Of a stretch of 64,000 nucleotides of DNA, positions 1-64,000 are shown one piece after another (positions within the stretch are counted from its first letter, which is position 1; each line of letters starts with the position of its first letter). The notes below the pieces were generated by a model, which saw nothing but the letters and a program-made list of their open reading frames with translations, searched no databases and had not been told where the DNA came from. The position numbers and the translations under genes were made by a program. Source of the stretch: a virus. The DNA lies in the IMG/VR virus record IMGVR_UViG_3300022074_000006, positions 1 to 64,000 of that record; one strand, given 5' to 3'.

Positions 1-37
1 CTGTATTTCTGTATTTCTGTATTTCTGTATTTCTGTA
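1..37. repeat. Tandem 8-bp repeat (CTGTATTT)x4 plus partial CTGTA, truncated by the window start
   Basis: Read directly from positions 1-37. The unit is not a multiple of 3. Confidence 0.95.
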
Positions 38-107
38 ATCAGTTAACAGATATCTAGTAATTGTGTTCCCTTATTATTAGAATACCTTCCTCATTTTAAA
101 TGTTTAA

Positions 108-136
108 TTGAACAAAAAAAAATGTTCACGTATTGT
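108..136 (+). promoter_or_regulatory. Candidate sigma70-type promoter for the glycan island, overlapped by an inverted repeat
   Basis: TTGAAC(108-113)-17 nt-TATTGT(131-136). TGAACA-A8-TGTTCA inverted repeat at 109-128. Confidence 0.45.
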
Positions 137-193
137 ATTAAAGTTCCCTTCGCACAGCTCTAGAGCTATAGTTTTAAATTTCAGAGGTTTTTT

Positions 194-2116
194 ATGTTCG
201 ATCAAAATCATTTTGGTGAAAGCCAAGTTCCAAAAATAGAAGAAGATACTCAAGTTATCTTTGTAGCGGATTTTTTCGTAGAAGATATTCAGGGAGGAGC
301 CGAACTTACAACAGAGGCTTTGATTAAAAAGGCTCCTGTCAAGGTCCAGAAAATTAAGTCTACTCAGCTGAGTCTCAATATTTTAGAGCAGGGACAAGAC
401 TGTTTTTGGATATTTTGTAATTATGCGGGGATGGACCCACAACTGATACCCACAATTGTAACGAATATCAAATATTCGATAGTTGAATATGACTATAAGT
501 TTTGTGCTTTCAGGTCTATAGAAAAACACAAAGCTGAAACTGGAAATGAATGCAATTGTCACAACGAACCCATAGGAAAGATGGTTTCTGCTTTTATGTA
601 CGGAGCAAAATCAGTCTGGTTCATGTCGGAAAAACAGCATTCACTCTACATAGAAAAATTTCCTTTTCTTTCTGAAGTAGACTCAACTGTGCTAAGCAGT
701 ACATTTTCAGACGAAGCATTCGCTGCGATGAACGTTCTAAGAGACAAGTACCTAGGTAAAAAGAATGACAAGTGGCTTGTTCTGGGATCTACTAGTTGGA
801 TAAAAGGGACAGACAATGCTATAGCTTGGTGCAAGGAAAACAATCATGAATACGAAATTCTAGAAAACCTGTCTCATGGTGAATGTCTCGAGAAGCTAGC
901 ACAGTCAAAAGGTTTAGTTTTTCTTCCAAAGGGTGGCGATACATGTCCTAGAATAACAATCGAAGCAAAAATGCTGGGATGTGAACTGCACTTAAACGAA
1001 AACGTTCAGCACAAAGACGAAGAGTGGTTTGCTACTAGTGATACTTTAACTTTTGAGTCCTATTTGTACGCTGCTCGAGATGTGTTCTGGAATGGTATAA
1101 TTGAAAAAATAAGCTGGTCTCCAACGATTTCTGGCTACACAACCACAAAAGATTGCATCGAGCATGCTTATCCCTGGAAACAATCTATAGAATCGATGCT
1201 TGGATTTTGTGACGAAGTAATAGTAATGGATGGAGGGTCTGCAGATGGAACATATGAAAAGTTAATAGAGTGGGCTTCCAAAGAAGAAAAGCTTAAAGTT
1301 TTTCAAGCAAAGAGAGATTGGAACCATCCAAGATTTGCCGTCTATGATGGAGCACAAAAAGCACTTGCTAGAAGTAAATGTACTATGGATTTTTGCTGGC
1401 AGATGGATGCTGACGAAGTAGTTCATGAAGAAGATTACGACAAAGTCAAAAGTTTGATCAAGAAATTTCCAGGCCAAGTTGATCTAGTTTCTCTTCCGGT
1501 CATAGAGTATTGGGGATCTCCATCAAAAGTTAGAATGGATATAACACCATGGAAATGGAGACTAAGTAGAAACATGCCTACTTTTACGCACGGGATTCCT
1601 AAAGAGCTTAGACTTGAGGATGAAAATGAACAGCTTTACGCCTCTTTGGGGACAGATGGTTGTGACTATGTAGACAGCGAAAATTATGAAAGAATTCCTC
1701 ATGCTTCTTTTTACACTCATGAAGCTGATGACATGCGAATGAAAGCGCTTCAGGGCAACAATGAAGCGATGAAAAACTACGAGGAATGGTTTAACAGGGC
1801 AGTCGACATGCTTCCCTGCGTCCATCATTACTCATGGATAGATATTCCTAGAAAAATAAGAACCTACAAGAATTACTGGTCACAGCATTGGCAGAGCTTG
1901 TACAATATTGAACAGGAAGACACCCCGGAGAACAACATGTTTTTCGACAAAAAGTGGAGTAATGTCACAGATTCGGAAATAAAAAAGCTGGGAGAAAAAC
2001 TAGCTTCGGAAATGGGAGGCTGGATTTTTCATGACAAGGTCGACTTTTCTAGAAAGACTCCTCACATAACTGTAAAAAGAGAGCAACCTCAGATTATGGT
2101 TAATAATAAAAAATGA
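194..2116 (+). CDS. Two-domain glycosyltransferase (N-terminal GT-B/GT4-like, C-terminal GT-A/GT2-like)
   Basis: N-half has DTCPRITIEAKMLGCEL (GT4-type donor-binding helix). C-half has FCDEVIVMDGGSADGT and WQMDADEVVHE (GT2 DxD). Confidence 0.8.
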   Translation: MFDQNHFGESQVPKIEEDTQVIFVADFFVEDIQGGAELTTEALIKKAPVKVQKIKSTQLSLNILEQGQDCFWIFCNYAGMDPQLIPTIVTNIKYSIVEYDYKFCAFRSIEKHKAETGNECNCHNEPIGKMVSAFMYGAKSVWFMSEKQHSLYIEKFPFLSEVDSTVLSSTFSDEAFAAMNVLRDKYLGKKNDKWLVLGSTSWIKGTDNAIAWCKENNHEYEILENLSHGECLEKLAQSKGLVFLPKGGDTCPRITIEAKMLGCELHLNENVQHKDEEWFATSDTLTFESYLYAARDVFWNGIIEKISWSPTISGYTTTKDCIEHAYPWKQSIESMLGFCDEVIVMDGGSADGTYEKLIEWASKEEKLKVFQAKRDWNHPRFAVYDGAQKALARSKCTMDFCWQMDADEVVHEEDYDKVKSLIKKFPGQVDLVSLPVIEYWGSPSKVRMDITPWKWRLSRNMPTFTHGIPKELRLEDENEQLYASLGTDGCDYVDSENYERIPHASFYTHEADDMRMKALQGNNEAMKNYEEWFNRAVDMLPCVHHYSWIDIPRKIRTYKNYWSQHWQSLYNIEQEDTPENNMFFDKKWSNVTDSEIKKLGEKLASEMGGWIFHDKVDFSRKTPHITVKREQPQIMVNNKK

Positions 2117-2925
2117 GTTTAGAAAAACTTGAAAAAGAACTAGAGAGACTCAAGAGCCTGAGAGATCAAAATCACTGGGAAACTACCAGAAACCCTGTCA
2201 ACTTTGAAAAAAGAAGAATAGACACTCCTTTGGGTGTTCGAACTGCTTGGATTCCCAAAGATGATCTTCACAATAAAGATTTGCAGTCATCTAGATCTGT
2301 GTCCATGAGGGATGTAGAAACGATAGAAGATTTAGAGGCTGGATATGAAGTGGGAATGACTTTAACACACACAGATTATTTAAGGGCAGAAGAAATAGAT
2401 GAGTGTGTGCACACATGGAATAAATTTAAAGATCAAATCGGTCTAGATGAATTCATACCGCTAGGAATGTGTGAAATAGGTTTTCGTTACCCAAGATTGA
2501 TTGAGTTTTATTCTAAAAAGTACAAAATAAATACAGCTGGATACGATATATCAACCCTAGCTGTTGAGTTTGGAAAATCAAAAAACTACAATGTCCATGA
2601 GTGCGATCTAAACAATCTAGACACAAAACCGATAGAGCTGAAAGATTCCAACATTGTATGCATGTATCACGTTTTGGAGCATGTCAAAAACCCAATTAGC
2701 ACACTAAAATACTTGTTCGACTTGATGTCAAGCAAGACATTTTTTCACATAGAGGTCCCCATAGAAGGTGAAAATCCTCAGGTTGAGTTTGGTCACTTGT
2801 TTGGATTTCACCCGGGTGATCTAGCTAAGATGTGTCAAGCTGTAGGTTTTACTGTCTTTTCTGTAGTTCAAAAAAACATAGCGGGAGCTATACAAATAGA
2901 AAGAGTTGGATGTATTAAAAAATGA
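2113..2925 (+). CDS. Class I SAM-dependent methyltransferase
   Basis: CEIGFRYP motif I variant, GYDIS, MYHVLEHVKNP motif. ATGA overlap with the upstream gene. Confidence 0.7.
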   Translation: MSLEKLEKELERLKSLRDQNHWETTRNPVNFEKRRIDTPLGVRTAWIPKDDLHNKDLQSSRSVSMRDVETIEDLEAGYEVGMTLTHTDYLRAEEIDECVHTWNKFKDQIGLDEFIPLGMCEIGFRYPRLIEFYSKKYKINTAGYDISTLAVEFGKSKNYNVHECDLNNLDTKPIELKDSNIVCMYHVLEHVKNPISTLKYLFDLMSSKTFFHIEVPIEGENPQVEFGHLFGFHPGDLAKMCQAVGFTVFSVVQKNIAGAIQIERVGCIKK

Positions 2926-3644
2926 GCAATAAGTTTGTCTTTATCATGCCTGCCTATAATGCGGAAAAAACTATCGGAAGAGCGATCGGATCTGTTGCGT
3001 TTCAGACTTATTCAAACTGGAAAATTTTAATTAGAGATGATATGTCGACTGACGACACATTGCTCGAAATAGAAAAAGTAAAGAAAAAGTTCAATATACC
3101 TGAAGATAAGATTTCTATCAAGTCTAATACAGAGAAAAAGTGGGAAGTAGCAAACATAATTGACTGTCTAGAAGAAGCCAGCTCCGGAGATATTATATGC
3201 AGACTAGACGCCGATGATTGGCTTAGTGACTGTGACGCTCTCTCTATTATCAATAGCAGGTACGAAACTCTAGGAGTTAGTGTTTTGTGGACTGCTCATA
3301 GATGGGACTTTTCACACCAGAACATATCAGGACCTCTTCCAAAAGGTGCAGATCCCTATAGACACCCATGGGTTAGTTCTCACCTCAAGACATTTAGAAA
3401 GTTTTTAATTGAAGGTGTCAAAGATGAGAACTTTAGAAATCAAAACGGAGAATACTTTAAGAGAATAGGCGATCAGGCAATCTATCTGCCTGTTCTTCAC
3501 CGTTCAGCTGGAAATTGGCATTTCGAACCTTTTGTTGCATATCACTACACCATAGATATGTCTCCTGAGACTTTTCAAACAGATGATGCAAAATTCCAAA
3601 AGTCAGAAGCAGATTTTTTAAGAGAAAGAGGGTTTATCAAATAA
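2922..3644 (+). CDS. Glycosyltransferase family 2
   Basis: FIMPAYNAEKTIGRAIGSVAFQTYSNWKILIRDDMSTD and RLDADDWL. Confidence 0.9.
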   Translation: MSNKFVFIMPAYNAEKTIGRAIGSVAFQTYSNWKILIRDDMSTDDTLLEIEKVKKKFNIPEDKISIKSNTEKKWEVANIIDCLEEASSGDIICRLDADDWLSDCDALSIINSRYETLGVSVLWTAHRWDFSHQNISGPLPKGADPYRHPWVSSHLKTFRKFLIEGVKDENFRNQNGEYFKRIGDQAIYLPVLHRSAGNWHFEPFVAYHYTIDMSPETFQTDDAKFQKSEADFLRERGFIK

Positions 3645-4499
3645 ATGATTATCGACAACAAAAAACCAATTGACTATTACGGTCATCTAGATAAGATTAG
3701 AGATTCGGTTGCTAAAGGAGACTATATAGGTTGGTCCTTTTCTGATTTCATGAGGCCGTTTGTTTATGAGTATCAAAAAATAGAACTAAGAGTAGACGTT
3801 GATAAAAAAAAGTCTTCTGAATACTGGTCACAAAACGCCGAGTCACTAAGTGATGAAGACTTTTTGGAGTTTTTTAACAAGACCGGCCCTGAATACAGCT
3901 CGAGCTTTGAAGAGGGATCGAAAGACTTCCATGACCTAGTAATGAACGCTAGACTGTCACAAGACTTGACGGTTTCCGAATTCCTAGGGAACGTTGGCGA
4001 GAAAACATGTTTAGAAATAGGTTTTGGCGGCGGAAGACTTCTTCAAGAGGCATGCAAAACATTTAAAATTGCAAAAGGATTAGACATTCATGAATATTTC
4101 GAAAGAACTGAAGGTATCCTGACAGAAAAAAATCTAAAAAACTTCGAACTTATAAATTGTAAAAATATGGGCAAGATAAAAACCAGTTCTGTTGACCTGG
4201 TGTATTCTTTGATAGTGATGCAGCATATCGATACAGTAGAAGAAGTCATAAACCACATAGAAAACACAAGAAGAGTTTTGAAAAAAGACGGTTTGGCAGT
4301 TTTGTATTTTGGTCTCAATAATATGTTACCAAGCGTCGGCGCACTTGAAATTTCCGGACACGAAGAGGGCGGTTACAGCATGCTTTTCAATATAGACTTT
4401 ATGTCCAAGGTCTTAGATCAAAAAAAATTAAATCCGATTGCATTAAACGTAACTGAAAATCTACGTCAGTTTTCCATTATAGCAAAGCCTACATTTTGA
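3645..4499 (+). CDS. Class I SAM-dependent methyltransferase
   Basis: CLEIGFGGGRLL motif I, GLDI, VDLVYSLIVMQHI, RRVLKKDGLAV. Confidence 0.85.
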   Translation: MIIDNKKPIDYYGHLDKIRDSVAKGDYIGWSFSDFMRPFVYEYQKIELRVDVDKKKSSEYWSQNAESLSDEDFLEFFNKTGPEYSSSFEEGSKDFHDLVMNARLSQDLTVSEFLGNVGEKTCLEIGFGGGRLLQEACKTFKIAKGLDIHEYFERTEGILTEKNLKNFELINCKNMGKIKTSSVDLVYSLIVMQHIDTVEEVINHIENTRRVLKKDGLAVLYFGLNNMLPSVGALEISGHEEGGYSMLFNIDFMSKVLDQKKLNPIALNVTENLRQFSIIAKPTF

Positions 4500-5428
4500 T
4501 GAAGATATTTTTCAATAGAGTTCCTAGGAATGAGCCCTATGGAGGAGGAAACCAGTTTCTAATTGGGATTACTTCTCTTTTAAAAATCTCCGGATTTGAA
4601 GTAGTTTACCACTTAGAAAAAGGTGTCGATCTTATTTTCATGATGGACCCGAGGCCCGGAGATATCGGGTATAGCATACAACATATATTCAACTTTAAAA
4701 AACAGTTTCCAGAAACTAAAGTCATCCACAGGGTAAATGAGTGTGACAAGAGAAAGGGGACAAACGAGATAGACGATCTTTTATTGGCCGGAATGAATCT
4801 TTCTGACCGGGTGATCTTTATCAGCGAATGGCTCAAACAGCACTTTAGAGAGAAAGGCTATAAAGAAAATAGTGATGTAATTTACAACGGGTGCAATCTA
4901 GATCATTTCTTTCCTAAGGTTAACAAGAAACCTAGCAAGAACTTAAGACTGGTTACTCACCACTGGTCTGATAACTGGATGAAAGGGTTTGATCTTTATA
5001 ACCGGCTGGATCAATATATAGCAGAAAATCCAAACTCAGGATTAGAATTTACTTACATAGGAAGGTACTTCAAAGACTACACACCTATCTCCACCAAGAT
5101 AGTGAGTCCAACATTTGGAAAAGACTTGGGTGACAAAATAAGACAACATGACGTGTACGTAACAGCCAGTAGATTTGAACCGTGTGGAATGCACCACATA
5201 GAAGGTTCAGCATCTGGCTTGCCGGTATTGTATCACAGAGATGGTGGAGGAATCAATGAGCTTTGTACCAGACACGGAATTGAATTTGATAACTTTGAAG
5301 AATTTCTACAAGCTGTCAATGTGATTAAAGATAAGAAGGAAGAGTATCAGGCAAAAATAGACTACCCTTACCTGTCTTTGGATCGATGTCTATCTGAATA
5401 TCTAAAAGTCATAAAGGAAATGGCATGA
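4499..5428 (+). CDS. Glycosyltransferase family 4 (GT-B)
   Basis: YGGGNQF N-terminal loop and SRFEPCGMHHIEGSASGLPVL. ATG at 4499 overlaps the upstream TGA (the track starts at TTG 4496). Confidence 0.85.
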   Translation: MKIFFNRVPRNEPYGGGNQFLIGITSLLKISGFEVVYHLEKGVDLIFMMDPRPGDIGYSIQHIFNFKKQFPETKVIHRVNECDKRKGTNEIDDLLLAGMNLSDRVIFISEWLKQHFREKGYKENSDVIYNGCNLDHFFPKVNKKPSKNLRLVTHHWSDNWMKGFDLYNRLDQYIAENPNSGLEFTYIGRYFKDYTPISTKIVSPTFGKDLGDKIRQHDVYVTASRFEPCGMHHIEGSASGLPVLYHRDGGGINELCTRHGIEFDNFEEFLQAVNVIKDKKEEYQAKIDYPYLSLDRCLSEYLKVIKEMA

Positions 5429-6360
5429 AAATACACTTAGAGAATGTAGACCTGAGTGCCAGGTCCGGCCCCAACTCTTTTGCAAAAAGATTGGCAGTAG
5501 AATTAACTTCTAGAGGACACTCTATTGTAGACCTTTATAATCAATCGGATGTTTCTTGTGTGTTTATCCAGAGTAATTCTTCGATACCAAATGATCATCC
5601 AAAGGTCCATCGCTTAGATGGAATATGGTTTAAGCCTGAACAGTTTGTTTCACACAACGTACAGATCAAAAAAGACTACCTCCAAAGCAGTAGAGTAATT
5701 TGGCAGTCTAACTTTGACAAAAATATGACTAATTTTCATTGGGGACCAAGACCCGGAAGTGTGATCAACAATGGAATCTCTATGGAGACTGTAGAGATTA
5801 CGAACAAAGATATTCTGAACATAAGAAAAAGTTTTGATAATGTGTTCGTTTGTTCTGCAAATTGGCACCCACAAAAGAGACTAGAGAAAAACATAGAAGC
5901 ATACAATATCATAAAGCAGAAAATCGACGGAAGCTCTGTTCTTCTAGTTTTAGGATCTCTGCCTTATGTTCAGGCAAACCAAAAAGACGTTCTCTACACG
6001 GGATCGATTACACACGAAATGTGCCTACAGACTTTTAAAGTCTCAGACTGGATGATTCACATGGCATGGTTAGATCACTGTCCCAACACAGTTGTCGAGG
6101 CTCTTTCCCAAGGGTGTCCGGTGATATGCACAGATTCCGGTGGTACACATGAAATAGTGAGAAAGAATGGCATTGTAATTCCTGAAAATATTAGGTATAA
6201 TTTTGAATTGACAGATTACGACAAACCATATGATCTTAATTTAGAAGGTTTGGAAGAAATAGACTGGTCAAAAAATATTAAGGTAGAGTCAAACTACTTA
6301 GACATAAAAAATGTTGCTGATCTTTACTTGAAAGAGTTTAGGCTGGCGTTGGGTGATTAA
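5425..6360 (+). CDS. Glycosyltransferase family 4 (GT-B)
   Basis: SGPNSFAKRL, HPQKRLE, DHCPNTVVEALSQGCPVICTDSGGTHE. Confidence 0.85.
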   Translation: MKIHLENVDLSARSGPNSFAKRLAVELTSRGHSIVDLYNQSDVSCVFIQSNSSIPNDHPKVHRLDGIWFKPEQFVSHNVQIKKDYLQSSRVIWQSNFDKNMTNFHWGPRPGSVINNGISMETVEITNKDILNIRKSFDNVFVCSANWHPQKRLEKNIEAYNIIKQKIDGSSVLLVLGSLPYVQANQKDVLYTGSITHEMCLQTFKVSDWMIHMAWLDHCPNTVVEALSQGCPVICTDSGGTHEIVRKNGIVIPENIRYNFELTDYDKPYDLNLEGLEEIDWSKNIKVESNYLDIKNVADLYLKEFRLALGD

Positions 6361-7306
6361 ATTGAAAGTTTTTGTCTTAGCACCAAAAGAAAACTGGATA
6401 TGTGATAGGTTTGTCAGCGAATGGAAAGAGAATCATCAAGAATCCATAACTGAAAACCCTCATGAGGCGGACGTTATCTGGCTTTTGGCAGACTGGTGCT
6501 GGAATCATTTGCCTCACACACTCCTTTCTACCAAGAAAGTTTTAGCTTCCGTTCATCACATTGTCCCGGAAAAGTTTGGAATAAATGAGCAGAGAGAATT
6601 CAAAGTAAGAGACAGCCTGATTGATTATTATCATGTTCCTTGTTTGAAGACTAGAGACCAAGTATCTTCTCTCACCAAAAAGCCTATTTTTTGTAATCCA
6701 TTCTGGGTGAACGGAAGTGTCTGGTCTGAAAAGAGAGATCAAAAAAAAGAACTAAGAAAAAAGTACGGAATAAAAGATGATTGCTACTTAATAGGATCTT
6801 TTCAAAGAGACACCGAAGGCCATGACTTAATCTCTCCCAAACTAGAAAAAGGCCCCGATCTTTTTTGCGACGCTGTCATAGAAAGAAGAAACAGCCGCTC
6901 AGACAAAGGAATGACTGAGGTTGAGGTTCTTTTGGCAGGATGGCGACGTCAATATGTGATGAAGAGACTAGATGACGCAAAGATAAATTACCACTATTTC
7001 GAGCTTCCAGAACTAAGTACAATCAATGATTTCTATTCCATCTTAGATCTTTATATTGTAGCTGCTAGATATGAAGGAGGCCCTCAAGCAATATTTGAGT
7101 GTGCAGAAACAAAGACGCCTATCATATCTACAGACGTAGGTGCTGCTTCTATGATTTTAAACAGAAAGTCTATATTTACTCCTGGTGAATCCTTGCTAGC
7201 AAAACCTGACACTGAGTATTGTAAAAACTCTGTTGAGAAATATTTGATGCCACAAGGATTTTCTCCCTTTGATGATTTCATGAAAAAAATTCATGAAAAA
7301 AATTAA
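6353..7306 (+). CDS. Glycosyltransferase family 4 (GT-B)
   Basis: EKGPDLF and RYEGGPQAIFECAETKTPIISTDVG. Confidence 0.85.
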   Translation: MIKLKVFVLAPKENWICDRFVSEWKENHQESITENPHEADVIWLLADWCWNHLPHTLLSTKKVLASVHHIVPEKFGINEQREFKVRDSLIDYYHVPCLKTRDQVSSLTKKPIFCNPFWVNGSVWSEKRDQKKELRKKYGIKDDCYLIGSFQRDTEGHDLISPKLEKGPDLFCDAVIERRNSRSDKGMTEVEVLLAGWRRQYVMKRLDDAKINYHYFELPELSTINDFYSILDLYIVAARYEGGPQAIFECAETKTPIISTDVGAASMILNRKSIFTPGESLLAKPDTEYCKNSVEKYLMPQGFSPFDDFMKKIHEKN

Positions 7307-7574
7307 AGAAAAACTAGTAGAGAAAGTTGAATTATATTTTTCTACAAAAATGGCTAGAAATACAAATTGGCATTCTGCGGCAGCTAGAAGAATTGCAGCA
7401 GAATTAGCAGTTTCTGCAATAGCTGAAGAATACGAAAAAGCAGAAAAAAGAAAGAGAAAAAAACGTGAAAATTTTAGTAACCGGTGTAAAAGGTGTAGTT
7501 GGAACAAAGCTTCGAAACTCTCTGGAAAAAAAGGGTCACGATGTTTTCGGTGTAGACCTGTATCACGCAGATGA
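7293..7574 (+). CDS. Small basic hypothetical protein (3' end uncertain)
   Basis: Fills the otherwise empty 7307-7464 gap and overlaps the upstream stop, but runs 110 nt into the next gene out of frame. Confidence 0.35.
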   Translation: MKKIKEKLVEKVELYFSTKMARNTNWHSAAARRIAAELAVSAIAEEYEKAEKRKRKKRENFSNRCKRCSWNKASKLSGKKGSRCFRCRPVSRR

Positions 7575-8412
7575 AAATTACGGACACGGTCTAGGAAAAC
7601 ACCCGAAAGAAAACTATTTTAGATCAGACATCGCTGAATTTAGACAAATATCAGACGTTGTCGAGCATGTCAAGCCTGATTTTGTCTACAATTGTGCAGC
7701 TGAGTTTGGGAGGTGGAACGGTGAAAACTTCTATGAAAAAGTATGGAAGTCAAACGCTATCGGAATGAAAAACATGATACGCCTTCAAGAAAAGAATGGC
7801 TTTAAGATGGTCCACTGCTCTTCTTCAGAAGTTTACGGTGACTATGAGGGGGTGATGTACGAAGATGTCATGGATGAAGTTGCTATACCTCAAATGAATG
7901 ATTACGCAATTTCTAAGTGGGTAAATGAAATGCAAATTAAAAACTCTCATGAAATGTTTGGTACTGAAACTGTGAGAGTTAGACTTTTCAACACTTACGG
8001 ACCAGGAGAATGGTTTCACCCGTTTAGAAGCGTCAACTGTGTATTTACGTATAAGCTTTTGACCGGACAACCAATAACTGTTTTTAAGGGGCATTCTAGG
8101 ACTAGTACTTACATAGAAGATTGCGTCGAAGCTCTTTCAAACATATCTTCTAATTTTAAAAATCAAGAATCTTACAACATTGCTAGTCAAACTGAACACA
8201 CTATTGAAGAATTAGCTAATTTGATTTTGAAGCATACAGGTGCTGATCCTTCCTTGGTGACTTTCAAACATCACAAAGAAATACTGACTACTACTCATAA
8301 AAAAGTTGATGCTCAAAAAGCTAGAAACGACTTAGGTATGAAAGAGACAGTTTCTCTAGAAGAAGGCGTCAAGAAAACCGTTGAATGGATGAAGAAGCAT
8401 TATGACTTGTGA
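7465..8412 (+). CDS. NAD-dependent epimerase/dehydratase (extended SDR)
   Basis: KILVTGVKGVVG, SSSEVYG, YAISK (YxxxK), RLFNTYGP. GTG start. Confidence 0.9.
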   Translation: MKILVTGVKGVVGTKLRNSLEKKGHDVFGVDLYHADENYGHGLGKHPKENYFRSDIAEFRQISDVVEHVKPDFVYNCAAEFGRWNGENFYEKVWKSNAIGMKNMIRLQEKNGFKMVHCSSSEVYGDYEGVMYEDVMDEVAIPQMNDYAISKWVNEMQIKNSHEMFGTETVRVRLFNTYGPGEWFHPFRSVNCVFTYKLLTGQPITVFKGHSRTSTYIEDCVEALSNISSNFKNQESYNIASQTEHTIEELANLILKHTGADPSLVTFKHHKEILTTTHKKVDAQKARNDLGMKETVSLEEGVKKTVEWMKKHYDL

Positions 8413-9457
8413 TGTCCTTCATGTTGTCGGAGCAAGACCAAATTTTGCTAAGATGGGGCCTGTTTTTTCTGAATTGAAAAACCTAAGAACCAAACAGGCA
8501 ATACTTCATAGTGGCCAGCATTATGACAGTAATATGTCTGATAGTTTTTTTAGAGACTTAGAGATTCCTCCTCCTGACATTGTTTTAACCTCATTTGGAT
8601 CTAATTTTAAAGAAGTCATAGAAGATATTGAGAAAAGTATTATCTCACTAGACCCAAAATTGGTTTGTGTGTACGGAGATATCAACACTACACTTTTGGC
8701 TTCTATTGCAACTAAGAAATCCGGCAAGCTTTTAGCTCATGTTGAATCAGGTCTTAGAAGTGGTGATAAAAAGATGCCTGAAGAAGTCAATAGAATTATG
8801 GTTGATGCTATAACTGACATTCATTTCGTTACAGAATCGTCTGGGGTTGAAAATTTAAAAACAGAAGGCAAGTCTGACTCTGTTTTCTTTGTTGGTAATA
8901 CAATGATAGACTCTTTGTCAAAAGAGTTAGAAAAAATAGAACACAAAGATACTTCACCTTACTATGTAGTTACCTTTCACAGACCTTCTAATGTTGACTC
9001 CAAAGAATCTTTACTGAAGGTCCTGGATATTCTATCTGAGCTAAAGGAAGAAACTTTTTGGCCAATACATCCAAGATCATTGAGCGCTCTTAAGAAATTT
9101 AGACTATTAACAAAAGCAAAAAGAATAAAGAGTCTCAAAATAATAGACCCCATGAGCTACAAAGAATTCATCAAACTAGTCAGATTCAGCAATTGCGTGA
9201 TTACAGACTCCGGAGGAATACAAGAAGAGACTACTTTTATGAGAGTTCCATGCTTGACCTACAGAGAGAACACTGAAAGACCTTCAACGGTAGACGTAGG
9301 TACAAATACACTATTTTCTACAAAAAACGAAATGATAAAAATTTTAGAAGACATAAAGAGTGGAGCCTACAAGAAAGGTAAAATACCGCCACTTTGGGAC
9401 GGAAAGTCGGGTCAAAGAATTGCGTTATCAATCAAGAAAAAACTTTTGACAATATAG
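8402..9457 (+). CDS. wecB: UDP-N-acetylglucosamine 2-epimerase (non-hydrolysing)
   Basis: VVGARPNFAKM, HSGQHYD, VYGDINTT, HVESGLRS, PEEVNR, TDSGGIQEE, RENTERP. Confidence 0.92.
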   Translation: MTCDVLHVVGARPNFAKMGPVFSELKNLRTKQAILHSGQHYDSNMSDSFFRDLEIPPPDIVLTSFGSNFKEVIEDIEKSIISLDPKLVCVYGDINTTLLASIATKKSGKLLAHVESGLRSGDKKMPEEVNRIMVDAITDIHFVTESSGVENLKTEGKSDSVFFVGNTMIDSLSKELEKIEHKDTSPYYVVTFHRPSNVDSKESLLKVLDILSELKEETFWPIHPRSLSALKKFRLLTKAKRIKSLKIIDPMSYKEFIKLVRFSNCVITDSGGIQEETTFMRVPCLTYRENTERPSTVDVGTNTLFSTKNEMIKILEDIKSGAYKKGKIPPLWDGKSGQRIALSIKKKLLTI

Positions 9458-9520
9458 CCTAATACAATTCCTGCTAGCGTCTATATTTTTTAGAGGTTTT
9501 AAATATTAAGGTAGGTATCT

Positions 9521-10531
9521 GTGAAAGTAACTTTTGGCATTGTTAATTGTAATAGACTTCACTATCTAAGGGCGTGTGTAGAATCCATTTTTATTTCAAC
9601 TTCAGATTATGACAATAAAGAAATAATTGTAGTTGACAACGCCAGCATTGAACCGGGAACAGAAGATTACTTAAAAATCCTTGCTTCTCGAGGAGTGAAT
9701 GTAATTCAAACTACCAAAAGAGATCCTATTAACGAGTTCGCTCGGGCACTAAACACTATAGTAAAAGAGTCTACCGGAGACGTCATTTGTCCACTTAGTG
9801 GAGATCTTCAGTTTGTATTGTCCCCCGGGTGGATTAAACCTTTTTTGAAAATAGTTGCTGAAAAAGAAGACTTAGGATCTTTGATGCTTGACTCTCAAAG
9901 AAGAAAGACTATAGCAGGCAACACTCTAGAGAGACCTGTATTCTATGAAGAAATGAAATTTTGGAAGAACACTTCCAGGCCTCCAATAGCTACAAGTGGC
10001 AACTCTTTTTACAGAAGAGAGGTTTTAGAAAAGCTAGGTCCATGGTCAGAAGAAAACAAGAATCATGAAGGAACAGATGATTCAGAGACAAAAATGCTCA
10101 AAAGAGTGATTAGTTACTGTGTTGAAAACAAAGTAGATTGGAGCCAGTATCAGTCTTGTTTTCCTGCAACCGTCATGATAACGACCGACCCTAGAGGAAC
10201 CAATGCAAGAATCAGAGGCGAAAAGGTGTATGGAAAATATGTAGAAGGAAAAGGTGATTCCGGAACATATTACAAGTTTAGATCTATAGAAGAGCTTCAA
10301 GAAAAGTATGGACTTCATGTTCGAGACTTTCCTTTAGAAATAGAGAAAGTTGCAATTGGGGAAGGATTCGGTATATATCTAGACAGAAACGGAGACTGGA
10401 AAAAAAGCCCCATAAGGGTTGAGGACTGTAACCCGGAAGACTGGTCTTACATAAATCCTGAAATGGAAAAAAAAAGACAAGTAAATAATATTCCAGAGGA
10501 CTACTTGAAAGATTGGATGGAAAGTGAGTAA
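9521..10531 (+). CDS. Glycosyltransferase family 2-like
   Basis: FGIVNCNRLHYLRACVESI and EIIVVDNASIEPGT. GTG start. Confidence 0.75.
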   Translation: MKVTFGIVNCNRLHYLRACVESIFISTSDYDNKEIIVVDNASIEPGTEDYLKILASRGVNVIQTTKRDPINEFARALNTIVKESTGDVICPLSGDLQFVLSPGWIKPFLKIVAEKEDLGSLMLDSQRRKTIAGNTLERPVFYEEMKFWKNTSRPPIATSGNSFYRREVLEKLGPWSEENKNHEGTDDSETKMLKRVISYCVENKVDWSQYQSCFPATVMITTDPRGTNARIRGEKVYGKYVEGKGDSGTYYKFRSIEELQEKYGLHVRDFPLEIEKVAIGEGFGIYLDRNGDWKKSPIRVEDCNPEDWSYINPEMEKKRQVNNIPEDYLKDWMESE

Positions 10532-12191
10532 TAATTTAGTAGGAGGTTTGTGGGCCGGCCATGACTGTGCATACTGCATTTTAGACGAAAAAGGCACGCC
10601 TTTGATTCATGCAGAACTAGAGAGATACAACAGAGAAAAGTCTCCCAATGGAGATGTAGTTGAATTCATGATTCATAGATCAAAAGATCTTTATGATCGG
10701 TGTGGAACCTTTGGCATTCCATATCCAGTCAAAAAAATAAAGTCTTACAAAGAATCTTTTGCTAATTTGGAGAGTCATGTTAAGTCACTAGGTGGAGACA
10801 TACACTTCTTTTCTCACCATTACTGTCACGCTGCTAATGCATTTTATTCTTCCAACTTTGAAGATTCCATAGTTCTGACAATGGACGGGGGAGGATCTGA
10901 AAATGAGGCAGGAGGAGAGACTTGCTGTACAGTCTGGAGAGGTTCCGGAAATCAGCTTTACCCACTTAAGATATTCACACCTTCAGAAGTCAATATCGGC
11001 GGAGTTTGGTCTAGAATTACCAGGTACGTCTTTGGTCTTCAAAATGGGTGGCCTAGAGGAGGTCAGGAAGGAACAGTGATGGCAATGGCAGCACTAGGAG
11101 ATCCTTCAAAGTATTACGATGACTTTCTAAAAATGCTTACAGTTGACAAGATGTCAGCCGGATTTAAACCACCTAATCAACCAAAAGGGGCTAGAATTCC
11201 AGGCAAAGATCCTGTCCATCCATACCTAGACAGATGGTTTCAAATAGCCCAGTCTTCTGATCAAGAGACTTATAATCTAGCCGCAAGTCTTCAGTTGGCC
11301 ACTGAAAGCTTGATTGAGTCAATACTGAAGTTTGCACATCAATCAGCAGGGAGTGAAACCACAAATCTTTGTTTGTCCGGAGGAGTTACACTAAATTCTG
11401 TAGCTATGGGAAAGATAAACAAATGGATGCCTGGAGCTTTTAGTAGCATTTACATTCCTCCTGTTCCTTACGATGCCGGATTAGCGATTGGTGCAGCCCA
11501 AATTGTGACACACGGAATACAAAGAAAACCTCGAGTCAAATGGGACACAAACTTTCCTTCTTATTTAGGGGAGGTGTGGAAGAAAGACTTTGTAAATGAA
11601 TCGATTCAGGCAGCGGTAGAAAAGAATCCACACGTCCAAGTCGAAACAGGAACAGATGAAGAAGTCGTAGACATGCTAGCTGACCAAAAGATAGTTGCTG
11701 TTTTTAATGGAAAGTCAGAGTCTGGTAGAAGAGCTTTGGGTAATAGAAGCATACTGGCTGACCCTAGAAGTTCTAGAATGAAAGATGACATTAATAAGAA
11801 AGTAAAACATCGACAATGGTACAGGCCTTTTGCACCTTCTGTCCTAGAAGAAGACGGGAAAGAATGGTTCGATGATTTTATAGAAAGTCCTTACATGCAG
11901 TTTGTCTTGCCAATCAAAGAGGATAAGAAAGAAAAAGTTCCTGCCATAGTTCATTTTGATGGTTCAGCAAGACTTCAAACGATAAACGAAAACCACAATC
12001 CTTGGTACTATAGATTTCTAAAGACATGGAAGTCTAAAACAGGTGTTCCAATATTGCTCAATACGAGTTTTAATGATAGAGAGCCCATATGTGAAACTCC
12101 CGTTCACGCAATAAATTGTTTTTTAGGGACAGACATTGATTGCCTTTACTTTCCGGAAGTAGGTAAAGTGCTAAAGAAGGATTCAGAATAA
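10524..12191 (+). CDS. NodU/CmcH-family O-carbamoyltransferase
   Basis: GHD, ELERYNREK, HHYCHAANAFYSS, GGVTLN, GRRALGNRSILADPR, RQWYRPFAPSVL, VPILLNTSFN. Confidence 0.93.
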   Translation: MSNNLVGGLWAGHDCAYCILDEKGTPLIHAELERYNREKSPNGDVVEFMIHRSKDLYDRCGTFGIPYPVKKIKSYKESFANLESHVKSLGGDIHFFSHHYCHAANAFYSSNFEDSIVLTMDGGGSENEAGGETCCTVWRGSGNQLYPLKIFTPSEVNIGGVWSRITRYVFGLQNGWPRGGQEGTVMAMAALGDPSKYYDDFLKMLTVDKMSAGFKPPNQPKGARIPGKDPVHPYLDRWFQIAQSSDQETYNLAASLQLATESLIESILKFAHQSAGSETTNLCLSGGVTLNSVAMGKINKWMPGAFSSIYIPPVPYDAGLAIGAAQIVTHGIQRKPRVKWDTNFPSYLGEVWKKDFVNESIQAAVEKNPHVQVETGTDEEVVDMLADQKIVAVFNGKSESGRRALGNRSILADPRSSRMKDDINKKVKHRQWYRPFAPSVLEEDGKEWFDDFIESPYMQFVLPIKEDKKEKVPAIVHFDGSARLQTINENHNPWYYRFLKTWKSKTGVPILLNTSFNDREPICETPVHAINCFLGTDIDCLYFPEVGKVLKKDSE

Positions 12192-13340
12192 ATGAAAAAA
12201 GTTACGATAAGAGGACCGGTTCTAACTCAGTCTGGGTACGGCGTTCATGCCAGGCAATTTGTAAAGTACGCAATGAGAAAAAAAGATTGGGATTTGTCTT
12301 TTTCTGTCACGCCTTGGGGGATGACCCCCTGGCTCTTAGACACTTCTGATCCTGTTGTAGACTTTGTTACTAAAAGAACAGCACCTCATGACAACGCTGA
12401 CCTAAGTATTCAGATTCAGCTTCCTAACGAATGGAACCCGGGAATTGCGAAAAAAAATATCGGTGTTACAGCCGCCGTAGAGACTGACTTTTGCAATGGT
12501 ATGTGGGTAGATCGATGCAATCAAATGGATGCTGTAATCGTTCCTTCTAGTTTTACAAAGAGTGTGATTGAAAAGTCCGGAACTGTAAAAACAAATCTTG
12601 TGGTTGTAAACGAGGCCTTTCCTGAAGAGTTTGAAGAAGAAGTTAATCCTCTGGATTTAGAATTGGACACAGACTTCAACTTCTTGGTCTATGGACAAGT
12701 CACAGGAACAAATTCTGAAAATGACAGAAAGAATCTTTTCTATACAGTAAAGTGGCTATGTGAAACATTTGAAGGTGACAAAAATGTTGGAATAGTAATA
12801 AAAACAAATTCAGGAAAAAACACAAAGATAGACAGGATGGTAACTCATAGAACCTTGAGTCAACTTATAAAGACTGTTCGAAAGGGAAATTTTCCAAGAA
12901 TTCATCTCTTGCACGGAAATCTAAAGAACAAAGAAGTGGCAGGCCTGTATGTTCACCCTAAAATCAAAGCAATAGTTTCAGCAACTAGAGGAGAAGGTTA
13001 TGGTTTGCCTCTATTAGAGGCAGCTGCGTCAGGTCTCCCGGTAGTTGCCACAAACTGGTCCGGACACCTGGACTTTCTTAAGAAGGGAAGATTTATATCT
13101 CTAGACTACACACTGGAGTCAATCCCTGATGACATGTCAGACAACAACATTTTTATGAAAGGGTCAAAGTGGGCTCAAGTACATGAGTCTGACTTTAAGA
13201 AAAAGCTGAAAAAGCTTAGAGGTAGTCATGACGTTCCTTTGGGATGGGCAAAAGACTTAAGAAAAGTCATACGAAAAGAATTTTCTCAAAAAGCCATAGA
13301 ACAAAAAATTGATGAAGTTGTGGAGAAAATCATAGGATGA
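12192..13340 (+). CDS. Glycosyltransferase family 4 (GT-B)
   Basis: SGYGVHARQF and TRGEGYGLPLLEAAASGLPVVATNWSGH. Confidence 0.9.
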   Translation: MKKVTIRGPVLTQSGYGVHARQFVKYAMRKKDWDLSFSVTPWGMTPWLLDTSDPVVDFVTKRTAPHDNADLSIQIQLPNEWNPGIAKKNIGVTAAVETDFCNGMWVDRCNQMDAVIVPSSFTKSVIEKSGTVKTNLVVVNEAFPEEFEEEVNPLDLELDTDFNFLVYGQVTGTNSENDRKNLFYTVKWLCETFEGDKNVGIVIKTNSGKNTKIDRMVTHRTLSQLIKTVRKGNFPRIHLLHGNLKNKEVAGLYVHPKIKAIVSATRGEGYGLPLLEAAASGLPVVATNWSGHLDFLKKGRFISLDYTLESIPDDMSDNNIFMKGSKWAQVHESDFKKKLKKLRGSHDVPLGWAKDLRKVIRKEFSQKAIEQKIDEVVEKIIG

Positions 13341-14170
13341 AGGTAGGAATTATAGGGCAAGGATTTGTAGGATCTGCTATAAGAGAAGGCCTGAAAGGTT
13401 TTTACGAAGTTTTAACTTACGACACAGACACCAGTAAGTGTAATTCTTCTCATAAAGAAGTATGTACAGAATGTGAAATAATATTCGTCTGTGTGCCAAC
13501 TCCCATGAGAAAATCAGGTGAGTGTGACACTAGAATTTTACAAGGCGCTGTAAATGAAATAAGTGAGCAATGTAAAGTTTCAGGAAAAACTCCTGTTCTA
13601 GTCGTAAAGTCTACGGTTCCTCCCGGAACAACAGATTCTATCTCTAGCAAAACTAGTTTAAAAGTTTGCTTTAGTCCTGAGTTTTTAACAGAAGCTAATT
13701 CTTTTGATGATTTTAAGAATCAGAGCAGGATTATCATTGGAGGCGAAGGAGCAAAAAAAGTCAAACAAATGTTCCGAAAACCTTTTCCCAACATACCGAT
13801 TGTTGTAACAAAGACTCAAACAGCTGAGATGGTAAAATATTACACCAACTGCTTTCTAGCCACAAAGGTTACGTTTGCAAATCAGATGTACGACATATGC
13901 GAAAACTTAGACATTGATTACGACAAAGTAAGTGAATATGCTCTTCTAGATAAAAGAATTGGCAAGAGTCATTTGGCAGTTCCCGGACCTGATGGCGACC
14001 GAGGTTATGGCGGCCACTGTTTTCCTAAAGACGTAGCAGCAATGACTTACTTAGGTAAGAGTAATGATACAAGAGTTAGATTTTTGCAAAGTGTCGAAAG
14101 GGAAAACGAAGCTTACAGAACCGTAGAAGACTGGAAGAAAATGAAGGGAAGAGCAGTCAGCGATGACTAA
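13337..14170 (+). CDS. UDP-glucose/GDP-mannose dehydrogenase family, short form (277 aa)
   Basis: VGIIGQGFVG, VCVPTP, KSTVPPGT, FSPEFL, AEMVKY, GYGGHCFPKD. The C-terminal UDP-binding domain appears absent. Confidence 0.88.
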   Translation: MKVGIIGQGFVGSAIREGLKGFYEVLTYDTDTSKCNSSHKEVCTECEIIFVCVPTPMRKSGECDTRILQGAVNEISEQCKVSGKTPVLVVKSTVPPGTTDSISSKTSLKVCFSPEFLTEANSFDDFKNQSRIIIGGEGAKKVKQMFRKPFPNIPIVVTKTQTAEMVKYYTNCFLATKVTFANQMYDICENLDIDYDKVSEYALLDKRIGKSHLAVPGPDGDRGYGGHCFPKDVAAMTYLGKSNDTRVRFLQSVERENEAYRTVEDWKKMKGRAVSDD

Positions 14171-15020
14171 GAAAATACTAGTTACAGGTGGTTTAGGATT
14201 TGTCGGATCTCATCTAGTTGACGAGCTATTAAAAGACAAAAACAATAAGGTTACTGTTATAGACAACTTATGCTCTGAGTCTTCTAGTAAAAACTACATG
14301 AGAGACGAAGCTGATTATATCATTGATGATATCCGAAATCTCTCGAACGTATTTTATAAAAGCTTAGAGTTTGATGTCATTTATCACCTGGCAGCTTTAG
14401 CTAGAATTCAACCTTCTTTTAAAGACCCCATGAAGTACATGTCAATCGATATCATGGGAACTGCAGAAGTTTGTGACCTGGCTAGAAGGTGCAATTCTAG
14501 AATTATTTACGCAGGATCTTCTTCAGCTTTCGGCGGTCCGATGCTTAACCCATATGCTTTTGCAAAATTTACTGGTGAGCAAACATGTGAAATGTTTACA
14601 AAGGTTTTCGGTGTCAAAACTTCAATAGCAAGATTTTTTAACGTGTATGGAAAAAGGCAGCCCACTACCGGCCCCTATGCTACAGTAGTAGGAGTCTTTG
14701 AAGAGCAAAAAAGAAATAATCAGCCCCTAACAGTGACGGGAAATGGAGAGCAGAGAAGAGACTTTACACATGTAGAAGATATAGTTCTAGGTCTGATTGC
14801 GATGGAAAGGGACGAAGGTGACTCTCATGTATATCAACTAGGGACCGGAAAAAACTACTCCATAAATGAACTAGCTAAAATGTTTTCATCCAACATAGAA
14901 TACATACCCGAAAGGCCTGGTGAAGCTTGGACGACATTGGCTGACATAAAAGACGCAAATGAAATTCTTGGGTGGAGCCCTTCTGTTTCTTTAGAAGAAT
15001 ACATCAAAGACCTGAATTGA
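14163..15020 (+). CDS. NAD-dependent epimerase (UDP-glucose 4-epimerase-like SDR)
   Basis: KILVTGGLGFVGSHL, HLAA, YAFAK, RFFNVYG, GNGEQRRDFTHVED. Confidence 0.9.
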   Translation: MTKKILVTGGLGFVGSHLVDELLKDKNNKVTVIDNLCSESSSKNYMRDEADYIIDDIRNLSNVFYKSLEFDVIYHLAALARIQPSFKDPMKYMSIDIMGTAEVCDLARRCNSRIIYAGSSSAFGGPMLNPYAFAKFTGEQTCEMFTKVFGVKTSIARFFNVYGKRQPTTGPYATVVGVFEEQKRNNQPLTVTGNGEQRRDFTHVEDIVLGLIAMERDEGDSHVYQLGTGKNYSINELAKMFSSNIEYIPERPGEAWTTLADIKDANEILGWSPSVSLEEYIKDLN

Positions 15021-15029
15021 AAATTTTTC

Positions 15030-15058
15030 TTAAAAAAAGTAATGATCTGTTGTATTAT
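15030..15058 (+). promoter_or_regulatory. Candidate sigma70-type promoter giving a leaderless transcript
   Basis: TTAAAA(15030-35)-17 nt-TATTAT(15053-58), ending 5 nt before ATG 15064. No SD motif. Confidence 0.35.
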
Positions 15059-15063
15059 TAAAC

Positions 15064-15894
15064 ATGAAAGTTAATTTTCCTACCGGTAAACCTCACATAT
15101 CATTTTCTGAATGGAAGTCCTGGAAAGAGTGCCCATTTAGGCATAAGCTGGCATACATTGACAAAATAGATACTTTTCAACCCTCACCCTTTTTAGACTT
15201 TGGAACAGCAGTTCATGAAGGGGCTGAGTCTTTCTTAAATGAGGGATCAGTCCCCAGAGAGAAACTAATAAATGAAATTAGAGAAGCCTGGCTGAAAAAT
15301 GGTTTCGACAAAAAAGAATGGGTAGAGAAACAGCCAGGGTGGTACAAGTACCACCCAGTTGAAGAGTGGGTTGACTGGGCAAACAACATGTGGGATGAGA
15401 TTCCCGATTATCTTGACAAAGAATTTCCAGGATGGAAGCCGGTAATAGCTGAAGAACAGCTCTATGAAGAAATTCCTGGAGTTGATGTCAAATTTAAAGG
15501 TTTCATAGACGTAATAATAAAACAGCCCAGAAAAAACGGAACATGGAAGTATTGGATCTTAGACTGGAAGACTGCTTCACCTCGAGGGTGGTCTCGAGAT
15601 AAAAAGCAAGATTTCAATATGCAGGCTCAGCTGATCCTATACAAACACTTCTGGGGGACTAAACATAATATTAACATGAGAGACATAGGATGCGGTTTTG
15701 TTTTGCTCAAGAGGGGCGGAAAGAAAGGAAACATATGTTCTCTAGTGAATGTTAGTGCTGGACCAAAGATGATTGAAAAGGCTCAAAAAACTACGAGGTC
15801 CATGATAAAGTCTGTAAAGAAAGGTATGTTTTTGAAGAATAGAAATTCATGTACTTTTTGTGACTTTAAAAATACAGAATATTGCCCGAGTTGA
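15064..15894 (+). CDS. PD-(D/E)XK (Cas4/AddB/RecB-like) exonuclease with probable Fe-S cluster
   Basis: SFSEWKSWKECP, GTAVHE, FKGFIDVII, ILDWKT, QLILY, C-terminal CTFCDFKNTEYC. Confidence 0.88.
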   Translation: MKVNFPTGKPHISFSEWKSWKECPFRHKLAYIDKIDTFQPSPFLDFGTAVHEGAESFLNEGSVPREKLINEIREAWLKNGFDKKEWVEKQPGWYKYHPVEEWVDWANNMWDEIPDYLDKEFPGWKPVIAEEQLYEEIPGVDVKFKGFIDVIIKQPRKNGTWKYWILDWKTASPRGWSRDKKQDFNMQAQLILYKHFWGTKHNINMRDIGCGFVLLKRGGKKGNICSLVNVSAGPKMIEKAQKTTRSMIKSVKKGMFLKNRNSCTFCDFKNTEYCPS

Positions 15895-15896
15895 GA

Positions 15897-17162
15897 ATGA
15901 CAGAAAAGAAAAAAATATTAATGTTGTCAGACCACGCCCTGAGCACATCAGGTGTAGGATGTCAAAGTCGTTTTTTAGTGAACGGTCTTTTAAAAAAGAA
16001 TGAGTGGACTGTTAGACAGTTAGGTGCAGCCATATCACATGAAAACTATGATGTTGTAAAAGTCACAGATGATTTCTATATCAAGCCCGTAGATGGTTTT
16101 GGAAATCCAGAAATGATAAGACAAATCCTTGTTACCGAGAAGCCTGATCTTATTTTTATTTTTACGGATCCTAGGTTTTTTACTTGGCTTTGGGAGATGG
16201 AAGACGAAATACATCAAGTTTGTCCAATTGCCTACTGGCATGTGTGGGACAACTACCCAAGCCCTGAATACAATAAAGTATTGTACGACTCTACAGATCT
16301 CGTCAATTGTCACAGCTATTTGACATACAATATTGTCAAAGAAATGTTTCCGGATAAAGCAGGATTCATTCCTCACGCATTACCTGATGAAGTTTTTTAT
16401 GAAATGTCAGAATCAGAAAAAGTATCAGCTAGAAATGGAATGATAGGCCCGGGATATGAAGATGCTTTTATATCACTTTGGGTTAATAGAAATGCGAAGA
16501 GAAAACGGCCCGGAGACATGATTTGGGCATGGAGTAAATTTATCAAGAAAGTCAAGGAAAGAGAAGGTTCTAATTTTAAGAATGATGCTTTTCTTTTTAT
16601 GCACACGGATCCAAACGACCCAGAAGGACCAAACCTTTACGAAAACATAAAGCTGATGGACGTGGTTGATTCTGTAATACTTTCACCAGACCGAGTTGAC
16701 TTTGCAAAAATGAACGAAATTCACAACGGCGTAGACTGTTGTATACAAATTAGCTATGCTGAAGGTTTTGGTTTGTCAACTTTAGAATCAATGCAGTGTG
16801 CTAATCCCATTATTGCTGTAAAGACTGGAGGTCTGACTCGACAGGTTGTTGACCACCGCGACGGAACAGAAAACGGAATCGGGCTAGACGTAGAATTCCA
16901 GTCAATCGTAGGTTCACAACATGTTCCTTATATATTTGAAGACTATGTGTCAACCGACACTATTGCTGATGCTTTATTGACAATGTATGACATGTCGAAA
17001 GAAGAAAGAAATTCTCTGGGAAGAAAGGCCAAAAAATATGTCCGTGAAGAATTTGGTTATCAAAAAACTATAGACTTGTGGCATGACTCTTTGAAAAATC
17101 TAGTCGAAGACTGGAAAGAAAACAAGGAAAAAAGAAAGCAATGGACCCTACAGTCACTATAG
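15897..17162 (+). CDS. Glycosyltransferase family 4 (GT-B)
   Basis: KILMLSDHALSTSGVG, NRNAKRKRP, SYAEGFGLSTLESMQCANPIIA. ATG 15897 is in frame with the track start 15882. Confidence 0.9.
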   Translation: MTEKKKILMLSDHALSTSGVGCQSRFLVNGLLKKNEWTVRQLGAAISHENYDVVKVTDDFYIKPVDGFGNPEMIRQILVTEKPDLIFIFTDPRFFTWLWEMEDEIHQVCPIAYWHVWDNYPSPEYNKVLYDSTDLVNCHSYLTYNIVKEMFPDKAGFIPHALPDEVFYEMSESEKVSARNGMIGPGYEDAFISLWVNRNAKRKRPGDMIWAWSKFIKKVKEREGSNFKNDAFLFMHTDPNDPEGPNLYENIKLMDVVDSVILSPDRVDFAKMNEIHNGVDCCIQISYAEGFGLSTLESMQCANPIIAVKTGGLTRQVVDHRDGTENGIGLDVEFQSIVGSQHVPYIFEDYVSTDTIADALLTMYDMSKEERNSLGRKAKKYVREEFGYQKTIDLWHDSLKNLVEDWKENKEKRKQWTLQSL

Positions 17163-17452
17163 CTGCTCTTTGCGTCTCCATAATACTGATGGTATTTTTT
17201 GGTTTTTACGCAATTAAGTTCGGCATTATATTGTTGCGTATTCAAGATCAAATAGAAGAATCTTTAGATATAATAGACGAACAGTACGATAAGATGACAT
17301 ACATTTTAGAAATACCTCTTGCCAGCGATAGTCCTCAAGTTAAGGAGATTGTCAACGCCGTCAGGGAAACTCGAAACGCCGTTCTCGAGGTGTCTCACGC
17401 GTTAGTTCGTCATGCTTCAGAAGAAGAGACGAAAAAAATTGACAAAAATTAA
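17141..17452 (+). CDS. Small single-pass membrane protein with coiled-coil tail
   Basis: Hydrophobic stretch VTIAALCVSIILMVFFGFYAIKFGIILL followed by an acidic helical region. Confidence 0.65.
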   Translation: MDPTVTIAALCVSIILMVFFGFYAIKFGIILLRIQDQIEESLDIIDEQYDKMTYILEIPLASDSPQVKEIVNAVRETRNAVLEVSHALVRHASEEETKKIDKN

Positions 17453-18173
17453 AAGAAAAATAAGAAGAAGAAAAAAGGGGACCAAAAGTCGACCTTATTT
17501 CACCGCCGAAACTCAAGAATCAATAGTAAAGTATCAAAATTCTGACTGCATCAAGGAAAAGCAGACTATATACGAAAAAGAGATAAAAAATGCTTTTGAG
17601 AAACTTGTCGAAAACTTAATTCACGTCTACAACTTTAATGCTCCTTACGATACTTTTGATTCTTTGAAGGCAGACTGTGTTTCCTTTCTTTATGAGTCTA
17701 TACACAAGTGGTCTCCTGAAAGAGGCACCAAAGCTTTCTCTTATTTTAACGTATGTGGAAAAAACTGGCTGATAATAAAAACTAGACAACAAAAAAAGAG
17801 GGTGTCTCGTCATATATCAACTTCTGACATGAATGATTTTTCTGCTGCTCAAAAAACATCTTACGCTAATCATGATGTCGTCCCTCCTCCAGATGAGCTC
17901 ATAATGGAGAGACAAAGAAAAGGTGAAATCTTTAGGGTTCTCGAAACCCTCAAACAGTGCACCCATAATGAAACAGAAAAAGTTTGTCTCAAAGCCATAA
18001 CAAAAGTCTTTGAATCAGTTGACACATTAGACTTTTTAAATAAAAGAGCAGTCTTGATATATGTAAGAGACATATCGGGACTAGAGCCTAAAAAACTTTC
18101 CGTCGCGATGTCTTCCTTGAGAAAGCAGTACAAGAAAATCACGAAGGACAAGGAGAGGTTTGATATATTCTAA
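17412..18173 (+). CDS. Phage sigma factor, T4 gp55-like (late transcription); start uncertain
   Basis: YFTAETQESIVKY, FEKLVENLI, LKADCVSFLYESIHKWSPERGTKAFSYF resemble sigma region 2. It lies directly upstream of the structural module. Confidence 0.7.
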   Translation: MLQKKRRKKLTKIKRKIRRRKKGTKSRPYFTAETQESIVKYQNSDCIKEKQTIYEKEIKNAFEKLVENLIHVYNFNAPYDTFDSLKADCVSFLYESIHKWSPERGTKAFSYFNVCGKNWLIIKTRQQKKRVSRHISTSDMNDFSAAQKTSYANHDVVPPPDELIMERQRKGEIFRVLETLKQCTHNETEKVCLKAITKVFESVDTLDFLNKRAVLIYVRDISGLEPKKLSVAMSSLRKQYKKITKDKERFDIF

Positions 18174-18553
18174 TGACTAAAAAAGAAAAAACTCTCACGG
18201 ATAGTCTAGACAGAGTAAAGTCTGTGTCTAAAAAAGTAGAAGCTTTCAAAGAACTTCTAGATAACTTAGAAGAAATAGACGACAAAAAGAAAATTCTCTG
18301 GAAAGAGATTTATGACAATGCAGTTAATGACAGAAACATGGCAGACATGTTGTTTACAGATTCTTGGCAAAGAATGAACGGATCAAATCCTCTCACTCAC
18401 GAAGTGGTCGGATCTACGATGTCTAAGTACTTAGAGCGGATGTGCAAGTCAAATGAGCAAATTTTAAGACTGGCGGAGCTTATACATAAGGCCGAGGACA
18501 AGTCTTCAAAGATAAATCCGGATGATCTTTTTGATCAAATCATGGATGAGTAA
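18173..18553 (+). CDS. Hypothetical helical protein
   Basis: Coupled ORF of 126 aa, predicted helical. No family recognised with confidence. Confidence 0.7.
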   Translation: MTKKEKTLTDSLDRVKSVSKKVEAFKELLDNLEEIDDKKKILWKEIYDNAVNDRNMADMLFTDSWQRMNGSNPLTHEVVGSTMSKYLERMCKSNEQILRLAELIHKAEDKSSKINPDDLFDQIMDE

Positions 18554-18555
18554 AG

Positions 18556-20391
18556 ATGCAGATATTAAAGTGCTTAGTTGATAGAGTCATACCACATCCG
18601 GGAGATATCACAGACGAAGAGATGACCGAAATAAAGTTAGATTTATCTGCACCTGATAATATACCAGACAGAAGAACTGACGAAAAGGGAGACCAAGAAT
18701 CAGAAGTAGACATTGGGAAGTTGATATCAGACATGCCCAGAAATTCAATAGTAGCTACCCCGATTGGAACTTCTCATCAAGTTTCTAGCATAGACGAGAA
18801 AATAATATGCTACCCTTTCTTTTCTTCACACTTAGTACTTCCGATAAAAGCAGGTGAATTTGTATGGGTGATGTCAGAGAAGTCTTTTGACAACGAAGAA
18901 AACATAGGGTCAGGCCCTTTTTACTGGATGTCCAGAGTGCACGGATCTCTAATTAGTGAAGATGTTTCTTTTACACACTATGAGAGGCAAATGAATGTTC
19001 TAAACATAAGTTTCAGCAAGGAGTCAAGAGGAGAAGAACAGACAAAGAAGCAAATGAGAGAGTATCAGCCTGCGTTTAGAGGAGACAGGATATTTTCTGA
19101 AGACAATAAGCTGACTGCCTATGATGCGAGAGATCATGTCGAAGAGCCGGTTCCTAGGCTTACAAAACATCCGGGAGACCTAGTAATACAGGGGTCTCAT
19201 AATACTTCTATAACAATGGGCACTTCTTACTCTGACATGAGAGGTCTCGATGAAATATTAAACCCAGAATTTAGCCAGGATGAAACTCAAGCTTCTAGGG
19301 CATTTTTTGATCCCGACGTGATGACAGGAGCTATCGACATCGTAGTCGGGAGATCTAATAACTTAAAGAACATAGAAGTAGAAGAGGGGTCTGAAGTTGT
19401 TTCGATGGGAAAAAACGGAGAACCTCTGACGGTTAGAAATGAAGACGGACACTTAGAAGTAAAAAAGAACCCAACATTTCTAGACATAACCGAAGAAAGC
19501 ATAACACACCCTAGACTTTACAATATTAACGAAGGTGATCCAGATATTCTGCACGACGCGTCTAGAATTTATCTAGGACGTGAAGAAGATGTCGACGATC
19601 TTTTTGGAATACCAGAATTATTTGCAAACAACATGTTTAATAAATCGGTAAGCAGTGAAGAACTAAACGGATCTGACAAGGGATCTTCCCCAGAAGTTTT
19701 TAAGTCTAAGAAGTCGTATGAATCAGTATTTCCGATCGCCAAAGACAGCCAGGGTTCCTGCATTGCTGCAAGGTCAAAAAACATAAGAATAGTAGCATCA
19801 TCGTTTGACAAAGACTCTAGGTCCATTCACGTTCGAAAAAAAAATGATGACGACTCTAAAGAGGTCTTCATAGACGGAGAACAGGGATCAATCATATTGA
19901 TCAAAGAGGGAAGAATAGATAGCCTAGGCACTCTGGATCCTTCACAAAGAGAAGACAAGGAGTATGCTTCTGAAAGTAAGTTCGGTGATCAGACACAAGA
20001 TATATCAGCTGAAAACCAAAAATTCACTATTGAGCATGCGTCAGAAGCCGGAAACGGAAGAGCAGTCATAGCACTAGGCGCCGACGGAACCATATACATA
20101 GACGGGCCAAGAATAGTGATTGGGTCCGGAAATGAAAAAGACAACGGAGAAGGAACACAAATTTCCCTAGGAATAGATTCACATGAGCCTGTTGTGATGG
20201 GAAACCAGTTGCATGGGATACTTTCTGCAATTATCAATGTGTTGGACAACCACATACACCCAACAGGAACAGGACCATCGGGAAAGCGAGTCCCGGGAGG
20301 ATCCGAAGTTGCGCCCGGAGCATTTACAAACACTGTTGACGATATCAGCGATTTAAAGCTAATGTTAAGCAAGATTGCAAAGACCAAATAA
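18556..20391 (+). CDS. Baseplate central spike (gp5/gpV-like)
   Basis: N-terminal YPFFSSHLVLPIKAGEFVWV (OB-fold type), C-terminal beta-repeat region and HIHPTGTGPSG tip motif. It precedes gp25 and gp6. Confidence 0.75.
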   Translation: MQILKCLVDRVIPHPGDITDEEMTEIKLDLSAPDNIPDRRTDEKGDQESEVDIGKLISDMPRNSIVATPIGTSHQVSSIDEKIICYPFFSSHLVLPIKAGEFVWVMSEKSFDNEENIGSGPFYWMSRVHGSLISEDVSFTHYERQMNVLNISFSKESRGEEQTKKQMREYQPAFRGDRIFSEDNKLTAYDARDHVEEPVPRLTKHPGDLVIQGSHNTSITMGTSYSDMRGLDEILNPEFSQDETQASRAFFDPDVMTGAIDIVVGRSNNLKNIEVEEGSEVVSMGKNGEPLTVRNEDGHLEVKKNPTFLDITEESITHPRLYNINEGDPDILHDASRIYLGREEDVDDLFGIPELFANNMFNKSVSSEELNGSDKGSSPEVFKSKKSYESVFPIAKDSQGSCIAARSKNIRIVASSFDKDSRSIHVRKKNDDDSKEVFIDGEQGSIILIKEGRIDSLGTLDPSQREDKEYASESKFGDQTQDISAENQKFTIEHASEAGNGRAVIALGADGTIYIDGPRIVIGSGNEKDNGEGTQISLGIDSHEPVVMGNQLHGILSAIINVLDNHIHPTGTGPSGKRVPGGSEVAPGAFTNTVDDISDLKLMLSKIAKTK

Positions 20392-20975
20392 TGGCTCTGG
20401 ATAAAGACGCTCTAGAGAGAAAAATAAGAGATCTTTTAGACCTGAACAAAGATCCTAAAGCTGCTGATGAGACTGATTGTGCCACCAAGATATCTGAATA
20501 TGTTGACGAATATCTTGCTGATATAGAACTTAATGCGTTTCCTGCACCAGGAATACAGCCTACAGCTCCAACTCCCACGCCAGACCCAACGGGTCCTGCT
20601 CCAAAAGCAGAACCTTCTGCTCCACTACTTGCTGCACAGTTTAAGGTGGACTTAATATCAGTTATGACGGGAAAATCAGGAGACTTTACTACATGCGGAG
20701 TAAAATTCGTTGCAGACATGGCAACAATGGCAGCTGTGTCTGATGCAAATGGTTATGCAGCTGCTGGTGCCTCAGTGTGTGCGACACCTCCAAATATAGA
20801 TGCTGCCTTCAATAAAGGAAAAGATGGCCTCAGCCATGAAGAAGTTGCTAAAGAGCTGGCAAACCAAATACACACCGCAACAACAGCTACAGTATTTACA
20901 GCTGCCGGCCCATATGCAAAAGCAGCTTTTGTTCAAACTCCACCTACACCTCCATACACCTCACCTTTCAAATAG
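20391..20975 (+). CDS. Hypothetical Ala/Pro-rich protein, probably spike-associated
   Basis: Coupled to the spike gene. Pro/Thr-rich linker PAPGIQPTAPTPTPDPTGPAP. Confidence 0.65.
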   Translation: MALDKDALERKIRDLLDLNKDPKAADETDCATKISEYVDEYLADIELNAFPAPGIQPTAPTPTPDPTGPAPKAEPSAPLLAAQFKVDLISVMTGKSGDFTTCGVKFVADMATMAAVSDANGYAAAGASVCATPPNIDAAFNKGKDGLSHEEVAKELANQIHTATTATVFTAAGPYAKAAFVQTPPTPPYTSPFK

Positions 20976-21009
20976 CGCACATTACCTTCACAGATTACTC
21001 CAGGACAAA

Positions 21010-21018
21010 TATATTTAA
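21010..21018 (+). promoter_or_regulatory. Candidate late-promoter motif TATATTTAA
   Basis: Lies in the intergenic gap 24 nt before ATG 21043. An identical 9-mer occurs at 58168-58176. Confidence 0.45.
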
Positions 21019-21042
21019 TCCAGTGTAGTAGGAGTGTATCTA

Positions 21043-21540
21043 ATGGGTAGTACCTTAAAATACAATTTTCAGTCTGTCGGTGATCCTCGAGAATTATTAG
21101 AAAAAATAGAGGAAAGAAGAGAGGCCCAATCCGAACGAGGAAGACCCATAAGCATAAAGACACCACTTCGTTTATCGGAAAACTATGGTGACCTGCTGGA
21201 GATGCACAATGATCAATTTCTTGCTATTAGAGATAATTTGAGAAATTTAATACTAACTAATCACGGAGAGCGCCTAGCCCACTATGACTTTGGAGCCAAC
21301 TTGATCTCTGTAGTCAATGAACTAGGAAGTGAAGATGGAGATGCGACAGCCATGGCTTTGATATCTCAAACTGTTACGAAGTATATGCCTTTTGTTTCTT
21401 TGGAAGGATTTGAAGTCAATACTTCCCCTATTGGGGGAAGTCCCGTTTCAGTTATAACACTCACTTTCTTTGTACCAGCCCTAGATCCAGACAAAGAGCA
21501 TCTACAGGGCCTAGAAGTATATTTGAACTTTGATGGATAA
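21043..21540 (+). CDS. Baseplate wedge protein, GPW/gp25 family
   Basis: IKTPLRL, IRDNLRNLILTNHGERLAHYDFGANL, TVTKYMPFVSLEGF. AGGAG at 21030-34 favours ATG 21043 over GTG 21034. Confidence 0.88.
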   Translation: MGSTLKYNFQSVGDPRELLEKIEERREAQSERGRPISIKTPLRLSENYGDLLEMHNDQFLAIRDNLRNLILTNHGERLAHYDFGANLISVVNELGSEDGDATAMALISQTVTKYMPFVSLEGFEVNTSPIGGSPVSVITLTFFVPALDPDKEHLQGLEVYLNFDG

Positions 21541-21553
21541 GACAGGATTTTAA

Positions 21554-23401
21554 ATGGCAAACGACATAAGAGATAAAGTTAAAAAGTCTAGAGAGAGATC
21601 TTTTCTAGCAAAAGATTTCGATGGTTTTAGAGTCCAACTTTTGGACTATGCAAGAGTTTATTTTGCTGATAACATCCAAGACTTTTCAGAATCTTCTGTT
21701 GGCGGTCTATTGTTAGATATGGCTGCTTATGTCGGTGATACTATGTCGTATTATCTAGACCACCAGTATAGAGAGCTAGATCCTGTTCGTGCTGTCGAAA
21801 GAAGAAATGTAGTTAGGCACATGGTGAACGCCGGCCTAGAAGTACCAGGACCCAGTCCTGCTTCTGCTAAGTGTAAAATCTCTATCACGGTCGACTCAGA
21901 AAAAGACGGAAATGGTGATTATGTGCCAAAAGCAACTCAGCTTCCGATTTTCAAAACCGGGACGACCGTTACATCTCCGGGAGGAATAATTTTTAATTTG
22001 ACTTCTGATGTAGACTTTGCTGAAAAAGACACGTTGGGAAACATGAAAGGTGAAGTCTCAGTCGTAAGTGTTGATGGAAATTCAAACCCTGTACAGTTCA
22101 GAGTCTCCAGAGAAGAATTTTTTGTATCAGGTCAAGAAACAACTGAAGAGTTTGACATAAGTTCAGTTCATGTACCTTTTAGAGAATTGACTCTTACAAA
22201 CCCAGACGTGACTGAGATAGTAGAGGTACATGACCTAGAAGGAAAACCTTACTATGAAGTAGAGACTCTTTCTCAAGATACTGTCTTTGTTCCCGTAACA
22301 AACGTCAAATCTGACAAAGATGAAGTCTCTAAAAATTTAGAAGTCCGACCAGCACCTAGAAGATTTACGAAAAATCGAGATCCTGACTCTGGTTTTACGT
22401 CTATTAGATTCGGCTCCGGAGACGCAAACACATTAGATAACGACATCGTTCCTGATCCTTCAAAGATATCTTTGCCTCTCTACGGCAGAAAGTCTATTAA
22501 GAGGTTCGCTATAGATCCTTCTTCAATACTCAACACTAAAACTCTTGGAGTTTCCCCAAAAAACACGACAATTACAGTTAGATATAGATTTGGTGGAGGG
22601 TTAAGTCATAATGTAGGCGCAAGATCTATTACTGAAGTAGGAGCGATTGTCACAGTATTTCATCAGGATGCTACTGAGAATGAAAAAACTAATGTTAGAA
22701 GCTCTATGGAGGTAGTAAATACTCTTCCAGCTAGGGGTGGTGATGTTGAGCCCACAATCGATGAAATGAGGGCGTCAATAGCTGTAGCATCTCAGTTTCA
22801 AGGTAGAATTGTCACTAAGCAGGACGTTTTAGCTAGGCTTTACACGCTTCCTGGAGAATTTGGAAGAGTCTTTCGAGCTGGGATAAGAGAAAATCCTATA
22901 AACCCACTATCCTCCAGGCTTTTTATTCTTACAAGAGGTGCAGCCGGAGATCTTCAAATAGCACCTGACACAATGAAAAACAACATAGCAAACTACTTGA
23001 ACGAATTTAGACTAGTCTCAGAGTCTATTGAAATACTGGACGGTAGGGTTTTAAACTTTGGAATAAGGTTTCAGGTAGTCACAAAACCAAATGCAAATAA
23101 GGAATCTGTCTTGCAAGGGATTATAAACGAGCTTTCCCTGATGTACGAAATAAGAAATATGCAAATAGATCAGCCCTTGGTTCTAGACGACATGAGATAT
23201 TCAATACTTCAAAATCCTGGTGTGGTTACTCTAAAGAACTTGGAGATAATTTCTAGAGTTGGAGTCGTGGCAGACAGAGACTATAGCACAGAATCGTTTG
23301 AAAAGACTTCTATTGTCAAGAACGGTCTAGTAGTCGGTCCGCCCGGATCAATATTCGAACTTAAATTTCCTGAGTTTGACATAATTGGGAGCACAACCTA
23401 A
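21554..23401 (+). CDS. Baseplate wedge protein, T4 gp6 / baseplate J-like
   Basis: KDFDGFRVQLLDY, DFSESSVGGLLLDMAAYVGDTMSYYLDHQYRE, IRFGSG, RIVTKQD. Confidence 0.9.
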   Translation: MANDIRDKVKKSRERSFLAKDFDGFRVQLLDYARVYFADNIQDFSESSVGGLLLDMAAYVGDTMSYYLDHQYRELDPVRAVERRNVVRHMVNAGLEVPGPSPASAKCKISITVDSEKDGNGDYVPKATQLPIFKTGTTVTSPGGIIFNLTSDVDFAEKDTLGNMKGEVSVVSVDGNSNPVQFRVSREEFFVSGQETTEEFDISSVHVPFRELTLTNPDVTEIVEVHDLEGKPYYEVETLSQDTVFVPVTNVKSDKDEVSKNLEVRPAPRRFTKNRDPDSGFTSIRFGSGDANTLDNDIVPDPSKISLPLYGRKSIKRFAIDPSSILNTKTLGVSPKNTTITVRYRFGGGLSHNVGARSITEVGAIVTVFHQDATENEKTNVRSSMEVVNTLPARGGDVEPTIDEMRASIAVASQFQGRIVTKQDVLARLYTLPGEFGRVFRAGIRENPINPLSSRLFILTRGAAGDLQIAPDTMKNNIANYLNEFRLVSESIEILDGRVLNFGIRFQVVTKPNANKESVLQGIINELSLMYEIRNMQIDQPLVLDDMRYSILQNPGVVTLKNLEIISRVGVVADRDYSTESFEKTSIVKNGLVVGPPGSIFELKFPEFDIIGSTT

Positions 23402-26394
23402 TGTACTTAATACTGACAGCTAGCAAAGATAACTACATAACTAATAAAATTATTTCAAATGGTCCTGCTTTTTCTAAGAGAAGTGTGGCTACTTTAAACT
23501 TTGGCGGAGGAATGGATTCCAACACAAAGATTACGATAACCAGCACTGACTTATTGGCAAAAACTTATCTGGTGATTCAAAATGGACATGGATCTATAGC
23601 TAACGGAGACCTAATAGAAATAGGAGACACTCCGGAGGGTCCAAACACATCATCATCCGGGGAAATTGGAATTTCAGGCGGGACTGTTGCTGTCAACGCA
23701 AAAATAACGTTAATCTCTACAGATACTACTTCCTTGACTTACATAGGTGCTACAGAAGGGGGGTCCGTCGCGACCGGAAAATCTCTTGCCATTGGAGATG
23801 ATCCTGATGGGGAAGGAAATATAGCAGGAGGAGACCCTAGGATTGGAATGATAGCCTTTCAAGTAGGAACAAATGCTGCATCCGGTGCAAATAATCTTCA
23901 GACTGCCATTAACTCTGGAGCAGGTCATAACTCCGGAACTCCTAATTCAAAAATCTCTATAAGCAATGACGGAGCCGGAAAACTAACGCTTACACAGGTC
24001 ACAGCCGGCTCTGCAGGAAACACTAATATAGTAGAAGAAGGAGACTCAACAAACGTTATTACTGTTACAAATTTTTCAGGTGGCAACACTTACACAGCGA
24101 TAGTCGGCGGAGACGAAAGAATAGGGATGACAGCAATTCATGCAGGTAACAGTGCAGGAACTGCAGCAAACAATGCGCAAACTGCTATCAATAGCGCAAA
24201 TGGAAACAACTTGGGTGAGTCTGACTCCAAAATTATTATCGCGAACAACGGCGCCGGATCTCTTGTCCTGACACAGGCAGTTGCCGGAGAATCCGGCAAT
24301 CAAAGAATTGTGATAACATCTGACACAAACAATGTTATCACACTGGCAGACGAAGGTTTTGCAGGCGGTAAGACAGCTGCACCCATAAGAGCAACAGATG
24401 CCAATGTCGGACAGGCAGGTACCTTGGACATTTTCAAGCTATACGGAGAAAATACAATAGCAGGAAACGAAGACGACTTGATTGAGTTAAGCAGAGCCTT
24501 GATAAAGTTCGATCATGATGCTATCATTTCTCACTTGTCTAAAAGCTTGGACATAAACAGTGTCAATTTTAAAGCTGAGCTTAGACTTAGAGACATAACA
24601 ACAGGCAGAGCTGCACCTTCTAACTTTACATTGATGGCTCTTCCCCTTTCTAAGTCTTTTGATGAAGGGATCGGAAGATCTGTTTCGACATTTAACGACT
24701 TAGATATAGCTAACTTTGTGACTGCTTCTTTTGTAGGAAGTCAACCTGTTTTGTGGAATGTTGAAGGGGCGAACGCAACAGGTTCTGCACCTGGAAACTG
24801 GGATGCTTTGACAGCGGTTCAAGCTCGATCGCCATATTCAGGTGCACCAAACTCTGATCCCGCTAATTCTCCAACCACAGTCAATCTCAAATCAACTTTT
24901 ACTGCGGTTCGAGGAGACGAAGATGTTATTTTTGACGTGACAAACGCAGTTTCTTCTACGTTAAAGTCAGATATTGCAAATCACGGATTTAGAGTTAGCT
25001 TTGAAGAGAGTGAAGAAAACAACAAACAAACTTATTTTATTAAGCGACTAGGGTCTAGACACGTTAGAAACATAGATCTTAGGCCTGAGCTTCATGTTTT
25101 CTGGAATGATTCGCAAATAGACAGTTTAGAAAATGCAGAATTTGACTCGGACAACAGCGTGTATCTAAAAAACTACAAAAAGGGAATGCCTAAAAACATA
25201 AGATCAGGTACAGTCGGAGGAGATCCCGCTACTACCACAATGTCAGACATTGCAGGTGCAAACTGCATGAAGCTTATACTTTCCAAAAGTGAACTAAAAA
25301 AGACGTATAACGTTTCCCAAGTCCTAAAGGGAACAGACAGTACAGGTGAAGAAGGAAATTATACTGCTTCTTTTAACATAGACTTGTTTTCAAGTGATGT
25401 TCTAGTTGCCAGTAAGTCCGGGTCTACAACGATTACTTTCCTAGGTGGTCCACTGGACTTGAATACAAAAATTACTTTTTCTTCCACAGACGGGACTTCT
25501 AAGTCTTATCTTGCAATCACAGAAGACCATGGATCTATCGCTAACGGAGACTTAATACAAGTAGGAGATAATCCGGACGGATCTGGAGCAATAATTGCAG
25601 GGGACGAAAGAATAGGTTCTGTTGCTTTTATGGCAGGAAGCAGCAACGTTGATGCTGCAAATAATTTTGCTGCTGCTATAGACTTGGCAAATGGTCACAA
25701 TGCCGGTAATGCTAATTCAAAAATTACAATAGCAAACAACTCTAAGGGTGTAGTGACTTTGACACAAACTACTGCGGGTGGACTAGGTAACAGAAGCATT
25801 GATGTCGTGGGAGACAGCTCCCGAAGACTTAGGTTTACTCGAAACTTCTATAAGTTCACAGGAGGATCAGATTCAAAGACAGTTGAAAAAGAAGCGAGAG
25901 TTTCCGGAAGCATTACATTTGATGTATTCTGGAAGTCCAATGATGAAACTGTTACCTATCATAAAACGAAAATAAAAGTCCGAGATAATTCAGTAGGTCC
26001 GCATGGTCATGGAACTCAAACACCTTCAATTACAATGTCAAACTTGAAGTCTATGTATTCTCAAAAAGATGAAGTCAGAATAAGAGTTTTCCCCTTTGAT
26101 ATGAACGAAGACTTTAAGAACCCAGTGAAGATTCCTCACTCTAGAAAACCTTCTTACGTAGGCGACATTTACTGGAGACTGGTAAATGAAACCACGGGCC
26201 GGGTGATGATCGATTATGAAAAGAACATGGGTTCAACAAAACTTAGTTTTGATAAAGAAGGGTATTATTTTGATTTCTCAATGTCAGTACCTCCGCCTGG
26301 CGTGACGTGCAGGTTTGAGTTCTGCAGGGAAAATCAAGGAAAGGCTCAGATAATGATGCAAAGAAGATTTGCAAGATTTAGGGTGATCAAGTGA
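23401..26394 (+). CDS. Baseplate/tail structural protein (DNRLRE-like carbohydrate-binding core) carrying three copies of the insertion module
   Basis: TASKDNYI...ATDANVG...SRALIKFD...RPELHVFW pattern. Position directly after gp6. Repeated module visible in the sequence. Confidence 0.7.
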   Translation: MYLILTASKDNYITNKIISNGPAFSKRSVATLNFGGGMDSNTKITITSTDLLAKTYLVIQNGHGSIANGDLIEIGDTPEGPNTSSSGEIGISGGTVAVNAKITLISTDTTSLTYIGATEGGSVATGKSLAIGDDPDGEGNIAGGDPRIGMIAFQVGTNAASGANNLQTAINSGAGHNSGTPNSKISISNDGAGKLTLTQVTAGSAGNTNIVEEGDSTNVITVTNFSGGNTYTAIVGGDERIGMTAIHAGNSAGTAANNAQTAINSANGNNLGESDSKIIIANNGAGSLVLTQAVAGESGNQRIVITSDTNNVITLADEGFAGGKTAAPIRATDANVGQAGTLDIFKLYGENTIAGNEDDLIELSRALIKFDHDAIISHLSKSLDINSVNFKAELRLRDITTGRAAPSNFTLMALPLSKSFDEGIGRSVSTFNDLDIANFVTASFVGSQPVLWNVEGANATGSAPGNWDALTAVQARSPYSGAPNSDPANSPTTVNLKSTFTAVRGDEDVIFDVTNAVSSTLKSDIANHGFRVSFEESEENNKQTYFIKRLGSRHVRNIDLRPELHVFWNDSQIDSLENAEFDSDNSVYLKNYKKGMPKNIRSGTVGGDPATTTMSDIAGANCMKLILSKSELKKTYNVSQVLKGTDSTGEEGNYTASFNIDLFSSDVLVASKSGSTTITFLGGPLDLNTKITFSSTDGTSKSYLAITEDHGSIANGDLIQVGDNPDGSGAIIAGDERIGSVAFMAGSSNVDAANNFAAAIDLANGHNAGNANSKITIANNSKGVVTLTQTTAGGLGNRSIDVVGDSSRRLRFTRNFYKFTGGSDSKTVEKEARVSGSITFDVFWKSNDETVTYHKTKIKVRDNSVGPHGHGTQTPSITMSNLKSMYSQKDEVRIRVFPFDMNEDFKNPVKIPHSRKPSYVGDIYWRLVNETTGRVMIDYEKNMGSTKLSFDKEGYYFDFSMSVPPPGVTCRFEFCRENQGKAQIMMQRRFARFRVIK
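23485..24369 (+). repeat. Insertion module copy 1 (outer), interrupted by nested copy 2 at about 23641-24090
   Basis: Copy 1 N-part KITITSTD..HGSIANGDLIEIGDTP and C-part AIVGGDERIG..AANN..AIN..SKI..LTQ..GN..FAGG are separated by a complete second copy. Confidence 0.85.
25420..25866 (+). repeat. Insertion module copy 3 (uninterrupted reference copy)
   Basis: KITFSSTD..HGSIANGDLIQVGDNPDGSGAIIAGDERIG..AANN..GHNAG..SKI..LTQ..GN..FTGG. Confidence 0.85.
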
Positions 26395-29300
26395 CTAGAA
26401 GAAGACTTTTTGACGCTACCATAAGAGACCCTCTACCGATTATCAAGTCTGTTCTAAGCGATAGCAGTCCTGTAAAAGAGAAGACTTTAAATGCCATAAG
26501 CAGCTCTTATTCTCATCCAACTGGGTCTTGGAGATTTGATCCTCCCGGGTCTGGAGTAAAGTCAACACAGCAGCTTCACATAGACTTTTCTAAATTTGAA
26601 AACCACGTATTTTTCAACTCCGCAAGAGCAAAAGTCAATATGGCTTTTGATAAGATCATTAACAGATATCCGTTTGACGGGTCAAAAGAAGAAGTCCAAG
26701 AATTCATTGATGGTCTCAACGGCTTTGAAAGATACGTCTTTGAAAGAATCCCTAGCAGCATAGGTAGTTTGGCTTTTTTGGGGTCACAATATATAAATGT
26801 AAGTGACCGATCAGGAGTCCTCTTTCCTTCCTTGTCTAGAAAGAAAGAAGGCCTTTCTGTCGTGGATCCTAAAGAGGGATCTTTCTGTATAGACTTTCAG
26901 ATATTTGTCCCGAAAAATGTTTTAGGAGCTACAGCAAGAAAGCCGATTCTTCACAAAGTCAATGAAGCAGGAGACGTCGGGCTGACAGTTTACATGAAAG
27001 AATCCGATGCTTTTGGGACAGCACCTTCGGGATCACTTTCAATCTTGTTGTCTGATGGCATATCTTCTCTTTCTTCGTCTATGGAGGTAGAAAAAGGAAC
27101 ATTTGATCATGTTTCTATAAACGTAGCTAGGTCAGGAAAAGACACTCAGATCTCCATGTTTAGAAATGGAAAGCTGACACAAACTTCTGAGGAAAGGCTG
27201 CTGAATACAATCGACACAAAAGGGGCTCCTCTATTGATAGGATCAGCGTCTTCACATGCAGCTGATGTCATCGAGGGAGGAAAGCTTCAGTTTGCTTCTT
27301 CAGAATATTTTTCAGGATCTCTGGATGAACTTAGAATATTTCACAAGACCAGAACAGAGCACGAGATCAATTACAGTATGGACTCTAATGTGTATAGCTC
27401 TGACTATCTTAAGCTTTACTACAAGTTCAACGAACCCTCTGGCTCTCATGGAGGGAGCGATGTAGTTCTAGATAGTTCTGGAAACAGCTTGCATGCAAGA
27501 ATAGAAGGGTATCAGGGGGTCTGCAGAGGTCTTAGAGGTTCTGGACTCGCAGAGGAGGATCCTATCCTCTCTCCTGTCTTGTTTCCTTCACATGTAGATT
27601 TGATCGACTTAAACAAGTCGCTTCTTTTTACAGCATCTCGGTATGATGACTCTAACCCTAATGTAATTACTCGTCTTGTTCCTACTCATTATTTAAAAGA
27701 AGCCCAAATAGATCAGGCACTCTCAACTTTTGATGGTGGAGTTGGAGATCCATATGGGACTTCTTTAGGTGTTCCAGGTTCCGGAAAAATATCACAACCT
27801 CAAATTATATCCAGCCTTCTTTTTACCTGGGCATCTCTTTTTGATGACTTGAAACTTTTTGTGCAAACTTTAGGAGATGTAGAATTTATTTCGCTTGTTA
27901 AGTCAGGAACAGTTCCAGATCAGTTTCTGATCGACAAAGCCGAAAGGATGGGATTCCCACTTCCTGATTTATATTCAAATGCGTCTTTATCGCAGTTTCT
28001 TTTTGCTGCGAGCACTCAGAAGGAAAAAGGCTTAATCACAAAATCTTTAAACTCAGTTCAAAATGAGGTGTGGAGAAGAGTCCTGTCTGATCTTCCTGAA
28101 ATCATGAGATCGAAAGGAACAATTCACTCAGTTGAGACTTTTTTGAGAAATGTAGGCATAGAACCAAATGGTTTGTTTAGGCTTAGAGAATACGGAGGTT
28201 CTAGAAAGATATACCTCGGAAGAGAGCGGCTGAAGAGAAAAGAAGTAACTCCTTTTCTTAACTTTACGTCTTCATACAATAATTTCTCTCCTGCTTATGA
28301 CGCCAATAATATGTCTACAAATTTTCAAGTAGTCAAATCACCGTTTCTCATTGCTTCTAGAAGCGAACCGGGAACGCCTCAAATTACAGAGCATCATAAT
28401 CTAGCTGAATACTACGTTGCGAGAGGCAAGGAGTATGGGTCTGCAGACAACTTAGTAGCTCTGTTTAGGTATTCGTCCGGATCAAGTGGGAAAGTGTCAC
28501 ACCCTAACCACGATGTTGGTCTAACCCTAAAGGATGTTACAGGTTTTGTTTCACCTCTTACGGCATCAGCCCACCAAGCCGGTGCCGGCGTCTCTGTTGG
28601 TCACGGAATTATTACTGGGTCTATATCACCAAAGATAAAGTTAGAATTCGCAGAATATCCAGATGGGCAGGCTCAGTATGGAGAAATTCCCGACAACGAT
28701 AGTTTGTCATTCGGATCAGGCGCTCTTTCTGTGTCTATGTGGGTTCAATTTAGCACAGGACATCCGGGTAATGACAAGCTGATAATTAAAAAGTCTACTG
28801 AATACACAGTTAAATTCGACGCTAGTGGAGACTTGACCTATACTTTAGTTGACAGCGCCGGCGGCTCTAAAACAATGGTGGTATCTGCTGACACCCCTTC
28901 TTCACATTATCTTTTTGATGGCCGATGGCACATGATTACACTTACCCATGAAGGTGGCGGAGGAAACAATGGTGTAAACACTGGAAAGATGAGAATATAC
29001 ATCGATGGCTCGCTAGAGGCAACAGGAGGCACTGTTTCTGGAGGAAATTTCTCTCAAATGAGAAACACAGGAAACAATCTGTTTATAGCTTATGAGCCCG
29101 GGGGAGGCAATACGGGTTGTAAGGTGAATCTAGCTGACTTAGCACTTTGGAGTGCAAGTCTTGATGCAACCACCGTGGAGGCAGTGTACAATTCATACAG
29201 GCGGGAAGAAGACAAGGAAAAGATTGGCCCAGATTTACCACATGGTCTATTGACATCAGGATCATGGGGATACGAAGGGTGGTATAAGTTCAGACCGTTC

Positions 29301-30719
29301 TTCATAAATGGTAAACCTCGAAAGATGCCAATAACTCAAAGTCTTGTTAGAATGTATACGACAGGATCTTCCGTTCCTTCTAGTAAAGGAGGCCTGATAG
29401 GCAATCTTGTTTTGCGATCCGGTTCAGATGACGCCGGTCACTCTCTGGTTCTTCACATGAGACCGAATGTATCTGGAGATCTTTTTAGTCTAGCGCTCAC
29501 CGGTGTGAATTGCTTCAATGGAGATCCGTGGCAAGTATCTTTCGGGAGAGCGAGAAACGATCTTACAGGTTCAGCAGTGTCATCTTCTTACTATTTAAGA
29601 GCAGGATCTGTGAGCAACGGAAAGCTTAGTGGTTTTGTTGAGACTATCGGCGGCTACAAAGACAATTCAGATTATAGTGCCAGAGAAGATCAAAGAACTT
29701 CACTTTTTTCCAGCGGCTCTAAAGAGCTAAACAGTAGCGGAACGTTTTTTGTTATTGGAGACAGTCAAATTACTAATGTTTCGAATGGGGGACTGTTTCT
29801 TCACAATCAAAATTTTGACGAAGAAACAAGAGTAACCAAATTCAAGGGTCAGCTAGGCCCCATCAGATTTTACTCAAAAGAGATAACTCTTTCTGAAACC
29901 AAAGAGCACATTAAGAACTTTAGGTCTGTCGGAGTGGAGAATCCACATAGAAACTTTAACTTCAACATCTTTCGAACCGGTTCATTTGAAAGACTCAGAC
30001 TAGATGCTCACTTAGATCAGGAAGATTTAGTCCCAGACGGCAACGGTTTTCTGGAATTTGTTGACTTTTCAAACAACAAAAACGAAATCTCTGTGACAGG
30101 TCTAGATCCTAAAGTTAGCCCTTTTGATCATGAAACTATGCAATACTCTATACCTTCACCTTACATTGATAGATCTGTTACTAGCAGCAAAGTAAGAGTT
30201 AGAGGATACAAGTCAAGGGATCATGTTAAGAAGTATCACTATTCACAATTTTCTCCGGTGTACGATGTCAATCCTTATGAGGAAAATTTAGATGACAATA
30301 GATTCGCTGTTGAAGTTTCTTCAGTTCAAGGACTCAATGAAGATATCATGAATATTCTGGGAACAATGGATTCGATTGAGGATGCCATCGGAAAGCCTAA
30401 TCTGGTTTTTGCTAGTGAGTATTCTGACTTATCATCTTTGAGAGAGACTTATTTCAAGAGGTTGACTGCTAAGGTCAACTACAAGGAGTTTTTTGAATTC
30501 TTCAAGTGGTTTGATCGATCTATCGGCGGGTTTATTGATTATCTTCTTCCCTCTAAAACAAACTTTCTAGGAACTAATTTTATAATTGAAAGTCACTTTC
30601 TAGAAAGGCATAAGTATAGATACTACTTTGACGATATCTACTTAGGAGAATCTGACAGAGACGGGCTAAAGGGAGAAATAAGACTTCAGCTCATAACTGG
30701 AAGCATAAAGAGGTTGTAG
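26391..30719 (+). CDS. Large baseplate wedge protein (gp7 / P2 gpI-like core) with LamG-like domains
   Basis: PDQFLIDKAERMG and WRRVLSDLPEIMRSKGTIHSVETFL. LamG-type segments GSLDELRIF and DGRWHMITLT..IYIDG..LADLALW. GTG start. Confidence 0.7.
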   Translation: MTRRRLFDATIRDPLPIIKSVLSDSSPVKEKTLNAISSSYSHPTGSWRFDPPGSGVKSTQQLHIDFSKFENHVFFNSARAKVNMAFDKIINRYPFDGSKEEVQEFIDGLNGFERYVFERIPSSIGSLAFLGSQYINVSDRSGVLFPSLSRKKEGLSVVDPKEGSFCIDFQIFVPKNVLGATARKPILHKVNEAGDVGLTVYMKESDAFGTAPSGSLSILLSDGISSLSSSMEVEKGTFDHVSINVARSGKDTQISMFRNGKLTQTSEERLLNTIDTKGAPLLIGSASSHAADVIEGGKLQFASSEYFSGSLDELRIFHKTRTEHEINYSMDSNVYSSDYLKLYYKFNEPSGSHGGSDVVLDSSGNSLHARIEGYQGVCRGLRGSGLAEEDPILSPVLFPSHVDLIDLNKSLLFTASRYDDSNPNVITRLVPTHYLKEAQIDQALSTFDGGVGDPYGTSLGVPGSGKISQPQIISSLLFTWASLFDDLKLFVQTLGDVEFISLVKSGTVPDQFLIDKAERMGFPLPDLYSNASLSQFLFAASTQKEKGLITKSLNSVQNEVWRRVLSDLPEIMRSKGTIHSVETFLRNVGIEPNGLFRLREYGGSRKIYLGRERLKRKEVTPFLNFTSSYNNFSPAYDANNMSTNFQVVKSPFLIASRSEPGTPQITEHHNLAEYYVARGKEYGSADNLVALFRYSSGSSGKVSHPNHDVGLTLKDVTGFVSPLTASAHQAGAGVSVGHGIITGSISPKIKLEFAEYPDGQAQYGEIPDNDSLSFGSGALSVSMWVQFSTGHPGNDKLIIKKSTEYTVKFDASGDLTYTLVDSAGGSKTMVVSADTPSSHYLFDGRWHMITLTHEGGGGNNGVNTGKMRIYIDGSLEATGGTVSGGNFSQMRNTGNNLFIAYEPGGGNTGCKVNLADLALWSASLDATTVEAVYNSYRREEDKEKIGPDLPHGLLTSGSWGYEGWYKFRPFFINGKPRKMPITQSLVRMYTTGSSVPSSKGGLIGNLVLRSGSDDAGHSLVLHMRPNVSGDLFSLALTGVNCFNGDPWQVSFGRARNDLTGSAVSSSYYLRAGSVSNGKLSGFVETIGGYKDNSDYSAREDQRTSLFSSGSKELNSSGTFFVIGDSQITNVSNGGLFLHNQNFDEETRVTKFKGQLGPIRFYSKEITLSETKEHIKNFRSVGVENPHRNFNFNIFRTGSFERLRLDAHLDQEDLVPDGNGFLEFVDFSNNKNEISVTGLDPKVSPFDHETMQYSIPSPYIDRSVTSSKVRVRGYKSRDHVKKYHYSQFSPVYDVNPYEENLDDNRFAVEVSSVQGLNEDIMNILGTMDSIEDAIGKPNLVFASEYSDLSSLRETYFKRLTAKVNYKEFFEFFKWFDRSIGGFIDYLLPSKTNFLGTNFIIESHFLERHKYRYYFDDIYLGESDRDGLKGEIRLQLITGSIKRL

Positions 30720-33203
30720 ATGAGCAAGTTTGCTATTCAAAATATAAAATACAGACCAACAATAAACTTCAGAGCAGGACCGGGCGACGGGTTCGCGTAC
30801 ACGATGTCTAATGCTGTTCTAAATTGGTGGAGCTTAGAGAGTGTAAACATTGAGCCGACTGATGCAGCAACGTATAGATCTGAAGATCACGTCGATGCTA
30901 GAAGCAAAATACCTTTGATTTACGCTTCAAATGCGGCAAGATCACACGTATCAAGCGACGTCCCCTCTAGAAAAATAACTAAAAGTTCTATCAAGTTCGG
31001 AAATACAGGTCAGATAGCTCAGACTAGTACAAATGCAGTTAGTTTTGCTAATACGTCAATTAGTTCCGGAGATGATCCCTTTAGTATTTCTTTTTGGGCA
31101 AAAAAAGTGGGCGGCGACGCCAGTTCAAAGATAATCATTGCAAATTCAAGCCCGTCTGGCTACACTAGTAGGAGAGAGTATACAGTTGCTTTTGCTTTAG
31201 GCACTCAGCCTATATTGGAAGTATACGGAAATCAAGATTTAAGTGAGTCAATATCAATAAAAGCCCAGCATGCTTCGTCACTCTTAAGTAGTTCAGAGTG
31301 GAAGCATTATGTTTTTTCGTATTCGGGGAAGCCCATCTTCAACGGATCTACAATGGCAAGTTCTGGATTGAAAATCTATGTAAACGGTGAGGTTCAGACT
31401 TCAAATCTTGCACAGCAACTAGAAGATGACTATTCCGGGATGAGAACAAATCCTTTGAATGTTTTTACAATTGGAGATGTCGGTGGAGGCGGAAATATTC
31501 TTCTTTCTGATTTGATAGTTTTTAACAAAGAAATTGACTCTGATTCTGTTAAAGCTTTGTACTACTCCAAAGACGGATCATTCATAAGAACTAGAAACTA
31601 TCTTAAAAAAGGTTCAAAAGTTAGTTCTCCTGAGGGGTCTGAGATTGACGGCTTTAGAGAGGGCGTGAGCATCCGAAACGGTGAAGACCTGTCCACGTCA
31701 ATAAGAATGAAAATACATTCAACTTTAGACTTTGTAAGAGCACACTCAGGTTCTGCAGTCTCAGTTGACTCTCCTTTTGATGACGCAAACATTCCTTTTT
31801 ATGTAGCACAAGATTCCGGAAGCTACAAGGGAGTTTTGGACTCTACTAGAGGTCATAGCGGCTATAGTTCAGTCCTCCTTCACGAAGTTGAAAAAAGAGA
31901 CTTTGGAATTTTCAACAGGCACCAAGACGGAACCCCTTTTAACGATACTCTTTTCGACACTCCACAGAAGGTACTTGAGGATGTGAGAACGATTGCAGGA
32001 GATCCTGACGATCGACACCTGAGGGTTTATATAGGTGAGACTCCAAACGAGCTCTACAATTCAACAGACGTTTATGACAAAGAAGCCCGAGTAGACATCT
32101 TCGAAAGAAGTATTGATTTAAGGTCAATAATTCCGGACCTAAGAGACGGAGAAAGAGATTTTACTAGAAGATCCAGAAGGCTTACAAGAAGTGGATCGAT
32201 GACCATACCTGCACGTACAAGAGGGTTTAGTGGAGAATGTAACTGTATTGGAATTACAGATGTTAGATTTAATGACAACAGAGAATCTTCAATCCCCTTT
32301 TACGAAGTCTATAGAGAAGGAGACATGCACTTTACTTCATCGGCAGTCAAGGATGGATATATGCATGCAGGACGAGGAACAATAGAAACTATCTTAAGTC
32401 AATCTTCCGGACCACGACATATTGATACATCTTACAGTAGGAGGTCTGAGCCTTACGGTGTGTATGCTCAGTCGACAGTTGATACTTTCTACGGTTTGCC
32501 AGGAGCAGACAAGCTTCAGGGCAGGACGTTTACAGCGAGATATAGGGTAAGCTCAGCTGACAAACCCTTTAGAGACGAGTCTAAGGAAACTTTCGTTGAA
32601 GAGAAGTTTAATTCTTCAAATTTTAATTTTGATGCAGGAGTCGGAGCTTCAGCTCAATTAGTTTATGGAATTGGTGCGAACCTTAGTAACCTAGATACAA
32701 TCACCATAACGTCCACGGACCAGACAACAAAGTCTTATAGAATCTCCTCCGGAGGAGGCCTTTCATCAGGAATGGTTGTCGGAAACAAAATTGTTGTTGT
32801 CTTGGGAGCCAACAACAGTGCGACTGCCGCCCAAATAGTGGCTGCGATAAATACATCAAATGGTCATAACGCCGGTACTCCCAACAGTAAAATAATCTTA
32901 GAGCAGGCAGCCATCAATGATGACGAAGGCACGATTACGTTCACTCAAGCAGTTGGTGGAACTGCAGGAAACACAGCAGTCACTAAGAATCAATCAGGAG
33001 ACTTTACTGTGACAAACTTTTCTGGAGGAAAACAGTCTGATAACAAAGACTTCGTAGATACTCTAAAGAAAATGTACATGACTGGGTCTTCTATTCACGA
33101 AGGTCCCCAGACGGGTTATACTATTTCCACTAGAGGAATCCAGGGAGATACAGGCCAGTATAAGACTGACTCAATTGTCTTTGTAGGAATGAAGAGGAAC
33201 TAA
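30720..33203 (+). CDS. Structural protein with N-terminal LamG-like domain and one insertion module
   Basis: FSISFWAK, EWKHYVFSY, KIYVNG, LSDLIVFNKEI. Module at 32646-33029. Confidence 0.7.
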   Translation: MSKFAIQNIKYRPTINFRAGPGDGFAYTMSNAVLNWWSLESVNIEPTDAATYRSEDHVDARSKIPLIYASNAARSHVSSDVPSRKITKSSIKFGNTGQIAQTSTNAVSFANTSISSGDDPFSISFWAKKVGGDASSKIIIANSSPSGYTSRREYTVAFALGTQPILEVYGNQDLSESISIKAQHASSLLSSSEWKHYVFSYSGKPIFNGSTMASSGLKIYVNGEVQTSNLAQQLEDDYSGMRTNPLNVFTIGDVGGGGNILLSDLIVFNKEIDSDSVKALYYSKDGSFIRTRNYLKKGSKVSSPEGSEIDGFREGVSIRNGEDLSTSIRMKIHSTLDFVRAHSGSAVSVDSPFDDANIPFYVAQDSGSYKGVLDSTRGHSGYSSVLLHEVEKRDFGIFNRHQDGTPFNDTLFDTPQKVLEDVRTIAGDPDDRHLRVYIGETPNELYNSTDVYDKEARVDIFERSIDLRSIIPDLRDGERDFTRRSRRLTRSGSMTIPARTRGFSGECNCIGITDVRFNDNRESSIPFYEVYREGDMHFTSSAVKDGYMHAGRGTIETILSQSSGPRHIDTSYSRRSEPYGVYAQSTVDTFYGLPGADKLQGRTFTARYRVSSADKPFRDESKETFVEEKFNSSNFNFDAGVGASAQLVYGIGANLSNLDTITITSTDQTTKSYRISSGGGLSSGMVVGNKIVVVLGANNSATAAQIVAAINTSNGHNAGTPNSKIILEQAAINDDEGTITFTQAVGGTAGNTAVTKNQSGDFTVTNFSGGKQSDNKDFVDTLKKMYMTGSSIHEGPQTGYTISTRGIQGDTGQYKTDSIVFVGMKRN
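32646..33029 (+). repeat. Insertion module copy 4
   Basis: TITITSTDQTTKSY..AAINTSNGHNAGTPNSKI..FTQAVGGTAGNT..TNFSGG. Confidence 0.85.
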
Positions 33204-33204
33204 A

Positions 33205-36200
33205 ATGCCTAGGATTGAACGTAAATCTATTACACAAAACTTCGACATAAGTACCATAGATCCTTTTGAAAACACAGGATCAGCCTCGTCAGGTGCTGTT
33301 GTCGTTCAAAAAAGCGTTGAATTAATCGACCAGCCGAACAAAGAGCCAGGAACTGTTAATTTTGGATCTGCGGCCGAAGTCGGCACCATGCAAAATATCG
33401 AACCAGGAACAAAAGTCATCTTGTTGGGTCGACAAAGCGCTGAAGCCGGCAATGCAGCTTCTCACCAGGATCGTTTTTTTTACTTAAATAAAAAGTACTC
33501 GGGAAACCCAAAGATCACTGTTTCGATTACAGCGATTTGCGGAGACAATACAACCGATCCTGCAGTAATTCGACAGGGAGGCAGTGTCCTAGAATTGTCA
33601 ACACCTGAAAACGCGTCGGGTGACATATTGGAATTACAACACTCTGTGGACGGAGACACATGGACAACGTTTAGAAATGTCAGACCCCATGATGCAGGGA
33701 ACGGTGTTCGAGATCTTACCTTTTCAGAGTTTAGAACAGTCACAACGACTTTTACACCACCTGATGGTCAAAGTGTCTACATAAGAGTGAACCAGAAAAA
33801 TTATCACGGCAACACTCATGACCACTACGCTGTCAAGAGTCTGGTAGTTGACGAATCGGGTGGCAATAGATCAACCTACGGGGGAGGCAATAGGATGGCC
33901 TCTGGTTTTACAACTCTAAATCCGAAGATTGTTCAGATCATTCACGATAATTCAGAGTCAGATTCTTATGTGGCACAAAACCTATCTATTAAAAATAGAA
34001 GAAACATCTCTAAAAGCATAAGAAATTCGTCTTTTGACGACCAGAAGGAATTGAGACCTCCCAATACAACCAGAAAAGAAGTGATCTCCATATCCGTTAA
34101 ATCAGCCCGGGGTCTCATAGACAGGTGCAAGATATTCATCAGAGGAGCTGATGGAATTGAGATGAAGTCATATGCTTTTGTTTCATCTGACAGAGATGAC
34201 ATTGAATCTTTTGAGGGAGGATTGACCGCAGCCGATACAAAAATAAATATTTTGACTGAATTAAGAAAGATTCCTTTTAAACTGAGGAAAAAAAGGGCTT
34301 CTATTGCAAGGGCAATTGCCAGCTCTTTAGCACAAGCAATAGAAGCTGATAAGTCTCTCAAGATAAAAGCACGATCTTCTGACAACAAAGTATACCTTGA
34401 AGATCATTACGTAGAAAGCGCAGTTCCACACCCAGTGCGTTACATCTCTGGTATCTCACCACCCAGAGCAATACAGCACCCAGCCAAAGCGATTAGATAC
34501 GCGCGGGGTACGCACACAAACTTAGCTAACACCGAAGAGGGAAAAACGATCACGATAGTGGATGCTCAGGGTCTCAAGAGAGTTTACGCTCTAGTAAATT
34601 CTTCTCAGACTTCAATGACCACCGGAACTGTAATTAATACCGGAGATGATATAGGATCTGGAACTGCAAGCAGCGGTTTAAAGGGAGCCATAGCAGTTGC
34701 TGTTAACATATCATCAACACTATCGTCGACTACCCTGAAGGAGTTGAAAGTTGCGATAAATCACAAAAATGGTCACGGAAGAAGAATTTCTGTGAGTGAT
34801 GTCTACGAGACTATAACGTATGGGTACATGCAAATTAGATCAGCTGTCCCTCCCTTGAGAGAAGGTCAAGGGATTCAGGTGTCAGAAAATACTGCGTCAT
34901 TTACTCTAGTCGATACAATTAGAGATGAAACTTCTATGGGACCTCCTACTGCTTCTATCACTTTTTCTTCTCTGCCAGCAGTTAATTCGTATATTGAGAT
35001 TAGACCTAGAGACAATGTCTTAAAAAGATATGTTTCGTGTAGATCAGACGGAGATGTTAACACGGGAGATACTCTTAAGTCGGGAGACATTGTAGATGGT
35101 CCAGGTACAGCAGTTGGAGCCGCCGGAATCGGAGGAGTTGCTGTCGTTGCCAACGATCGCTCTAATTTTGAAGAACAGTTTGTAAAGGCAATCAATTCAA
35201 AAAACGGTCAAAGGGGGAAGGTTAAAATTAGAAAAGTCGTACCACTAGCAGGTGCGAACGAGTACGTTTTGACGGACAAAACTAGTTCAAAGTATTCTTT
35301 TGATACTTGGGGTACACAATCAGTCACGTCTACGGCTGGCGGAGCAGCAACAGTCAGCACATGGAAAGGAGCTTCAGGAGGAAAAATAGTTGAAGCCATA
35401 CAGGGGGATGAAAAGTCTGTTAGTTCTATCAAGGTTGAAATTGTGTCCTATGGCGGCCCGACTCCAGATATCATTGCTGGAATAAACTATACTAATATAG
35501 ATGTCGCCAAAGAGGCTGGTGTCAATGACCACAAAGCCCCAGACATTCAGTTTCGATCTCCTGTTTTGCATGGATCAGGACCAAATAAAAATATCTTTAA
35601 TCCTACCACAGGATCTTTTAATCCTTTTAAAGAAGTGGGCCTATATGAATCATTCGATGGAGAAACAGGTCCTGGTGTCAACTTAGAGCACACGTACGTA
35701 GCTAGACAAAATGAAGCCTCTTTGACGTCTGCTCTTGGTAAAGGTTTTGAGGGTTCACTTTCTTCAAAAGAGTGCATAGAAATAGAGTTGGACGGATCAG
35801 GAGCTACTACGGCCACTATATATCGATCAGGCAATGGCGCCGGAGATAATCTTAGACCCTCCATGGCTTATCTTTCAAAGACAGGTGTGTGGACTCCCTT
35901 GACTCACGACCCACCTTGTGACACGCGTTTTCCAGGAGCACAAAGCTCTCAGTTTCCCAATCCATTGGCCGCCATCTCAGCTTTGTATCATCAGATATCT
36001 GAGAGAGCTATGATAGGATTTAGCCAAAACTATTCTATGTTAATATCTCGATTAGAAAACTCTACTTATATTGAGAGATCATCTTTAGGAATGTCCGAAG
36101 AGACTTTTGAATCTGAAAAAGAAAGGTTTGCTTTTGTAGAAGGTGCTCCAAGTTCTTGCATTAACACTTTTGGTTTTCCTTCTCACCCTAAGTTTTCTCG

Positions 36201-39200
36201 AGATGACAGCTTAAAGTTTGACATGTCTGACTATATAGATGACGACTTTCTTGTTGAAAACATAGTCGTTGATTGTCAGCTGGCAATGTCGGGTGGTACT
36301 GTTACTAAAACCAACCTGAACTACCTCGGTGATTTTGCGGAGCTCATGCCCGAAGGTTTAACTTTTTTCATGCTGTGCGAAAGAAAAGGAAAAATCACAG
36401 ATCAGGCCTCAGAAATAGCATTTCAAATGGAGATTGATGAAGACTTAAACGGTGATGTAAATAATGTCTCTAGAATTACTAATGCTTCTTCTTTTTCTAT
36501 ACCAGCCTGGTATCCTTATGGTAAAAGTCTTGCGTGGCCTGCGTCTTTTGACCCGGGTTCCTCTGAGTTTATACCTAATTCTACCATTTATAATGGAGAA
36601 TCAGCAGCAACTATAAACGCCGGCGTCGCGGCATCTCGAGGGTGGTCTTTTTATGATGTTATGGGCAACTCCGGAGTTTGGGATACACCAATAGTCAGCG
36701 GTGATCGGTGGCTACAGTGTAGATGGCAGTATATTTCAACTTCAAATATAGATAAGATCAATCCGGTATCTCAGATTGATTCTCTCTATACGGCAAACAG
36801 CCACAAACCACACATAAACATTCCTTTGTCTGAGGGCTACTCTGAGAACTCATATCTTACTACAGATTACGGTTATCGTCTTAGATTTCAGGCTTATGTT
36901 GCATTTGAAGACGCAAACGGCGATTCGATACCAGACATTCTTCAAGATATCGGTGATTTTGGCCCCGGCGGAGCCGCAGCTTTTCAGAGGGGCTATTGGC
37001 GGAGATTTAATCGCGTCAACGTGTTTGCGACTTACTTAGACAGCGTTAAGAGTGGAAAATCTGACGGGATTAGAAATCTTGTTGCTTCTGTTGACATTGA
37101 GGACCATTTTTCCGGATCTCCAATACCTCTAATATATGACGTTCCAATTCGAACTGAGTTTGCTAGTAATTCTGCCAACGCCAGAAAATTCAACTTAATG
37201 ATAGAAGTGATTACTTCCAATGCTGTTATGGAACCCAGCTCTAGTGATATCAATGAGTCAATTTATATTTCTAATCTTGAAATTTCGAGAACTGAAAAAT
37301 CTCAATATGTTGACACCATTAGAGACATTGTTGGATGGGGAAATATTGCAACTTTTCCGGAAGATTACAACGAGATTCAAAAAAACCTCTCTTCTAAGTC
37401 GATCGACATTAGAGAGAGATTTAGCACCGTGATTGACTCAGACATTCCAGTGACTGGAAGGTACGTAACAAGATTTCCAGCTTTAGCTCCGGTTCCAGGA
37501 GACGTTGGAACAATCTCGGCATACAGCTCTGTGGGGGCTAGCCCTTACGACCTCATAGTCACGAACTGGGATTCTCTAGGAAGATCAGGCATCGCCGGGA
37601 TGCCTTCTAACAGATCAGTTGTCAGGTCACTGCCAGGAAATAAGCCTGCATATACAACAAGACAGTTTCGAACTAAGTACAGAGTTCCTATCGCCAGACA
37701 TAATTCTCAAGTCTCTCCCTATTTGCTTAAAAAGTCGGACAAGATAATAATTGGGGCACAGGCACCTATGTCTTATTTTATCAGCGAATCAAGCACCACA
37801 GCCGGTGCGACTGATCTTTTGCAAGGAAAGGTCAGAGTCAAGATCTACGGATCTAGAGTTTTGAATGAAAGGCTCACGCATAATAATCAGAAGGATTCTT
37901 TAAACACAGATTCAGTTCACCAAGTCATTGGTGACATTCCTGTAAGGGACCAGATTGAAGCTTATTCAAGATCAGACCTTAGCGATACTTACATGGACAA
38001 AATAATGTTTGGTGATCCTTCTTTGACAAAATTTGCAAGAGGAGCTGAGCTAGTTGATATCGGGATTGGAAAGTCTTACAACGTTTCCAATATATATGCA
38101 AACACTATCATGTTCAAAGCTTACATGGATGGTATCATCGCCGAAAGATACGTTCCTGTTAAGTCCAAACCCATAGGAACAAAGAACAGAGATGGATTTG
38201 GAAAGTACGGAGACTTCTTGCCAATGTGCGCAACTATTGTTGTTGAAAAAGGCACAGACTGGAATGCAGCAAGCCAGGCCAACTCCTGGACAGGAAAGTG
38301 GATACAAGTCACAGACCATAGATATCAAAAGGTGAGGCGTTTTATCTTTCAAACGACCGGGACTACTGGAACTACTTTTGTGAGTTCAGGAGGATTTACG
38401 TATGTTAGAGTGGTGACCTCTGCGGCTGCCAACATCCGGAGTAAAATACAAGAGCTAAGAAAAGCTATTCTACAGCCCCTTGCCTTTGGTCAGGCAGGAG
38501 CCGACGCCAACGCGATACTTGATAACGCTTTAAAGCCTGAGTCTCCTCTTGCCGTCCATGACAACTTTTTCGCGCTTGCCTTGCTTGATTTGACTGACTC
38601 CAATTCAGATCTCATTCCTGACAGTGGGCACTACGTAGCAGCCTTACAGATTTTTCCTAGAATATTCTCTAGAGCAGAAGCAGACCTCTATGACAAGTCT
38701 ATGGGTCCTCACGGAGAAGGAACGAATTCTCTTATTGAGATTTCCCTTGCAGGAGGGGGATGGACAGACGAGATGTCTGTAAGATTATTGCCCGCTTTCG
38801 GTCAGTTAAGTTCCACGCACCACGTAGCTAGGCCTGTACAGGGGTTGAGCACTCCATGGAACATGTTGAGAAAAGATAGAGTGTTTAATCGAGGTGTTGT
38901 AACAAAGCCGTCAGAAGGAACTTCCGGAATCACAGGATCACTTCAACATTTTGCAACCCTTGTCGATAGCGAGGTCGTCAAGTATGACTCTCTGGTTCCT
39001 CCTGTTTATGAGTTTCTCAAGAACTTTGATGTCAAAGTTCCTGTTTCTGGCGACTCCGGAGTTGGTGGGTTTATAAGTGGATCATTTCTGCCGATATTTC
39101 AGCGGTGTCAAGTAATCAACACAAGTGGATCTGCGTGCACAGGAAGAGGAGCTTTTCCTCACAGTACTCCTTACGTTCAAGCACCCGGAATTATAGGTTT

Positions 39201-40278
39201 TGACAAAAATATTACAAACTTGTGGAGCAGATGGGTCAACGAAAGAGGGGTAATGGCAAAAACAACAGACCCTCTAAATCCAGAAACTTTTAGAGTGGAT
39301 TCTGCGACTTTTAGCACTTCCCTTGGTAATTTTGTCACCCATCCGAATGATTTCAAAGAGGCTACCCCGATCGCAAGAGTTCAGGTCCCGGACATGAATA
39401 GATTTGGGGCTCAAGTATTTGTTAGCCGAACCACACGAGCCGGCGACAATATCGCTACCTCAGCACATCCGTGTCACTATACAGGATCTCTTACAGGTTT
39501 TGGTCGAAGGACCGGAGACGAAAAAGGCAACCAGGCACCGCCATGGGGAGTAGTGCAGTCAGAAAAGCTTACATCAGGATCTCAGTTGTCAGTCATCGGA
39601 GGGACCTCTATACTCCATGACCCAGTAACAGCAATTTTCTCTCCACTTCTAAACGAGAACGTCGCAAAAGATACACTGAAAGCTCTTTATGGTTTCGAGA
39701 CTTCTTTTTATTCCAGAGCGGGAAATCAGACTGATGAAAAGCACGATCCTTCGAATGGAATGGTTCAGACCGGCATCGGGGTAGTTCCCTTCACTCTGAA
39801 GACTACCACCGTATTGACACCGCAGTCATCCGATGTTGATGTGCACGGAGCTAGACCGGTTAAAGCACCGGTAGTTGTCAGGGGAATGAGATATGGCTTA
39901 GACAACTTTTTACCCACATCTAATACAGTGAAAGTTAGATTTAATAGATTTGGTCAGTTTAGAGATCTCTTAGAGCAAAGGTTGTTTACATCAGAAACCA
40001 AACCAGAGGATTCAACTATATCAAACGACAGGCCTGTTGAAGTAGTATACATGTCTAGACCTTCCTATGACGAACTAGGGAACATTAGGGCAGTGAGAAA
40101 AAGAGCTATTCCAGCAACTGAAACAAATAGCCAGAACCTATCTAATTACGCAACTTCTAGTTTTCCTTACTTTGACGAATGGGACGAAGCAGTTCCGACA
40201 CAGTATAGGTTTGGGAGAGATAGATCATCATCGTTACCGGATGATAGCTCTGTTACGGTTGTAACTGAGGTGTCATAG
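33205..40278 (+). CDS. Giant (2357 aa) multidomain tail/baseplate protein with jelly-roll domains and degenerate insertion modules
   Basis: Long open frame within the structural operon. N-terminal LELQHSVDGDTW..IRVNQ..DHYAV domain. Modules at about 34492-35382. Confidence 0.7.
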   Translation: MPRIERKSITQNFDISTIDPFENTGSASSGAVVVQKSVELIDQPNKEPGTVNFGSAAEVGTMQNIEPGTKVILLGRQSAEAGNAASHQDRFFYLNKKYSGNPKITVSITAICGDNTTDPAVIRQGGSVLELSTPENASGDILELQHSVDGDTWTTFRNVRPHDAGNGVRDLTFSEFRTVTTTFTPPDGQSVYIRVNQKNYHGNTHDHYAVKSLVVDESGGNRSTYGGGNRMASGFTTLNPKIVQIIHDNSESDSYVAQNLSIKNRRNISKSIRNSSFDDQKELRPPNTTRKEVISISVKSARGLIDRCKIFIRGADGIEMKSYAFVSSDRDDIESFEGGLTAADTKINILTELRKIPFKLRKKRASIARAIASSLAQAIEADKSLKIKARSSDNKVYLEDHYVESAVPHPVRYISGISPPRAIQHPAKAIRYARGTHTNLANTEEGKTITIVDAQGLKRVYALVNSSQTSMTTGTVINTGDDIGSGTASSGLKGAIAVAVNISSTLSSTTLKELKVAINHKNGHGRRISVSDVYETITYGYMQIRSAVPPLREGQGIQVSENTASFTLVDTIRDETSMGPPTASITFSSLPAVNSYIEIRPRDNVLKRYVSCRSDGDVNTGDTLKSGDIVDGPGTAVGAAGIGGVAVVANDRSNFEEQFVKAINSKNGQRGKVKIRKVVPLAGANEYVLTDKTSSKYSFDTWGTQSVTSTAGGAATVSTWKGASGGKIVEAIQGDEKSVSSIKVEIVSYGGPTPDIIAGINYTNIDVAKEAGVNDHKAPDIQFRSPVLHGSGPNKNIFNPTTGSFNPFKEVGLYESFDGETGPGVNLEHTYVARQNEASLTSALGKGFEGSLSSKECIEIELDGSGATTATIYRSGNGAGDNLRPSMAYLSKTGVWTPLTHDPPCDTRFPGAQSSQFPNPLAAISALYHQISERAMIGFSQNYSMLISRLENSTYIERSSLGMSEETFESEKERFAFVEGAPSSCINTFGFPSHPKFSRDDSLKFDMSDYIDDDFLVENIVVDCQLAMSGGTVTKTNLNYLGDFAELMPEGLTFFMLCERKGKITDQASEIAFQMEIDEDLNGDVNNVSRITNASSFSIPAWYPYGKSLAWPASFDPGSSEFIPNSTIYNGESAATINAGVAASRGWSFYDVMGNSGVWDTPIVSGDRWLQCRWQYISTSNIDKINPVSQIDSLYTANSHKPHINIPLSEGYSENSYLTTDYGYRLRFQAYVAFEDANGDSIPDILQDIGDFGPGGAAAFQRGYWRRFNRVNVFATYLDSVKSGKSDGIRNLVASVDIEDHFSGSPIPLIYDVPIRTEFASNSANARKFNLMIEVITSNAVMEPSSSDINESIYISNLEISRTEKSQYVDTIRDIVGWGNIATFPEDYNEIQKNLSSKSIDIRERFSTVIDSDIPVTGRYVTRFPALAPVPGDVGTISAYSSVGASPYDLIVTNWDSLGRSGIAGMPSNRSVVRSLPGNKPAYTTRQFRTKYRVPIARHNSQVSPYLLKKSDKIIIGAQAPMSYFISESSTTAGATDLLQGKVRVKIYGSRVLNERLTHNNQKDSLNTDSVHQVIGDIPVRDQIEAYSRSDLSDTYMDKIMFGDPSLTKFARGAELVDIGIGKSYNVSNIYANTIMFKAYMDGIIAERYVPVKSKPIGTKNRDGFGKYGDFLPMCATIVVEKGTDWNAASQANSWTGKWIQVTDHRYQKVRRFIFQTTGTTGTTFVSSGGFTYVRVVTSAAANIRSKIQELRKAILQPLAFGQAGADANAILDNALKPESPLAVHDNFFALALLDLTDSNSDLIPDSGHYVAALQIFPRIFSRAEADLYDKSMGPHGEGTNSLIEISLAGGGWTDEMSVRLLPAFGQLSSTHHVARPVQGLSTPWNMLRKDRVFNRGVVTKPSEGTSGITGSLQHFATLVDSEVVKYDSLVPPVYEFLKNFDVKVPVSGDSGVGGFISGSFLPIFQRCQVINTSGSACTGRGAFPHSTPYVQAPGIIGFDKNITNLWSRWVNERGVMAKTTDPLNPETFRVDSATFSTSLGNFVTHPNDFKEATPIARVQVPDMNRFGAQVFVSRTTRAGDNIATSAHPCHYTGSLTGFGRRTGDEKGNQAPPWGVVQSEKLTSGSQLSVIGGTSILHDPVTAIFSPLLNENVAKDTLKALYGFETSFYSRAGNQTDEKHDPSNGMVQTGIGVVPFTLKTTTVLTPQSSDVDVHGARPVKAPVVVRGMRYGLDNFLPTSNTVKVRFNRFGQFRDLLEQRLFTSETKPEDSTISNDRPVEVVYMSRPSYDELGNIRAVRKRAIPATETNSQNLSNYATSSFPYFDEWDEAVPTQYRFGRDRSSSLPDDSSVTVVTEVS
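34492..35382 (+). repeat. Two degenerate tandem copies of the insertion module
   Basis: KTITIVDAQGLKRVY..KVAINHKNGHG and YIEIRPRDNVLKRY..KAINSKNGQRG..GASGG. Confidence 0.6.
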
Positions 40279-43200
40279 TGAGCAACACTTACAGCAAAGC
40301 AGAGATCGACAGAGCTGAAAAGCTTGTCAATCGAAACGCAACTAATTCTAATGTCACAAGCGTGACTTTTCCTCATAAGTTTCAAGTTGGGTTAGACGAC
40401 GAAAACTTTAGATCAGAGCTTGTAGCAAAAGGGAACATTAGGCTTTCGGAATTATCCAATCCTCCCACTAGACCGACCGACGGTCAAGGAGGCGTCTTAT
40501 ATGTCAAAAATGATGGTAAGCTTTACTATGCTTCCCATGAACAAGCAGAAAAGAATCTACTTTCAGGAGGTGATCTGTCTTCCATAACGAGTGGGGGAGT
40601 TACATTTGATGGTACTTCTCTGCACGTGACTACGACAGGTGATAGAGTGAGCTTAGCATCTGCAGGTGGAGCGCTAATCTTAGGCAATAAGGCGGGGCAG
40701 CACTTATCTTTTGACGAAAATGAAATTGCATCCAAGTCAGACGCGACCACAGCAGGCACCCTATATTTGCAGGGAGATGGAGGAAAAGTTTCGATTGGGA
40801 GTCTTACAGAAGCGGACTTAGGGATTGGTACGGAAACCCCGTCTTACAGATTCCACTTGATGTCAGACACAGCTTCAGCAGCAGAGATTGGGGTTACTCA
40901 AATAAACAATGACACAGCTACCGATGGTGCAAACGTTCGAATGCTAAGAGCTAGAGGGACAAAAGCTTCACCAGCTATAGTTCAAGATGGAGATGCCCTC
41001 GGAGTAATCACTTTTCATGGATACGATGGTACAGACTACGCTACTAACGCAGCACAGATATGGGCTCAAGCGGACGGCACCCCGGCTGAAAACGACATGC
41101 CAGGAAGAATTCTCCTTAGAACCACTCCTGCTGGTTCTGCGTCTCCGGTAACTAGGGTGACTATAAAGTCCGACGGGAATACCGGTATAGGAACTACGAC
41201 TCCTGATGAAAAACTGGACGTTGCCGGAAGAATTGCAATATCTTCTGAATCATCAACACCAACAGTCTCTGCCGGCGTAGGAGTTCTCTACACTAAGTCA
41301 GGAGGAAGCCTGTATTTTAAGTCAGGCGACGTTGGAGAAACTGATCTTTTAGCATCGGCGGGATCAACTGCTAACCTCATACAAACAGCAGCTTCAAGCA
41401 CAGCCGCTAACCACTATGTTCCATTTTTTGCAAATCAGACTGGAGCTCAAGCTATAAAGACTGATGGCGGGCTTCTCTATAATCCGTCGACTAATCTATT
41501 TACTGTCTTTACAACAGGAAATGCTTCAGAGTTCACACCTTTGAGGCTGTACAACAAGAATTCAAATACAAATGCATCAGTCTCAGCAAGGTTTGATCTT
41601 GTCGACACATCGAACAACTCAGTAGACTCTGGAAAAATAAAGGTTTCGAAAGAGCAATCTTTTACATCTACATCTAGTACCCAAGACTCTTCGATGTCAT
41701 TTTTCACATCTCTAAACGGGACTTTAACAGAACAAATGATCTTAAAGTCAGATGGAAAGCTTGGGCTTGGGACAAGTGTACCTGCAGCAAATCTTCACAT
41801 ATCAGACACGGCCGGCGGAAATCTCATTCGTCTAGACACATCAAATAATGTGTCAAATGATCCACAATTCTACATGACAGGCCAGTCTGGTGACACTACC
41901 GAAGGTTTCGCTCTAAACTACGACAACAATACGGGAGACATAAGGTACGATGTTTTCTTTACCAGCGGAAACCATATCTGGCGTCTTAAGCAAGATACTG
42001 ACGCAAGTGTTGGTATCGAAGGAATGCGATTGACGCACGATGGTAAGCTAGGAATTGGAAACACCAATCCGGGATACGAGCTAGATGTTACGGGAGATAT
42101 CAATAGTTCAGGTGCAGTAAGGTCAAACAACTATCTCTTGGCAACAAAAACAGGAGGAGACCCAGCTCAGATAATTCTCCGTAACAATACAAATGAACAC
42201 ACAAGCGGAGGAGCTGAGTCTGAGATACTTTTCAAGGATCACGGTAATAACAACCTTGTCAAAGTAGAAGGATCACACGACGGATCTTCTGATGACACAA
42301 AAGGTAATTTTAGTGTCTATGTCAACAATGGATCGTCCGAGACCTTAAGAATGTCTATAAATTCCGGAGGATCTTCGAACTTTTATGGGCCAGTGGTTAC
42401 AAATAGTTCCATTTCCGCAACCGGAATGATAGCAGCATTAGGTGGAATAAGTGCACAAGGAAACATACTATTATCCGGACAAAATAAGATTGCTTTCAAT
42501 ACTGATCCCACAAATACTTACATTGCCGCCGGAAGTGGAGCAACAGAAGATTTAGAGATTCACGCTGATGACGATATAAAGTTCAAGCCTGATGATGACA
42601 TTCACATCTATAAAGGAGACGTTCTTTACTCAACTTTTGACGGCAGCGACTACAGACTCAGGATGATTAGAAGTACAAATTCAATTGTATATCCCTTACA
42701 GGTGATAAACAACGACAGTACTTCAGGAACTTCAGCGGGAATAGGGATGCAGTTCCAGCTAGAAAACACTTCAGGAATTGAGTCGACTGCTGCATCAATC
42801 TATACAAAAAAATCTAGCAACTGGAGTACAGCAGCACTTACCGACGCGGCTTTGTATTTTAATGTTTCTCAAAATGGCGCTTTGTCAAACAAGCTGACCA
42901 TTGGAAACACAATCTCATCATTTACTACTAATTTGACTTCCAATGGCCTTATTACAGCTGAATCTGGTATTCTTTCAAACGGTAACATTACCCTTTCTAG
43001 TCAAAACAAGGCTGTTTTTGGCACCACAGACACATACATTGCTGCAAACGCAGAGAATCCAGAAGATTTAGAGATACATGCAGATCAAGATATGCATCTC
43101 AAACCTGACAACGATATTCTTGTCTACTATGGTGGAACACAATACGGAACGTTTGATGGATCCCAGTATAGACTTCGTCTGTTTAGAGAAACAAATGCAA

Positions 43201-45911
43201 ATGTTTACCCACTTCAACTAGTCAACAAAGAAGATGCTGGAACTGATTCGGGCGTAGGAATGGAGTTTCAGCTAGAAAACACTTCTGGAACTGAGACTAC
43301 CGCAGCAAGGATCACAGTGGACAAAGCTTCCAGCTGGAATTCTGCTGTCAACACTGATGCAAGAATGGTATTTGATGTTGTTTCAGACGGTACTTTGTCA
43401 ACGATTTTAACACTTCGGGATGGAGCCTCAGTCTTTAATACACCTCTAACTGTTTCGCCTGGAATTATCACAGCTGGAGGAGGAATCACTTCCGCGGGAG
43501 ACATATTGTTGACCGGTCAAAAGAAGATTGCATTTGGTTCTGACTTGGTCAATACATACATTGCTGCAGACGCCAACAACCCGGAAAACTTAGAAATTCA
43601 CGCTGACGCCAACATAGAACTAAGGCCCGATGGATCGATATATCATCTTGCTGCTAGTAATTATTTTTCTGAGTACTTGCGTCATAATGGAGATACAGAT
43701 ACGTACATGAGGTTTACAACTGACAAAATAGACCTTTATGCGGGAAATGTCTCTATGATCACTATGACGGAAGACGATTCGCAAGATAAAGTCCAGGTCA
43801 ATGTGGGTCAGGCTGATGTTGACTTTGAGGTTTACTATGACTCCGGAATTGCGTCGAGGATATATGGTTCAGACGGTTCCATTTACTTTTATCGTCCCGT
43901 AACCATGTTTGGCCAAACACAATTAAAATTCAGCTCTTCGGATTCATACATTGCTGCAAACTCAGAGAATCCAGAAGATCTGGAGATACACGCAGATCAG
44001 GATCTTCACTTAAAACCAGACAACGATGTCACTATCTACTACGGTGGAACACAATACGGAACGTTTGATGGATCACAGTATAGGCTGCGCCTTTTTAGAG
44101 AAACAAATGCAAATGTTTACCCACTTCAACTAGTCAACAAAGAAGACACTGGAACTTCAGCAGGAATAGGAATGGAGTTTCAGCTAGAAAACACTTCTGG
44201 AACTGAGACTACCGCAGCAAGGATCACAGTGGACAAAACTTCCGCCTGGAATTCTAATGCTAACACTGACGCAAGAATGGTATTTGATGTTGTGTCAGAC
44301 GGCACTTTAACAACACTCTTGACAGTTCAGAATGGAGCTTCAGTCTTCAATACACCCCTGACTATGCCGACTGGGCTTATCACAGCTGGAGGAGGAATCA
44401 CTTCACTTGGGAATATAACAGTATCAGGTCAAAATAAAATCACATTTGACAGCGCAGACACATACATTGCTGCAAACACTGATAATCCTGAAGATCTTGA
44501 GATCGCTGCAGATCAGAACATCAATATGATTCCTGACAATGACGTTGATATCTACTATGGAGCTTCAAGATACGCTAATTTTGATGGTAACAACTACAGG
44601 CTAAGGATGTTAAGGGAAACAAACGCAGTCGTATGCCCTCTTCAGCTGGTCAACAAAGAAGATACTGGAACTTCAGCAGGAATAGGAATGCAGTTCCAGC
44701 TAGAGAACACTTCTGGGACAGAAAAAACAGCGGGGCAAATAGAGGTAATAAAGGCTTCTGGGTGGAACAGCGGTCCTAACACTGATGGTGAAATGATTTT
44801 CAAAGTAGTCCAGAACGACTCTCTAGGCGAAGTTTTCAGGATCAACTCTTCTCAATTGCTTGCTACGAAAGGCATAGCCAGTAACGATTACCTTAGAGCA
44901 TCTTCAGATGTTTATGTTGGTGGAAACATATATCACTACGGTGACACTAACACCAAGTTAACCTTCGGAGATGATTCGATTACTATCTCGGCGGGAGGCG
45001 TACCTTTCATTAACATAGTAGAAGGGGGAACAGACTCTTTAGTCATAAATCAAGACGGCGGCGACATAGACCTTAGAGTGGAAAGCGACACACTTCAGTA
45101 CGGATTTTATTTGAGAGGAAGTGATGGAAGAATAGGTATAGGAGAAAGCGGCCCGGAAGGCAAGCTGCACATAAAGCAGGTAGCGAACGGTGCTGCTAAT
45201 AACTACGCAGGTGACGCTCTAGTAATAGAAAACGTAAATGGAGCAAGCAAGTGGTACATAGGAATAGATAGCGATGATGAGTTGGTATTTGCTCACAATA
45301 ACAGAAACCCCAGTGAAAACGCAGGCGGCTATCTTTTGGGAAGCGGAAACGGGTCATTTGTTGGAACCATTGACTTTACCGGTCAGCACAGATCTGTTCC
45401 TGCGTCAGGATCGATCTCCGAGTATGAAAATAGAATCGGTATGATAGTAGTGTCTACAGGAGAATATCTAAACCACGAAGGAGAATCTAACACTATTGAC
45501 ACGGCGCTTCCTAAAATAGAACTGAGCTCTTCACCGAATCAAAAGACAGTCTATGGTGTTGTGTCTGCAATTACAGACCCAGAAAAAGAACACCAAACTT
45601 ACTTGCAAGGAGTGTTTGGCACAGTTCTCCCGAAGAAAGAAGATAGGGTCATCATAAATTCTCTGGGCGAAGGGTCAATTTGGGTTTCTAACTTGAACGG
45701 AAATTTAGAGAACGGAGACTACATAACGACGTCAGAAGTCTCGGGCTATGGAATGAAACAAGACGATGACCTTCTACACAACTTCACAGTTGCTAAAATA
45801 ACTCAGGATTGTAATTTTGATATGGAAGGTGAATACCCTTGTGAGGAATTTGAGCATGAAGGAGTCACTTATAGGAAGGCGTTTGTGGGATGCACATATC
45901 ATTGTGGCTGA
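40278..45911 (+). CDS. Long tail fibre with internal repeats and C-terminal chaperone-like domain
   Basis: GIGTETP, GIGTTTP, GLGTSVP, GIGNTNP and GIGESGP fibre motifs. 172-aa repeats. C-terminus FTGQH...VGCTYHCG. GTG start overlaps the upstream TAG. Confidence 0.82.
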   Translation: MSNTYSKAEIDRAEKLVNRNATNSNVTSVTFPHKFQVGLDDENFRSELVAKGNIRLSELSNPPTRPTDGQGGVLYVKNDGKLYYASHEQAEKNLLSGGDLSSITSGGVTFDGTSLHVTTTGDRVSLASAGGALILGNKAGQHLSFDENEIASKSDATTAGTLYLQGDGGKVSIGSLTEADLGIGTETPSYRFHLMSDTASAAEIGVTQINNDTATDGANVRMLRARGTKASPAIVQDGDALGVITFHGYDGTDYATNAAQIWAQADGTPAENDMPGRILLRTTPAGSASPVTRVTIKSDGNTGIGTTTPDEKLDVAGRIAISSESSTPTVSAGVGVLYTKSGGSLYFKSGDVGETDLLASAGSTANLIQTAASSTAANHYVPFFANQTGAQAIKTDGGLLYNPSTNLFTVFTTGNASEFTPLRLYNKNSNTNASVSARFDLVDTSNNSVDSGKIKVSKEQSFTSTSSTQDSSMSFFTSLNGTLTEQMILKSDGKLGLGTSVPAANLHISDTAGGNLIRLDTSNNVSNDPQFYMTGQSGDTTEGFALNYDNNTGDIRYDVFFTSGNHIWRLKQDTDASVGIEGMRLTHDGKLGIGNTNPGYELDVTGDINSSGAVRSNNYLLATKTGGDPAQIILRNNTNEHTSGGAESEILFKDHGNNNLVKVEGSHDGSSDDTKGNFSVYVNNGSSETLRMSINSGGSSNFYGPVVTNSSISATGMIAALGGISAQGNILLSGQNKIAFNTDPTNTYIAAGSGATEDLEIHADDDIKFKPDDDIHIYKGDVLYSTFDGSDYRLRMIRSTNSIVYPLQVINNDSTSGTSAGIGMQFQLENTSGIESTAASIYTKKSSNWSTAALTDAALYFNVSQNGALSNKLTIGNTISSFTTNLTSNGLITAESGILSNGNITLSSQNKAVFGTTDTYIAANAENPEDLEIHADQDMHLKPDNDILVYYGGTQYGTFDGSQYRLRLFRETNANVYPLQLVNKEDAGTDSGVGMEFQLENTSGTETTAARITVDKASSWNSAVNTDARMVFDVVSDGTLSTILTLRDGASVFNTPLTVSPGIITAGGGITSAGDILLTGQKKIAFGSDLVNTYIAADANNPENLEIHADANIELRPDGSIYHLAASNYFSEYLRHNGDTDTYMRFTTDKIDLYAGNVSMITMTEDDSQDKVQVNVGQADVDFEVYYDSGIASRIYGSDGSIYFYRPVTMFGQTQLKFSSSDSYIAANSENPEDLEIHADQDLHLKPDNDVTIYYGGTQYGTFDGSQYRLRLFRETNANVYPLQLVNKEDTGTSAGIGMEFQLENTSGTETTAARITVDKTSAWNSNANTDARMVFDVVSDGTLTTLLTVQNGASVFNTPLTMPTGLITAGGGITSLGNITVSGQNKITFDSADTYIAANTDNPEDLEIAADQNINMIPDNDVDIYYGASRYANFDGNNYRLRMLRETNAVVCPLQLVNKEDTGTSAGIGMQFQLENTSGTEKTAGQIEVIKASGWNSGPNTDGEMIFKVVQNDSLGEVFRINSSQLLATKGIASNDYLRASSDVYVGGNIYHYGDTNTKLTFGDDSITISAGGVPFINIVEGGTDSLVINQDGGDIDLRVESDTLQYGFYLRGSDGRIGIGESGPEGKLHIKQVANGAANNYAGDALVIENVNGASKWYIGIDSDDELVFAHNNRNPSENAGGYLLGSGNGSFVGTIDFTGQHRSVPASGSISEYENRIGMIVVSTGEYLNHEGESNTIDTALPKIELSSSPNQKTVYGVVSAITDPEKEHQTYLQGVFGTVLPKKEDRVIINSLGEGSIWVSNLNGNLENGDYITTSEVSGYGMKQDDDLLHNFTVAKITQDCNFDMEGEYPCEEFEHEGVTYRKAFVGCTYHCG
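42447..45140 (+). repeat. Four copies of a 516-522-bp intragenic repeat plus two copies of a second, shorter motif
   Basis: Unit starts at 42447, 42969, 43485 and 44397. Copies 2 and 3 share long exact DNA blocks at an offset of 912 nt. Confidence 0.9.
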
Positions 45912-47087
45912 CTAGTCGATGTAGTCGAAATATCCTCTAATAGTATAACCATTTTGAAAAGCCCATACGTCTAAGATTTCAAGATCACTCATAGGAATAC
46001 CCATTCCTCCCATTTCCATTACATTTTCGTTACCTTTTCCTGCAATAAGAATGGTGGCATTAGTAAACTCAGAAAGGGAAGTAGTGATTGCTTCTCTTCT
46101 GTCAAGCTTTATTGAAACTCTGTCTATCTTTTCAATACCAGTCAGTATGTCTTTTATAATTTCTCTAGGGTTTTCTTCTCTTGGGTTGTCGTTTGTGAGT
46201 ACAACGTAGCTGCTTAGCCTTGACGCCACTTCTCCCATTAGAGGTCTTTTTTCTTTTGACTTGTTTCCGCCGCACCCAAATATTGTTACTATTTTTCTAA
46301 TCCCTTTGTTTTCATTTAGGAAATTAAGCTGATTCTCTAAGCTTGTGTGCGTGTGAGCGTAGTCTATCACTACTAGAGAGTCTGTCTCAACTATGTGATA
46401 AACATTAGATCTACCTTTGACACCCGGAAAAGACTTGATAGACGCTATGATGTCTTCACATGCGATGCCGTACATTTGACAGCATAGAAAAGCAGCAGCG
46501 CAGTTTTGAGCATTGAATTCTCCGTACTGAACAGTTGAGATAGTGTGTGTGTCACCATTCAAGTCTTTGAGATCAAAAGTCATAAGACCCGAAGTGTGCA
46601 CAAGATTAGATAGAATGACATTAGAGCCTTCTGAGAAACCATATGAGACAACTTTGTCCTCATGTCCAATAATAATGTCATCAAAAAATTCCGTGTCCTT
46701 AGAGACAAAAACTCTGCCTCCTGGAGCAGTGAAATGAAAGATATTTCTTTTCGCTTCTAGATATTCACCCGAAGTTTCATAGAGTTCGGAATGCTCTGTT
46801 TCTTCAAAACCTGTAAAGACACCAATATCTATCGGATTGTCTCTGTAACAGTCTAAAGTTAGGACGAAAGAAGTAGCTTCTGATATGATGACGTCTGACT
46901 CATTTTTTGCTGGGTGGTCAAAGTAAAGCTCAGCACTTCTAGAAGGGTTGTCAGGAAATCCATCAACATAAGGACCGTCTATTCCATATTCTCCAAAAAC
47001 TGACTTTCCGTTAGACATGAGAACATGCTGAACGATTCTAGTGACTGTCGTTTTTCCTTTTGTGCCTGTTATTGCTATATGATTCAT
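45912..47087 (-). CDS. murE: Mur ligase, MurE-like, lacking the N-terminal domain
   Basis: ITGTKGKTT P-loop, YLEAK, GEFNAQN, KGR, VIDYAHT, FGCGGN..KRPLMG, TNDNPR, LIAGKGNE. Confidence 0.85.
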   Translation of the reverse strand: MNHIAITGTKGKTTVTRIVQHVLMSNGKSVFGEYGIDGPYVDGFPDNPSRSAELYFDHPAKNESDVIISEATSFVLTLDCYRDNPIDIGVFTGFEETEHSELYETSGEYLEAKRNIFHFTAPGGRVFVSKDTEFFDDIIIGHEDKVVSYGFSEGSNVILSNLVHTSGLMTFDLKDLNGDTHTISTVQYGEFNAQNCAAAFLCCQMYGIACEDIIASIKSFPGVKGRSNVYHIVETDSLVVIDYAHTHTSLENQLNFLNENKGIRKIVTIFGCGGNKSKEKRPLMGEVASRLSSYVVLTNDNPREENPREIIKDILTGIEKIDRVSIKLDRREAITTSLSEFTNATILIAGKGNENVMEMGGMGIPMSDLEILDVWAFQNGYTIRGYFDYID

Positions 47088-47108
47088 TTTTAACTCCGAG
47101 TAAGAAAA

Positions 47109-47117
47109 AGTATACCA
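47109..47117 (-). promoter_or_regulatory. Extended -10 promoter (TGGTATACT) for the murE-like gene
   Basis: Reverse complement of 47109-47117 is TGnTATACT. GGAG at 47094-97 (minus strand) lies 6 nt before the ATG. Confidence 0.55.
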
Positions 47118-47134
47118 TTGAACGGGCTACTGTT

Positions 47135-47166
47135 TAAGGAGGTCGACTGTGGGATCACTAGATTAA
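47135..47166 (+). other. Full Shine-Dalgarno sequence (TAAGGAGGT) followed by a 5-codon minigene GTG GGA TCA CTA GAT TAA
   Basis: SD at 47135-47143, 5-nt spacer, GTG at 47149, TAA at 47164-66. Confidence 0.4.
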
Positions 47167-47214
47167 CTGTAGACTCACTGTGTTGAATACTTATACTTCT
47201 GAGGAGTATGCAAA

Positions 47215-48183
47215 GTGGCTGGTATATTAGATCCTAAAACTAGAGTCATGGACTTTATCATGACAGAGCTGGGTAGAGAGCAAGCTGCTCAAGGAGAAAT
47301 GAGAATTAAGTACGCAACGTTTACGGACCGCGCGGCATTCTATTCTTCAGGCTCAATCAAAGGAGTTGCAGATCCTGCAGAAAATAGACTTTACTTCGAG
47401 GCTGCATCTTCGCCTCATGACTCTATTGTAATAGAATCTGACTTTGATGGAAATATAAAACCATTTGATGCCGATGAATTTAAAATAGATGGATCTGATG
47501 TAATAAAACAAACAGCTCTTCCAGGTCAAGATATTGTTTTAAAGACAGGCCAGATATTGCCGATCGCTTCTAAGATATTGAATAGTATAACTTCTTCAAT
47601 AGAAAGCACTCAGTATATTAGAACCACCGATCTTTTCATAGAAGATAGAGACTTTGTTGCAGAACCTAAAACTCTTTTCTATTCTTACAATGACGATCCT
47701 GACTTGCCATCATCACCATACTCAGAAAGCGCGAAGAGTGTTGTTCTGGTAGATCAATTAACCAGTCTTTTTCAAGACAAGAAACTTGCTCACATTCCAA
47801 GCTTTCATTTTTTACCACCTAGGAATATGCCGAGCCCTGAGAATAATGACGGAAATTCTCTGGGTGAATATGCAAAATTTAGAGATGAATATGACGACAA
47901 GCAAAATCCAAGAAAAGCTTACGATGATTCTCTAAATTCTGGCTTTGAAAAAAGAAGAATCTATTTTAACGAAAGAACTCCTGACAACAATCTAATAGTT
48001 CAGCCGTTTCATTTTAGTGAAGACGGAGTTGACAAGCTTTCTGTAGTCGATGGAGGCCAATACGTTAAAGAGACGACAGGAGAAAGACGTCATGTCTTTT
48101 ACATAGGTCGACTTTTCGCTGATACGAAAAAAACTACCACCTACATTCACCTGTTTACTTTAGTCTTTAGAGAGAGAAATTAA
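47215..48183 (+). CDS. Baseplate/fibre-attachment-like protein, paralogous at its N-terminus to 58203-58913
   Basis: MAGILDPKTRVMDFIMTELGREQAAQGEMRIKYATFTD. GAGGAG SD at 47201-06, GTG start. Confidence 0.6.
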   Translation: MAGILDPKTRVMDFIMTELGREQAAQGEMRIKYATFTDRAAFYSSGSIKGVADPAENRLYFEAASSPHDSIVIESDFDGNIKPFDADEFKIDGSDVIKQTALPGQDIVLKTGQILPIASKILNSITSSIESTQYIRTTDLFIEDRDFVAEPKTLFYSYNDDPDLPSSPYSESAKSVVLVDQLTSLFQDKKLAHIPSFHFLPPRNMPSPENNDGNSLGEYAKFRDEYDDKQNPRKAYDDSLNSGFEKRRIYFNERTPDNNLIVQPFHFSEDGVDKLSVVDGGQYVKETTGERRHVFYIGRLFADTKKTTTYIHLFTLVFRERN

Positions 48184-48184
48184 A

Positions 48185-51061
48185 TTGAGAGTAAGAATTC
48201 AACTTCCAGTTTATGGTTTAAACTTATCTAAGAAAGAGTCTGATTCGAAAACCCAATCAGGAAAAAAGTCTAAGGCAAAATTTTCTAGAAAAGCGAAAGT
48301 CAAAAAAAGAAAAACAAGCAAAATTATTAGAAAGAAAGGTTCTCCCGGAGCTTACAAGGGGAAAAAGAAAAACTCAGATAGAACTAGAGTTACTAAGGCG
48401 GGCACCGGATTTAACCCTGGAAAATTTGTTGTCAAAAAGCCTTTTCTAAAAAAGCCTAAAAACTTTGCAAGAAAAAGAAAAATCGAGACTGAACTTATAC
48501 CTGACATGAATCGGTTTGGATCTTTTGACGACATCGTCAAGATGAGCGAAGGAGACTTAACAATACCTGACGTAGATCAGGCAAAAAGGTCTTTGAAATT
48601 TACTGACTCAATACCTGTTTCTCTTAGGTTTTTTGTTGATGCAAATCTCATAAGGGACAATAAAATAACTAGTGCTGATATCACCTTAGAGAAACCCAGA
48701 ACAACAAGAGGAACAACAAGAAACAGAAATATTGTAACTAGTCCTTCCGTCGATAGATCTTTTTATGAAAGACAGGCAGATAATTCAGAAAAGTCTATTA
48801 TTGGAAGAAGATATGTCGGATTCGAAAACATATACGACTTAAAAGAAGATATCGAATACAAGGTGTATCTTTCTAAGCAGCAGCTGAAAGCTGTTCAAAC
48901 GTTACCTGAGCTTCATTTTGGAAATATCAAGAGCTCTAGAGTTAAGATTCCTTCCATAGTCAAATCTTCACCGCTATTACAAACAAAAGGCTACAGCAGT
49001 CAATTTAAAGATTGGCGAAAAGGAAAAGGAAGAGACCCAGGAGACCAAATTAACAAGAGTCCTGCGATAAGTCCAGCTCAGGGAGTTCTAGGGGATCCAA
49101 GATCTTTGCTGAAAACTGTAGGCGCATCTTTTGGGATTCAAGTGGGCAATGTTTTGTCACGTTCTGGGCTTCCAACAGGTGCCTTTATCGGTACAAACAA
49201 GATGAGTCCTGCCGCGGCTTCACTTTCAGTTGTTACGTCTCCTGAGGTTCAAAGAAACTTCTTGAAAATTAAGTCAAAGTTGATCCCAATAGTCGTAAAT
49301 TTTTATATCAAAAATCCAAAGTATATCAACAACATAGTTGCAAGGATCTCTTTAAAGTCTAAGAATTCTCTGGGAGAACAAGTCGTGGCAATTGGATCAA
49401 GAGCTTATTCTATAGATAGAAGAATGAGAGCTTGCCTTTTGCCGATCACGCCACCTGACATAAAAGCACAACCCCTTGGCAGTGGAAACGTAAAAATAGA
49501 CATTGTCCAGAAAGATTATCTAGGGACTCATGCCACGATTTACGCAAAGTTTCTCGATGCAGACGGTGAGACTGTTGTGGGCTGGACTAAGCAAAAGACC
49601 GTTGAGTGTCGAGAGGCGACGACAACTTTTATGAATTTCTCTTCGTTTAGGCATACTTTTGTTTGTCTGCGGGCAGTTGGTGTAAATGGAATGGGAAAAA
49701 CTTCTTCGTACACATCAGCCCAATGCAAGAACGCAAGGCCGATAATAAGGGCCGGCCTAGAAGAAAATTATGCATCATTTAGAAAAATGCCTACTGTTTA
49801 CGCTCGACAAGAAAAATACGGAGCCAGAGTCTATCTAGAAAATCTAGAAAGTTCCGGAAAAGTTACAGTGTACAGGGAAGACCTGTCTACTGGAAAAACC
49901 CACAAAGCATATTCAGCCACCCTGTCTGGAAAAGGTAGTACTTTTTTTAGTGATCGATCAGTAAAGGTAGGTTCTGTGTATCGATACTATGCTGTATATG
50001 ATATATCAGAGCCTATCCCTAATTTCAAGACATCCTATAAAGACTGTGTGTATAAACACAGGTTGCTGGATGAGACTGCTCAGAGTTTAAATTTATCGAT
50101 AAGAGGGAGTCAAACATCTAACGGGACATCTTCGTCTTTGAGAGATGACAGTGTGTCGATCAGCTTAGGATTAAACCCTTCTACTGAGGGGCTTAAAAGC
50201 GTCCTGGAGGTTCTAAGAAACGAAGAAGTTGATAATTTAAACTCAGAAGATCAAAAGTCTGCAATTAATAGCTTAGAAGATTTTTATGCAATTAGAGCAA
50301 CCAGGATTGACTCTCTTACTGGCGAAAGAGTACTGTTTGACTTTGTCCCTCTAAACGTTTCTGACAACAGAGTGTTGGTGAGTGACTCACCAGGAACAAG
50401 ACAGAAATCAGATAACAGAAACGCTTTACCTCCTATTCCGGGAAGAAAATACATCTACAAAATAAAACTATACAGGACTTCGGTTGAAGACTTAATGGGA
50501 AAAGAATCCGAAGCTTCTATTCAAATTGAAAGACCGATCGGTAATCTCTCTAAGATAACTGGGGTGGAAAGAAGATTTTTTAAAGATGAGTCTTCCAGTA
50601 GGGGGATCATGAGAAGCGAGGGGTTTGTGAAAAACGACAGGAACTATTCCAAGAGATCTCTTTCCTATTCTAGAAATTGTACCGGTGTAGAACTAACTAC
50701 TACTGTAAAAATTCCTGTGTCTAAAAATAAGATTGTCAATGTTGACATAGACAGCGTTTCTAACCAGTTTGATATATTGACTTGGGAGTATACTGGCAGG
50801 GTGGTTGACCTAGACCACTTTGTGATCTTAGAGAAGTCACAAGATAGGTGTGTGCCTGTTGGTGCTAAACACATTGATGACGATTCCCATAGATTTAGCT
50901 TTAACTTAGTAAACAGTGACCCGACATACGATAGACACTATATCATAAGAGCGTATGACGATGAGGGTGAAGTCATAGCTGAAGAAGCTTCAGATGACAA
51001 AGAGCTGGAATATCCTTTCAATATTGAGGTGTTGAAAAACATGTTTGGAAGAATTAGATAG
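48185..51061 (+). CDS. Structural protein with very basic N-terminus and FN3/Ig-like beta domains
   Basis: K/R-rich first ~110 aa. FSDRSVKVGSVYRYY and ILTWEY..HFVI..YIIRA resemble FN3 strands. TTG start. Confidence 0.6.
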   Translation: MRVRIQLPVYGLNLSKKESDSKTQSGKKSKAKFSRKAKVKKRKTSKIIRKKGSPGAYKGKKKNSDRTRVTKAGTGFNPGKFVVKKPFLKKPKNFARKRKIETELIPDMNRFGSFDDIVKMSEGDLTIPDVDQAKRSLKFTDSIPVSLRFFVDANLIRDNKITSADITLEKPRTTRGTTRNRNIVTSPSVDRSFYERQADNSEKSIIGRRYVGFENIYDLKEDIEYKVYLSKQQLKAVQTLPELHFGNIKSSRVKIPSIVKSSPLLQTKGYSSQFKDWRKGKGRDPGDQINKSPAISPAQGVLGDPRSLLKTVGASFGIQVGNVLSRSGLPTGAFIGTNKMSPAAASLSVVTSPEVQRNFLKIKSKLIPIVVNFYIKNPKYINNIVARISLKSKNSLGEQVVAIGSRAYSIDRRMRACLLPITPPDIKAQPLGSGNVKIDIVQKDYLGTHATIYAKFLDADGETVVGWTKQKTVECREATTTFMNFSSFRHTFVCLRAVGVNGMGKTSSYTSAQCKNARPIIRAGLEENYASFRKMPTVYARQEKYGARVYLENLESSGKVTVYREDLSTGKTHKAYSATLSGKGSTFFSDRSVKVGSVYRYYAVYDISEPIPNFKTSYKDCVYKHRLLDETAQSLNLSIRGSQTSNGTSSSLRDDSVSISLGLNPSTEGLKSVLEVLRNEEVDNLNSEDQKSAINSLEDFYAIRATRIDSLTGERVLFDFVPLNVSDNRVLVSDSPGTRQKSDNRNALPPIPGRKYIYKIKLYRTSVEDLMGKESEASIQIERPIGNLSKITGVERRFFKDESSSRGIMRSEGFVKNDRNYSKRSLSYSRNCTGVELTTTVKIPVSKNKIVNVDIDSVSNQFDILTWEYTGRVVDLDHFVILEKSQDRCVPVGAKHIDDDSHRFSFNLVNSDPTYDRHYIIRAYDDEGEVIAEEASDDKELEYPFNIEVLKNMFGRIR

Positions 51062-51078
51062 ATTGACATGGTAGAGAA

Positions 51079-54000
51079 ATGACTGTAAGACCTAATTCAC
51101 AAAGAAAAGCGATGATCACGATTCAGCGTGGTCCTAGAGAAAATGACAATGAGGCATCTGTTACTGTTGATGCGTCTTCTATAGAGACGGCTACGCCTCT
51201 TTCTGAAGCTCAAACCCCGGAGGAAGAAAGGAGGGAAAACAAGAAGAGGGCTCAAATAGTCGGAATGATGGGGCTAGATACAATTGCGTCTTCTGTTGGA
51301 TTTGACAATTTTTTCAACTACTTTACGCTCCGAAGCATAGAGTCCGAGCTTACACAAGAAATACTCGAAACTCAGCTAGAAAACTTTGACTTAAGCGATC
51401 GAGAAGACAAGAGAGTCCTTGCGATGGTGGCAGGTCAACAAAGAGTACATAGAATTTATGGAAATATGATTTTCGGTTATCATGAGGCTCTTAGAAACAT
51501 AACTAAAGGGGTAGATCCATCTGAATCAAATTCAGGTTTCAGGTCGTATTTTCGGTCTGGAGAAGGAGGGTCTCCAAGAATGTCACTATACAGTTTTTAT
51601 CCTTCCGAAGAGGAAAGAGCAGGATCGTCTGATTTAGACTTTCCGGAAGCAGTGGAGAAATACCTAGGAATAGAAGATTTCTATAACGAAAGACCAACAA
51701 TCCAGTATTTAAAATTGTATTCTGACTATTACGCTTCTTTCTTTCCTAGGACCGGCCCAAATTACTTCAGGTACGACAATCGTGCAACAAGGTTTGTTGG
51801 AATGGGTGATAGGTTGTCTGGTTACATCAATGAAAGAGCCAATCAAAGTGCAGAAGGCTTTAAAGATAGACATAATATCGTAGAAATGACAATTCATGAC
51901 GCTGCGATGGTTCCCACCATCAAGTGCAATACGAAAGGAGATCCACTAAGAACTTCTGAAGGAGCTCCTTTTAAAAAGATTAGAGGGTCTCATTCAACAC
52001 CAAAAATGCTGGCAGCGATGATACATGTTATCTCCAGAGATGCAGAAGTCTCTTCTTTTGTTCTAGACACCGAAAAGAAAAGCCGGCTTCAAGTATCTAG
52101 GATCACAAACTCTGTAAGACTAAGAACTGTCATTAAGGACTTAGAAGAGGCTAACAATCACATAGCAGCCTCCGTTGTTGTTCCTAGGCGAGAATATCCG
52201 ATGAGAGATTCTAACGGGAACTTTAGGCAAAAATTTGCCAGAATTCTTTCATATGAAAGAGTGGGAAATGAGAGAATTGCAAGGGGAAGAAGAAATTCTC
52301 CAATGACAATTTCAACAGGTCAAGCTTATGAACTAGTTCAGGGTGGATCTAATTCTTCTATGCTCTTAGAGGACATAAACGAAGATAGAAGAGAAAGAGC
52401 AATCAATTCAATGGCTGCTCTAGTCGACACGGGATTCAAAAACGTCTCAAGCGGTCTAACGTCTCAGATCGGAAATTTCCTAAAAACACTTGACCTCTAT
52501 GTATCCCGAATGGTCAGAGGGCTCGAAAGAATTAACCCGAAGTCTTTTGATGAATATCTTGCTGATGGCGGAGATGGAGGTGGCGAAGGATTCACTTTTA
52601 TGGACGAAACTAGAGCCAAAGCTGCCGGAATATCAAAAGCAGACTATCTAGCAACCCTAAATCCTGAGGGTAGCCCTGCAGCAGATCGAGGGGCATGGCG
52701 AAACGCAAAACATCGAACTGAATCTCTTCTAAGTAGGGCAGGAGGGGGAATTGGCGGCGCCGGCATATCATCAGTAGAAGATGAAGACAAGGAAAGATTA
52801 AGAGAGCTGCTGAACGACTTTTTAAGAGAAATTACTGACTTGCCTGCTCCAGGCAAATATAACGCAGCCTCTTCAGGGGTCATCCACATAGATTCTGAAG
52901 TGACAACCAAGGGGTCTAATTGGAAAAGACAGATCGGACATCAGAGAGTTGCAATGGGCCTTGCATTGGTTCTTGGTGCAATGAAAAAAAGAAACACGAA
53001 GGGGAGCAACAACAAGCCAGAATATTACCATAGACTCTATTCAAGATTTAAGTTCGGTGTCTTTACGAAGTTAACTCAGGACTATGAAGGGCTTTTGTCT
53101 TCTGACCCTAATCTCGCTTATGTTGATCACAATTTATCATCAGGTGCCTCTAGAGATCAGGGGGTTGAAACTTCTCTAAGCAGGGGAGGAAACGCTGAAG
53201 GCTCACCTTTTGTTTTAGGAGGAGTGGACATGGCCTTTCGGCGCCCCTATGTTCCTCGAGGGGGCCTAGGGAAAATTCCTTTTAGGGCATACGGGAATCG
53301 TCTTTCTGCAGACGCCTCTAGAAAAATTAATCACATTTCTGCGGAAGGGCTAGACTTAGATAAAAAGGGAGAATTTTTTGGGTACATAAAGATGCCCAAT
53401 AAGTATGGAGGAAAAATAAGAATCCCTACTAGTGAAAACTCTAGAGTTTTTTACGGAAAGCTGGGAGGCTATACAGGAAATGGAAACATGCTGATAGATG
53501 CATCAGCTTCAGACATTGCTGATCTTGTCAATAGGTGGTACAGCAATGATATCATTTCAATTTGTGAGAGGTCGAGGCGTCACGGAGATCTTGAAGAATA
53601 TTCAGGTGCTAACGGTTCAGAAAACTTTGGAGTCACGCTTGCGGGAGGGCAAGCAGAAGAGTACTATGAGATCGGGTGGGCTCTCATAGGAGACATAGTT
53701 GCAAATAGAATAGTTGGCCTAGATGATGAATACAAAAGAAAAGATGTTATGACAGCGGAAGGTTTGACAAAAGTTGGTGGCGTTGGATTAGATTCTATTC
53801 TCTCTATCTTTTTTGAATTGCTGGGAATGGTTGCAGATGCAATTCCAGTCCACGTTTGCTTTGCAACTGACTTTGTTGGAAATAGTTCAGATTCAAACGA
53901 TACGGTCCACATAGAAGACGTCGACCTAAGAAACGCTGTTAATGAAAAGATTGGAAGCGAGTTCTTTCCTGACTACGATCAGGCCACAAGAGGGAGCTTA

Positions 54001-56223
54001 TTTTTATCAAAGTCCGGAGTTGATCTAAATGAATCAGAATCATCAGAGTCCATAGGTGATGTAGAATCTTTTAACGAACTCTATAGAGAATTAAGAAGAG
54101 CTATTACTCACGAAGATGCTTTGGTAAGAATGACTAGCGGTCTTATGCAAAACGATGGATCTTTTGCGGGACAAAGAGCAATTGTCAATGCGGCCCAAGA
54201 TGCAATTGGAGAATCAAGCACCAACAAAAAAGCATCCACTTGGGTTAACAGAATGATAGAAGACCTAGAAGACAGATTAGACTCTGTGGCATCGGGTCCT
54301 GACGACACCCGCAATTTAGATGTCGCGATAGTCGTGAACAAAAAGCTCACCTTTACAATGAAGGGAAGAAGAGCAAGATCTTTTGAAGGATGTAAGACAC
54401 TAGGGTGGATCGGATCGATAGCAAAATACTTTCAGGACGGTGTTCCTTTTCGCAGTGCCATAAAAAAGTATGTAAATGATCATCCGGATTCAAAAGGTGG
54501 AAATGTATTGTTTGAAGGCTACTCCCCAGACGGCAATATCGAATTAGGTCAAGGGGAACGATTAGACATGGCAATCGACTACTACCAGACTTGTGACAGC
54601 TATTTAGACTCTTTGGGGACTTTGAGAAAAGGATCCATTCAGGATATTTTTAGCTTGGCTTCTCATCTTTATGAAGCTGAGGCTGCTCAAATGATTGCTT
54701 ATCGAGGGATGATGGCATTTAATCATTGTCTCATGAGAGACACATCGGCGACCAATTCTATGATCAAGAAATACACTGGCGCCGCTCATGAATCAGATAT
54801 GATGGCCTCAGTTGCCTTCATGGCTGGCGGACAGTTTGGAGAAAAACACTTAAAAGAGGCATATGAGAACTTTGACTATACATCAAAAGATAGACCTACA
54901 AGAACTGCTGCCAAACTCTCGCCTAAGGGATTTGCAACCCAAAATTTGTCAATGGATCTGAGAACTCTGACCCCTGACGACTATAACCCTTCAGAGCTGC
55001 TTCAGATGTCTTGCACTAGTGAATATTCAGACAAGATAAGAAGAATCGTCCAGATTTACTTTAATTCCCCTAAGTACAAAGTTGATGATACGAGAGAGTC
55101 GATCGTTGTTCTCGGATGTCCGTCTGGAACAGATCAGTCAATCCTTTCGTCATCTGCCAAAAAACCGTTAAAAGTCAACGGAAGGTTCGGAAGATCTGAT
55201 TTTAATGTAAACGCATTTGACAACAGCAATAGTTCAGGGGCTATTCTGAGACACTTTAGGTTGACGGTTGATAGAGACTTTACGGTAGGACCTGATGAAG
55301 AAAATGCTTTTAGTGTAGAAAGAAAATATCTTCACAAGTATTTTCTTCTTCCTGAGTCTTTTGATGAAGTTGATCTAGATGACGCAGCAGGAAACTCTAG
55401 AGGTTTCGTTCGAGGTTTAGCAGAGAATGCTCGATGGTATTACTGTAAGAAAAAAGCGGTTGGAAATGGCATTGATATCGGGGCACCTCTCGCTTATAAA
55501 AGCTTTACATCCATTACGAGAGAATCAGGATCAGGAACCCGATCCGAAAGAAAGCGAGCCCTTGAAGACATGACGGAATCATTTATTTTACAGTGGATGT
55601 TTGCTATGTCAACGGGTGTATATATAGATCAGGACCTCTTGTTCGAAAATGAAAGAAATATCAATTCTATGGATCTCTTGATGCCTGGAACAAATGCCAC
55701 TTCTCTTTCATATTTTACAAGAAAAGAAACTGCAAAGGTTGACGGAGGAGGATACCCTACATTAGGGTTTGATCCGAATGTAACGGAAAATCTCTTTGTA
55801 GAAAGCCCAATTCCGGATGATAGGCCTATCATAGAAAACATCAACCATACGATCTTTGGAACGATATTTGGCACCCCTAGGATGGGCTTGGTGACAGACG
55901 CAGAAGCAAGAAATCTTGTGGTTGACAACTATAGAACAGAGCTAGACCCAGACACAGGGGCTGAGGTTATTGTTCCGATTGTCGCTGATATCAAGCCCTG
56001 GAACATAAGGTTAACTTCTGGCTTAATGAATACTTTTATGCATAGAGGGCCTTTGAATACAAAAACCATGATAAGAAGGCCTATGTTCGACTATCTGATG
56101 TTTATCAGAGTCAAAAAAGATGATATTGATAGAATGGGGATTAAAAAGGTAGATGTTGTGTCCTATAGAGGGACGATCACTAGAGGATCGTCTACAGATT
56201 ACCTAAGTGCAATAGAGGATTAG
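51079..56223 (+). CDS. Large hypothetical protein (1714 aa), probably virion-associated
   Basis: Long open frame inside the structural operon. No recognisable motif. Confidence 0.7.
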   Translation: MTVRPNSQRKAMITIQRGPRENDNEASVTVDASSIETATPLSEAQTPEEERRENKKRAQIVGMMGLDTIASSVGFDNFFNYFTLRSIESELTQEILETQLENFDLSDREDKRVLAMVAGQQRVHRIYGNMIFGYHEALRNITKGVDPSESNSGFRSYFRSGEGGSPRMSLYSFYPSEEERAGSSDLDFPEAVEKYLGIEDFYNERPTIQYLKLYSDYYASFFPRTGPNYFRYDNRATRFVGMGDRLSGYINERANQSAEGFKDRHNIVEMTIHDAAMVPTIKCNTKGDPLRTSEGAPFKKIRGSHSTPKMLAAMIHVISRDAEVSSFVLDTEKKSRLQVSRITNSVRLRTVIKDLEEANNHIAASVVVPRREYPMRDSNGNFRQKFARILSYERVGNERIARGRRNSPMTISTGQAYELVQGGSNSSMLLEDINEDRRERAINSMAALVDTGFKNVSSGLTSQIGNFLKTLDLYVSRMVRGLERINPKSFDEYLADGGDGGGEGFTFMDETRAKAAGISKADYLATLNPEGSPAADRGAWRNAKHRTESLLSRAGGGIGGAGISSVEDEDKERLRELLNDFLREITDLPAPGKYNAASSGVIHIDSEVTTKGSNWKRQIGHQRVAMGLALVLGAMKKRNTKGSNNKPEYYHRLYSRFKFGVFTKLTQDYEGLLSSDPNLAYVDHNLSSGASRDQGVETSLSRGGNAEGSPFVLGGVDMAFRRPYVPRGGLGKIPFRAYGNRLSADASRKINHISAEGLDLDKKGEFFGYIKMPNKYGGKIRIPTSENSRVFYGKLGGYTGNGNMLIDASASDIADLVNRWYSNDIISICERSRRHGDLEEYSGANGSENFGVTLAGGQAEEYYEIGWALIGDIVANRIVGLDDEYKRKDVMTAEGLTKVGGVGLDSILSIFFELLGMVADAIPVHVCFATDFVGNSSDSNDTVHIEDVDLRNAVNEKIGSEFFPDYDQATRGSLFLSKSGVDLNESESSESIGDVESFNELYRELRRAITHEDALVRMTSGLMQNDGSFAGQRAIVNAAQDAIGESSTNKKASTWVNRMIEDLEDRLDSVASGPDDTRNLDVAIVVNKKLTFTMKGRRARSFEGCKTLGWIGSIAKYFQDGVPFRSAIKKYVNDHPDSKGGNVLFEGYSPDGNIELGQGERLDMAIDYYQTCDSYLDSLGTLRKGSIQDIFSLASHLYEAEAAQMIAYRGMMAFNHCLMRDTSATNSMIKKYTGAAHESDMMASVAFMAGGQFGEKHLKEAYENFDYTSKDRPTRTAAKLSPKGFATQNLSMDLRTLTPDDYNPSELLQMSCTSEYSDKIRRIVQIYFNSPKYKVDDTRESIVVLGCPSGTDQSILSSSAKKPLKVNGRFGRSDFNVNAFDNSNSSGAILRHFRLTVDRDFTVGPDEENAFSVERKYLHKYFLLPESFDEVDLDDAAGNSRGFVRGLAENARWYYCKKKAVGNGIDIGAPLAYKSFTSITRESGSGTRSERKRALEDMTESFILQWMFAMSTGVYIDQDLLFENERNINSMDLLMPGTNATSLSYFTRKETAKVDGGGYPTLGFDPNVTENLFVESPIPDDRPIIENINHTIFGTIFGTPRMGLVTDAEARNLVVDNYRTELDPDTGAEVIVPIVADIKPWNIRLTSGLMNTFMHRGPLNTKTMIRRPMFDYLMFIRVKKDDIDRMGIKKVDVVSYRGTITRGSSTDYLSAIED

Positions 56224-56230
56224 ACTAAAA

Positions 56231-58129
56231 ATGCCATACTTGCCGATATCACATAAAATAACTACAGTTTCCGCAGCAAGGCCAGAGATAATTGCAGTCA
56301 GATTCATATACAATAAATTCGAATCTGACGAAGCGATAAACGATATGCCTCTTGATGAAGAAGGAAACCCACTTCAAGCTTTCGAGATGTCAGAACAAGC
56401 TGCTGCTGAGTTTGAAAAAAGAAAGTCATTTTCTCAAGAAAATGCTCGTCTAATAGCAGTAACTTTGAGGTCTAATACTTTTCTAGGTAACACACCTCCA
56501 GAAGAAATAAAAGCTCTTCTTGCTGATAGAGACTTGGAAGATATTATACTCAAAGACATAGACTTAAATTATCCCAATGTTATGGGGACTAGGATCGGTG
56601 ACGGAGAGATAATTGGAAGAATCGCTAAGCTTACAAGGCATCTGCACGCTATAAAGTCAGGAGAAGTAACAGACGATCCTTCGAAGGTTAGAAGCACCCT
56701 AGAAAGTTTGTTTGTAGATGAAACAGGCAACATAGATCATGACAGAATAGAAGCAGTAGACGCGTGTTTCGTTGCTGTAGACCCTATAGCCCCAACACAC
56801 GGAGACGGACATGAAAGAGTAGTCAGGCCTCATGAATCAATGAAGACTGTAAACGTCCTATCAGAGCTTCCAGCTGAAAACCGATTTGTTAAGTCAGCGG
56901 CATATTCAGTTGATCTTAAGCTGTCTTCTAGATATTTCGATGATTGTCTAGGCTACGGAGCCAATTTTTGCTCAACTCCTTTGACTCAATTTGTTTTGAC
57001 AAACTATAGCGATATCAAGCGCCTAGGGAAAAACTCACGCAGAGTGTCTGAATCTTTTGTAGGCGGGTCTGAAGACTCCCTGATTGTTCCTCTTTACTTT
57101 GAGAAGGTGAGAAGGCATGCTGCACCTGAATACGTTAACGCAGGATTAGTTTTGCAAAAATATGAAGCTACCGAAAAAGGACTTCAGCATATTGAAGACT
57201 CCATATACGAGGTCACGAGAGACAATACACAGTTTACTGTTTTTGATCCTAAGATCAAGTATGGAGCAACTTACGCATATACGTCACGTGAGCTTTATCT
57301 TGTAACTGCTACAGTAAATGCAAACGTTCCAGGGATGGGTCCCGGAGTTTATAAGGTAAAGTTTTTAATAGAAGGGTCGCCATCAAAGACTCAGTTTGTC
57401 TCGTGTTTTGAAAAAATAGCACCTCGCCCACCAGAAGCCATATTTGTCAAAAGAGGACTGGGCGCCGAGGGAATTCAATTGCAATGGCAGTTCCCAGTAA
57501 ATCCTCAGCAAGACATTAAAAAGTTTCAAGTTTTTAGAAGAAAAAATATTCAAGAGCCTTTCTACCTGATTAGACAGATAGACTTTAACAATGCCGATCC
57601 TGTTATACCTTCTCCGGAGACAGTTGATCGTTCACTAATAGAGTACGCTGACTATCCTAAAACTTTTTTCATCGATAATGCTTTCACTCGAGATGATAAG
57701 TTTATCTATTCTGTATGCTCTGTTGATGCCCATGGATTTAGTTCAACACTCAGTGCACAGATAGAAGTAAGTATTGACAAAACCCGAAACAAGCTCAGGA
57801 TTAGAACTGTCTCTCCCGCAGGAGCTCCAAAACAGTATCCGAACATGTACGTTTCGTACACAGAATCAGAAAACATCAACCAGATAAGGCTGACTGAAGA
57901 TATCATAAGAACTTCAGGCTATGATGAGGTAGATGTCTTTTTTGAACCTGAAGCAAGAGGAGTCAAGAGAGGGTCAAAAACTTACAATATGTATCATCTG
58001 TCTAAATCACCGAATCCTGAAAATGAACCTAAGTTTGTTCTGCAGTTCATTAATTTAGACAACGGAAAGACACAAAATATAGACATCCTAATTAGAGATG
58101 TTAGAAAAGACAAAAGTCAACCACTTTGA
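56231..58129 (+). CDS. Structural protein with FN3-like domains
   Basis: DPKIKYGATYAY, PRPPEAI..IQLQWQFP..KKFQVFRR, YSVCSVDAHGFSS. Confidence 0.65.
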   Translation: MPYLPISHKITTVSAARPEIIAVRFIYNKFESDEAINDMPLDEEGNPLQAFEMSEQAAAEFEKRKSFSQENARLIAVTLRSNTFLGNTPPEEIKALLADRDLEDIILKDIDLNYPNVMGTRIGDGEIIGRIAKLTRHLHAIKSGEVTDDPSKVRSTLESLFVDETGNIDHDRIEAVDACFVAVDPIAPTHGDGHERVVRPHESMKTVNVLSELPAENRFVKSAAYSVDLKLSSRYFDDCLGYGANFCSTPLTQFVLTNYSDIKRLGKNSRRVSESFVGGSEDSLIVPLYFEKVRRHAAPEYVNAGLVLQKYEATEKGLQHIEDSIYEVTRDNTQFTVFDPKIKYGATYAYTSRELYLVTATVNANVPGMGPGVYKVKFLIEGSPSKTQFVSCFEKIAPRPPEAIFVKRGLGAEGIQLQWQFPVNPQQDIKKFQVFRRKNIQEPFYLIRQIDFNNADPVIPSPETVDRSLIEYADYPKTFFIDNAFTRDDKFIYSVCSVDAHGFSSTLSAQIEVSIDKTRNKLRIRTVSPAGAPKQYPNMYVSYTESENINQIRLTEDIIRTSGYDEVDVFFEPEARGVKRGSKTYNMYHLSKSPNPENEPKFVLQFINLDNGKTQNIDILIRDVRKDKSQPL

Positions 58130-58167
58130 CTGAAGTACAAATAATTTACGCTATCTTTAGCCGTATG

Positions 58168-58176
58168 TATATTTAA
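58168..58176 (+). promoter_or_regulatory. Candidate late-promoter motif TATATTTAA
   Basis: Lies in the intergenic gap 26 nt before ATG 58203. Identical to 21010-21018. Confidence 0.45.
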
Positions 58177-58202
58177 CATGGAGAACTGGAGAGAAACTTA
58201 AT

Positions 58203-58913
58203 ATGGGATTCCTGGATCATTCTACAAACAATATAATTTTAGATGCAGTCTTGACCGACGCAGGTCGTAGGCAACTTGCTGCAAACAGAGGCGACTTTCA
58301 AATTGCGTATTTTTCCTTAGCAGACGATGAAGTCGACTACACGCTGATTACAAAGTTCGGAAGAGCAATAGGAAAAGAGAAAATCTCTAAAAACACACCG
58401 ATTTTTGAAGCTCAAACCAACTCGCAAATAGCTTTAAAAAATAGACTGCTTTCTCTTCCGGACCCAACAGTTACAGTGCTTCCTAAGATAACTGCAACTG
58501 TAAATGGCACAGAAGAGGTTTCTCTTTCCAGGCTGACTGCCTCGAGACAGACGGCGACAATCAGACTTGAGCAAACCATAGAGTCGGGCAGACCTATTCC
58601 AGACGGTGCAGTTGACTCTTCTTTCACAGTCATAGTTCCGGATAGATTTGTTAAAATACCAAACGCAGACCCTAATGCTATAGATGAAATAAGCAGAATG
58701 GCAAGTTATGATGTGATCGCTGCCGGATCTCGAAACGCATCTGGAGGAGCTGACACCGGCTTTCAAGTAAGAGTTTCTCCAGGACTAGACGATGAAATGT
58801 TTGACGGGTTTGGGGATCAAGGAAATAAGTCTCAGATCTCTTCGATAATAACTGTGATCGGAAATCAAACCGGTTTTAGAAAAGACGTAGCTGTTAAGAT
58901 TACAAAGACGTGA
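58203..58913 (+). CDS. Baseplate/fibre-attachment-like protein
   Basis: IILDAVLTDAGRRQLAA..FQIAYFSLADDEVDY resembles the LTxxG..LA start of tail-collar/fibre-anchor domains. Confidence 0.6.
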   Translation: MGFLDHSTNNIILDAVLTDAGRRQLAANRGDFQIAYFSLADDEVDYTLITKFGRAIGKEKISKNTPIFEAQTNSQIALKNRLLSLPDPTVTVLPKITATVNGTEEVSLSRLTASRQTATIRLEQTIESGRPIPDGAVDSSFTVIVPDRFVKIPNADPNAIDEISRMASYDVIAAGSRNASGGADTGFQVRVSPGLDDEMFDGFGDQGNKSQISSIITVIGNQTGFRKDVAVKITKT

Positions 58914-58931
58914 TATAGGAGTTAAAGCAAA

Positions 58932-60284
58932 ATGGCAGTGTTGACAGGAGGAAGCTTTAAGAGAGTTTCACCGTCCGATATAGTGACCAGAAAGAGTAAT
59001 TTAAATCAACTGGTCGACGTGATTCAAGAGGACATATCAGGATCTGCAACTCGCAGAAAGTATCAGGTTTTTGTTACAGGTGGCCAAGGCCCAGGGGTTA
59101 CATCTTCATTGTTTCAGACAGTCTACGATCAAGATTTTACACTTCAGACTGCTAATCCAATTTTCGATATGACAGTCGGGCTTAGTAGTTTGTCCCAAGT
59201 TGTAACTTCAAGTAGAACTGCTACAGATGCTGCAACAGGAAAAATGCTGTTTCCGTCTCAGACCCTCATGATGAGAGAAAAGATGGATGTTTACAGACAA
59301 TATGCAAAGACTCTGCTAGGTAATTCTGATACAAAGTTTTTTGCGCCTATTACGACCACAGACGTGTCAGATACTAACGCAGCCGGCGATCCTAATCCAG
59401 ATCGAATCGACGAAGCAATGTTTATTTCTTTTCGTCGGCTTTTTGCAAGAGACAAGATGAAAAAAGAAACTTTTGCAATGCGGTTCTATATGTCTGCATC
59501 TGCCGGTGATGGAAGCTTTAACTTCGCCGGGACCACAGCTGTTAACGATTCTAACAACATCTTGTCAAATCTGGACAGAACGACAATATCAGGATCTGTG
59601 ATTTTGACAGACATAGGAGCGGCAACTAACACAACAACTAGGTTTGGCGGAGAAGTTGCTTCAATTGTTAAAGCGAATGACACATCACAAAGAGTAGGAC
59701 TGGTTTTTTACGATCACGGAACAGTAGTCTTGGACCTTAAGAAAATCACTAGCGCTTCTCAGCATATGTCCGGTGTGATCGATGGAATGAGCGGAGGAAC
59801 TATAGCAGGAACCGTTGGAGCTCTTCCGTCAGGAAAATGCCACCTAGGTAGAAATCTAACAGGTGCAACAGACACCTCTGCAGAAACAAAAGTAAAGATC
59901 GGAAATCCTTTCGCAAAGTTCATACCTGACTTTTTAGCTAGTGGCTCTATTGACAATATCATAGATCACATTGCAGGAACAAGATTTCAGTCAGGCTCTC
60001 TAACTGGGATGACGTTTCAGAACATTACGCGCATCAACTCTACCCTTATATTCTGTAGAGCTACCGCAGATGAGTTTAACTTTTCTACAAATCCTTCATA
60101 TGTAGATGCGTCTGGAAACATTGTCGCTGTAGAGACAGGAACAGATCAGAGAAGCTTTGCTTTTCCGACAACTATTGGACTTCACGATGAAGCAGGTACA
60201 GTCCTTGCAGTTGCAAAGCTTTCTCGACCTGTTGAAAAGAACGACGAAAAGGACATTACCTTCAGAGTAAGGCTCGACTTCTAG
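58932..60284 (+). CDS. Baseplate/fibre-attachment-like protein
   Basis: C-terminal TTIGLHDEAGTVLAVAKLSRPVEK..ITFRVRLDF resembles the IGLYDxxGxLxAVA end of tail-collar/fibre-anchor domains. Confidence 0.6.
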   Translation: MAVLTGGSFKRVSPSDIVTRKSNLNQLVDVIQEDISGSATRRKYQVFVTGGQGPGVTSSLFQTVYDQDFTLQTANPIFDMTVGLSSLSQVVTSSRTATDAATGKMLFPSQTLMMREKMDVYRQYAKTLLGNSDTKFFAPITTTDVSDTNAAGDPNPDRIDEAMFISFRRLFARDKMKKETFAMRFYMSASAGDGSFNFAGTTAVNDSNNILSNLDRTTISGSVILTDIGAATNTTTRFGGEVASIVKANDTSQRVGLVFYDHGTVVLDLKKITSASQHMSGVIDGMSGGTIAGTVGALPSGKCHLGRNLTGATDTSAETKVKIGNPFAKFIPDFLASGSIDNIIDHIAGTRFQSGSLTGMTFQNITRINSTLIFCRATADEFNFSTNPSYVDASGNIVAVETGTDQRSFAFPTTIGLHDEAGTVLAVAKLSRPVEKNDEKDITFRVRLDF

Positions 60285-60293
60285 GAGGGCTTG

Positions 60294-63200
60294 ATGGCCA
60301 TTATACCTCTAGAGCCGGGAAATTTTGATTCATTTGAAATTGTCGGTCGACCTCGGAGTAAGTTTAGCTCAGGAAGTCACATGGGTCCAACTGGATCGAT
60401 GCCTCTTGTTAGCAACAAGACGACTGCAATAAAGGACGTTGAAGTTAGAGAAGAGTTCGGATCTGGTCCTGTTGTTGACAACTCTTACAGAGCAGTACTT
60501 GAGGGAAGTCGACTTAACGATTTCGCTCAGTTTACAATAACCATTCAGTCCGGATCTTACAGGCACAAGTCTAAGTCAGCCCAGATCAGTCTAGCTTCTA
60601 CATCGACAAGGCTGGGCTATAGATTCAATTTGCTGACATCTGCTAGTCAAGCAAAGGAAACTACTTTTAGAGACACAGATGTTGACATAATAGACATAGC
60701 TGCTCAATCTCCTGCAGCATTTCTTGCTAACAAGAGCTTAGGACTGATCGCTCAGAGAATTCAAACAGCAATAAATAGTCCTCTAAATACACCCGACCCT
60801 GCTGATGTGACTAAATATATAAAGGTCCAGCACTACTTGGCTTCGCCTCCTGTTCCAAATAATGCCAACCCTCCGACTGAATATACAATCGATGTCCAGT
60901 TTATTAAGACTCCGTATTACTCTGGGGGTCAACCAAGACAGTTTCAGACTGGTGAGGTTATGGTTAACAAGATCAACAGAAGTTCTCATAGAAACGCAGC
61001 CGGAGTATTTGACGCTAATGACAGTATACAGTTCAGTGCAATAACGATTCAGTCTGGGTCAAATCTCGAAACAAAACTCAACAACCTTTTGAATGAAACT
61101 AGAGATCAGCCTGTAGCAGCAAATTACGGCAAAGAGTTGCGAGTAGTAAGGTTTGAACCATCTGTTAAGTTCACTAAAGATACAATGAGAAAAAACGTAG
61201 TGAAAGACGTTTTGTATCCTAGCTACAGGCACCTGTATCCTAATCTGCACTGGTCTTACACAAATTATCATTCTATCAATTTCTTTACTGGGAGCGGTAT
61301 TCCTGAGGATACTGCAATTCTCTATTTGAACAAGCTTAAACCTAAGTTTTCTGTGGAAATACCGGTGTTGAAAGACGGATCTTTCAACACCGATGAGTTC
61401 ACTAAGAACTCTGACTCTGATTTTGTGTCTCCTCAAGCAGGATTCAACGTTGAAGGTGTCACTACAGATGACAAGGTTTTTGTTTTTAATTCTACACAGG
61501 CTGTAGGTCAACAATCATCTGGGTTTGGCAGGAATATATCACTCAAAAGAACCATCCCATCCAACACCCTCGCTACTGTAAGAATGGACATCATCAAAGC
61601 GAAAGGGTCGTCTATTCCTGGGGTAGGGTCCATTTTCTTAAGAAGCGGAACTACGCCTGATCAAGCCAACGGCATTAAGATCAGCATCATAGACAATGAG
61701 GGATCTCCAACAACTAAAGTCTATGTCTTGGATTCTTTTGGAGACTATTCTGTCGCAGGAAATGAAGTCAAAGTAGATATTTCAAGCCAGACTGGCGTCA
61801 ACGGGATTTTAAGCACCCTCAGGACTTCAATATTGTCCGCCGGCGGTCATAACAACAAGGTCCTGGTAGGTCCGGTCTTGAATAACACTCTGGAGTTAAC
61901 TCAAGCGACAGGAGGTACTTCTGGCAACAAGACAATTTCAGTATCTGGCGACAACTTAGAAAAAATCATAGTGTCTTCTTTTGCTGGAGGAGCTGCTAGT
62001 GATCAAGTTAATCGACCCGACGGGGGTGCTTTAGAGGCCCCTGATCCTGCTGTTGCTGCAGACGGTTCCATAACAGTTGACAATTCTAGCCCTACAATAA
62101 CTAACGGCACCACCATCACCATGTCTTCAACAGATCAGACAGAGATCGTGTACGTGATAGACACGGGCCAGTCAAACACAGGACACAAAAACGGGTTAGG
62201 ACAGGTCGTGATTGGATTGAACGGTGGTCCTAACGCAAATGCAATAGCATCAAAAATCCAAAAAGCAATACTGTCAGGCAATGGGCACAATGGAAAGATA
62301 AGAGCAGAATTAAGCAACAACGTAGTGACGTTGACTCAGCAAGCAAAGGGTGCAGCAGGCAATGGATCGATTGTAATTGCAGGAGATACTGACAGCCTTC
62401 TGACTCCGTCTAATTTTACTAACGGTTTTACAGGAGAAGATGTTGTCATACTCCACAAGAAGAAGTCTGATGCGTCTTTCAAAGAAATCTACAGAATAGA
62501 CATTGCAACTCTTAAGACGCCCAATCAGAATGAGTGGAAAAAGGTTGAGTTTGATATATCGGGTGATCTTATTGACGAAGACTATGAGGTTAAAATAGCA
62601 CAGTCTGCACCTTCCAGTGACAATCATGATCATCTTATTGTTCATGACGCTAAAATTACTCTAGAAACATTGCCTGAAGACTCTACTGTCAAACTTCCCT
62701 ATGCATACTCTCCTAGAGAAGATTTCACTATGTCATTCTGGATAAAGCCTAAAATAGTAGGCAGAGACAAAAATGGAGGATATAAGGCAGGCACAGTTTT
62801 GCACTTGTCCAGCTCTTACGCAATATCAGTCCTGTCAGGAAGCTCAGTCGACGGTTTCGGCAGATCAGATAAGTTTAGATTGATGTTCCAGTTTGATACG
62901 AGTGCCAACATTGCACCTTCTAAAGTCCCTCTTAAAAAGTACGCTAGAAGCGATTCTGAGCATGATCCTGCTTTGTGGAGTGTAGGAAGTAACTTTAAAA
63001 ACGGTGAGTATCCAAGGGACGGAAGAGTTATCACGAACTCTTTAGTTTGGAAAGATGATGCCGATCTTATATTCTTGTCGTCTGACAATGCACTTTCCGG
63101 AGATACGTGGCATCACGTCGCCGTAAGATGGTCTGCCCACAAGAACAATAGGTCAGGATCGATCTATATAGACGGAGAGCTGGATTCTACTTTTCACATA

Positions 63201-64000
63201 AACTCTGGCTCCGCAATGCCGAGGTCAATGCCCGATTCGAGAGGCGATCCATCTGTTCTTTTTGTTGGTAACTACTTTGACGGCAGGAATGACGGTGACG
63301 AAGGCATGCTCATGAGTCAGTTTTTCAACGGGAATGCATCGTACCAGGAAGGGCTACCGCTTGCTTTCAAAGCAGTGGAAAACGCCATTCCAAACTATCA
63401 GATTGACAACTTTTTGTATAGAGACCCAAGTGACAGCCTTTATGAGCTGGATCATCCTCTCAAGGCTGAAATTCATGAGGTCAAGCTATACAATAAGTTT
63501 AAAAATCAGCTAGAAATTAAATCAGGAATGTCAAAACAGATTGATTTCCCAGATCAGGGTTTGATATTTTATCTTCCTGTGTTTTTTACACCTGAGACTC
63601 CAACTAGAGATATCATGCAAACCCCGTTCCAAACGTTCAGGTCTACGACAAACGATCCGTTCAACGTAGCACTATCATTTGGAGTAGGAGGAAAAACAAT
63701 GAACTTGCCTAACTTCTTAAGAGAGCACGTTCAAAAGAATTATCCGAGACTCTTAAATTTGACTGCTAGTGCTATTACCACAACAGACACTAAGTCTAGG
63801 ACAGCAGATGAATGGTTAGGATCAGTTCCAGCTCATAGAAAAGGTAACTACACAATACTTCCATGTGACAATGGACTTTTTCGTCCGACGTATTCCTCCA
63901 TAATAACCGGCTCTCAAACTACTAAAGTACGGACTGGATCGATCAACTACGTCTATAGAGACGACAACAATTATCTTAGAAACGGCTTGATTAGCTTGAG
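60294..64000 (+). CDS. Large structural protein, partial (runs off the window; not in the ORF track), with a split jelly-roll domain, two insertion modules and a LamG-like domain
   Basis: GGAGG SD at 60284-88 and ATG 60294 (MAIIPLEPGNFDSFEIVGRPRSKF). The stretches I translated (start, 61440-62670, DLIFLSSDNALSGDTWHHVAVRW, end DDNNYLRNGLISL) are all open in the same frame. Confidence 0.8.
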   Translation, partial: MAIIPLEPGNFDSFEIVGRPRSKFSSGSHMGPTGSMPLVSNKTTAIKDVEVREEFGSGPVVDNSYRAVLEGSRLNDFAQFTITIQSGSYRHKSKSAQISLASTSTRLGYRFNLLTSASQAKETTFRDTDVDIIDIAAQSPAAFLANKSLGLIAQRIQTAINSPLNTPDPADVTKYIKVQHYLASPPVPNNANPPTEYTIDVQFIKTPYYSGGQPRQFQTGEVMVNKINRSSHRNAAGVFDANDSIQFSAITIQSGSNLETKLNNLLNETRDQPVAANYGKELRVVRFEPSVKFTKDTMRKNVVKDVLYPSYRHLYPNLHWSYTNYHSINFFTGSGIPEDTAILYLNKLKPKFSVEIPVLKDGSFNTDEFTKNSDSDFVSPQAGFNVEGVTTDDKVFVFNSTQAVGQQSSGFGRNISLKRTIPSNTLATVRMDIIKAKGSSIPGVGSIFLRSGTTPDQANGIKISIIDNEGSPTTKVYVLDSFGDYSVAGNEVKVDISSQTGVNGILSTLRTSILSAGGHNNKVLVGPVLNNTLELTQATGGTSGNKTISVSGDNLEKIIVSSFAGGAASDQVNRPDGGALEAPDPAVAADGSITVDNSSPTITNGTTITMSSTDQTEIVYVIDTGQSNTGHKNGLGQVVIGLNGGPNANAIASKIQKAILSGNGHNGKIRAELSNNVVTLTQQAKGAAGNGSIVIAGDTDSLLTPSNFTNGFTGEDVVILHKKKSDASFKEIYRIDIATLKTPNQNEWKKVEFDISGDLIDEDYEVKIAQSAPSSDNHDHLIVHDAKITLETLPEDSTVKLPYAYSPREDFTMSFWIKPKIVGRDKNGGYKAGTVLHLSSSYAISVLSGSSVDGFGRSDKFRLMFQFDTSANIAPSKVPLKKYARSDSEHDPALWSVGSNFKNGEYPRDGRVITNSLVWKDDADLIFLSSDNALSGDTWHHVAVRWSAHKNNRSGSIYIDGELDSTFHINSGSAMPRSMPDSRGDPSVLFVGNYFDGRNDGDEGMLMSQFFNGNASYQEGLPLAFKAVENAIPNYQIDNFLYRDPSDSLYELDHPLKAEIHEVKLYNKFKNQLEIKSGMSKQIDFPDQGLIFYLPVFFTPETPTRDIMQTPFQTFRSTTNDPFNVALSFGVGGKTMNLPNFLREHVQKNYPRLLNLTASAITTTDTKSRTADEWLGSVPAHRKGNYTILPCDNGLFRPTYSSIITGSQTTKVRTGSINYVYRDDNNYLRNGLISL
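61620..62426 (+). repeat. Two further insertion-module copies (61620-61991 and 62058-62426)
   Basis: KISIIDNEG..KVY..GGHNNKV..LELTQATGGTSGNK..FAGG and TITMSSTDQT..GNGHNGKI..VTLTQQAKGAAGN..NFTNG. Confidence 0.8.

Follow-up and report, generated by a model that had tools for sequence, protein, structure and literature searches.

How one protein segment comes to stand in several different structural genes of a single phage, and what it does there, is the question raised by the 64,000-nucleotide window analyzed here, which belongs to the 133-kb genome of an uncultured, probably marine, T4-like phage. The first gene to carry the segment, which we call gene A, is immediately preceded by a gp6-like baseplate wedge gene (21554-23401) and, 5' of that, by a gp25-like baseplate wedge gene (21034-21540; PF04965 GPW_gp25, E 8e-5), a pair with PHROG matches to phrog_43/261 and phrog_219 "baseplate wedge subunit". 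Directly 5' of these baseplate genes is a 17-kb glycan-synthesis cluster (194-17162) encoding glycosyltransferases, a carbamoyltransferase, and a UDP-GlcNAc 2-epimerase. The two wedge genes and all genes and modules described below from within the window lie on the + strand. Searches of GenBank phages with the region (blastn) and with gene A, one module, and the stand-alone relative P0049 (tblastn) returned no matches, and neither gene A nor gene C nor the gp6-like protein found a counterpart among PDB sequences.

A narrow HMM, seeded with four copies and run iteratively over the genome, found significant copies in 3 open reading frames (23401-26394, 30720-33203, and 60294-64766), and a broad profile built from 250 domain instances in database relatives added 2 degenerate copies in the reading frame at 33205-40278 and 1 full copy in the tail sheath. 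The profile searches recovered 8 copies in the window, with the sheath copy as a ninth outside it: 3 in gene A (23401-26394), one of them nested in another, 1 in gene C (30720-33203), 2 degenerate ones in gene D (33205-40278), and 2 in gene H (60294-64766). These are exactly the copies and gene assignments that an earlier, sequence-only reading of this DNA had claimed, whereas 3 weaker candidates that it had listed did not reach significance (34132-34353, iE 14; 38302-38472, iE 4.3; 60520-60790, iE >50). The carriers are at least 5 tail or baseplate proteins, in each of which the module, about 115 to 145 amino acids long, is inserted in frame. HMM E-values in the genome range from 1e-14 to 1e-48. 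The motif proposed from the letters is borne out by the 250 instances, whose signature reads ITLxSTDGTxKTY ... AI..NGHNG ... TLTQ..G..GN ... F.GG, with the G-H, Q, G, and G-N positions each conserved at about 90%. The claim that the copies form one significant family held when an HMM made from them was run over the genome and the database, and at the sequence level the family is confirmed as real, single, and significant.

The family extends well beyond this phage. A five-sequence profile matched 425 database cluster representatives (50% identity clusters) at E<=1e-3, and 89 of these passed E<=1e-10; the matched proteins are 160 to 4159 amino acids long, with 1 to 14 matched stretches apiece. 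By extent, 176 matches were full, 67 covered the C-terminal half only, and 40 the N-terminal half only, and in many relatives a full copy leads into a series of C-half units. None of the collections searched supplied a name. Pfam hmmscan with 5 copies at E<=10 gave only two rows, both at chance level (E 0.2 and 1.5), and no PF25650, Flagellin_IN (PF07196), or PF17481 Phage_sheath_domII; the best PHROG match was phrog_165 "tail sheath", at E 0.003 and for 1 of the 5 copies; the PDB, searched in full with the five-copy profile, gave nothing at E<=10; and PHROGs gave no matches to 10 module-bearing database proteins. This is a sizeable domain family without a name in any database, and its novelty lies in the sequence family and in the breadth of its host proteins.

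In gene A (23401-26394; 997 aa, a baseplate-region protein with 3 modules by the narrow HMM) one module interrupts another. The N-terminal half of the outer module (aa 28-80, 23482-23640; HMM positions 1-58) ends in the loop motif GDTPEG and is detected by the narrow HMM at aa 35-96 with iE 1.7e-14. It is followed by a complete inner module (aa 81-232, 23641-24096; HMM positions 1-129; narrow HMM aa 93-233, full, iE 1.4e-47), situated within the GDxPxG / GDERIG loop of the outer one, and the outer module then restarts at AIVGGDERIG with its C-terminal half (aa 233-326, 24097-24378; HMM positions 46-127; narrow HMM aa 243-326, iE 3e-28). In a three-way alignment, the two outer halves rebuild the loop that is found unbroken in the third copy of the gene, a complete module at aa 682-828 (25444-25884; narrow HMM iE 6e-48). 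Orthologues differ at both places. At the nest site, P0003 has a single unbroken module and P0001 this nest plus another insert, so that across the gene A family the N-terminal site holds no module, 1, 2 nested, or the nest plus a further insert; P0097 has an extra site. The third module is present in P0001, P0003, and P0013 and missing from the orthologues L001-L003, and distant orthologues of about 510 aa contain no modules.

Gene C (30720-33203; 827 aa) has an N-terminal LamG-like domain (PF13385) and a single module, detected by the narrow HMM at aa 652-774 with iE 2.5e-40. With its linkers (aa 635-771, 32622-33032) this module is the exact stretch missing from an empty allele, P0152 (687 aa), which aligns to gene C at aa 1-634 and 772-827. 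The comparison is sharper still between P0152 and a filled protein, P0176 (825 aa), which are 93.9% identical and differ by exactly one module. Around this site, about 34 alignment columns on the left and 23 on the right are 94-100% identical among filled alleles, against about 60% identity with the empty one, while the remainder of P0176 follows P0152. Such distinct flanking haplotypes for the filled and empty site point to homologous recombination as the route of exchange, and at this one site the protein sequences indicate that filled and empty versions have been exchanged between related phages through recombination in the flanking gene sequence. The gene C family has two alternative insertion sites, which may lie in loops or in linkers between domains. 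Scans of viral contigs with gene C and of metagenome contigs with P0152 gave no matches.

In gene H (60294-64766, continuing past the window's end at 64000; 1491 aa), the interrupted domain is a recognizable fold. A jelly-roll of the CBM/reelin type begins 5' of the module pair (61344-61610) and resumes 3' of it (62445-62672), the remainder being supported by the fold search and by DSSP strands at 379-454 of the model. Single compact CBM/reelin domains align across both modules (model range 13-455, 130-155 residues aligned). Between the two modules, given here with their leading strands (H1, 61617-62009, narrow HMM aa 458-572, iE 1e-30; H2, 62058-62444, narrow HMM aa 600-717, iE 2e-37), DSSP assigns no host strand and the linker has a pLDDT of about 55; in the model, H1 and H2 appear to sit in tandem within one loop, not two. 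Three orthologues in this family have an additional third site. An alignment by eye that matched this jelly-roll to one domain of the gene D protein (2357 aa) was rejected for lack of BLAST support (best E 0.3).

The two degenerate copies in gene D were found by the broad profile. D1 (34522-34845; HMM positions 3-80, iE 3.7e-11 at 34528-34803) on reading its sequence retains the N-terminal part, the helix, and the NGH motif and has lost the TLTQ..G..GN part, and D2 (34972-35286; HMM positions 6-88) matches with iE 4.6e-6 at 34981-35274. The ninth copy occupies aa 211-312 of the phage's tail sheath (1204 aa; phrog_23, E 1e-48), at genome positions 87929-88234, and is a full module (broad profile iE 6.4e-10). 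A further protein, P0127, resembles a sheath only in a motif at its N terminus and in a low-scoring PDB match (E 0.035), and was set aside as evidence.

The H jelly-roll and the nest in gene A, in company with precise empty alleles, place the module within host domains whose fold closes around it, as the sequence-only reading had supposed when it described copies interrupting otherwise continuous domains. Precise filled and empty alleles, together with the closing of the host fold, also agree with its proposal that the two termini of the module are close together, an arrangement that would let the host domain still fold while the module projects outward. That reading had named invariant insertion sites as one observation that would speak against it; the sites vary among homologues, and its claim stands. 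Its expectation that spread involves recombination finds protein-level support in the mosaic of flanking haplotypes at the gene C site.

The predicted fold of the module places it among known accessory domains of tails and flagella. The AF2 model of the gene C module (pLDDT 83, pTM 0.80) shows a helix lying against a sheet, and the fold search matched it best to sheath and FliD domains, not CBMs. The top Foldseek rows are sheath insertion-domain and FliD/flagellin families, and the alpha/beta fold can be superposed on solved sheath insertion domains, so that the suggested analogy to sheath and flagellin insert domains proved to be the actual best match. We interpret the module, from the model, as a probable independently folding accessory domain with an alpha/beta fold like that of the sheath outer insertion domain and FliD D2-D3. 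The solved sheath examples are the InD of Vibrio phage XM1 (7kh1), which has been described as similar to FliD D3 (PMC10457771), Mu gpL residues 94-224 (9khy), cyanophage A-1(L) residues 92-185 (8kee), and the PhiTE external domain D3 (9cb9). Like the module, these accessory domains are exposed on the surface and inserted in a host domain, and the sheath of this phage itself bears a module copy; sequence similarity to the solved sheaths is, however, undetectable, and the module differs in also occurring in baseplate-region and giant tail proteins, in being self-nested, and in its variable presence among close relatives. The outer domains of FliD (D2-D3; 5fhy, 5h5w, 6iwy) and of flagellins (4nx9; Geovibrio 9au6) are near fold matches, but they come from bacterial filament proteins, have no sequence relation to the module, and their Pfam family Flagellin_IN is unmatched. 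The auxiliary capsid protein of crAss001 (PF25650; 7qof chain a) is a stand-alone capsid protein rather than an insert, with no Pfam match to the module at E<=10.

The closest parallel in habit comes from lactococcal and related siphophages, whose virions are decorated by CBMs in "evolved" Dit, neck passage, Tal, and tail-tube extension proteins (PMC6669499). There too, one portable accessory module is inserted in loops of several virion proteins, is present or absent among relatives, and is thought to add host adhesion. Those CBMs, however, are beta-sandwiches with demonstrated sugar binding in phages of Gram-positive hosts, whereas the module here has an alpha/beta fold like a sheath InD, belongs to a T4-like myophage, and has a putative binding role; in gene H, the CBM-like part is the host domain, not the module.

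A tree of the copies groups them by site, with 9 label changes versus 21.8 expected under shuffling and none of 200 shuffles as low. This clustering by site across phages suggests that the insertions are old and vertically inherited. Some copies appear to have moved between genes: those at site c1 of the gene C family are 49% identical to gene A copies versus 32% to the gene C copy and fall inside the A-type clade, with tree support of only SH-aLRT 81-90. Identity is lower in modules than in hosts for gene H (about 50% versus 70%) and for gene C against P0176 (49% versus 90%); faster evolution of modules than of their hosts is nonetheless no general rule, since it does not hold for gene A, or for gene C against P0010. 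In the scheme that we favor, duplication and insertion of coding DNA creates new copies, also between different genes, and has placed the module, in frame, in loops or linkers of baseplate-region proteins, the giant tail protein, and the sheath. Most copies are thereafter inherited vertically, each at its own site, and, as the protein sequences show for one site, filled and empty versions are swapped among related phages by flanking homologous recombination. Overall, we put at roughly 0.8 the probability that we are dealing with an accessory domain that folds on its own, has spread in frame through virion proteins, is inherited by site, is swapped by recombination, and decorates the surface.

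The presence of the same module in at least 5 unrelated genes, and once within itself, together with the filled/empty polymorphism between 94%-identical alleles, could also suggest a selfish DNA-level element actively transposing into coding sequence, of the Rickettsia palindromic element or intein-less homing cassette type. This explanation is already largely refuted, and we consider it extremely improbable. No copy is bounded by terminal inverted or flanking direct repeats, and nucleotide identity among copies is negligible (short blastn patches) save for one 53-nt stretch inside gene A, which also undoes the likeness to Rickettsia palindromic elements drawn in the sequence-only reading. Copies cluster by site rather than by genome, the divergent flanking haplotype that accompanies the filled/empty difference fits allelic recombination rather than precise excision, and module GC (0.42-0.46) differs little from the host-gene value (about 0.42). 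The process is domain shuffling, not transposition, and involves neither a new kind of mobile element nor a new mechanism. Phages are already known to shuffle accessory domains on virion proteins, and this is a well-documented new example of that habit; the description "undescribed system" was to this extent overstated, with the sequence family and its host breadth standing as new.

Ordinary tandem repeat domains, strung like beads by unequal crossing-over without true insertion into host domains, would account for the pairs H1-H2 and D1-D2, for the full copies followed by C-half runs in database relatives, and for a C-half that can serve as a repeat unit alone, as the counts of partial matches indicate. 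The closure of the H jelly-roll around its module pair argues against this, as do single modules at differing internal sites in otherwise collinear orthologues, and to produce the N-half/full/C-half order in gene A, which rebuilds one loop exactly, tandem expansion would require two precisely matched deletions; we regard the repeat explanation as unlikely. Less likely again is that the module is no binding domain but a scaffold displaying sugars that the glycan cluster of the phage itself would add to the virion. The position of that cluster directly 5' of the baseplate genes and the conserved Ser/Thr-rich strand ITxxSTDGT agree with such a role, but this is an argument from co-location and composition, for a module family found in hundreds of proteins, and the most conserved residues of the module are G-H, Q, and G-N, not Ser/Thr.

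For the accessory domain that we favor, the most likely role is to decorate the particle surface, where it would provide weak adhesion to host surface polymers or else radial bulk or stalk length. On sequence conservation, the polar cluster formed by G-H-N, T-Q, and G-N is a candidate functional site. A bolder and unlikely extension is that the module acts as a programmable building block, with self-nesting and tandem insertion setting the length and reach of baseplate appendages, and with the G-H-N / T-Q / G-N cluster binding a host glycan or a phage-made one, possibly from the adjacent 17-kb cluster. If this were true, marine T4-like phages would adjust their host range directly through modules that are acquired, lost, or quick to diverge.

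A site that is filled in one protein and empty in another 94% identical to it, differing insertion sites among orthologues, a module nested in a module, and a fold common to sheath and baseplate proteins together make up unusually clean natural evidence on how phages remodel their adsorption apparatus. The module family is a good candidate for a Pfam entry, and it offers a tractable case for the effects of a plug-in domain on adsorption or host range.

The module shared by several tail and baseplate proteins of this phage is an accessory domain of about 115 to 145 aa with the motif ITLxSTDGT...NGHNG...TLTQ..G..GN...F.GG. A simple pattern search recovered the motif described in the sequence-only reading, and BLASTP linked three of the ORFs with E-values of 1e-4 to 6e-12. 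A narrow HMM, seeded with four copies and iterated over all ORFs of the genome, found segments with i-Evalues of 1e-14 to 1e-48: four in gene A (23401-26394, 997 aa), one in gene C (30720-33203, 827 aa) and two, H1 and H2, in gene H (60294-64766, 1491 aa). The segments of gene A run in the order N-half, full copy, C-half, full copy, and therefore represent three modules, one of which is split. A broad profile made from 250 instances of the domain among database relatives added three further copies, 2 of them degenerate in gene D (33205-40278, 2357 aa; iE 3.7e-11 and 4.6e-6) and a complete one in the tail sheath outside the window (iE 6.4e-10). The eight copies and the gene distribution claimed from sequence alone are thus exact according to the 2 profiles, and the sheath copy makes a ninth; three additional "weaker candidates" fell below significance (iE 4 to >50). 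The sheath gene (L006:7299-10910, genome positions 87299-90910) encodes 1204 aa and carries its module at aa 211-312, and its matches to sheath PHROGs are confined to aa 848-1203, which leaves 850 additional aa at the N-terminus.

The window makes up the first 64 kb of one 133,292-bp contig. It encodes gp25-like and gp6-like baseplate wedge proteins, and other genes of the contig specify a large terminase, portal, the 1204-aa sheath, UvsX, a DnaB-like helicase and NrdA. The terminase has at most 43% identity to any GenBank phage, the best being Microcystis phage Mel-JY01 and Flavobacterium phage "immuto" isolates, and relatives of the phage's proteins come from metagenomes, with one stand-alone module relative bearing a Tara Oceans name. 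On the basis of this gene set, terminase divergence and metagenomic origin of relatives, we consider the phage an uncultured, distantly T4-like myophage, probably marine. Its baseplate and fibre region spans 23401-64766. Directly upstream of the baseplate genes, a 17-kb stretch (194-17162) encodes glycosyltransferases and sugar-modifying enzymes, among them GT2 and GT4 types, a carbamoyltransferase and a UDP-GlcNAc 2-epimerase. A Mur-ligase-like gene sits on the minus strand amid the tail genes (45912-47087). The 1877-aa protein encoded at 40278-45911 matches the tail-fibre PHROGs phrog_9942 (E 3e-23) and phrog_18345 and has no module; at least one giant tail protein of this phage thus lacks it.

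When a profile of five sequences was run against 1.84 billion cluster representatives, 425 proteins matched at E<=1e-3, of which 89 reached E<=1e-10; they range from 160 to 4159 aa in length and have 1 to 14 matched stretches apiece. The best 150 of these contained 176 full copies, 40 N-part-only and 67 C-part-only hits, and a full copy followed by a run of C-halves was a common arrangement among them. Across 250 instances the G-H, Q, G and G-N positions are about 90% conserved. The module had no match in Pfam, PHROGs or PDB sequences, and tblastn against 50,697 GenBank phage records returned none. Look-alikes found by language model were unnamed viral clusters; the nearest named ones, which serve as leads only, were a crAss auxiliary capsid protein, Flagellin_IN, a sheath DUF and sheath domain II.

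That the module interrupts host domains, as the sequence-only reading held, is borne out in gene H by structure prediction. A model of residues 340-800, based on an alignment with eight relatives (pLDDT 75.5), yields a fold match whose span reaches both sides of H1 and H2, so that a predicted CBM-like jelly-roll is split by the 2 modules. Two separate loop insertions are disfavored for H1 and H2, because DSSP places no host strand between them and the 17-residue linker has a pLDDT of about 55; in the model we read them as a tandem pair within one loop. In gene A, a three-way alignment shows the outer module's N-half ending at GDTPEG, a complete copy following, and the outer copy resuming at AIVGGDERIG; joined, the outer halves rebuild a loop that is uninterrupted in gene A's third module. 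The orthologue P0003 holds one uninterrupted module at this site, and the orthologue P0001 is nested in the same way, but its inner copy has an additional ~110-150 residues inserted in the corresponding loop. This interruption of the inner module (aa ~150-298 of P0001) is an apparent third nesting level: the inserted piece resembles a degenerate module, with AANGH, a strand like TL..G and F.AGGG at its end. In gene C the insertion site is bordered on one side by a conserved region and on the other by the C-terminal 56 residues, which are highly conserved. Another insertion occurs in the 1442-aa protein at 26391-30719, where a Laminin_G_3 (concanavalin-like) domain occupies aa 664-949 and is skipped by ~1170-aa orthologues on three viral contigs (L001-L003), which align to aa 10-663 and 950-1441; the module is thus not the only domain inserted in frame in this baseplate region.

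Insertion sites clearly vary among homologues: presence and position differ in the gene A, C and H families. Distant gene A orthologues of ~510 aa on three viral contigs are module-free, the N-terminal site holds one module in P0003, two nested in the window and more in P0001, and P0097 has a module at a site empty in all others compared. In the gene C family, the module occupies aa 635-771 in the window protein and in P0010; P0154, P0022, P0030 and P0155 are empty there and have one between aa 360 and 366 instead, and P0153 is module-free. H1 and H2 are kept in six gene H orthologues, three of which have a third module at H 1028/1031. The clearest instance is P0152 (687 aa) versus P0176 (825 aa), members of the same 90% cluster with 93.9% identity whose exact difference is the module.

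How the copies spread can be weighed from their divergence. Nucleotide identity among them is near none, no flanking inverted or direct repeats were found, and in a maximum-likelihood tree the 32 copies included cluster by site, not genome (9 label changes versus 21.8 expected). Together these exclude a recently active DNA element and indicate old insertions that were then inherited. The exception is a 53-nt stretch within gene A, 87% identical between the third module (25528-25580) and the outer N-half (23587-23639), possibly left by gene conversion or used as homology in the nesting event; it encodes the HGSIANGDLI..GD.P.G loop. Movement between genes has nonetheless occurred, as seen from site-c1 copies in C-family proteins, which are closer to gene A copies (49% identity) than to the gene C copy (32%), group within the A-type clade (SH-aLRT 81-90) and have its longer loop.

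Recombination, presumed in the sequence-only reading, finds support in the filled/empty pair, whose window-by-window identity is mosaic. P0176 tracks P0152 at 95-100% over 600 columns, but flanking the insert (~34 columns left, 23 right) it is 94-100% identical to the window's filled allele, and the empty allele there is ~60% identical and resembles empty alleles of distant relatives. Such a mosaic bears the protein-level signature of cassette exchange through homologous recombination in the flanks. Inside the module, the window's gene C and P0176 are 49% identical, compared with 90% outside it; gene H modules are likewise more diverged than their host (about 50% versus 70%), and this does not hold in gene A or for gene C versus P0010. 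The 2 flanks of the gene C site (32604-32630 and 33018-33040) are alike, SSN-FNFD on the left and SDNK-DFVD on the right, with weak DNA similarity. The corresponding residues in empty alleles are SND.DF. The resemblance could reflect a short protein-level target duplication or chance.

AlphaFold2 modeled the gene C copy confidently from an alignment of 36 rows (pLDDT 83, pTM 0.80) as one long helix and a sheet of about nine strands. Below the top matches, the fold search listed FliD D2-D3 (7.4), the crAss001 auxiliary capsid protein (7.4), T7-like nozzle domains and T4 gp11, and the same families were at the top in Foldseek. By analogy with sheath outer domains, FliD/flagellin outer domains, capsid auxiliary proteins and the CBM decorations of lactococcal phages (PMC6669499), the likeliest role would be an outward-facing decoration adding weak adhesion or bulk. 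If the module binds a ligand, the conserved polar cluster is the obvious candidate site, and the adjoining glycan cluster invites the speculation that the module binds glycans or is glycosylated.

It is already known that a single accessory domain can be shuffled between virion proteins as a loop insert that varies from relative to relative, and the module's closest fold class is known as well. What is new is the sequence family itself, its use far beyond the sheath, its nesting within itself and the natural occurrence of very clean filled and empty alleles.

What the first reader, a model, noticed from the sequence alone, without database searches (positions are those of the whole stretch)
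23485..24369. Matryoshka domain: a protein module inserted inside another copy of itself
Uninterrupted copy 3 reads HGSIANGDLIQVGDNPDGSG-AIIAGDERIG. Copy 1 reads HGSIANGDLIEIGDTPEG, then a complete 150-aa copy 2 (KITLISTD...GDDPDGEG...GGDPRIG...GHNSG...LTLTQ...TNFSGG), then resumes YTAIVGGDERIG and finishes normally. So copy 2 sits in the GDxPxG loop of copy 1. Copy 1 itself splits the host N-terminus between TASKDNYITNKII and RATDANVG. In-frame self-nesting would give a telescoping stalk on the baseplate.
Basis: seen in the sequence. Interest (0 to 1): 0.82.

Follow-up and report, generated by a model that had tools for sequence, protein, structure and literature searches.

The report
Phage domain nested inside its own copy
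A 997-residue tail/baseplate-region protein of an uncultured marine jumbo phage carries a ~145-residue surface module with a complete second copy spliced into one of its own loops; relatives show the empty, single and deeper-nested states, so it is a real example of a rare but already described way for proteins to grow.

Summary
In ORF 23401-26394 (997 aa), a module profile matches aa 29-83 (profile 1-56), aa 86-229 (profile 1-147), aa 232-324 (profile 55-147) and aa 675-822 (whole). Copy 2 therefore sits exactly at the break in copy 1.

Most of the ~600 family members are bare ~510-aa proteins in which NKII..RATDANVG is joined directly. The 849-aa orthologues carry an uninterrupted copy 1. 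One relative (P0003) holds a 301-aa insert in the same loop.

An AlphaFold2 model of aa 1-345 (pLDDT 65) gives two domains of one fold. Single PDB domains superpose on model range 26..322 or on 84..227. A split-chain prediction of the two outer halves scored 0.78 against 0.00 for controls. All parts are under purifying selection (dN/dS 0.05-0.10).

The module has no Pfam family. Its fold matches phage sheath insertion domains, the T7 nozzle domain and FliD/flagellin outer domains. It recurs in sheath and fibre proteins. The carrier is a CBM96-like jelly-roll followed by two Ig-like domains.

A precedent exists: in Geovibrio flagellin, D5 is a duplicate of D4 inserted in one of its loops (PMC11532411). 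I class this as a new variant of a known kind. The "telescoping stalk" is untested. The scan's first readers had already noted the portable module on this same record.

The parts
23401..26394 (+). ORF of 997 aa (P0001): the carrier protein with three module copies
   Evidence: Intact orthologues occur in independent metagenomes (P0002 94% identical). dN/dS is 0.07 overall.
23401..23463 (+). Carrier aa 1-21: first strands of the CBM96-like jelly-roll, cut off from the rest of that domain by copy 1
   Evidence: Mapping to bare homologue P0028 residues 1-21. In the P0028 model, residues 1-248 match 8wab_B at Z 18.0, rmsd 2.6 A, 172 aligned.
23485..23640 (+). Copy 1, N-terminal half (A1, aa 29-80): strand a, beta1-beta2 hairpin and the HGSIANGDLIEIGDTPEG hairpin
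   Evidence: hmm 1-56. 61% identical to the A part of copy 3. AF2 strands E29-34, E43-47, E53-59.
23641..23655 (+). N-side linker PNTSS (aa 81-85) between copy 1 and copy 2
   Evidence: pLDDT is below 50 at aa 81-86. The same PEGPN junction is present in P0003.
23656..24087 (+). Copy 2 (aa 86-229): a complete, contiguous module nested in copy 1
   Evidence: hmm 1-147, E 2.2e-67. PDB domains align to model range 84..227. dN/dS 0.10.
24088..24093 (+). C-side linker (aa 230-231, TY)
   Evidence: NT[YF][TS]AI is shared with P0003.
24094..24372 (+). Copy 1, C-terminal half (B1, aa 232-324): beta3, helix, beta4-beta7 and the closing F-x-G-G strand
   Evidence: hmm 55-147, E 5.3e-43. Predicted to interleave its strands with A1, score 0.78 vs best control 0.00.
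24385..25107 (+). Remainder of the carrier's CBM96-like jelly-roll (aa 329-569)
   Evidence: Mapping to P0028 residues 22-248. VIA 8wab_B Z 18.0 and 7vbo Z 15.9. Weak sub-threshold DNRLRE_dom hit at aa 488-552, E 0.052.
25120..25407 (+). Carrier Ig/macroglobulin-like domain 1, N-terminal part (aa 574-669)
   Evidence: Mapping to P0028 residues 253-340. Beta-sandwich hits over 253-385.
25423..25866 (+). Copy 3 (aa 675-822): an uninterrupted module inserted in a loop of Ig-like domain 1
   Evidence: hmm 1-146, E 9.5e-75. It lies between P0028 residues 340 and 344. It is orthologous to the C copies of the 849-aa homologues (tree, 100/98).
25873..25995 (+). Carrier Ig-like domain 1, C-terminal part (aa 825-865)
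26011..26391 (+). Carrier Ig/macroglobulin-like domain 2 (aa 871-997)
   Evidence: P0028 residues 391-514 match MG/Ig domains at Z 8-9.4. Mapping.

Best explanation
The gene encodes a virion protein of an uncultured marine jumbo-size myophage. It lies in the baseplate/fibre gene block.

The carrier has a CBM96-like jelly-roll followed by two Ig-like sandwiches. It is decorated by a portable ~145-aa module. The module's order of elements is strand a, beta1-beta2, a second hairpin, a loop, beta3, a helix, beta4-beta7 and a closing F-x-G-G strand. Its fold is that of phage sheath insertion domains, the T7 nozzle domain and FliD/flagellin outer domains.

The module always occurs spliced into loops, so its two ends must lie together. 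It can therefore be pasted in frame into any exposed loop.

In this lineage one copy (copy 1) sits in the first hairpin turn of the jelly-roll. A second complete copy (copy 2) was pasted, with linkers of 5 and 2-4 residues, into copy 1's own GDxPDG loop. A third copy (copy 3) sits in a loop of Ig-like domain 1. The polypeptide thus runs out through half of copy 1, makes all of copy 2, and returns through the other half of copy 1. This is a carrier > copy 1 > copy 2 nest, the hairpin topology of flagellin.

Shown here: the sequence nesting, the empty and single-copy alleles, purifying selection on every part, and predicted folding of both copies.

Inferred: the nest arose by insertion of a whole module; the modules are surface-exposed; and they extend reach or add weak binding sites for host surface glycans.
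For: Split profile coordinates are 1-56 | 1-147 | 55-147, and a 450-nt surplus lies between shared DNA landmarks.

MAFFT places contiguous copy 3 and four other whole C copies onto aa 29-80 plus 235-323.

Empty-site alleles: most of the 604 family hits are ~500-520 aa, with query aa 329 aligned to their residue 22. The 849-aa orthologues have an uninterrupted copy 1 at the same carrier site.

The module or similar-sized inserts occur at five or more carrier sites. These map to turns or loops of a pLDDT-95 model of the bare homologue.

AF2 model of aa 1-345: the same secondary-structure order appears twice. Single ~100-residue PDB domains align to model range 26..322 (8kee_C Z 10.0, rmsd 2.5, 94 aligned; 9cba Z 10.0, rmsd 2.3, 94 aligned). 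Related domains align to 84..227 (8i4m_A Z 7.5, rmsd 2.3, 86 aligned; 8e4g_P Z 6.8).

Split-chain prediction (ESMFold2): aa 25-84 with aa 230-327 scored 0.78, best of 3 controls 0.00. That mark was reached by 58 of 80 solved complexes and 2 of 110 mismatched pairs, roughly, because my own alignments were used. Runs agree in at least 98% of contacts and partner pLDDT is at least 84. Strands interleave a1-beta5, beta2-beta3 and beta1-beta6.

dN/dS against P0002: copy 1 0.05, copy 2 0.10, copy 3 0.06, carrier 0.07.

The nest is present in independent assemblies.

The module also occurs in sheath proteins and Laminin_G_3 giants and in three other ORFs of the window.
Against: The AF2 model is only moderately confident (mean pLDDT 65, pTM 0.49). 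The inner copy had only 2 alignment rows.

I chose the alignment rows so that MAFFT laid homologue halves on the outer copy. The model is therefore not an unbiased test of the pairing.

No coordinates are returned. The nesting of the model is read from first and last aligned residues only.

The tree does not show where copy 2 came from. Copies 1 and 2 are both long branches and are not resolved as sisters. The A parts and B parts give different nearest neighbours.

Runs of B-part-only hits in P0176/P0177 suggest the B half may sometimes stand alone.

Function and virion location are untested.
Confidence: 0.8

Rival explanations
1. The same A1-A2-B2-B1 order arose from two separate tandem duplications of half-modules (A to A-A, then B to B-B), not from insertion of one whole module. 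The final fold would still be nested.
For: B1 and B2 are each other's closest B parts (55% vs 47-48%). The tree does not place copy 2 as a unit with any donor. B-only arrays may exist in P0176/P0177.
Against: A1 is closer to A3 (61%) than to A2 (45%), the opposite of what an A-A tandem duplication predicts. Copy 2 has complete module ends plus short linkers. The A and B halves interleave in one sheet, so A-A-B or A-B-B intermediates would carry an unpaired half. No such intermediate is among the 195 proteins fetched. Whole modules are seen pasted at five or more other loops.
Confidence: 0.1
2. The order is nested in sequence but the domains pair crosswise: A1 folds with B2 and A2 with B1, an intertwined pair rather than a nest.
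For: The single N copy of the 849-aa orthologues is closer to B2 (58-60%) than to B1 (48-50%), and MAFFT aligns it A to A1 and B to B2. The split-chain test cannot tell B1 from a close cousin (notes).
Against: The A2-B2 connection has the native loop length and sequence (GDDPDGEGNIAGGDPRIG). In the AF2 model compact single domains span 26..322 and 84..227, not 26..229 and 86..322.
Confidence: 0.06
3. The arrangement is an assembly chimera or a decaying pseudogene segment with no folded product.
For: None beyond the metagenomic origin of the record.
Against: The same 997-aa architecture is found in other samples at 94% identity with no indels and dN/dS 0.05-0.10 in every part. P0003 shares the junction residues. 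The frame is open with conserved neighbours.
Confidence: 0.01

Closest known systems
Geovibrio thiophilus flagellin outer domains D4/D5 (Nat Commun 2024, PMC11532411)
   Same: [quoted passage not shown] Both cases are a homologous domain nested in its own copy. In both, the domains are surface decorations on a filamentous or tail-like machine. The fold neighbourhood is the same as my VIA hits to FliD and FliC.
   Different: That case is a bacterial flagellin; this is a phage virion protein. Here the copies keep ~50% sequence identity. Empty, single and deeper states coexist in one orthologous family. The module is also spread over several other virion proteins. I did not compare the two structures directly.
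FliD (HAP2) D2-D3 and flagellin FliC D2/D3 outer domains
   Same: Fold-level matches: 4nx9 Z 8.0, rmsd 3.1, 100 aligned; 5h5v_E Z 7.7, rmsd 2.5, 96 aligned; 5fhy_A Z 7.7, rmsd 2.7, 101 aligned. From established structural knowledge, these proteins have the same out-and-back nested topology.
   Different: There is no sequence-family match (Pfam and NCBIfam give none). Z is around the level the tool calls 'middling'. The carrier here is not an axial coiled-coil protein.
Insertion domains of contractile-tail sheath proteins (cyanophage A-1(L) 8kee_C residues 92-186; phiTE 9cba residues 60-179) and the T7-like nozzle gp12 domain (residues ~146-247)
   Same: These are the best structural matches: Z 10.0, rmsd 2.3-2.5, 94 aligned for the sheaths, and Z 6.6-8.1 for the nozzle proteins. 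They are also loop-inserted, surface-exposed tail decorations. The module itself is found by sequence in giant sheath proteins P0195 and P0178.
   Different: Those solved domains are single insertions, with no copy inside a copy. Sequence identity is 12-16%.
Ig-like decoration domains of phage structural proteins (recalled from the literature: Fraser et al. 2006; not read here)
   Same: The logic is the same: small, dispensable, promiscuously added surface domains that probably give weak adhesion to carbohydrates.
   Different: The fold is different: the module has a helix and matches the sheath/FliD type, while antibody-type hits reach only Z ~2. Ig-like domains are, as far as I recall, mostly added at termini or by frameshift rather than nested.
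CBM96 carbohydrate-binding modules (8wab chondroitin-sulfate-binding, 7vbo alginate-binding) - applies to the carrier only
   Same: Residues 1-248 of the bare homologue superpose at Z 18.0 (rmsd 2.6, 172 of 176 residues) and Z 15.9.
   Different: Identity is 15-17%. Only a sub-threshold DNRLRE_dom hit was found (E 0.052). Ligand-binding residues were not examined.

Membership tests
Self-nested domain duplication (as in G. thiophilus flagellin D4/D5) | Two copies are demonstrably homologous | tested here: met
   Copy 1 (spliced) vs copy 2 is 50% identical. HMM E-values range from 3.5e-24 to 2.2e-67.
Self-nested domain duplication (as in G. thiophilus flagellin D4/D5) | One copy is contiguous and lies between two halves of the other that together make one full copy | tested here: met
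   hmm 1-56 | 1-147 | 55-147. MAFFT splits copy 3 onto aa 29-80 + 235-323.
Self-nested domain duplication (as in G. thiophilus flagellin D4/D5) | Both copies fold as separate domains of the same fold, with the outer halves reunited | tested here: met
   By prediction only. AF2 plus VIA ranges 26..322 and 84..227 match the same PDB domain types. Split-chain score 0.78 vs best control 0.00. There is no experimental structure.
Phage sheath insertion-domain / FliD-flagellin outer-domain fold | Structural superposition over most of the domain, standing above background | tested here: met
   Sheath domains Z 10.0 (rmsd 2.3-2.5, 94 aligned). FliC/FliD Z 7.7-8.0. The FliD/FliC values alone would be only 'middling'.
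Phage sheath insertion-domain / FliD-flagellin outer-domain fold | Sequence-profile membership in a curated family of these domains | tested here: not met
   No Pfam, PHROG or NCBIfam family matches the module or the whole protein. A PDB profile search gave only BLIP-II at E 1e-3.
Phage sheath insertion-domain / FliD-flagellin outer-domain fold | Occurs as a loop insertion with adjacent termini | tested here: met
   Inserts occur at five or more carrier sites that map to turns or loops. Adjacency of the termini is inferred, not measured.
CBM96 / DNRLRE-type carbohydrate-binding module (carrier N-domain) | Jelly-roll fold match | tested here: met
   8wab_B Z 18.0, 7vbo Z 15.9, on homologue P0028, which is 42% identical to the window's core.
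CBM96 / DNRLRE-type carbohydrate-binding module (carrier N-domain) | Curated sequence model above cut-off | tested here: not met
   NF033679 scored 13.6 bits against a cut-off of 34. Pfam gave none.
CBM96 / DNRLRE-type carbohydrate-binding module (carrier N-domain) | Glycan binding | not testable with these tools
   Needs glycan arrays or binding assays.
Baseplate wedge protein of the gp7 / P2 gpI type (by position after the gp6-like gene) | Homology to gp7/gpI or to the N-terminal helical core that joins the gp6 dimer | tested here: inconclusive
   No PHROG or Pfam hit. The bare-core model is all-beta at its N-terminus. Gene order is gp25-like, gp6-like, then this gene. No direct structural comparison with gp7 was made.
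Ig-like phage decoration domains | Ig/FN3 sandwich fold of the module | tested here: inconclusive
   The module's best matches are the sheath/FliD type with a helix. Antibody chains reach only Z 2.0-2.2. A listed absence is not proof.

The most novel reading that the evidence does not exclude
Self-nesting may be a regular growth mode of this unannotated module family rather than a one-off. Relatives show a 301-aa insert in the same loop (P0003, probably three levels). P0186 shows module halves in the order N N (N) ... C C C, with five module starts followed by up to five FTGG-type ends (three exact, one variant, one uncertain), i.e. a possible 4-5-deep nest at a second loop. If so, phage virion proteins build doubly tethered 'out-and-back' domain stacks from loops. 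That is the architecture of flagellin, FliD and sheath proteins, and it would hint at a shared pool of outer domains between phage tails and flagella.
Probability: 0.35. Interest if true: 0.7.

Novelty: new variant of a known kind. Interest (0 to 1): 0.55.

Why it matters
Domain insertion is a recognised route of protein evolution, but cases where a domain is inserted into its own homologue are few. They are usually so old that only the fold betrays them.

Here one orthologous family preserves every stage at readable sequence identity: the bare carrier, one copy, two copies at different loops, a copy within a copy, and a still larger insert in the same loop. All stages are under purifying selection.

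That makes it a natural test bed for three questions: which loops tolerate insertion, how split domains still fold, and whether nested stacks differ from tandem arrays in rigidity and reach.

It also defines a widespread module that no database annotates. The module decorates the sheath, baseplate-region and fibre proteins of uncultured marine jumbo phages and is structurally linked to flagellar outer domains.

For phage biology the practical point is modest. It marks surface-exposed, probably glycan-facing parts of the adsorption apparatus.

Tried and rejected
1. Pfam, PHROGs and NCBIfam on the whole protein and on single copies gave no family. The only hit was a sub-threshold DNRLRE_dom.

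2. tblastn of the protein against 50,697 phage records found nothing. The bare core found only an 18% stretch in Microcystis phage Mel-JY01.

3. The PDB profile search gave BLIP-II (RCC1-like blades) at E ~1e-3, with per-stretch E 0.74. I rejected this as homology because the fold search gives no propeller.

4. Foldseek alone on the nest model gave nothing at E <= 1e-3. VIA-align was needed.

5. I tried to build one alignment that gives depth to both copies. MAFFT either moved all rows to the inner copy, or paired A to A1 with B to B2, or scattered them. I settled on an 'outer-deep' alignment and disclose that choice.

6. Origin of copy 2: the ML tree of 31-32 module copies leaves copies 1 and 2 as unresolved long branches. 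P0003's inner copy is 31-35% identical to everything, with an end branch of 3.56.

7. P0003's innermost ~160 aa: hhalign to the module gave probability 0.2%. Homology of the third level is therefore not shown, although it has a relative in P0192.

8. Junction microhomology: the junction codons were read, but at ~50% identity nothing can be concluded.

9. The search for related loci in IMG/VR gave only 7 loci.

10. The protein atlas returned only unnamed viral clusters.

11. The phiTE paper has no statement on the sheath domain's relation to flagellin.
Full report
**What is at the site.** Window 23401-26394 (+) is a 997-aa ORF (P0001). The record is an IMG/VR virus contig of 133 kb that CheckV rates 42% complete, which suggests a jumbo-size phage. 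All large ORFs in the window lie on one strand and are tightly packed.

Upstream are glycosyltransferase and carbamoyltransferase genes. Next come a gp25-like gene (weak Pfam hit in orthologous loci) and a gp6-like baseplate wedge gene (phrog_219). That wedge protein is ~30% identical to those of Flavobacterium phage immuto and Microcystis phage Mel-JY01. Downstream is a 1442-aa Laminin_G_3 protein. This gene order is conserved in every orthologous contig I fetched, the longest being 278 kb.

At DNA level, two landmarks are shared by copies 1 and 3. In copy 3 the first ends 6 nt before the second begins; in copy 1 the gap is 456 nt, a surplus of 450 nt or 150 aa.

A profile HMM of the module matches aa 29-83 (profile 1-56), 86-229 (1-147), 232-324 (55-147) and 675-822 (1-146), with E-values from 3.5e-24 to 9.5e-75. 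An iterated profile and an independent six-frame search of the record give the same break at profile position 55.

Spliced copy 1 is 51% identical to copy 3 and 50% to copy 2. Every half-to-half comparison has z >= 10.9 against shuffles. When homologue halves anchor the alignment, MAFFT itself lays the contiguous copy 3 onto aa 29-80 plus 235-323.

**Empty-site and other alleles.** A word-index search and an exhaustive HMMER search found 604 relatives.
- Most are ~500-520 aa. Query residue 329 aligns to their residue 22, so TNKII-NN.F-RATDANVG is joined directly.
- Orthologues of 845-853 aa (48-61% identical overall) carry one uninterrupted module at that site (...GxNPDGGGNxxxxDDRIG...) and one further on.
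- P0002 (94% identical, from other samples) has the same nest.
- P0003 (1145 aa) has copy 1 split at the same point by 301 aa. It shares the junction residues PEGPN and TNF[ST]GGNT[YF][TS]AI with P0001.

Aligning all fetched proteins to a profile of the bare core shows inserts of ~110-160 aa at five or more core sites. The iterated module profile matches those at the N-terminal site, at sites 48 and 157, and the C copies of the close orthologues at 301/335. It does not detect several other inserts at 301/335, such as those of P0017 and P0024.

The P0012/14/15 group has its second copy ~25 residues upstream of the site used here. Its two copies cluster together in the tree (95/88). That points to a separate intragenic copy-and-paste event.

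**The carrier.** The bare homologue P0028 is 42% identical to the window's core. With 97 sequences in the alignment it folds at pLDDT 95.4 and pTM 0.91.
- Residues 1-248 superpose on CBM96 carbohydrate-binding modules: 8wab_B Z 18.0, rmsd 2.6 A, 172 aligned; 7vbo Z 15.9.
- Residues 253-385 and 391-514 are Ig/macroglobulin-like sandwiches, with Z up to 9.4.

The insertion sites map to turns or loops of this model. Copy 1 lies between residues 21 and 22, a hairpin turn. Copy 3 lies between residues 340 and 344.

**The module.** No curated family matches it. The protein atlas returns only unnamed viral clusters.

The AF2 model of aa 1-345 has mean pLDDT 65 and pTM 0.49, with pLDDT ~75-89 in the structured cores. 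It shows the same order of elements twice: strand a, beta1, beta2..., beta3, helix, beta4 to beta7.

VIA-align matches single ~100-residue domains of these proteins:
- phage sheaths: 8kee_C residues 92-186, Z 10.0, rmsd 2.5, 94 aligned; 9cba, Z 10.0, rmsd 2.3, 94 aligned
- T7-like nozzle proteins: Z 6.6-8.1
- flagellin: 4nx9, Z 8.0
- the FliD cap: 5h5v_E and 5fhy_A, Z 7.7

By sequence, the module also occurs in giant tail-sheath proteins (P0195 and P0178, Pfam Phage_sheath_1/1C), in Laminin_G_3 giants (P0119, P0174) and in other long proteins. It is also found in three further ORFs of this window.

**Is the fold nested?** Four lines of evidence bear on this.
1. In the VIA table most matches pair a contiguous single PDB domain with model range ~26..322 using only 86-107 aligned residues. 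Others pair the same kinds of domain with 84..227. One compact domain therefore contains both ends of the region, and another is the contiguous middle. Crosswise pairing would give 26..229 and 86..322.
2. A split-chain prediction with a different program (ESMFold2) used aa 25-84 as one chain and aa 230-327 as the other. It scored 0.78 with best control 0.00. That mark was reached by 58 of 80 solved complexes and 2 of 110 mismatched pairs, roughly, because my own alignments were used. Runs agree in at least 98% of contacts and partner pLDDT is at least 84. The contacts interleave strands from the two halves (a1 with beta5, beta2 with beta3, beta1 with beta6). The halves are therefore parts of one sheet, not independent subdomains.
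3. The A2-B2 connection has the native loop sequence and length.
4. Every part is under purifying selection against P0002: dN/dS 0.05, 0.10, 0.06 and 0.07 at dS ~0.35.

There are caveats. The rows of the AF2 alignment were chosen, after local trials, so that MAFFT put homologue halves on the outer copy, and the inner copy had two rows. No coordinates are returned. The split-chain test cannot tell B1 from a close cousin such as B2.

**Origin.** The simplest history is insertion of one whole module into the loop of a resident copy, in the common ancestor of P0001 and P0003, as their shared junctions suggest.

The donor is unresolved. Copy 3 is orthologous to the C copies of the relatives (100/98). 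Copies 1 and 2 are both long branches near the N-copy groups and are not resolved as sisters. The A and B halves give different nearest neighbours. P0003's inner copy is only 31-35% identical to any copy.

Two successive half-module duplications cannot be excluded, but they require unpaired-half intermediates. None is seen among the 195 proteins fetched.

**Deeper nests.** In P0003 the inner copy has its A part at 101-131 and its B part at 301-379. It is itself interrupted by ~160 aa. That segment has a relative in P0192 but no profile similarity to the module. It is probably a third level, but this is unproven.

In P0186, module N-halves come first and C-halves follow. Five module-type starts (aa 104, 146, 229, 303, 393) precede FTGG-type ends at aa 503, 545 and 722, a variant end (AFTGN) at 637 and an uncertain one near 600. 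This is consistent with a 4-5-deep nest that uses the beta4-beta5 turn. None of this was modelled.

**Comparison with what is known.** Nested, out-and-back domain topology is the rule in flagellin, FliD and sheath proteins (established structural knowledge).

A direct precedent for self-nesting has been published. [quoted passage not shown]

The present case differs in several ways. It is a phage virion protein, the copies keep ~50% identity, and all evolutionary stages are preserved in one family. The module is unannotated and is spread over several virion proteins. I therefore class it as a new variant of a known kind.

**Function.** This part is inferred. The module is a surface decoration on the adsorption apparatus. 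The carrier's CBM96-like domain and the many invariant polar residues of the module suggest ligand contact, most likely with glycans. Nesting stacks copy 2 on the tip loop of copy 1 through two short linkers, which should extend reach.

The 'telescoping' idea and the baseplate location remain untested.

**Earlier notes.** The scan's earlier first-reader notes on this record already describe the portable module in several structural genes. My scans agree with them.

Noticed in passing
window 32694-33029 (ORF 30720-33203); 34540-34806 and 34978-35274 (ORF 33205-40278); 61668-61991 and 62070-62435 (ORF 60291-63998, runs off the window): Diverged copies of the same module occur in three other large structural ORFs of the window (HMM E 1e-9 to 1e-15). 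The genome-wide profile search confirms four of them.
   Followed up: partly
P0186 (1827 aa, ENA metagenome protein), aa 100-725: Module halves occur in the order N N (N) ... C C C. Five module starts are followed by FTGG-type ends. This is possibly a 4-5-deep self-nest using the beta4-beta5 turn, a different loop from the one used in the window.
   Followed up: partly
L008 (P0003) 4001-7438, aa 82-382: The same loop of copy 1 holds 301 aa. This is a very diverged module copy (31-35% identical to all others) that is itself interrupted by ~160 aa. That ~160-aa segment is related to a segment of P0192 but not detectably to the module.
   Followed up: partly
L010, L015 (P0014, P0012) vs window 25330-25425: The P0012/14/15 group carries its second module ~25 residues upstream of the site used in the window protein. 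Its two copies cluster together in the tree, suggesting an independent intragenic copy-and-paste.
   Followed up: partly
P0176, P0177 (~1480 aa): These have runs of 7-9 consecutive hits to the B half of the module with few A halves detected. They are either tandem B-only units or a deep nest whose A halves are too diverged to see.
   Followed up: no
window 23564-23639 vs 25505-25580: A 76-nt stretch is 78% identical between copies 1 and 3, more than the rest of these copies. It covers the conserved YL.I...HGSIANGDLI..GD.P.G motif. This could be constraint or an old conversion tract.
   Followed up: no
window 23587-23640, 25528-25590 (A-part hairpin HGSIANGxxLxxGDxPxG): A profile search of PDB sequences gives weak hits (E ~1e-3) to the RCC1-like blades of BLIP-II. 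The fold search does not support a propeller, so this is probably a convergent hairpin motif.
   Followed up: yes
window 21554-23401: The gp6-like baseplate wedge protein has its nearest isolates at only ~30% identity: Flavobacterium phage vB_FspM_immuto, Microcystis phage Mel-JY01 and a 484-kb uncultured phage. The carrier family itself has essentially no match among 50,697 deposited phage genomes.
   Followed up: partly
window 10524-17162: A Nol-like carbamoyltransferase and two glycosyltransferases (PHROG hits) lie directly upstream of the baseplate block.
   Followed up: no
window 26391-26394: The downstream 1442-aa Laminin_G_3 gene starts with a GTG that overlaps the stop of this ORF by 4 nt, suggesting translational coupling. 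The overlap is present in L008 and L011, but not in L009, L010, L012 or L014, where the stop and start share one base.
   Followed up: no

What the first reader, a model, noticed from the sequence alone, without database searches (positions are those of the whole stretch)
45912..47087. Phage-encoded MurE-like ligase with an intact DAP pocket but a remodelled acceptor site
The amino-acid-binding C-domain is canonical for meso-DAP-adding MurE (KRPLMG, DNPR, AGKGxE), and the P-loop Lys and carbamylated-Lys position (YLEAK) are kept. However, the whole N-terminal uridine-binding domain is missing and central motifs diverge: GTNGKT to GTKGKT, EVSSH to EATSF, TNLSRDHLDYH to TGFEETEHSELY. It may ligate DAP or a similar amino acid to a non-standard acceptor, such as a sugar from the glycan island, a recycled muropeptide or a protein. 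It could instead rewire or poison host peptidoglycan synthesis. Mur ligases are not typical phage genes.
Basis: partly seen in the sequence, partly recalled or inferred. Interest (0 to 1): 0.8.

Follow-up and report, generated by a model that had tools for sequence, protein, structure and literature searches.

The report
Phage MurE-like ligase lacking UDP domain
A large aquatic phage carries a conserved, apparently active cell-wall-type (MurE) ligase that has lost the parts that grip the usual UDP-sugar-peptide substrate, so it probably joins diaminopimelate to an acceptor that is still unknown.

Summary
Window 45912-47087 (-) encodes a 391-aa protein made only of the Mur ligase middle and C-terminal domains. 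Its best matches are MurE models, from profile position ~105 onward.

It is not a decaying fragment. About 30 metagenomic homologues (32-60% identity, 377-422 aa) all lack the N-domain. They keep every catalytic residue and the DNPR / GKGxE amino-acid pocket. They form one strongly supported long-stem clade inside MurE.

The acceptor site is remodelled across the whole family. Domain 1 is gone, the TTPE loop is replaced, and the conserved Arg (E. coli R193 / M. tuberculosis R230) and the Asn of "TN" are lost.

The gene is phage-borne. Terminase, portal and a T4-like capsid gene lie on the same IMG/VR record, which CheckV rates 42% complete, suggesting a genome of roughly 300 kb.

It is an accessory antisense cassette at the 3' end of a tail-fibre gene. 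It is absent from 20 related large phage records, which show an empty site.

The likeliest function is an ATP-dependent ligase that adds DAP (or a close analogue) to a carboxylate acceptor without a UDP handle. The acceptor is not identified. I rate it a new variant of a known kind, of moderate to high interest. The scan has noted this stretch only in this genome.

The parts
45912..47087 (-). 391-aa MurE-derived ligase gene without an N-terminal UDP-binding domain (stop codon at 45912-45914)
   Evidence: ORF and translation; Pfam M + C domains only; MurE NCBIfam models matched from profile position ~105; AF2 model with pLDDT 88.8 matching MurE structures at TM 0.82-0.87
46482..47072 (-). Mur ligase middle (ATPase) domain, residues 6-202. 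Contains the P-loop GTKGKTT (47046-47066), Mg-binding Glu E70 in EATS, His H99 in EH, and the carbamyl-Lys position K113 in YLEAK
   Evidence: These residues are invariant in 26 homologues. They map onto E. coli K120, E183, H211 and K225
46032..46391 (-). Mur ligase C-terminal (amino-acid-binding) domain, residues 233-352. Contains FGCGGNK, KRPLMG, DNPR (46179-46190) and GKGNE
   Evidence: invariant columns. The role of DNPR and of the Glu in mDAP binding is taken from PMC3829189
45915..45983 (-). Family-specific C-terminal tail (residues ~369-391, W..QN.Y..RG..DY.D) that extends beyond the end of canonical MurE
   Evidence: Alignments with E. coli MurE and full-length MurEs; conserved within the near subfamily; low pLDDT in the model
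47088..47214 (.). 127-bp divergent intergenic region. On the - strand it has GGAG (47094-47097) 6 nt before the ATG, and a sigma-70-like site TAAACA-16-TATACT with an upstream TG (47136-47109). A conserved block next to the start of the 322-aa gene lies on the other side
   Evidence: Sequence; promoter scan, where the number of sites is not above the shuffled controls; a TAAACA-N16-TATAAT site at the same position in L001 and the conserved block in window/L001/L004
40278..45911 (+). 1877-aa tail-fibre-like gene that converges on the ligase. Its TGA stop (45909-45911) abuts the ligase stop with zero spacer
   Evidence: PHROG tail-fibre hits; sequence of the junction
47215..48183 (+). 322-aa conserved virion-region gene, divergent from the ligase. 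In ligase-less relatives it directly follows a co-directional gene (the empty site)
   Evidence: 59% identical in L001 and L004; homologues in 5 ligase-less phage records, preceded at a short distance by a same-strand gene; no Pfam or PHROG family

Best explanation
The gene encodes an active ATP-dependent amide ligase that descends from MurE.

Shown: it has the MurE middle and C-terminal fold. All residues needed for ATP binding and acyl-phosphate chemistry, and the meso-DAP-type pocket (DNPR, GKGxE), are kept under purifying selection in a monophyletic family. Every member whose genomic context could be read is on a phage contig.

Inferred: it activates a carboxylate with ATP and joins meso-diaminopimelate, or a close diamino-acid analogue, to it. 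[quoted passage not shown]

My best guess for the acceptor class (about 0.25 on its own) is a stem-peptide-type carboxylate on a non-UDP carrier. This could be a lipid-linked precursor, or a free or recycled muropeptide. The precedent is MurT, the other Mur ligase without an N-domain, which acts on lipid I/II and not on UDP precursors.

The gene is an accessory, moron-like cassette at the 3' end of a tail-fibre gene. It is transcribed antisense to the late genes from its own sigma-70-like promoter. It is therefore probably made early and silenced when late transcription runs through it.
For: - Domain content and MurE affinity.
- Fold: AF2 pLDDT 88.8; best Foldseek hits are 4BUB, 8G6P, 1E8C and 4C13 at TM 0.82-0.87.
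- Purifying selection: the P-loop Lys, E70, H99, K113, DYAH, GR, DNPR and GKGxE are invariant in 26 sequences that are only 32-60% identical.
- Single origin: all N-less sequences form one clade with SH-aLRT 100 and stem length 0.63, inside MurE when rooted on E. coli MurC/D/F.
- Acceptor-site loss across the family: TTP is 89/89 versus 0/31, R193 is 99% versus 3%, and N206 is 99% versus 0%.
- These positions are M. tuberculosis T195/T196/E198 and R230 (mapping). They are named as key substrate-site residues in PMC3133487, PMC6736417 and PMC7663697.
- DNPR and the Glu bind mDAP (PMC3829189).
- MurT precedent: PMC6085368.
- Phage context and conserved synteny.
- Accessory status: absent from 20 related records, with positive controls matching, and an empty site in 5 relatives.
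- Zero-spacer convergent stops and the promoter-like site.
Against: - No biochemical data exist, and the acceptor is purely inferred.
- The phage record is only 42% complete, so an N-domain supplied in trans from the missing part cannot be excluded.
- The pocket is not fully canonical: R390 is K, and H468, Y471 and Q472 are lost.
- The closest solved relative, T. maritima MurE, adds Lys, so the nucleophile may not be DAP.
- The number of promoter-like sites in the region is not above the shuffled expectation.
- Genomic context is known for only five loci, because the look-up of encoding contigs closed. Phage restriction of the deep branches is therefore unproven. The ESM Atlas lists ~390-410-aa M+C-only clusters labelled bacterial (a lead only).
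Confidence: 0.55

Rival explanations
1. [quoted passage not shown] In this reading it is an auxiliary metabolic gene that keeps or boosts the host's peptidoglycan precursor supply during infection, and it binds the substrate without domain 1.
For: The closest families by every measure are MurE DAP ligases. The catalytic and DAP-pocket residues are intact. According to PMC3829189, domain 2 holds most of the UDP-MurNAc-tripeptide pocket.
Against: Domain 1, with its uridine and diphosphate contacts, is absent. The domain-2 residues that hold the substrate (TTPE loop, R193/R230, N206) are also lost in all 31 members while being ~100% conserved in 89 full-length MurEs. Scores fall below the MurE equivalog and subfamily cut-offs. 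The clade sits on a long stem branch.
Confidence: 0.15
2. It is a glycan-tailoring amidoligase. It attaches a diamino acid to a sugar-borne carboxylate, such as a uronic acid made by the island's WecB and UDP-sugar dehydrogenase, or a lactyl or pyruvyl group, on the product of the phage's 17-kb glycosylation island.
For: The window encodes GT2 and GT4 glycosyltransferases, methyltransferases, a carbamoyltransferase, WecB, SDR epimerases and a UDP-sugar dehydrogenase. In the related record L006/G001 the ligase lies immediately next to, and divergent from, the 636-aa head gene of this island, which is 56% identical to the window's.
Against: The head gene has at least 96 IMG/VR relatives. None of 80 loci (+/-10 kb) carries the ligase, and none of 20 large related records does either, four of which are at least 90% complete. 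The marine family member L003 has no glycan genes within 10 kb. The adjacency in L006 is equally well explained by the ligase again sitting at the 3' end of a tail-fibre gene.
Confidence: 0.12
3. It is a non-catalytic or antagonistic protein. It could be a DAP or ATP binder, or a decoy that sequesters precursors or partners and so poisons host wall synthesis. Alternatively it could be a structural co-opted MurE-like protein, as PAP11 is in plastid RNA polymerase.
For: MurE-like proteins have been co-opted for non-enzymatic roles: PAP11 chains are among the structural hits. The position as a moron-like cassette after a fibre gene fits a host-manipulation gene.
Against: The P-loop Lys, the Mg-binding Glu and His, the carbamyl-Lys position and the DNPR Arg are invariant across a family as divergent as 32% identity. 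That is the pattern expected of an enzyme, not of a binder.
Confidence: 0.08

Closest known systems
MurE, UDP-N-acetylmuramoyl-L-alanyl-D-glutamate:meso-2,6-diaminopimelate ligase (EC 6.3.2.13; TIGR01085, NF001126; PDB 1E8C, 2WTZ, 4BUB)
   Same: Same middle and C-terminal folds. Shares the P-loop, Mg-binding Glu and His, carbamyl-Lys position, DYAH, GR, the DNPR and GKGxE DAP pocket, and KRPLMG. The family nests within MurE in the tree.
   Different: No N-terminal UDP-binding domain. The TTPE loop is replaced. R193, N206, T143, H468, Y471 and Q472 are lost. EVSS becomes EATS and DH becomes EH. It has an extra C-terminal tail. It scores below the model cut-offs, sits on a long stem branch, and is carried by phages.
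MurT (with GatD), the lipid II D-iGlu amidotransferase
   Same: A Mur-ligase middle + C-terminal architecture without a uridine-binding N-domain. This is the precedent that such enzymes act on non-UDP (lipid-linked) acceptors (PMC6085368).
   Different: There is no DUF1727-type C-domain and no GatD partner nearby. MurT lacks the active-site His, which this protein keeps. This protein's C-domain is MurE-type with DNPR. Sequence affinity is to MurE, not MurT.
Other two-domain or embedded Mur-ligase-superfamily enzymes: FolC/FPGS, PgsB/CapB, the cyanophycin synthetase M domain, Mpl, CfbE and the pseudomurein pMur ligases
   Same: ATP-dependent carboxylate-amine ligation on the same middle + C scaffold. 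Several of them act on non-nucleotide acceptors.
   Different: Only weak matches, all far below the family cut-offs: folC 35 versus 163 bits, PgsB 17 versus 223, cyanophycin 79 versus 850, mpl 24 versus 389, pMurE 28 versus 600.

Membership tests
Mur ligase superfamily (ATP-dependent amide ligases) | Mur_ligase_M and Mur_ligase_C domains above the Pfam gathering scores | tested here: met
   PF08245 scores 85.2 bits (cut-off 24) and PF02875 scores 83.7 bits (cut-off 28.4)
Mur ligase superfamily (ATP-dependent amide ligases) | Catalytic set present: P-loop Lys, Mg-binding Glu, active-site His, carbamylated-Lys position | tested here: met
   K12, E70, H99 and K113 align with E. coli K120, E183, H211 and K225 and are invariant in the family
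MurE (EC 6.3.2.13) | Three-domain architecture with an N-terminal UDP-binding domain (PF01225) | tested here: not met
   The protein has no PF01225. The stop-to-stop frame is only 404 aa. There is no PF01225 anywhere in the 133-kb record. All 31 homologues lack it
MurE (EC 6.3.2.13) | Score above the curated NCBIfam MurE cut-offs | tested here: not met
   TIGR01085 scores 228.7 against 257.3, and NF001126 scores 240.1 against 373
MurE (EC 6.3.2.13) | [quoted passage not shown] | tested here: not met
   TTP is present in 0/31 short versus 89/89 full-length sequences, and R193 in 3% versus 99%.
MurE (EC 6.3.2.13) | meso-DAP pocket motif DNPR plus the Glu of GKGxE | tested here: met
   D300, N301, P302, R303 and E354 are invariant. 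Their roles are taken from PMC3829189
MurE (EC 6.3.2.13) | [quoted passage not shown] | not testable with these tools
   Needs an enzyme assay or complementation
MurT | MurT-type C-terminal domain (DUF1727) and a partner GatD glutaminase | tested here: not met
   Pfam finds only Mur_ligase_M and Mur_ligase_C. The neighbours are a fibre gene and a 322-aa protein with no family
FolC / PgsB / CphA / Mpl | Score above the family's NCBIfam cut-off | tested here: not met
   All scores are 5- to 10-fold below the cut-offs

The most novel reading that the evidence does not exclude
A phage-specific branch of MurE has been retooled into a new ligase that attaches diaminopimelate to a non-nucleotide acceptor. 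The acceptor could be a lipid-linked wall precursor, a free muropeptide, a phage glycan or a protein. This would let some jumbo phages chemically re-programme the host envelope or their own components early in infection. That would be a reaction and a phage strategy not described before.
Probability: 0.3. Interest if true: 0.8.

Novelty: new variant of a known kind. Interest (0 to 1): 0.6.

Why it matters
Mur ligases are textbook, essential, cell-restricted enzymes and are antibiotic targets. This family is conserved, monophyletic and phage-borne wherever its context could be read. It keeps the chemistry and the DAP pocket but discards everything that recognises the UDP-MurNAc handle. That implies a new substrate and a new way for phages to act on cell-wall metabolites.

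The hypothesis is directly testable, because the protein is small, well folded in silico and has clear catalytic residues. It would also give a natural example of how acceptor specificity in MurE-type ligases can be rewired.

Tried and rejected
1. "GTKGKT is divergent" was rejected. 65 of 89 full-length MurEs have it.
2. A decaying or truncated pseudogene was rejected. The catalytic residues are invariant and the length is conserved in ~30 homologues.
3. Assembly chimera was rejected. The same synteny occurs in independent ENA and Logan assemblies.
4. An N-domain in a neighbouring ORF was rejected. There is none in the window or the 133-kb record, and the ORFs upstream of the L003 homologue have no Pfam family.
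5. Ligase as a core part of the glycan island was rejected as a general rule.
6. A family-specific motif scan of 185,579 species genomes (FGCGGNK...KR) gave 78 hits. All were full-length MurE with NKD/NKG, and no N-less member was found. This also showed that R390K is not family-specific.
7. Metagenome scans gave no new context. P0027 returned nothing, and A1 returned mostly canonical MurE plus one 2-kb family contig.
8. IMG/VR holds only one full and one partial family locus.
9. The conserved block upstream of the 322-aa gene is not a promoter motif repeated across the genome.
10. Six literature searches found no description of phage-encoded or N-less MurE.
11. The look-up of encoding contigs failed and was closed, so the contexts of the deep-branching members (P0026, P0027, P0032, P0049, P0122) could not be read.
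12. No tRNAs were found, and no close cultured phage. The nearest capsid relatives are Microcystis, Flavobacterium and Rhodothermus myophages at 32-44% identity, so the host is unknown.

Full report
**What is there.** Window 45912-47087 on the minus strand holds a 391-aa ORF. A GGAG lies 6 nt before its ATG. The stop-to-stop frame is only 404 aa. The 127 bp upstream run into a divergent plus-strand gene, so there is no room for a further N-terminal domain. Pfam finds the Mur ligase middle domain (residues 6-202) and the C-terminal domain (233-352), and nothing else. The best NCBIfam matches are MurE DAP-ligase models aligned from profile position ~105 to the end (E 4e-71 and 1e-67), and all are below their curated cut-offs. 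MurC, MurD, MurF, Mpl, FolC, PgsB, CphA and the pseudomurein ligases score far lower. The closest solved sequences are MurE of T. maritima (4BUB, E 2e-43), Acinetobacter, E. coli and M. tuberculosis, always starting at residue ~105-150 of the chain. An AlphaFold model built on the family alignment is confident (pLDDT 88.8, pTM 0.85). Its best Foldseek hits are MurE structures with TM 0.82-0.87 over the query.

**A real family, not a broken gene.** A search of 5.8 billion proteins gave about 30 proteins of 377-422 aa that are 32-60% identical. All have the M and C domains only. Below them come full-length (~490 aa) MurEs at ~35% identity. A profile search of 1.84 billion cluster representatives adds a handful of further short members and no fused form. 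The ~950-aa hits in that search are ordinary MurE-MurF fusions. In the 26-sequence alignment the following are invariant: GTKGK, E70, T72, S73, T92, E98-H99, Y109, K113, N192, N195, G225-R226, DYAH, FGCGG, K280-R281, M284, DNPR, E305, D329-R330, GKGxE. Aligned to E. coli MurE, these include the P-loop Lys, the Mg-binding Glu, the active-site His, the carbamyl-Lys position and the DNPR/Glu DAP pocket. The role of the pocket residues comes from PMC3829189. In a maximum-likelihood tree (26 short sequences, 44 full-length, E. coli MurC/D/F as outgroup) all N-less sequences form one clade with SH-aLRT 100 and a stem of 0.63 substitutions per site, nested in MurE. This was the quick method, so deeper placements are unresolved. 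One 503-aa row, which I first grouped as full-length because of its length, is also N-less and has a C-terminal extension.

**What has changed.** I contrasted 89 full-length MurEs with 31 short ones column by column.
- Domain 1 is absent.
- The TTP(E) motif is present in 89/89 full-length sequences and 0/31 short ones.
- E. coli R193 is 99% conserved in full-length sequences against 3% in short ones. N206 is 99% against 0%. T143 is 100% against 19%.
- EVSS becomes EATS, and DH becomes EH.
- In the C-domain, R390 becomes K, and H468, Y471 and Q472 are lost.

Mapping onto M. tuberculosis MurE, TTPE is T195-E198 and R193 is R230. [quoted passage not shown] So nearly all acceptor-handle contacts are gone, while the residues at the reacting carboxylate are kept (H99, plus T72 in place of S222). 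GTKGKTT is the commonest P-loop among the nearest full-length MurEs (65/89). The R390K change also occurs in genuine full-length MurE of Ignavibacteria and Phycisphaerae. The family also has a ~20-aa C-terminal tail that canonical MurE lacks.

**Phage context.** The window is the first 64 kb of a 133,292-bp IMG/VR virus record that CheckV rates 42% complete, which suggests a genome of roughly 300 kb. The record encodes a large terminase, a portal, a T4-type major capsid protein, a primase and SbcC. The nearest cultured capsid relatives are Microcystis, Flavobacterium and Rhodothermus myophages at 32-44% identity. Of the 70 ORFs of 150 aa or more that are not nested inside a larger plus-strand ORF, only two are on the minus strand: the ligase, and a 151-aa ORF at 132773-133228 near the end of the record, which I did not examine. 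Homologues at 53-55% identity in independent assemblies (L001 on a 278-kb contig, L002, L004) sit in the same place. The order there is giant fibre-like genes, then the antisense ligase, then a 320-aa gene, then genes of 960-990, ~1690 and 628 aa. That rules out a chimera.

In a more distant IMG/VR record (L006/G001, 39% identity) the ligase is again antisense and again converges on a tail-fibre gene. There, however, its other neighbour is the 636-aa head gene of the glycan island. A 42%-identical member on an 81-kb Tara Oceans contig (L003) lies co-directionally among small early-type genes. Its neighbours include an HNH endonuclease and a PurZ-like adenylosuccinate synthetase.

**An accessory cassette.** The 640-aa island head gene has at least 96 relatives in IMG/VR. 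No ligase lies within 10 kb of it in 80 such loci. None is found in 20 related records of 101-324 kb, four of which are at least 90% complete. The same profile matches G000 and G001 strongly, which serves as the positive control. In five ligase-less relatives the homologue of the 322-aa gene follows a same-strand gene at a short distance, which is an empty site. A motif scan of one genome from each of 185,579 prokaryote species found no N-less member. That pattern covers only about 70% of the family.

In the window, the fibre gene's TGA and the ligase's stop (CTA on the plus strand) abut with no spacer. Late transcription must therefore read antisense through the ligase. Upstream of the ligase there is a TAAACA-16-TATACT site with an upstream TG, and a TAAACA-N16-TATAAT site lies at the same position in L001. 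This is suggestive only, because the count of such sites is not above the shuffled controls.

**How it most likely works.**
- Shown: MurE-type fold, conserved catalytic machinery, a DAP-type pocket, and loss of the UDP-MurNAc handle contacts.
- Inferred: the enzyme phosphorylates a carboxylate with ATP and couples meso-DAP, or a near analogue, to it, on an acceptor that has no UDP.

The only well-studied Mur ligase without an N-domain is MurT, which acts on lipid I/II and not on UDP precursors (PMC6085368). This makes a lipid-linked or free stem-peptide-type acceptor my leading guess. A glycan-borne carboxylate from the phage's glycosylation island is possible, but the co-occurrence data disfavour it. 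Retention of normal MurE activity is unlikely given the family-wide losses, though it is not excluded. A purely binding role is unlikely given the invariant catalytic residues.

**Limits.**
- The record is incomplete.
- Context is known for five loci only, because the look-up of encoding contigs failed and was closed.
- The ESM Atlas lists ~390-410-aa M+C-only "MurE family" clusters labelled bacterial. These may be fragments or cellular N-less paralogues and were not followed up.
- Six searches of the literature library found no description of a phage-encoded or N-less MurE. The library is not exhaustive.
- The scan's earlier notes on this stretch are all from this same genome.

**Verdict.** This is a new, rare variant of a known enzyme kind. 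It comprises about 15 clusters at 50% identity among 1.84 billion representatives. It is phage-borne and accessory. Its chemistry can be predicted with some confidence, but its acceptor is unknown.

Noticed in passing
window 15064-15894 (+): A PD-(D/E)XK nuclease-family gene (Pfam E 3e-26) sits inside the otherwise sugar-related 'glycan island'. It is conserved at 48% identity in the related record L006. This raises the question of whether the island modifies DNA rather than, or as well as, proteins or envelope.
   Followed up: no
window 194-2116 (+): The 640-aa protein has a GT2 domain only at residues ~339-437 and an unassigned 330-aa N-terminal part. It has at least 96 relatives (43-59% identity) on large IMG/VR contigs up to 324 kb, but no match in 50,697 deposited phage records. 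It marks a big, uncultured jumbo-phage group.
   Followed up: partly
window 13337-14170 (+): The UDP-sugar dehydrogenase is only 277 aa. It has the N-terminal and central domains but apparently lacks the usual C-terminal UDP-binding domain.
   Followed up: no
window 47170-47214 (read on - strand: CTCCTCAG[A/C]AGTATAAGTATTCAACA): A ~26-nt block just upstream of the 322-aa gene is nearly identical in window, L001 and L004, although the flanking proteins are only 28-59% identical. It includes that gene's GAGGAG ribosome-binding site and perhaps a phage promoter. It does not recur elsewhere in the 133-kb record.
   Followed up: partly
L003 14082-15080 (+): The Tara Oceans phage contig that carries a 42%-identical ligase also encodes a PurZ-type (2-aminoadenine pathway) adenylosuccinate synthetase (phrog_1211, E 3e-71). 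This suggests a Z-base genome.
   Followed up: no
genome G000 (whole 133,292-bp record): No tRNA genes were found. 68 of the 70 ORFs of 150 aa or more that are not nested inside a larger ORF are on one strand. The two on the other strand are the ligase and a 151-aa ORF at 132773-133228. Shine-Dalgarno-like motifs precede 54% of predicted starts against a 17% background. CheckV completeness is 42%, suggesting a genome of roughly 300 kb.
   Followed up: partly
L006 18687-19973 (-): A PhoH-like gene (phrog_2765, E 7e-96) lies near the ligase in the related IMG/VR record. PhoH is typical of aquatic phages.
   Followed up: no
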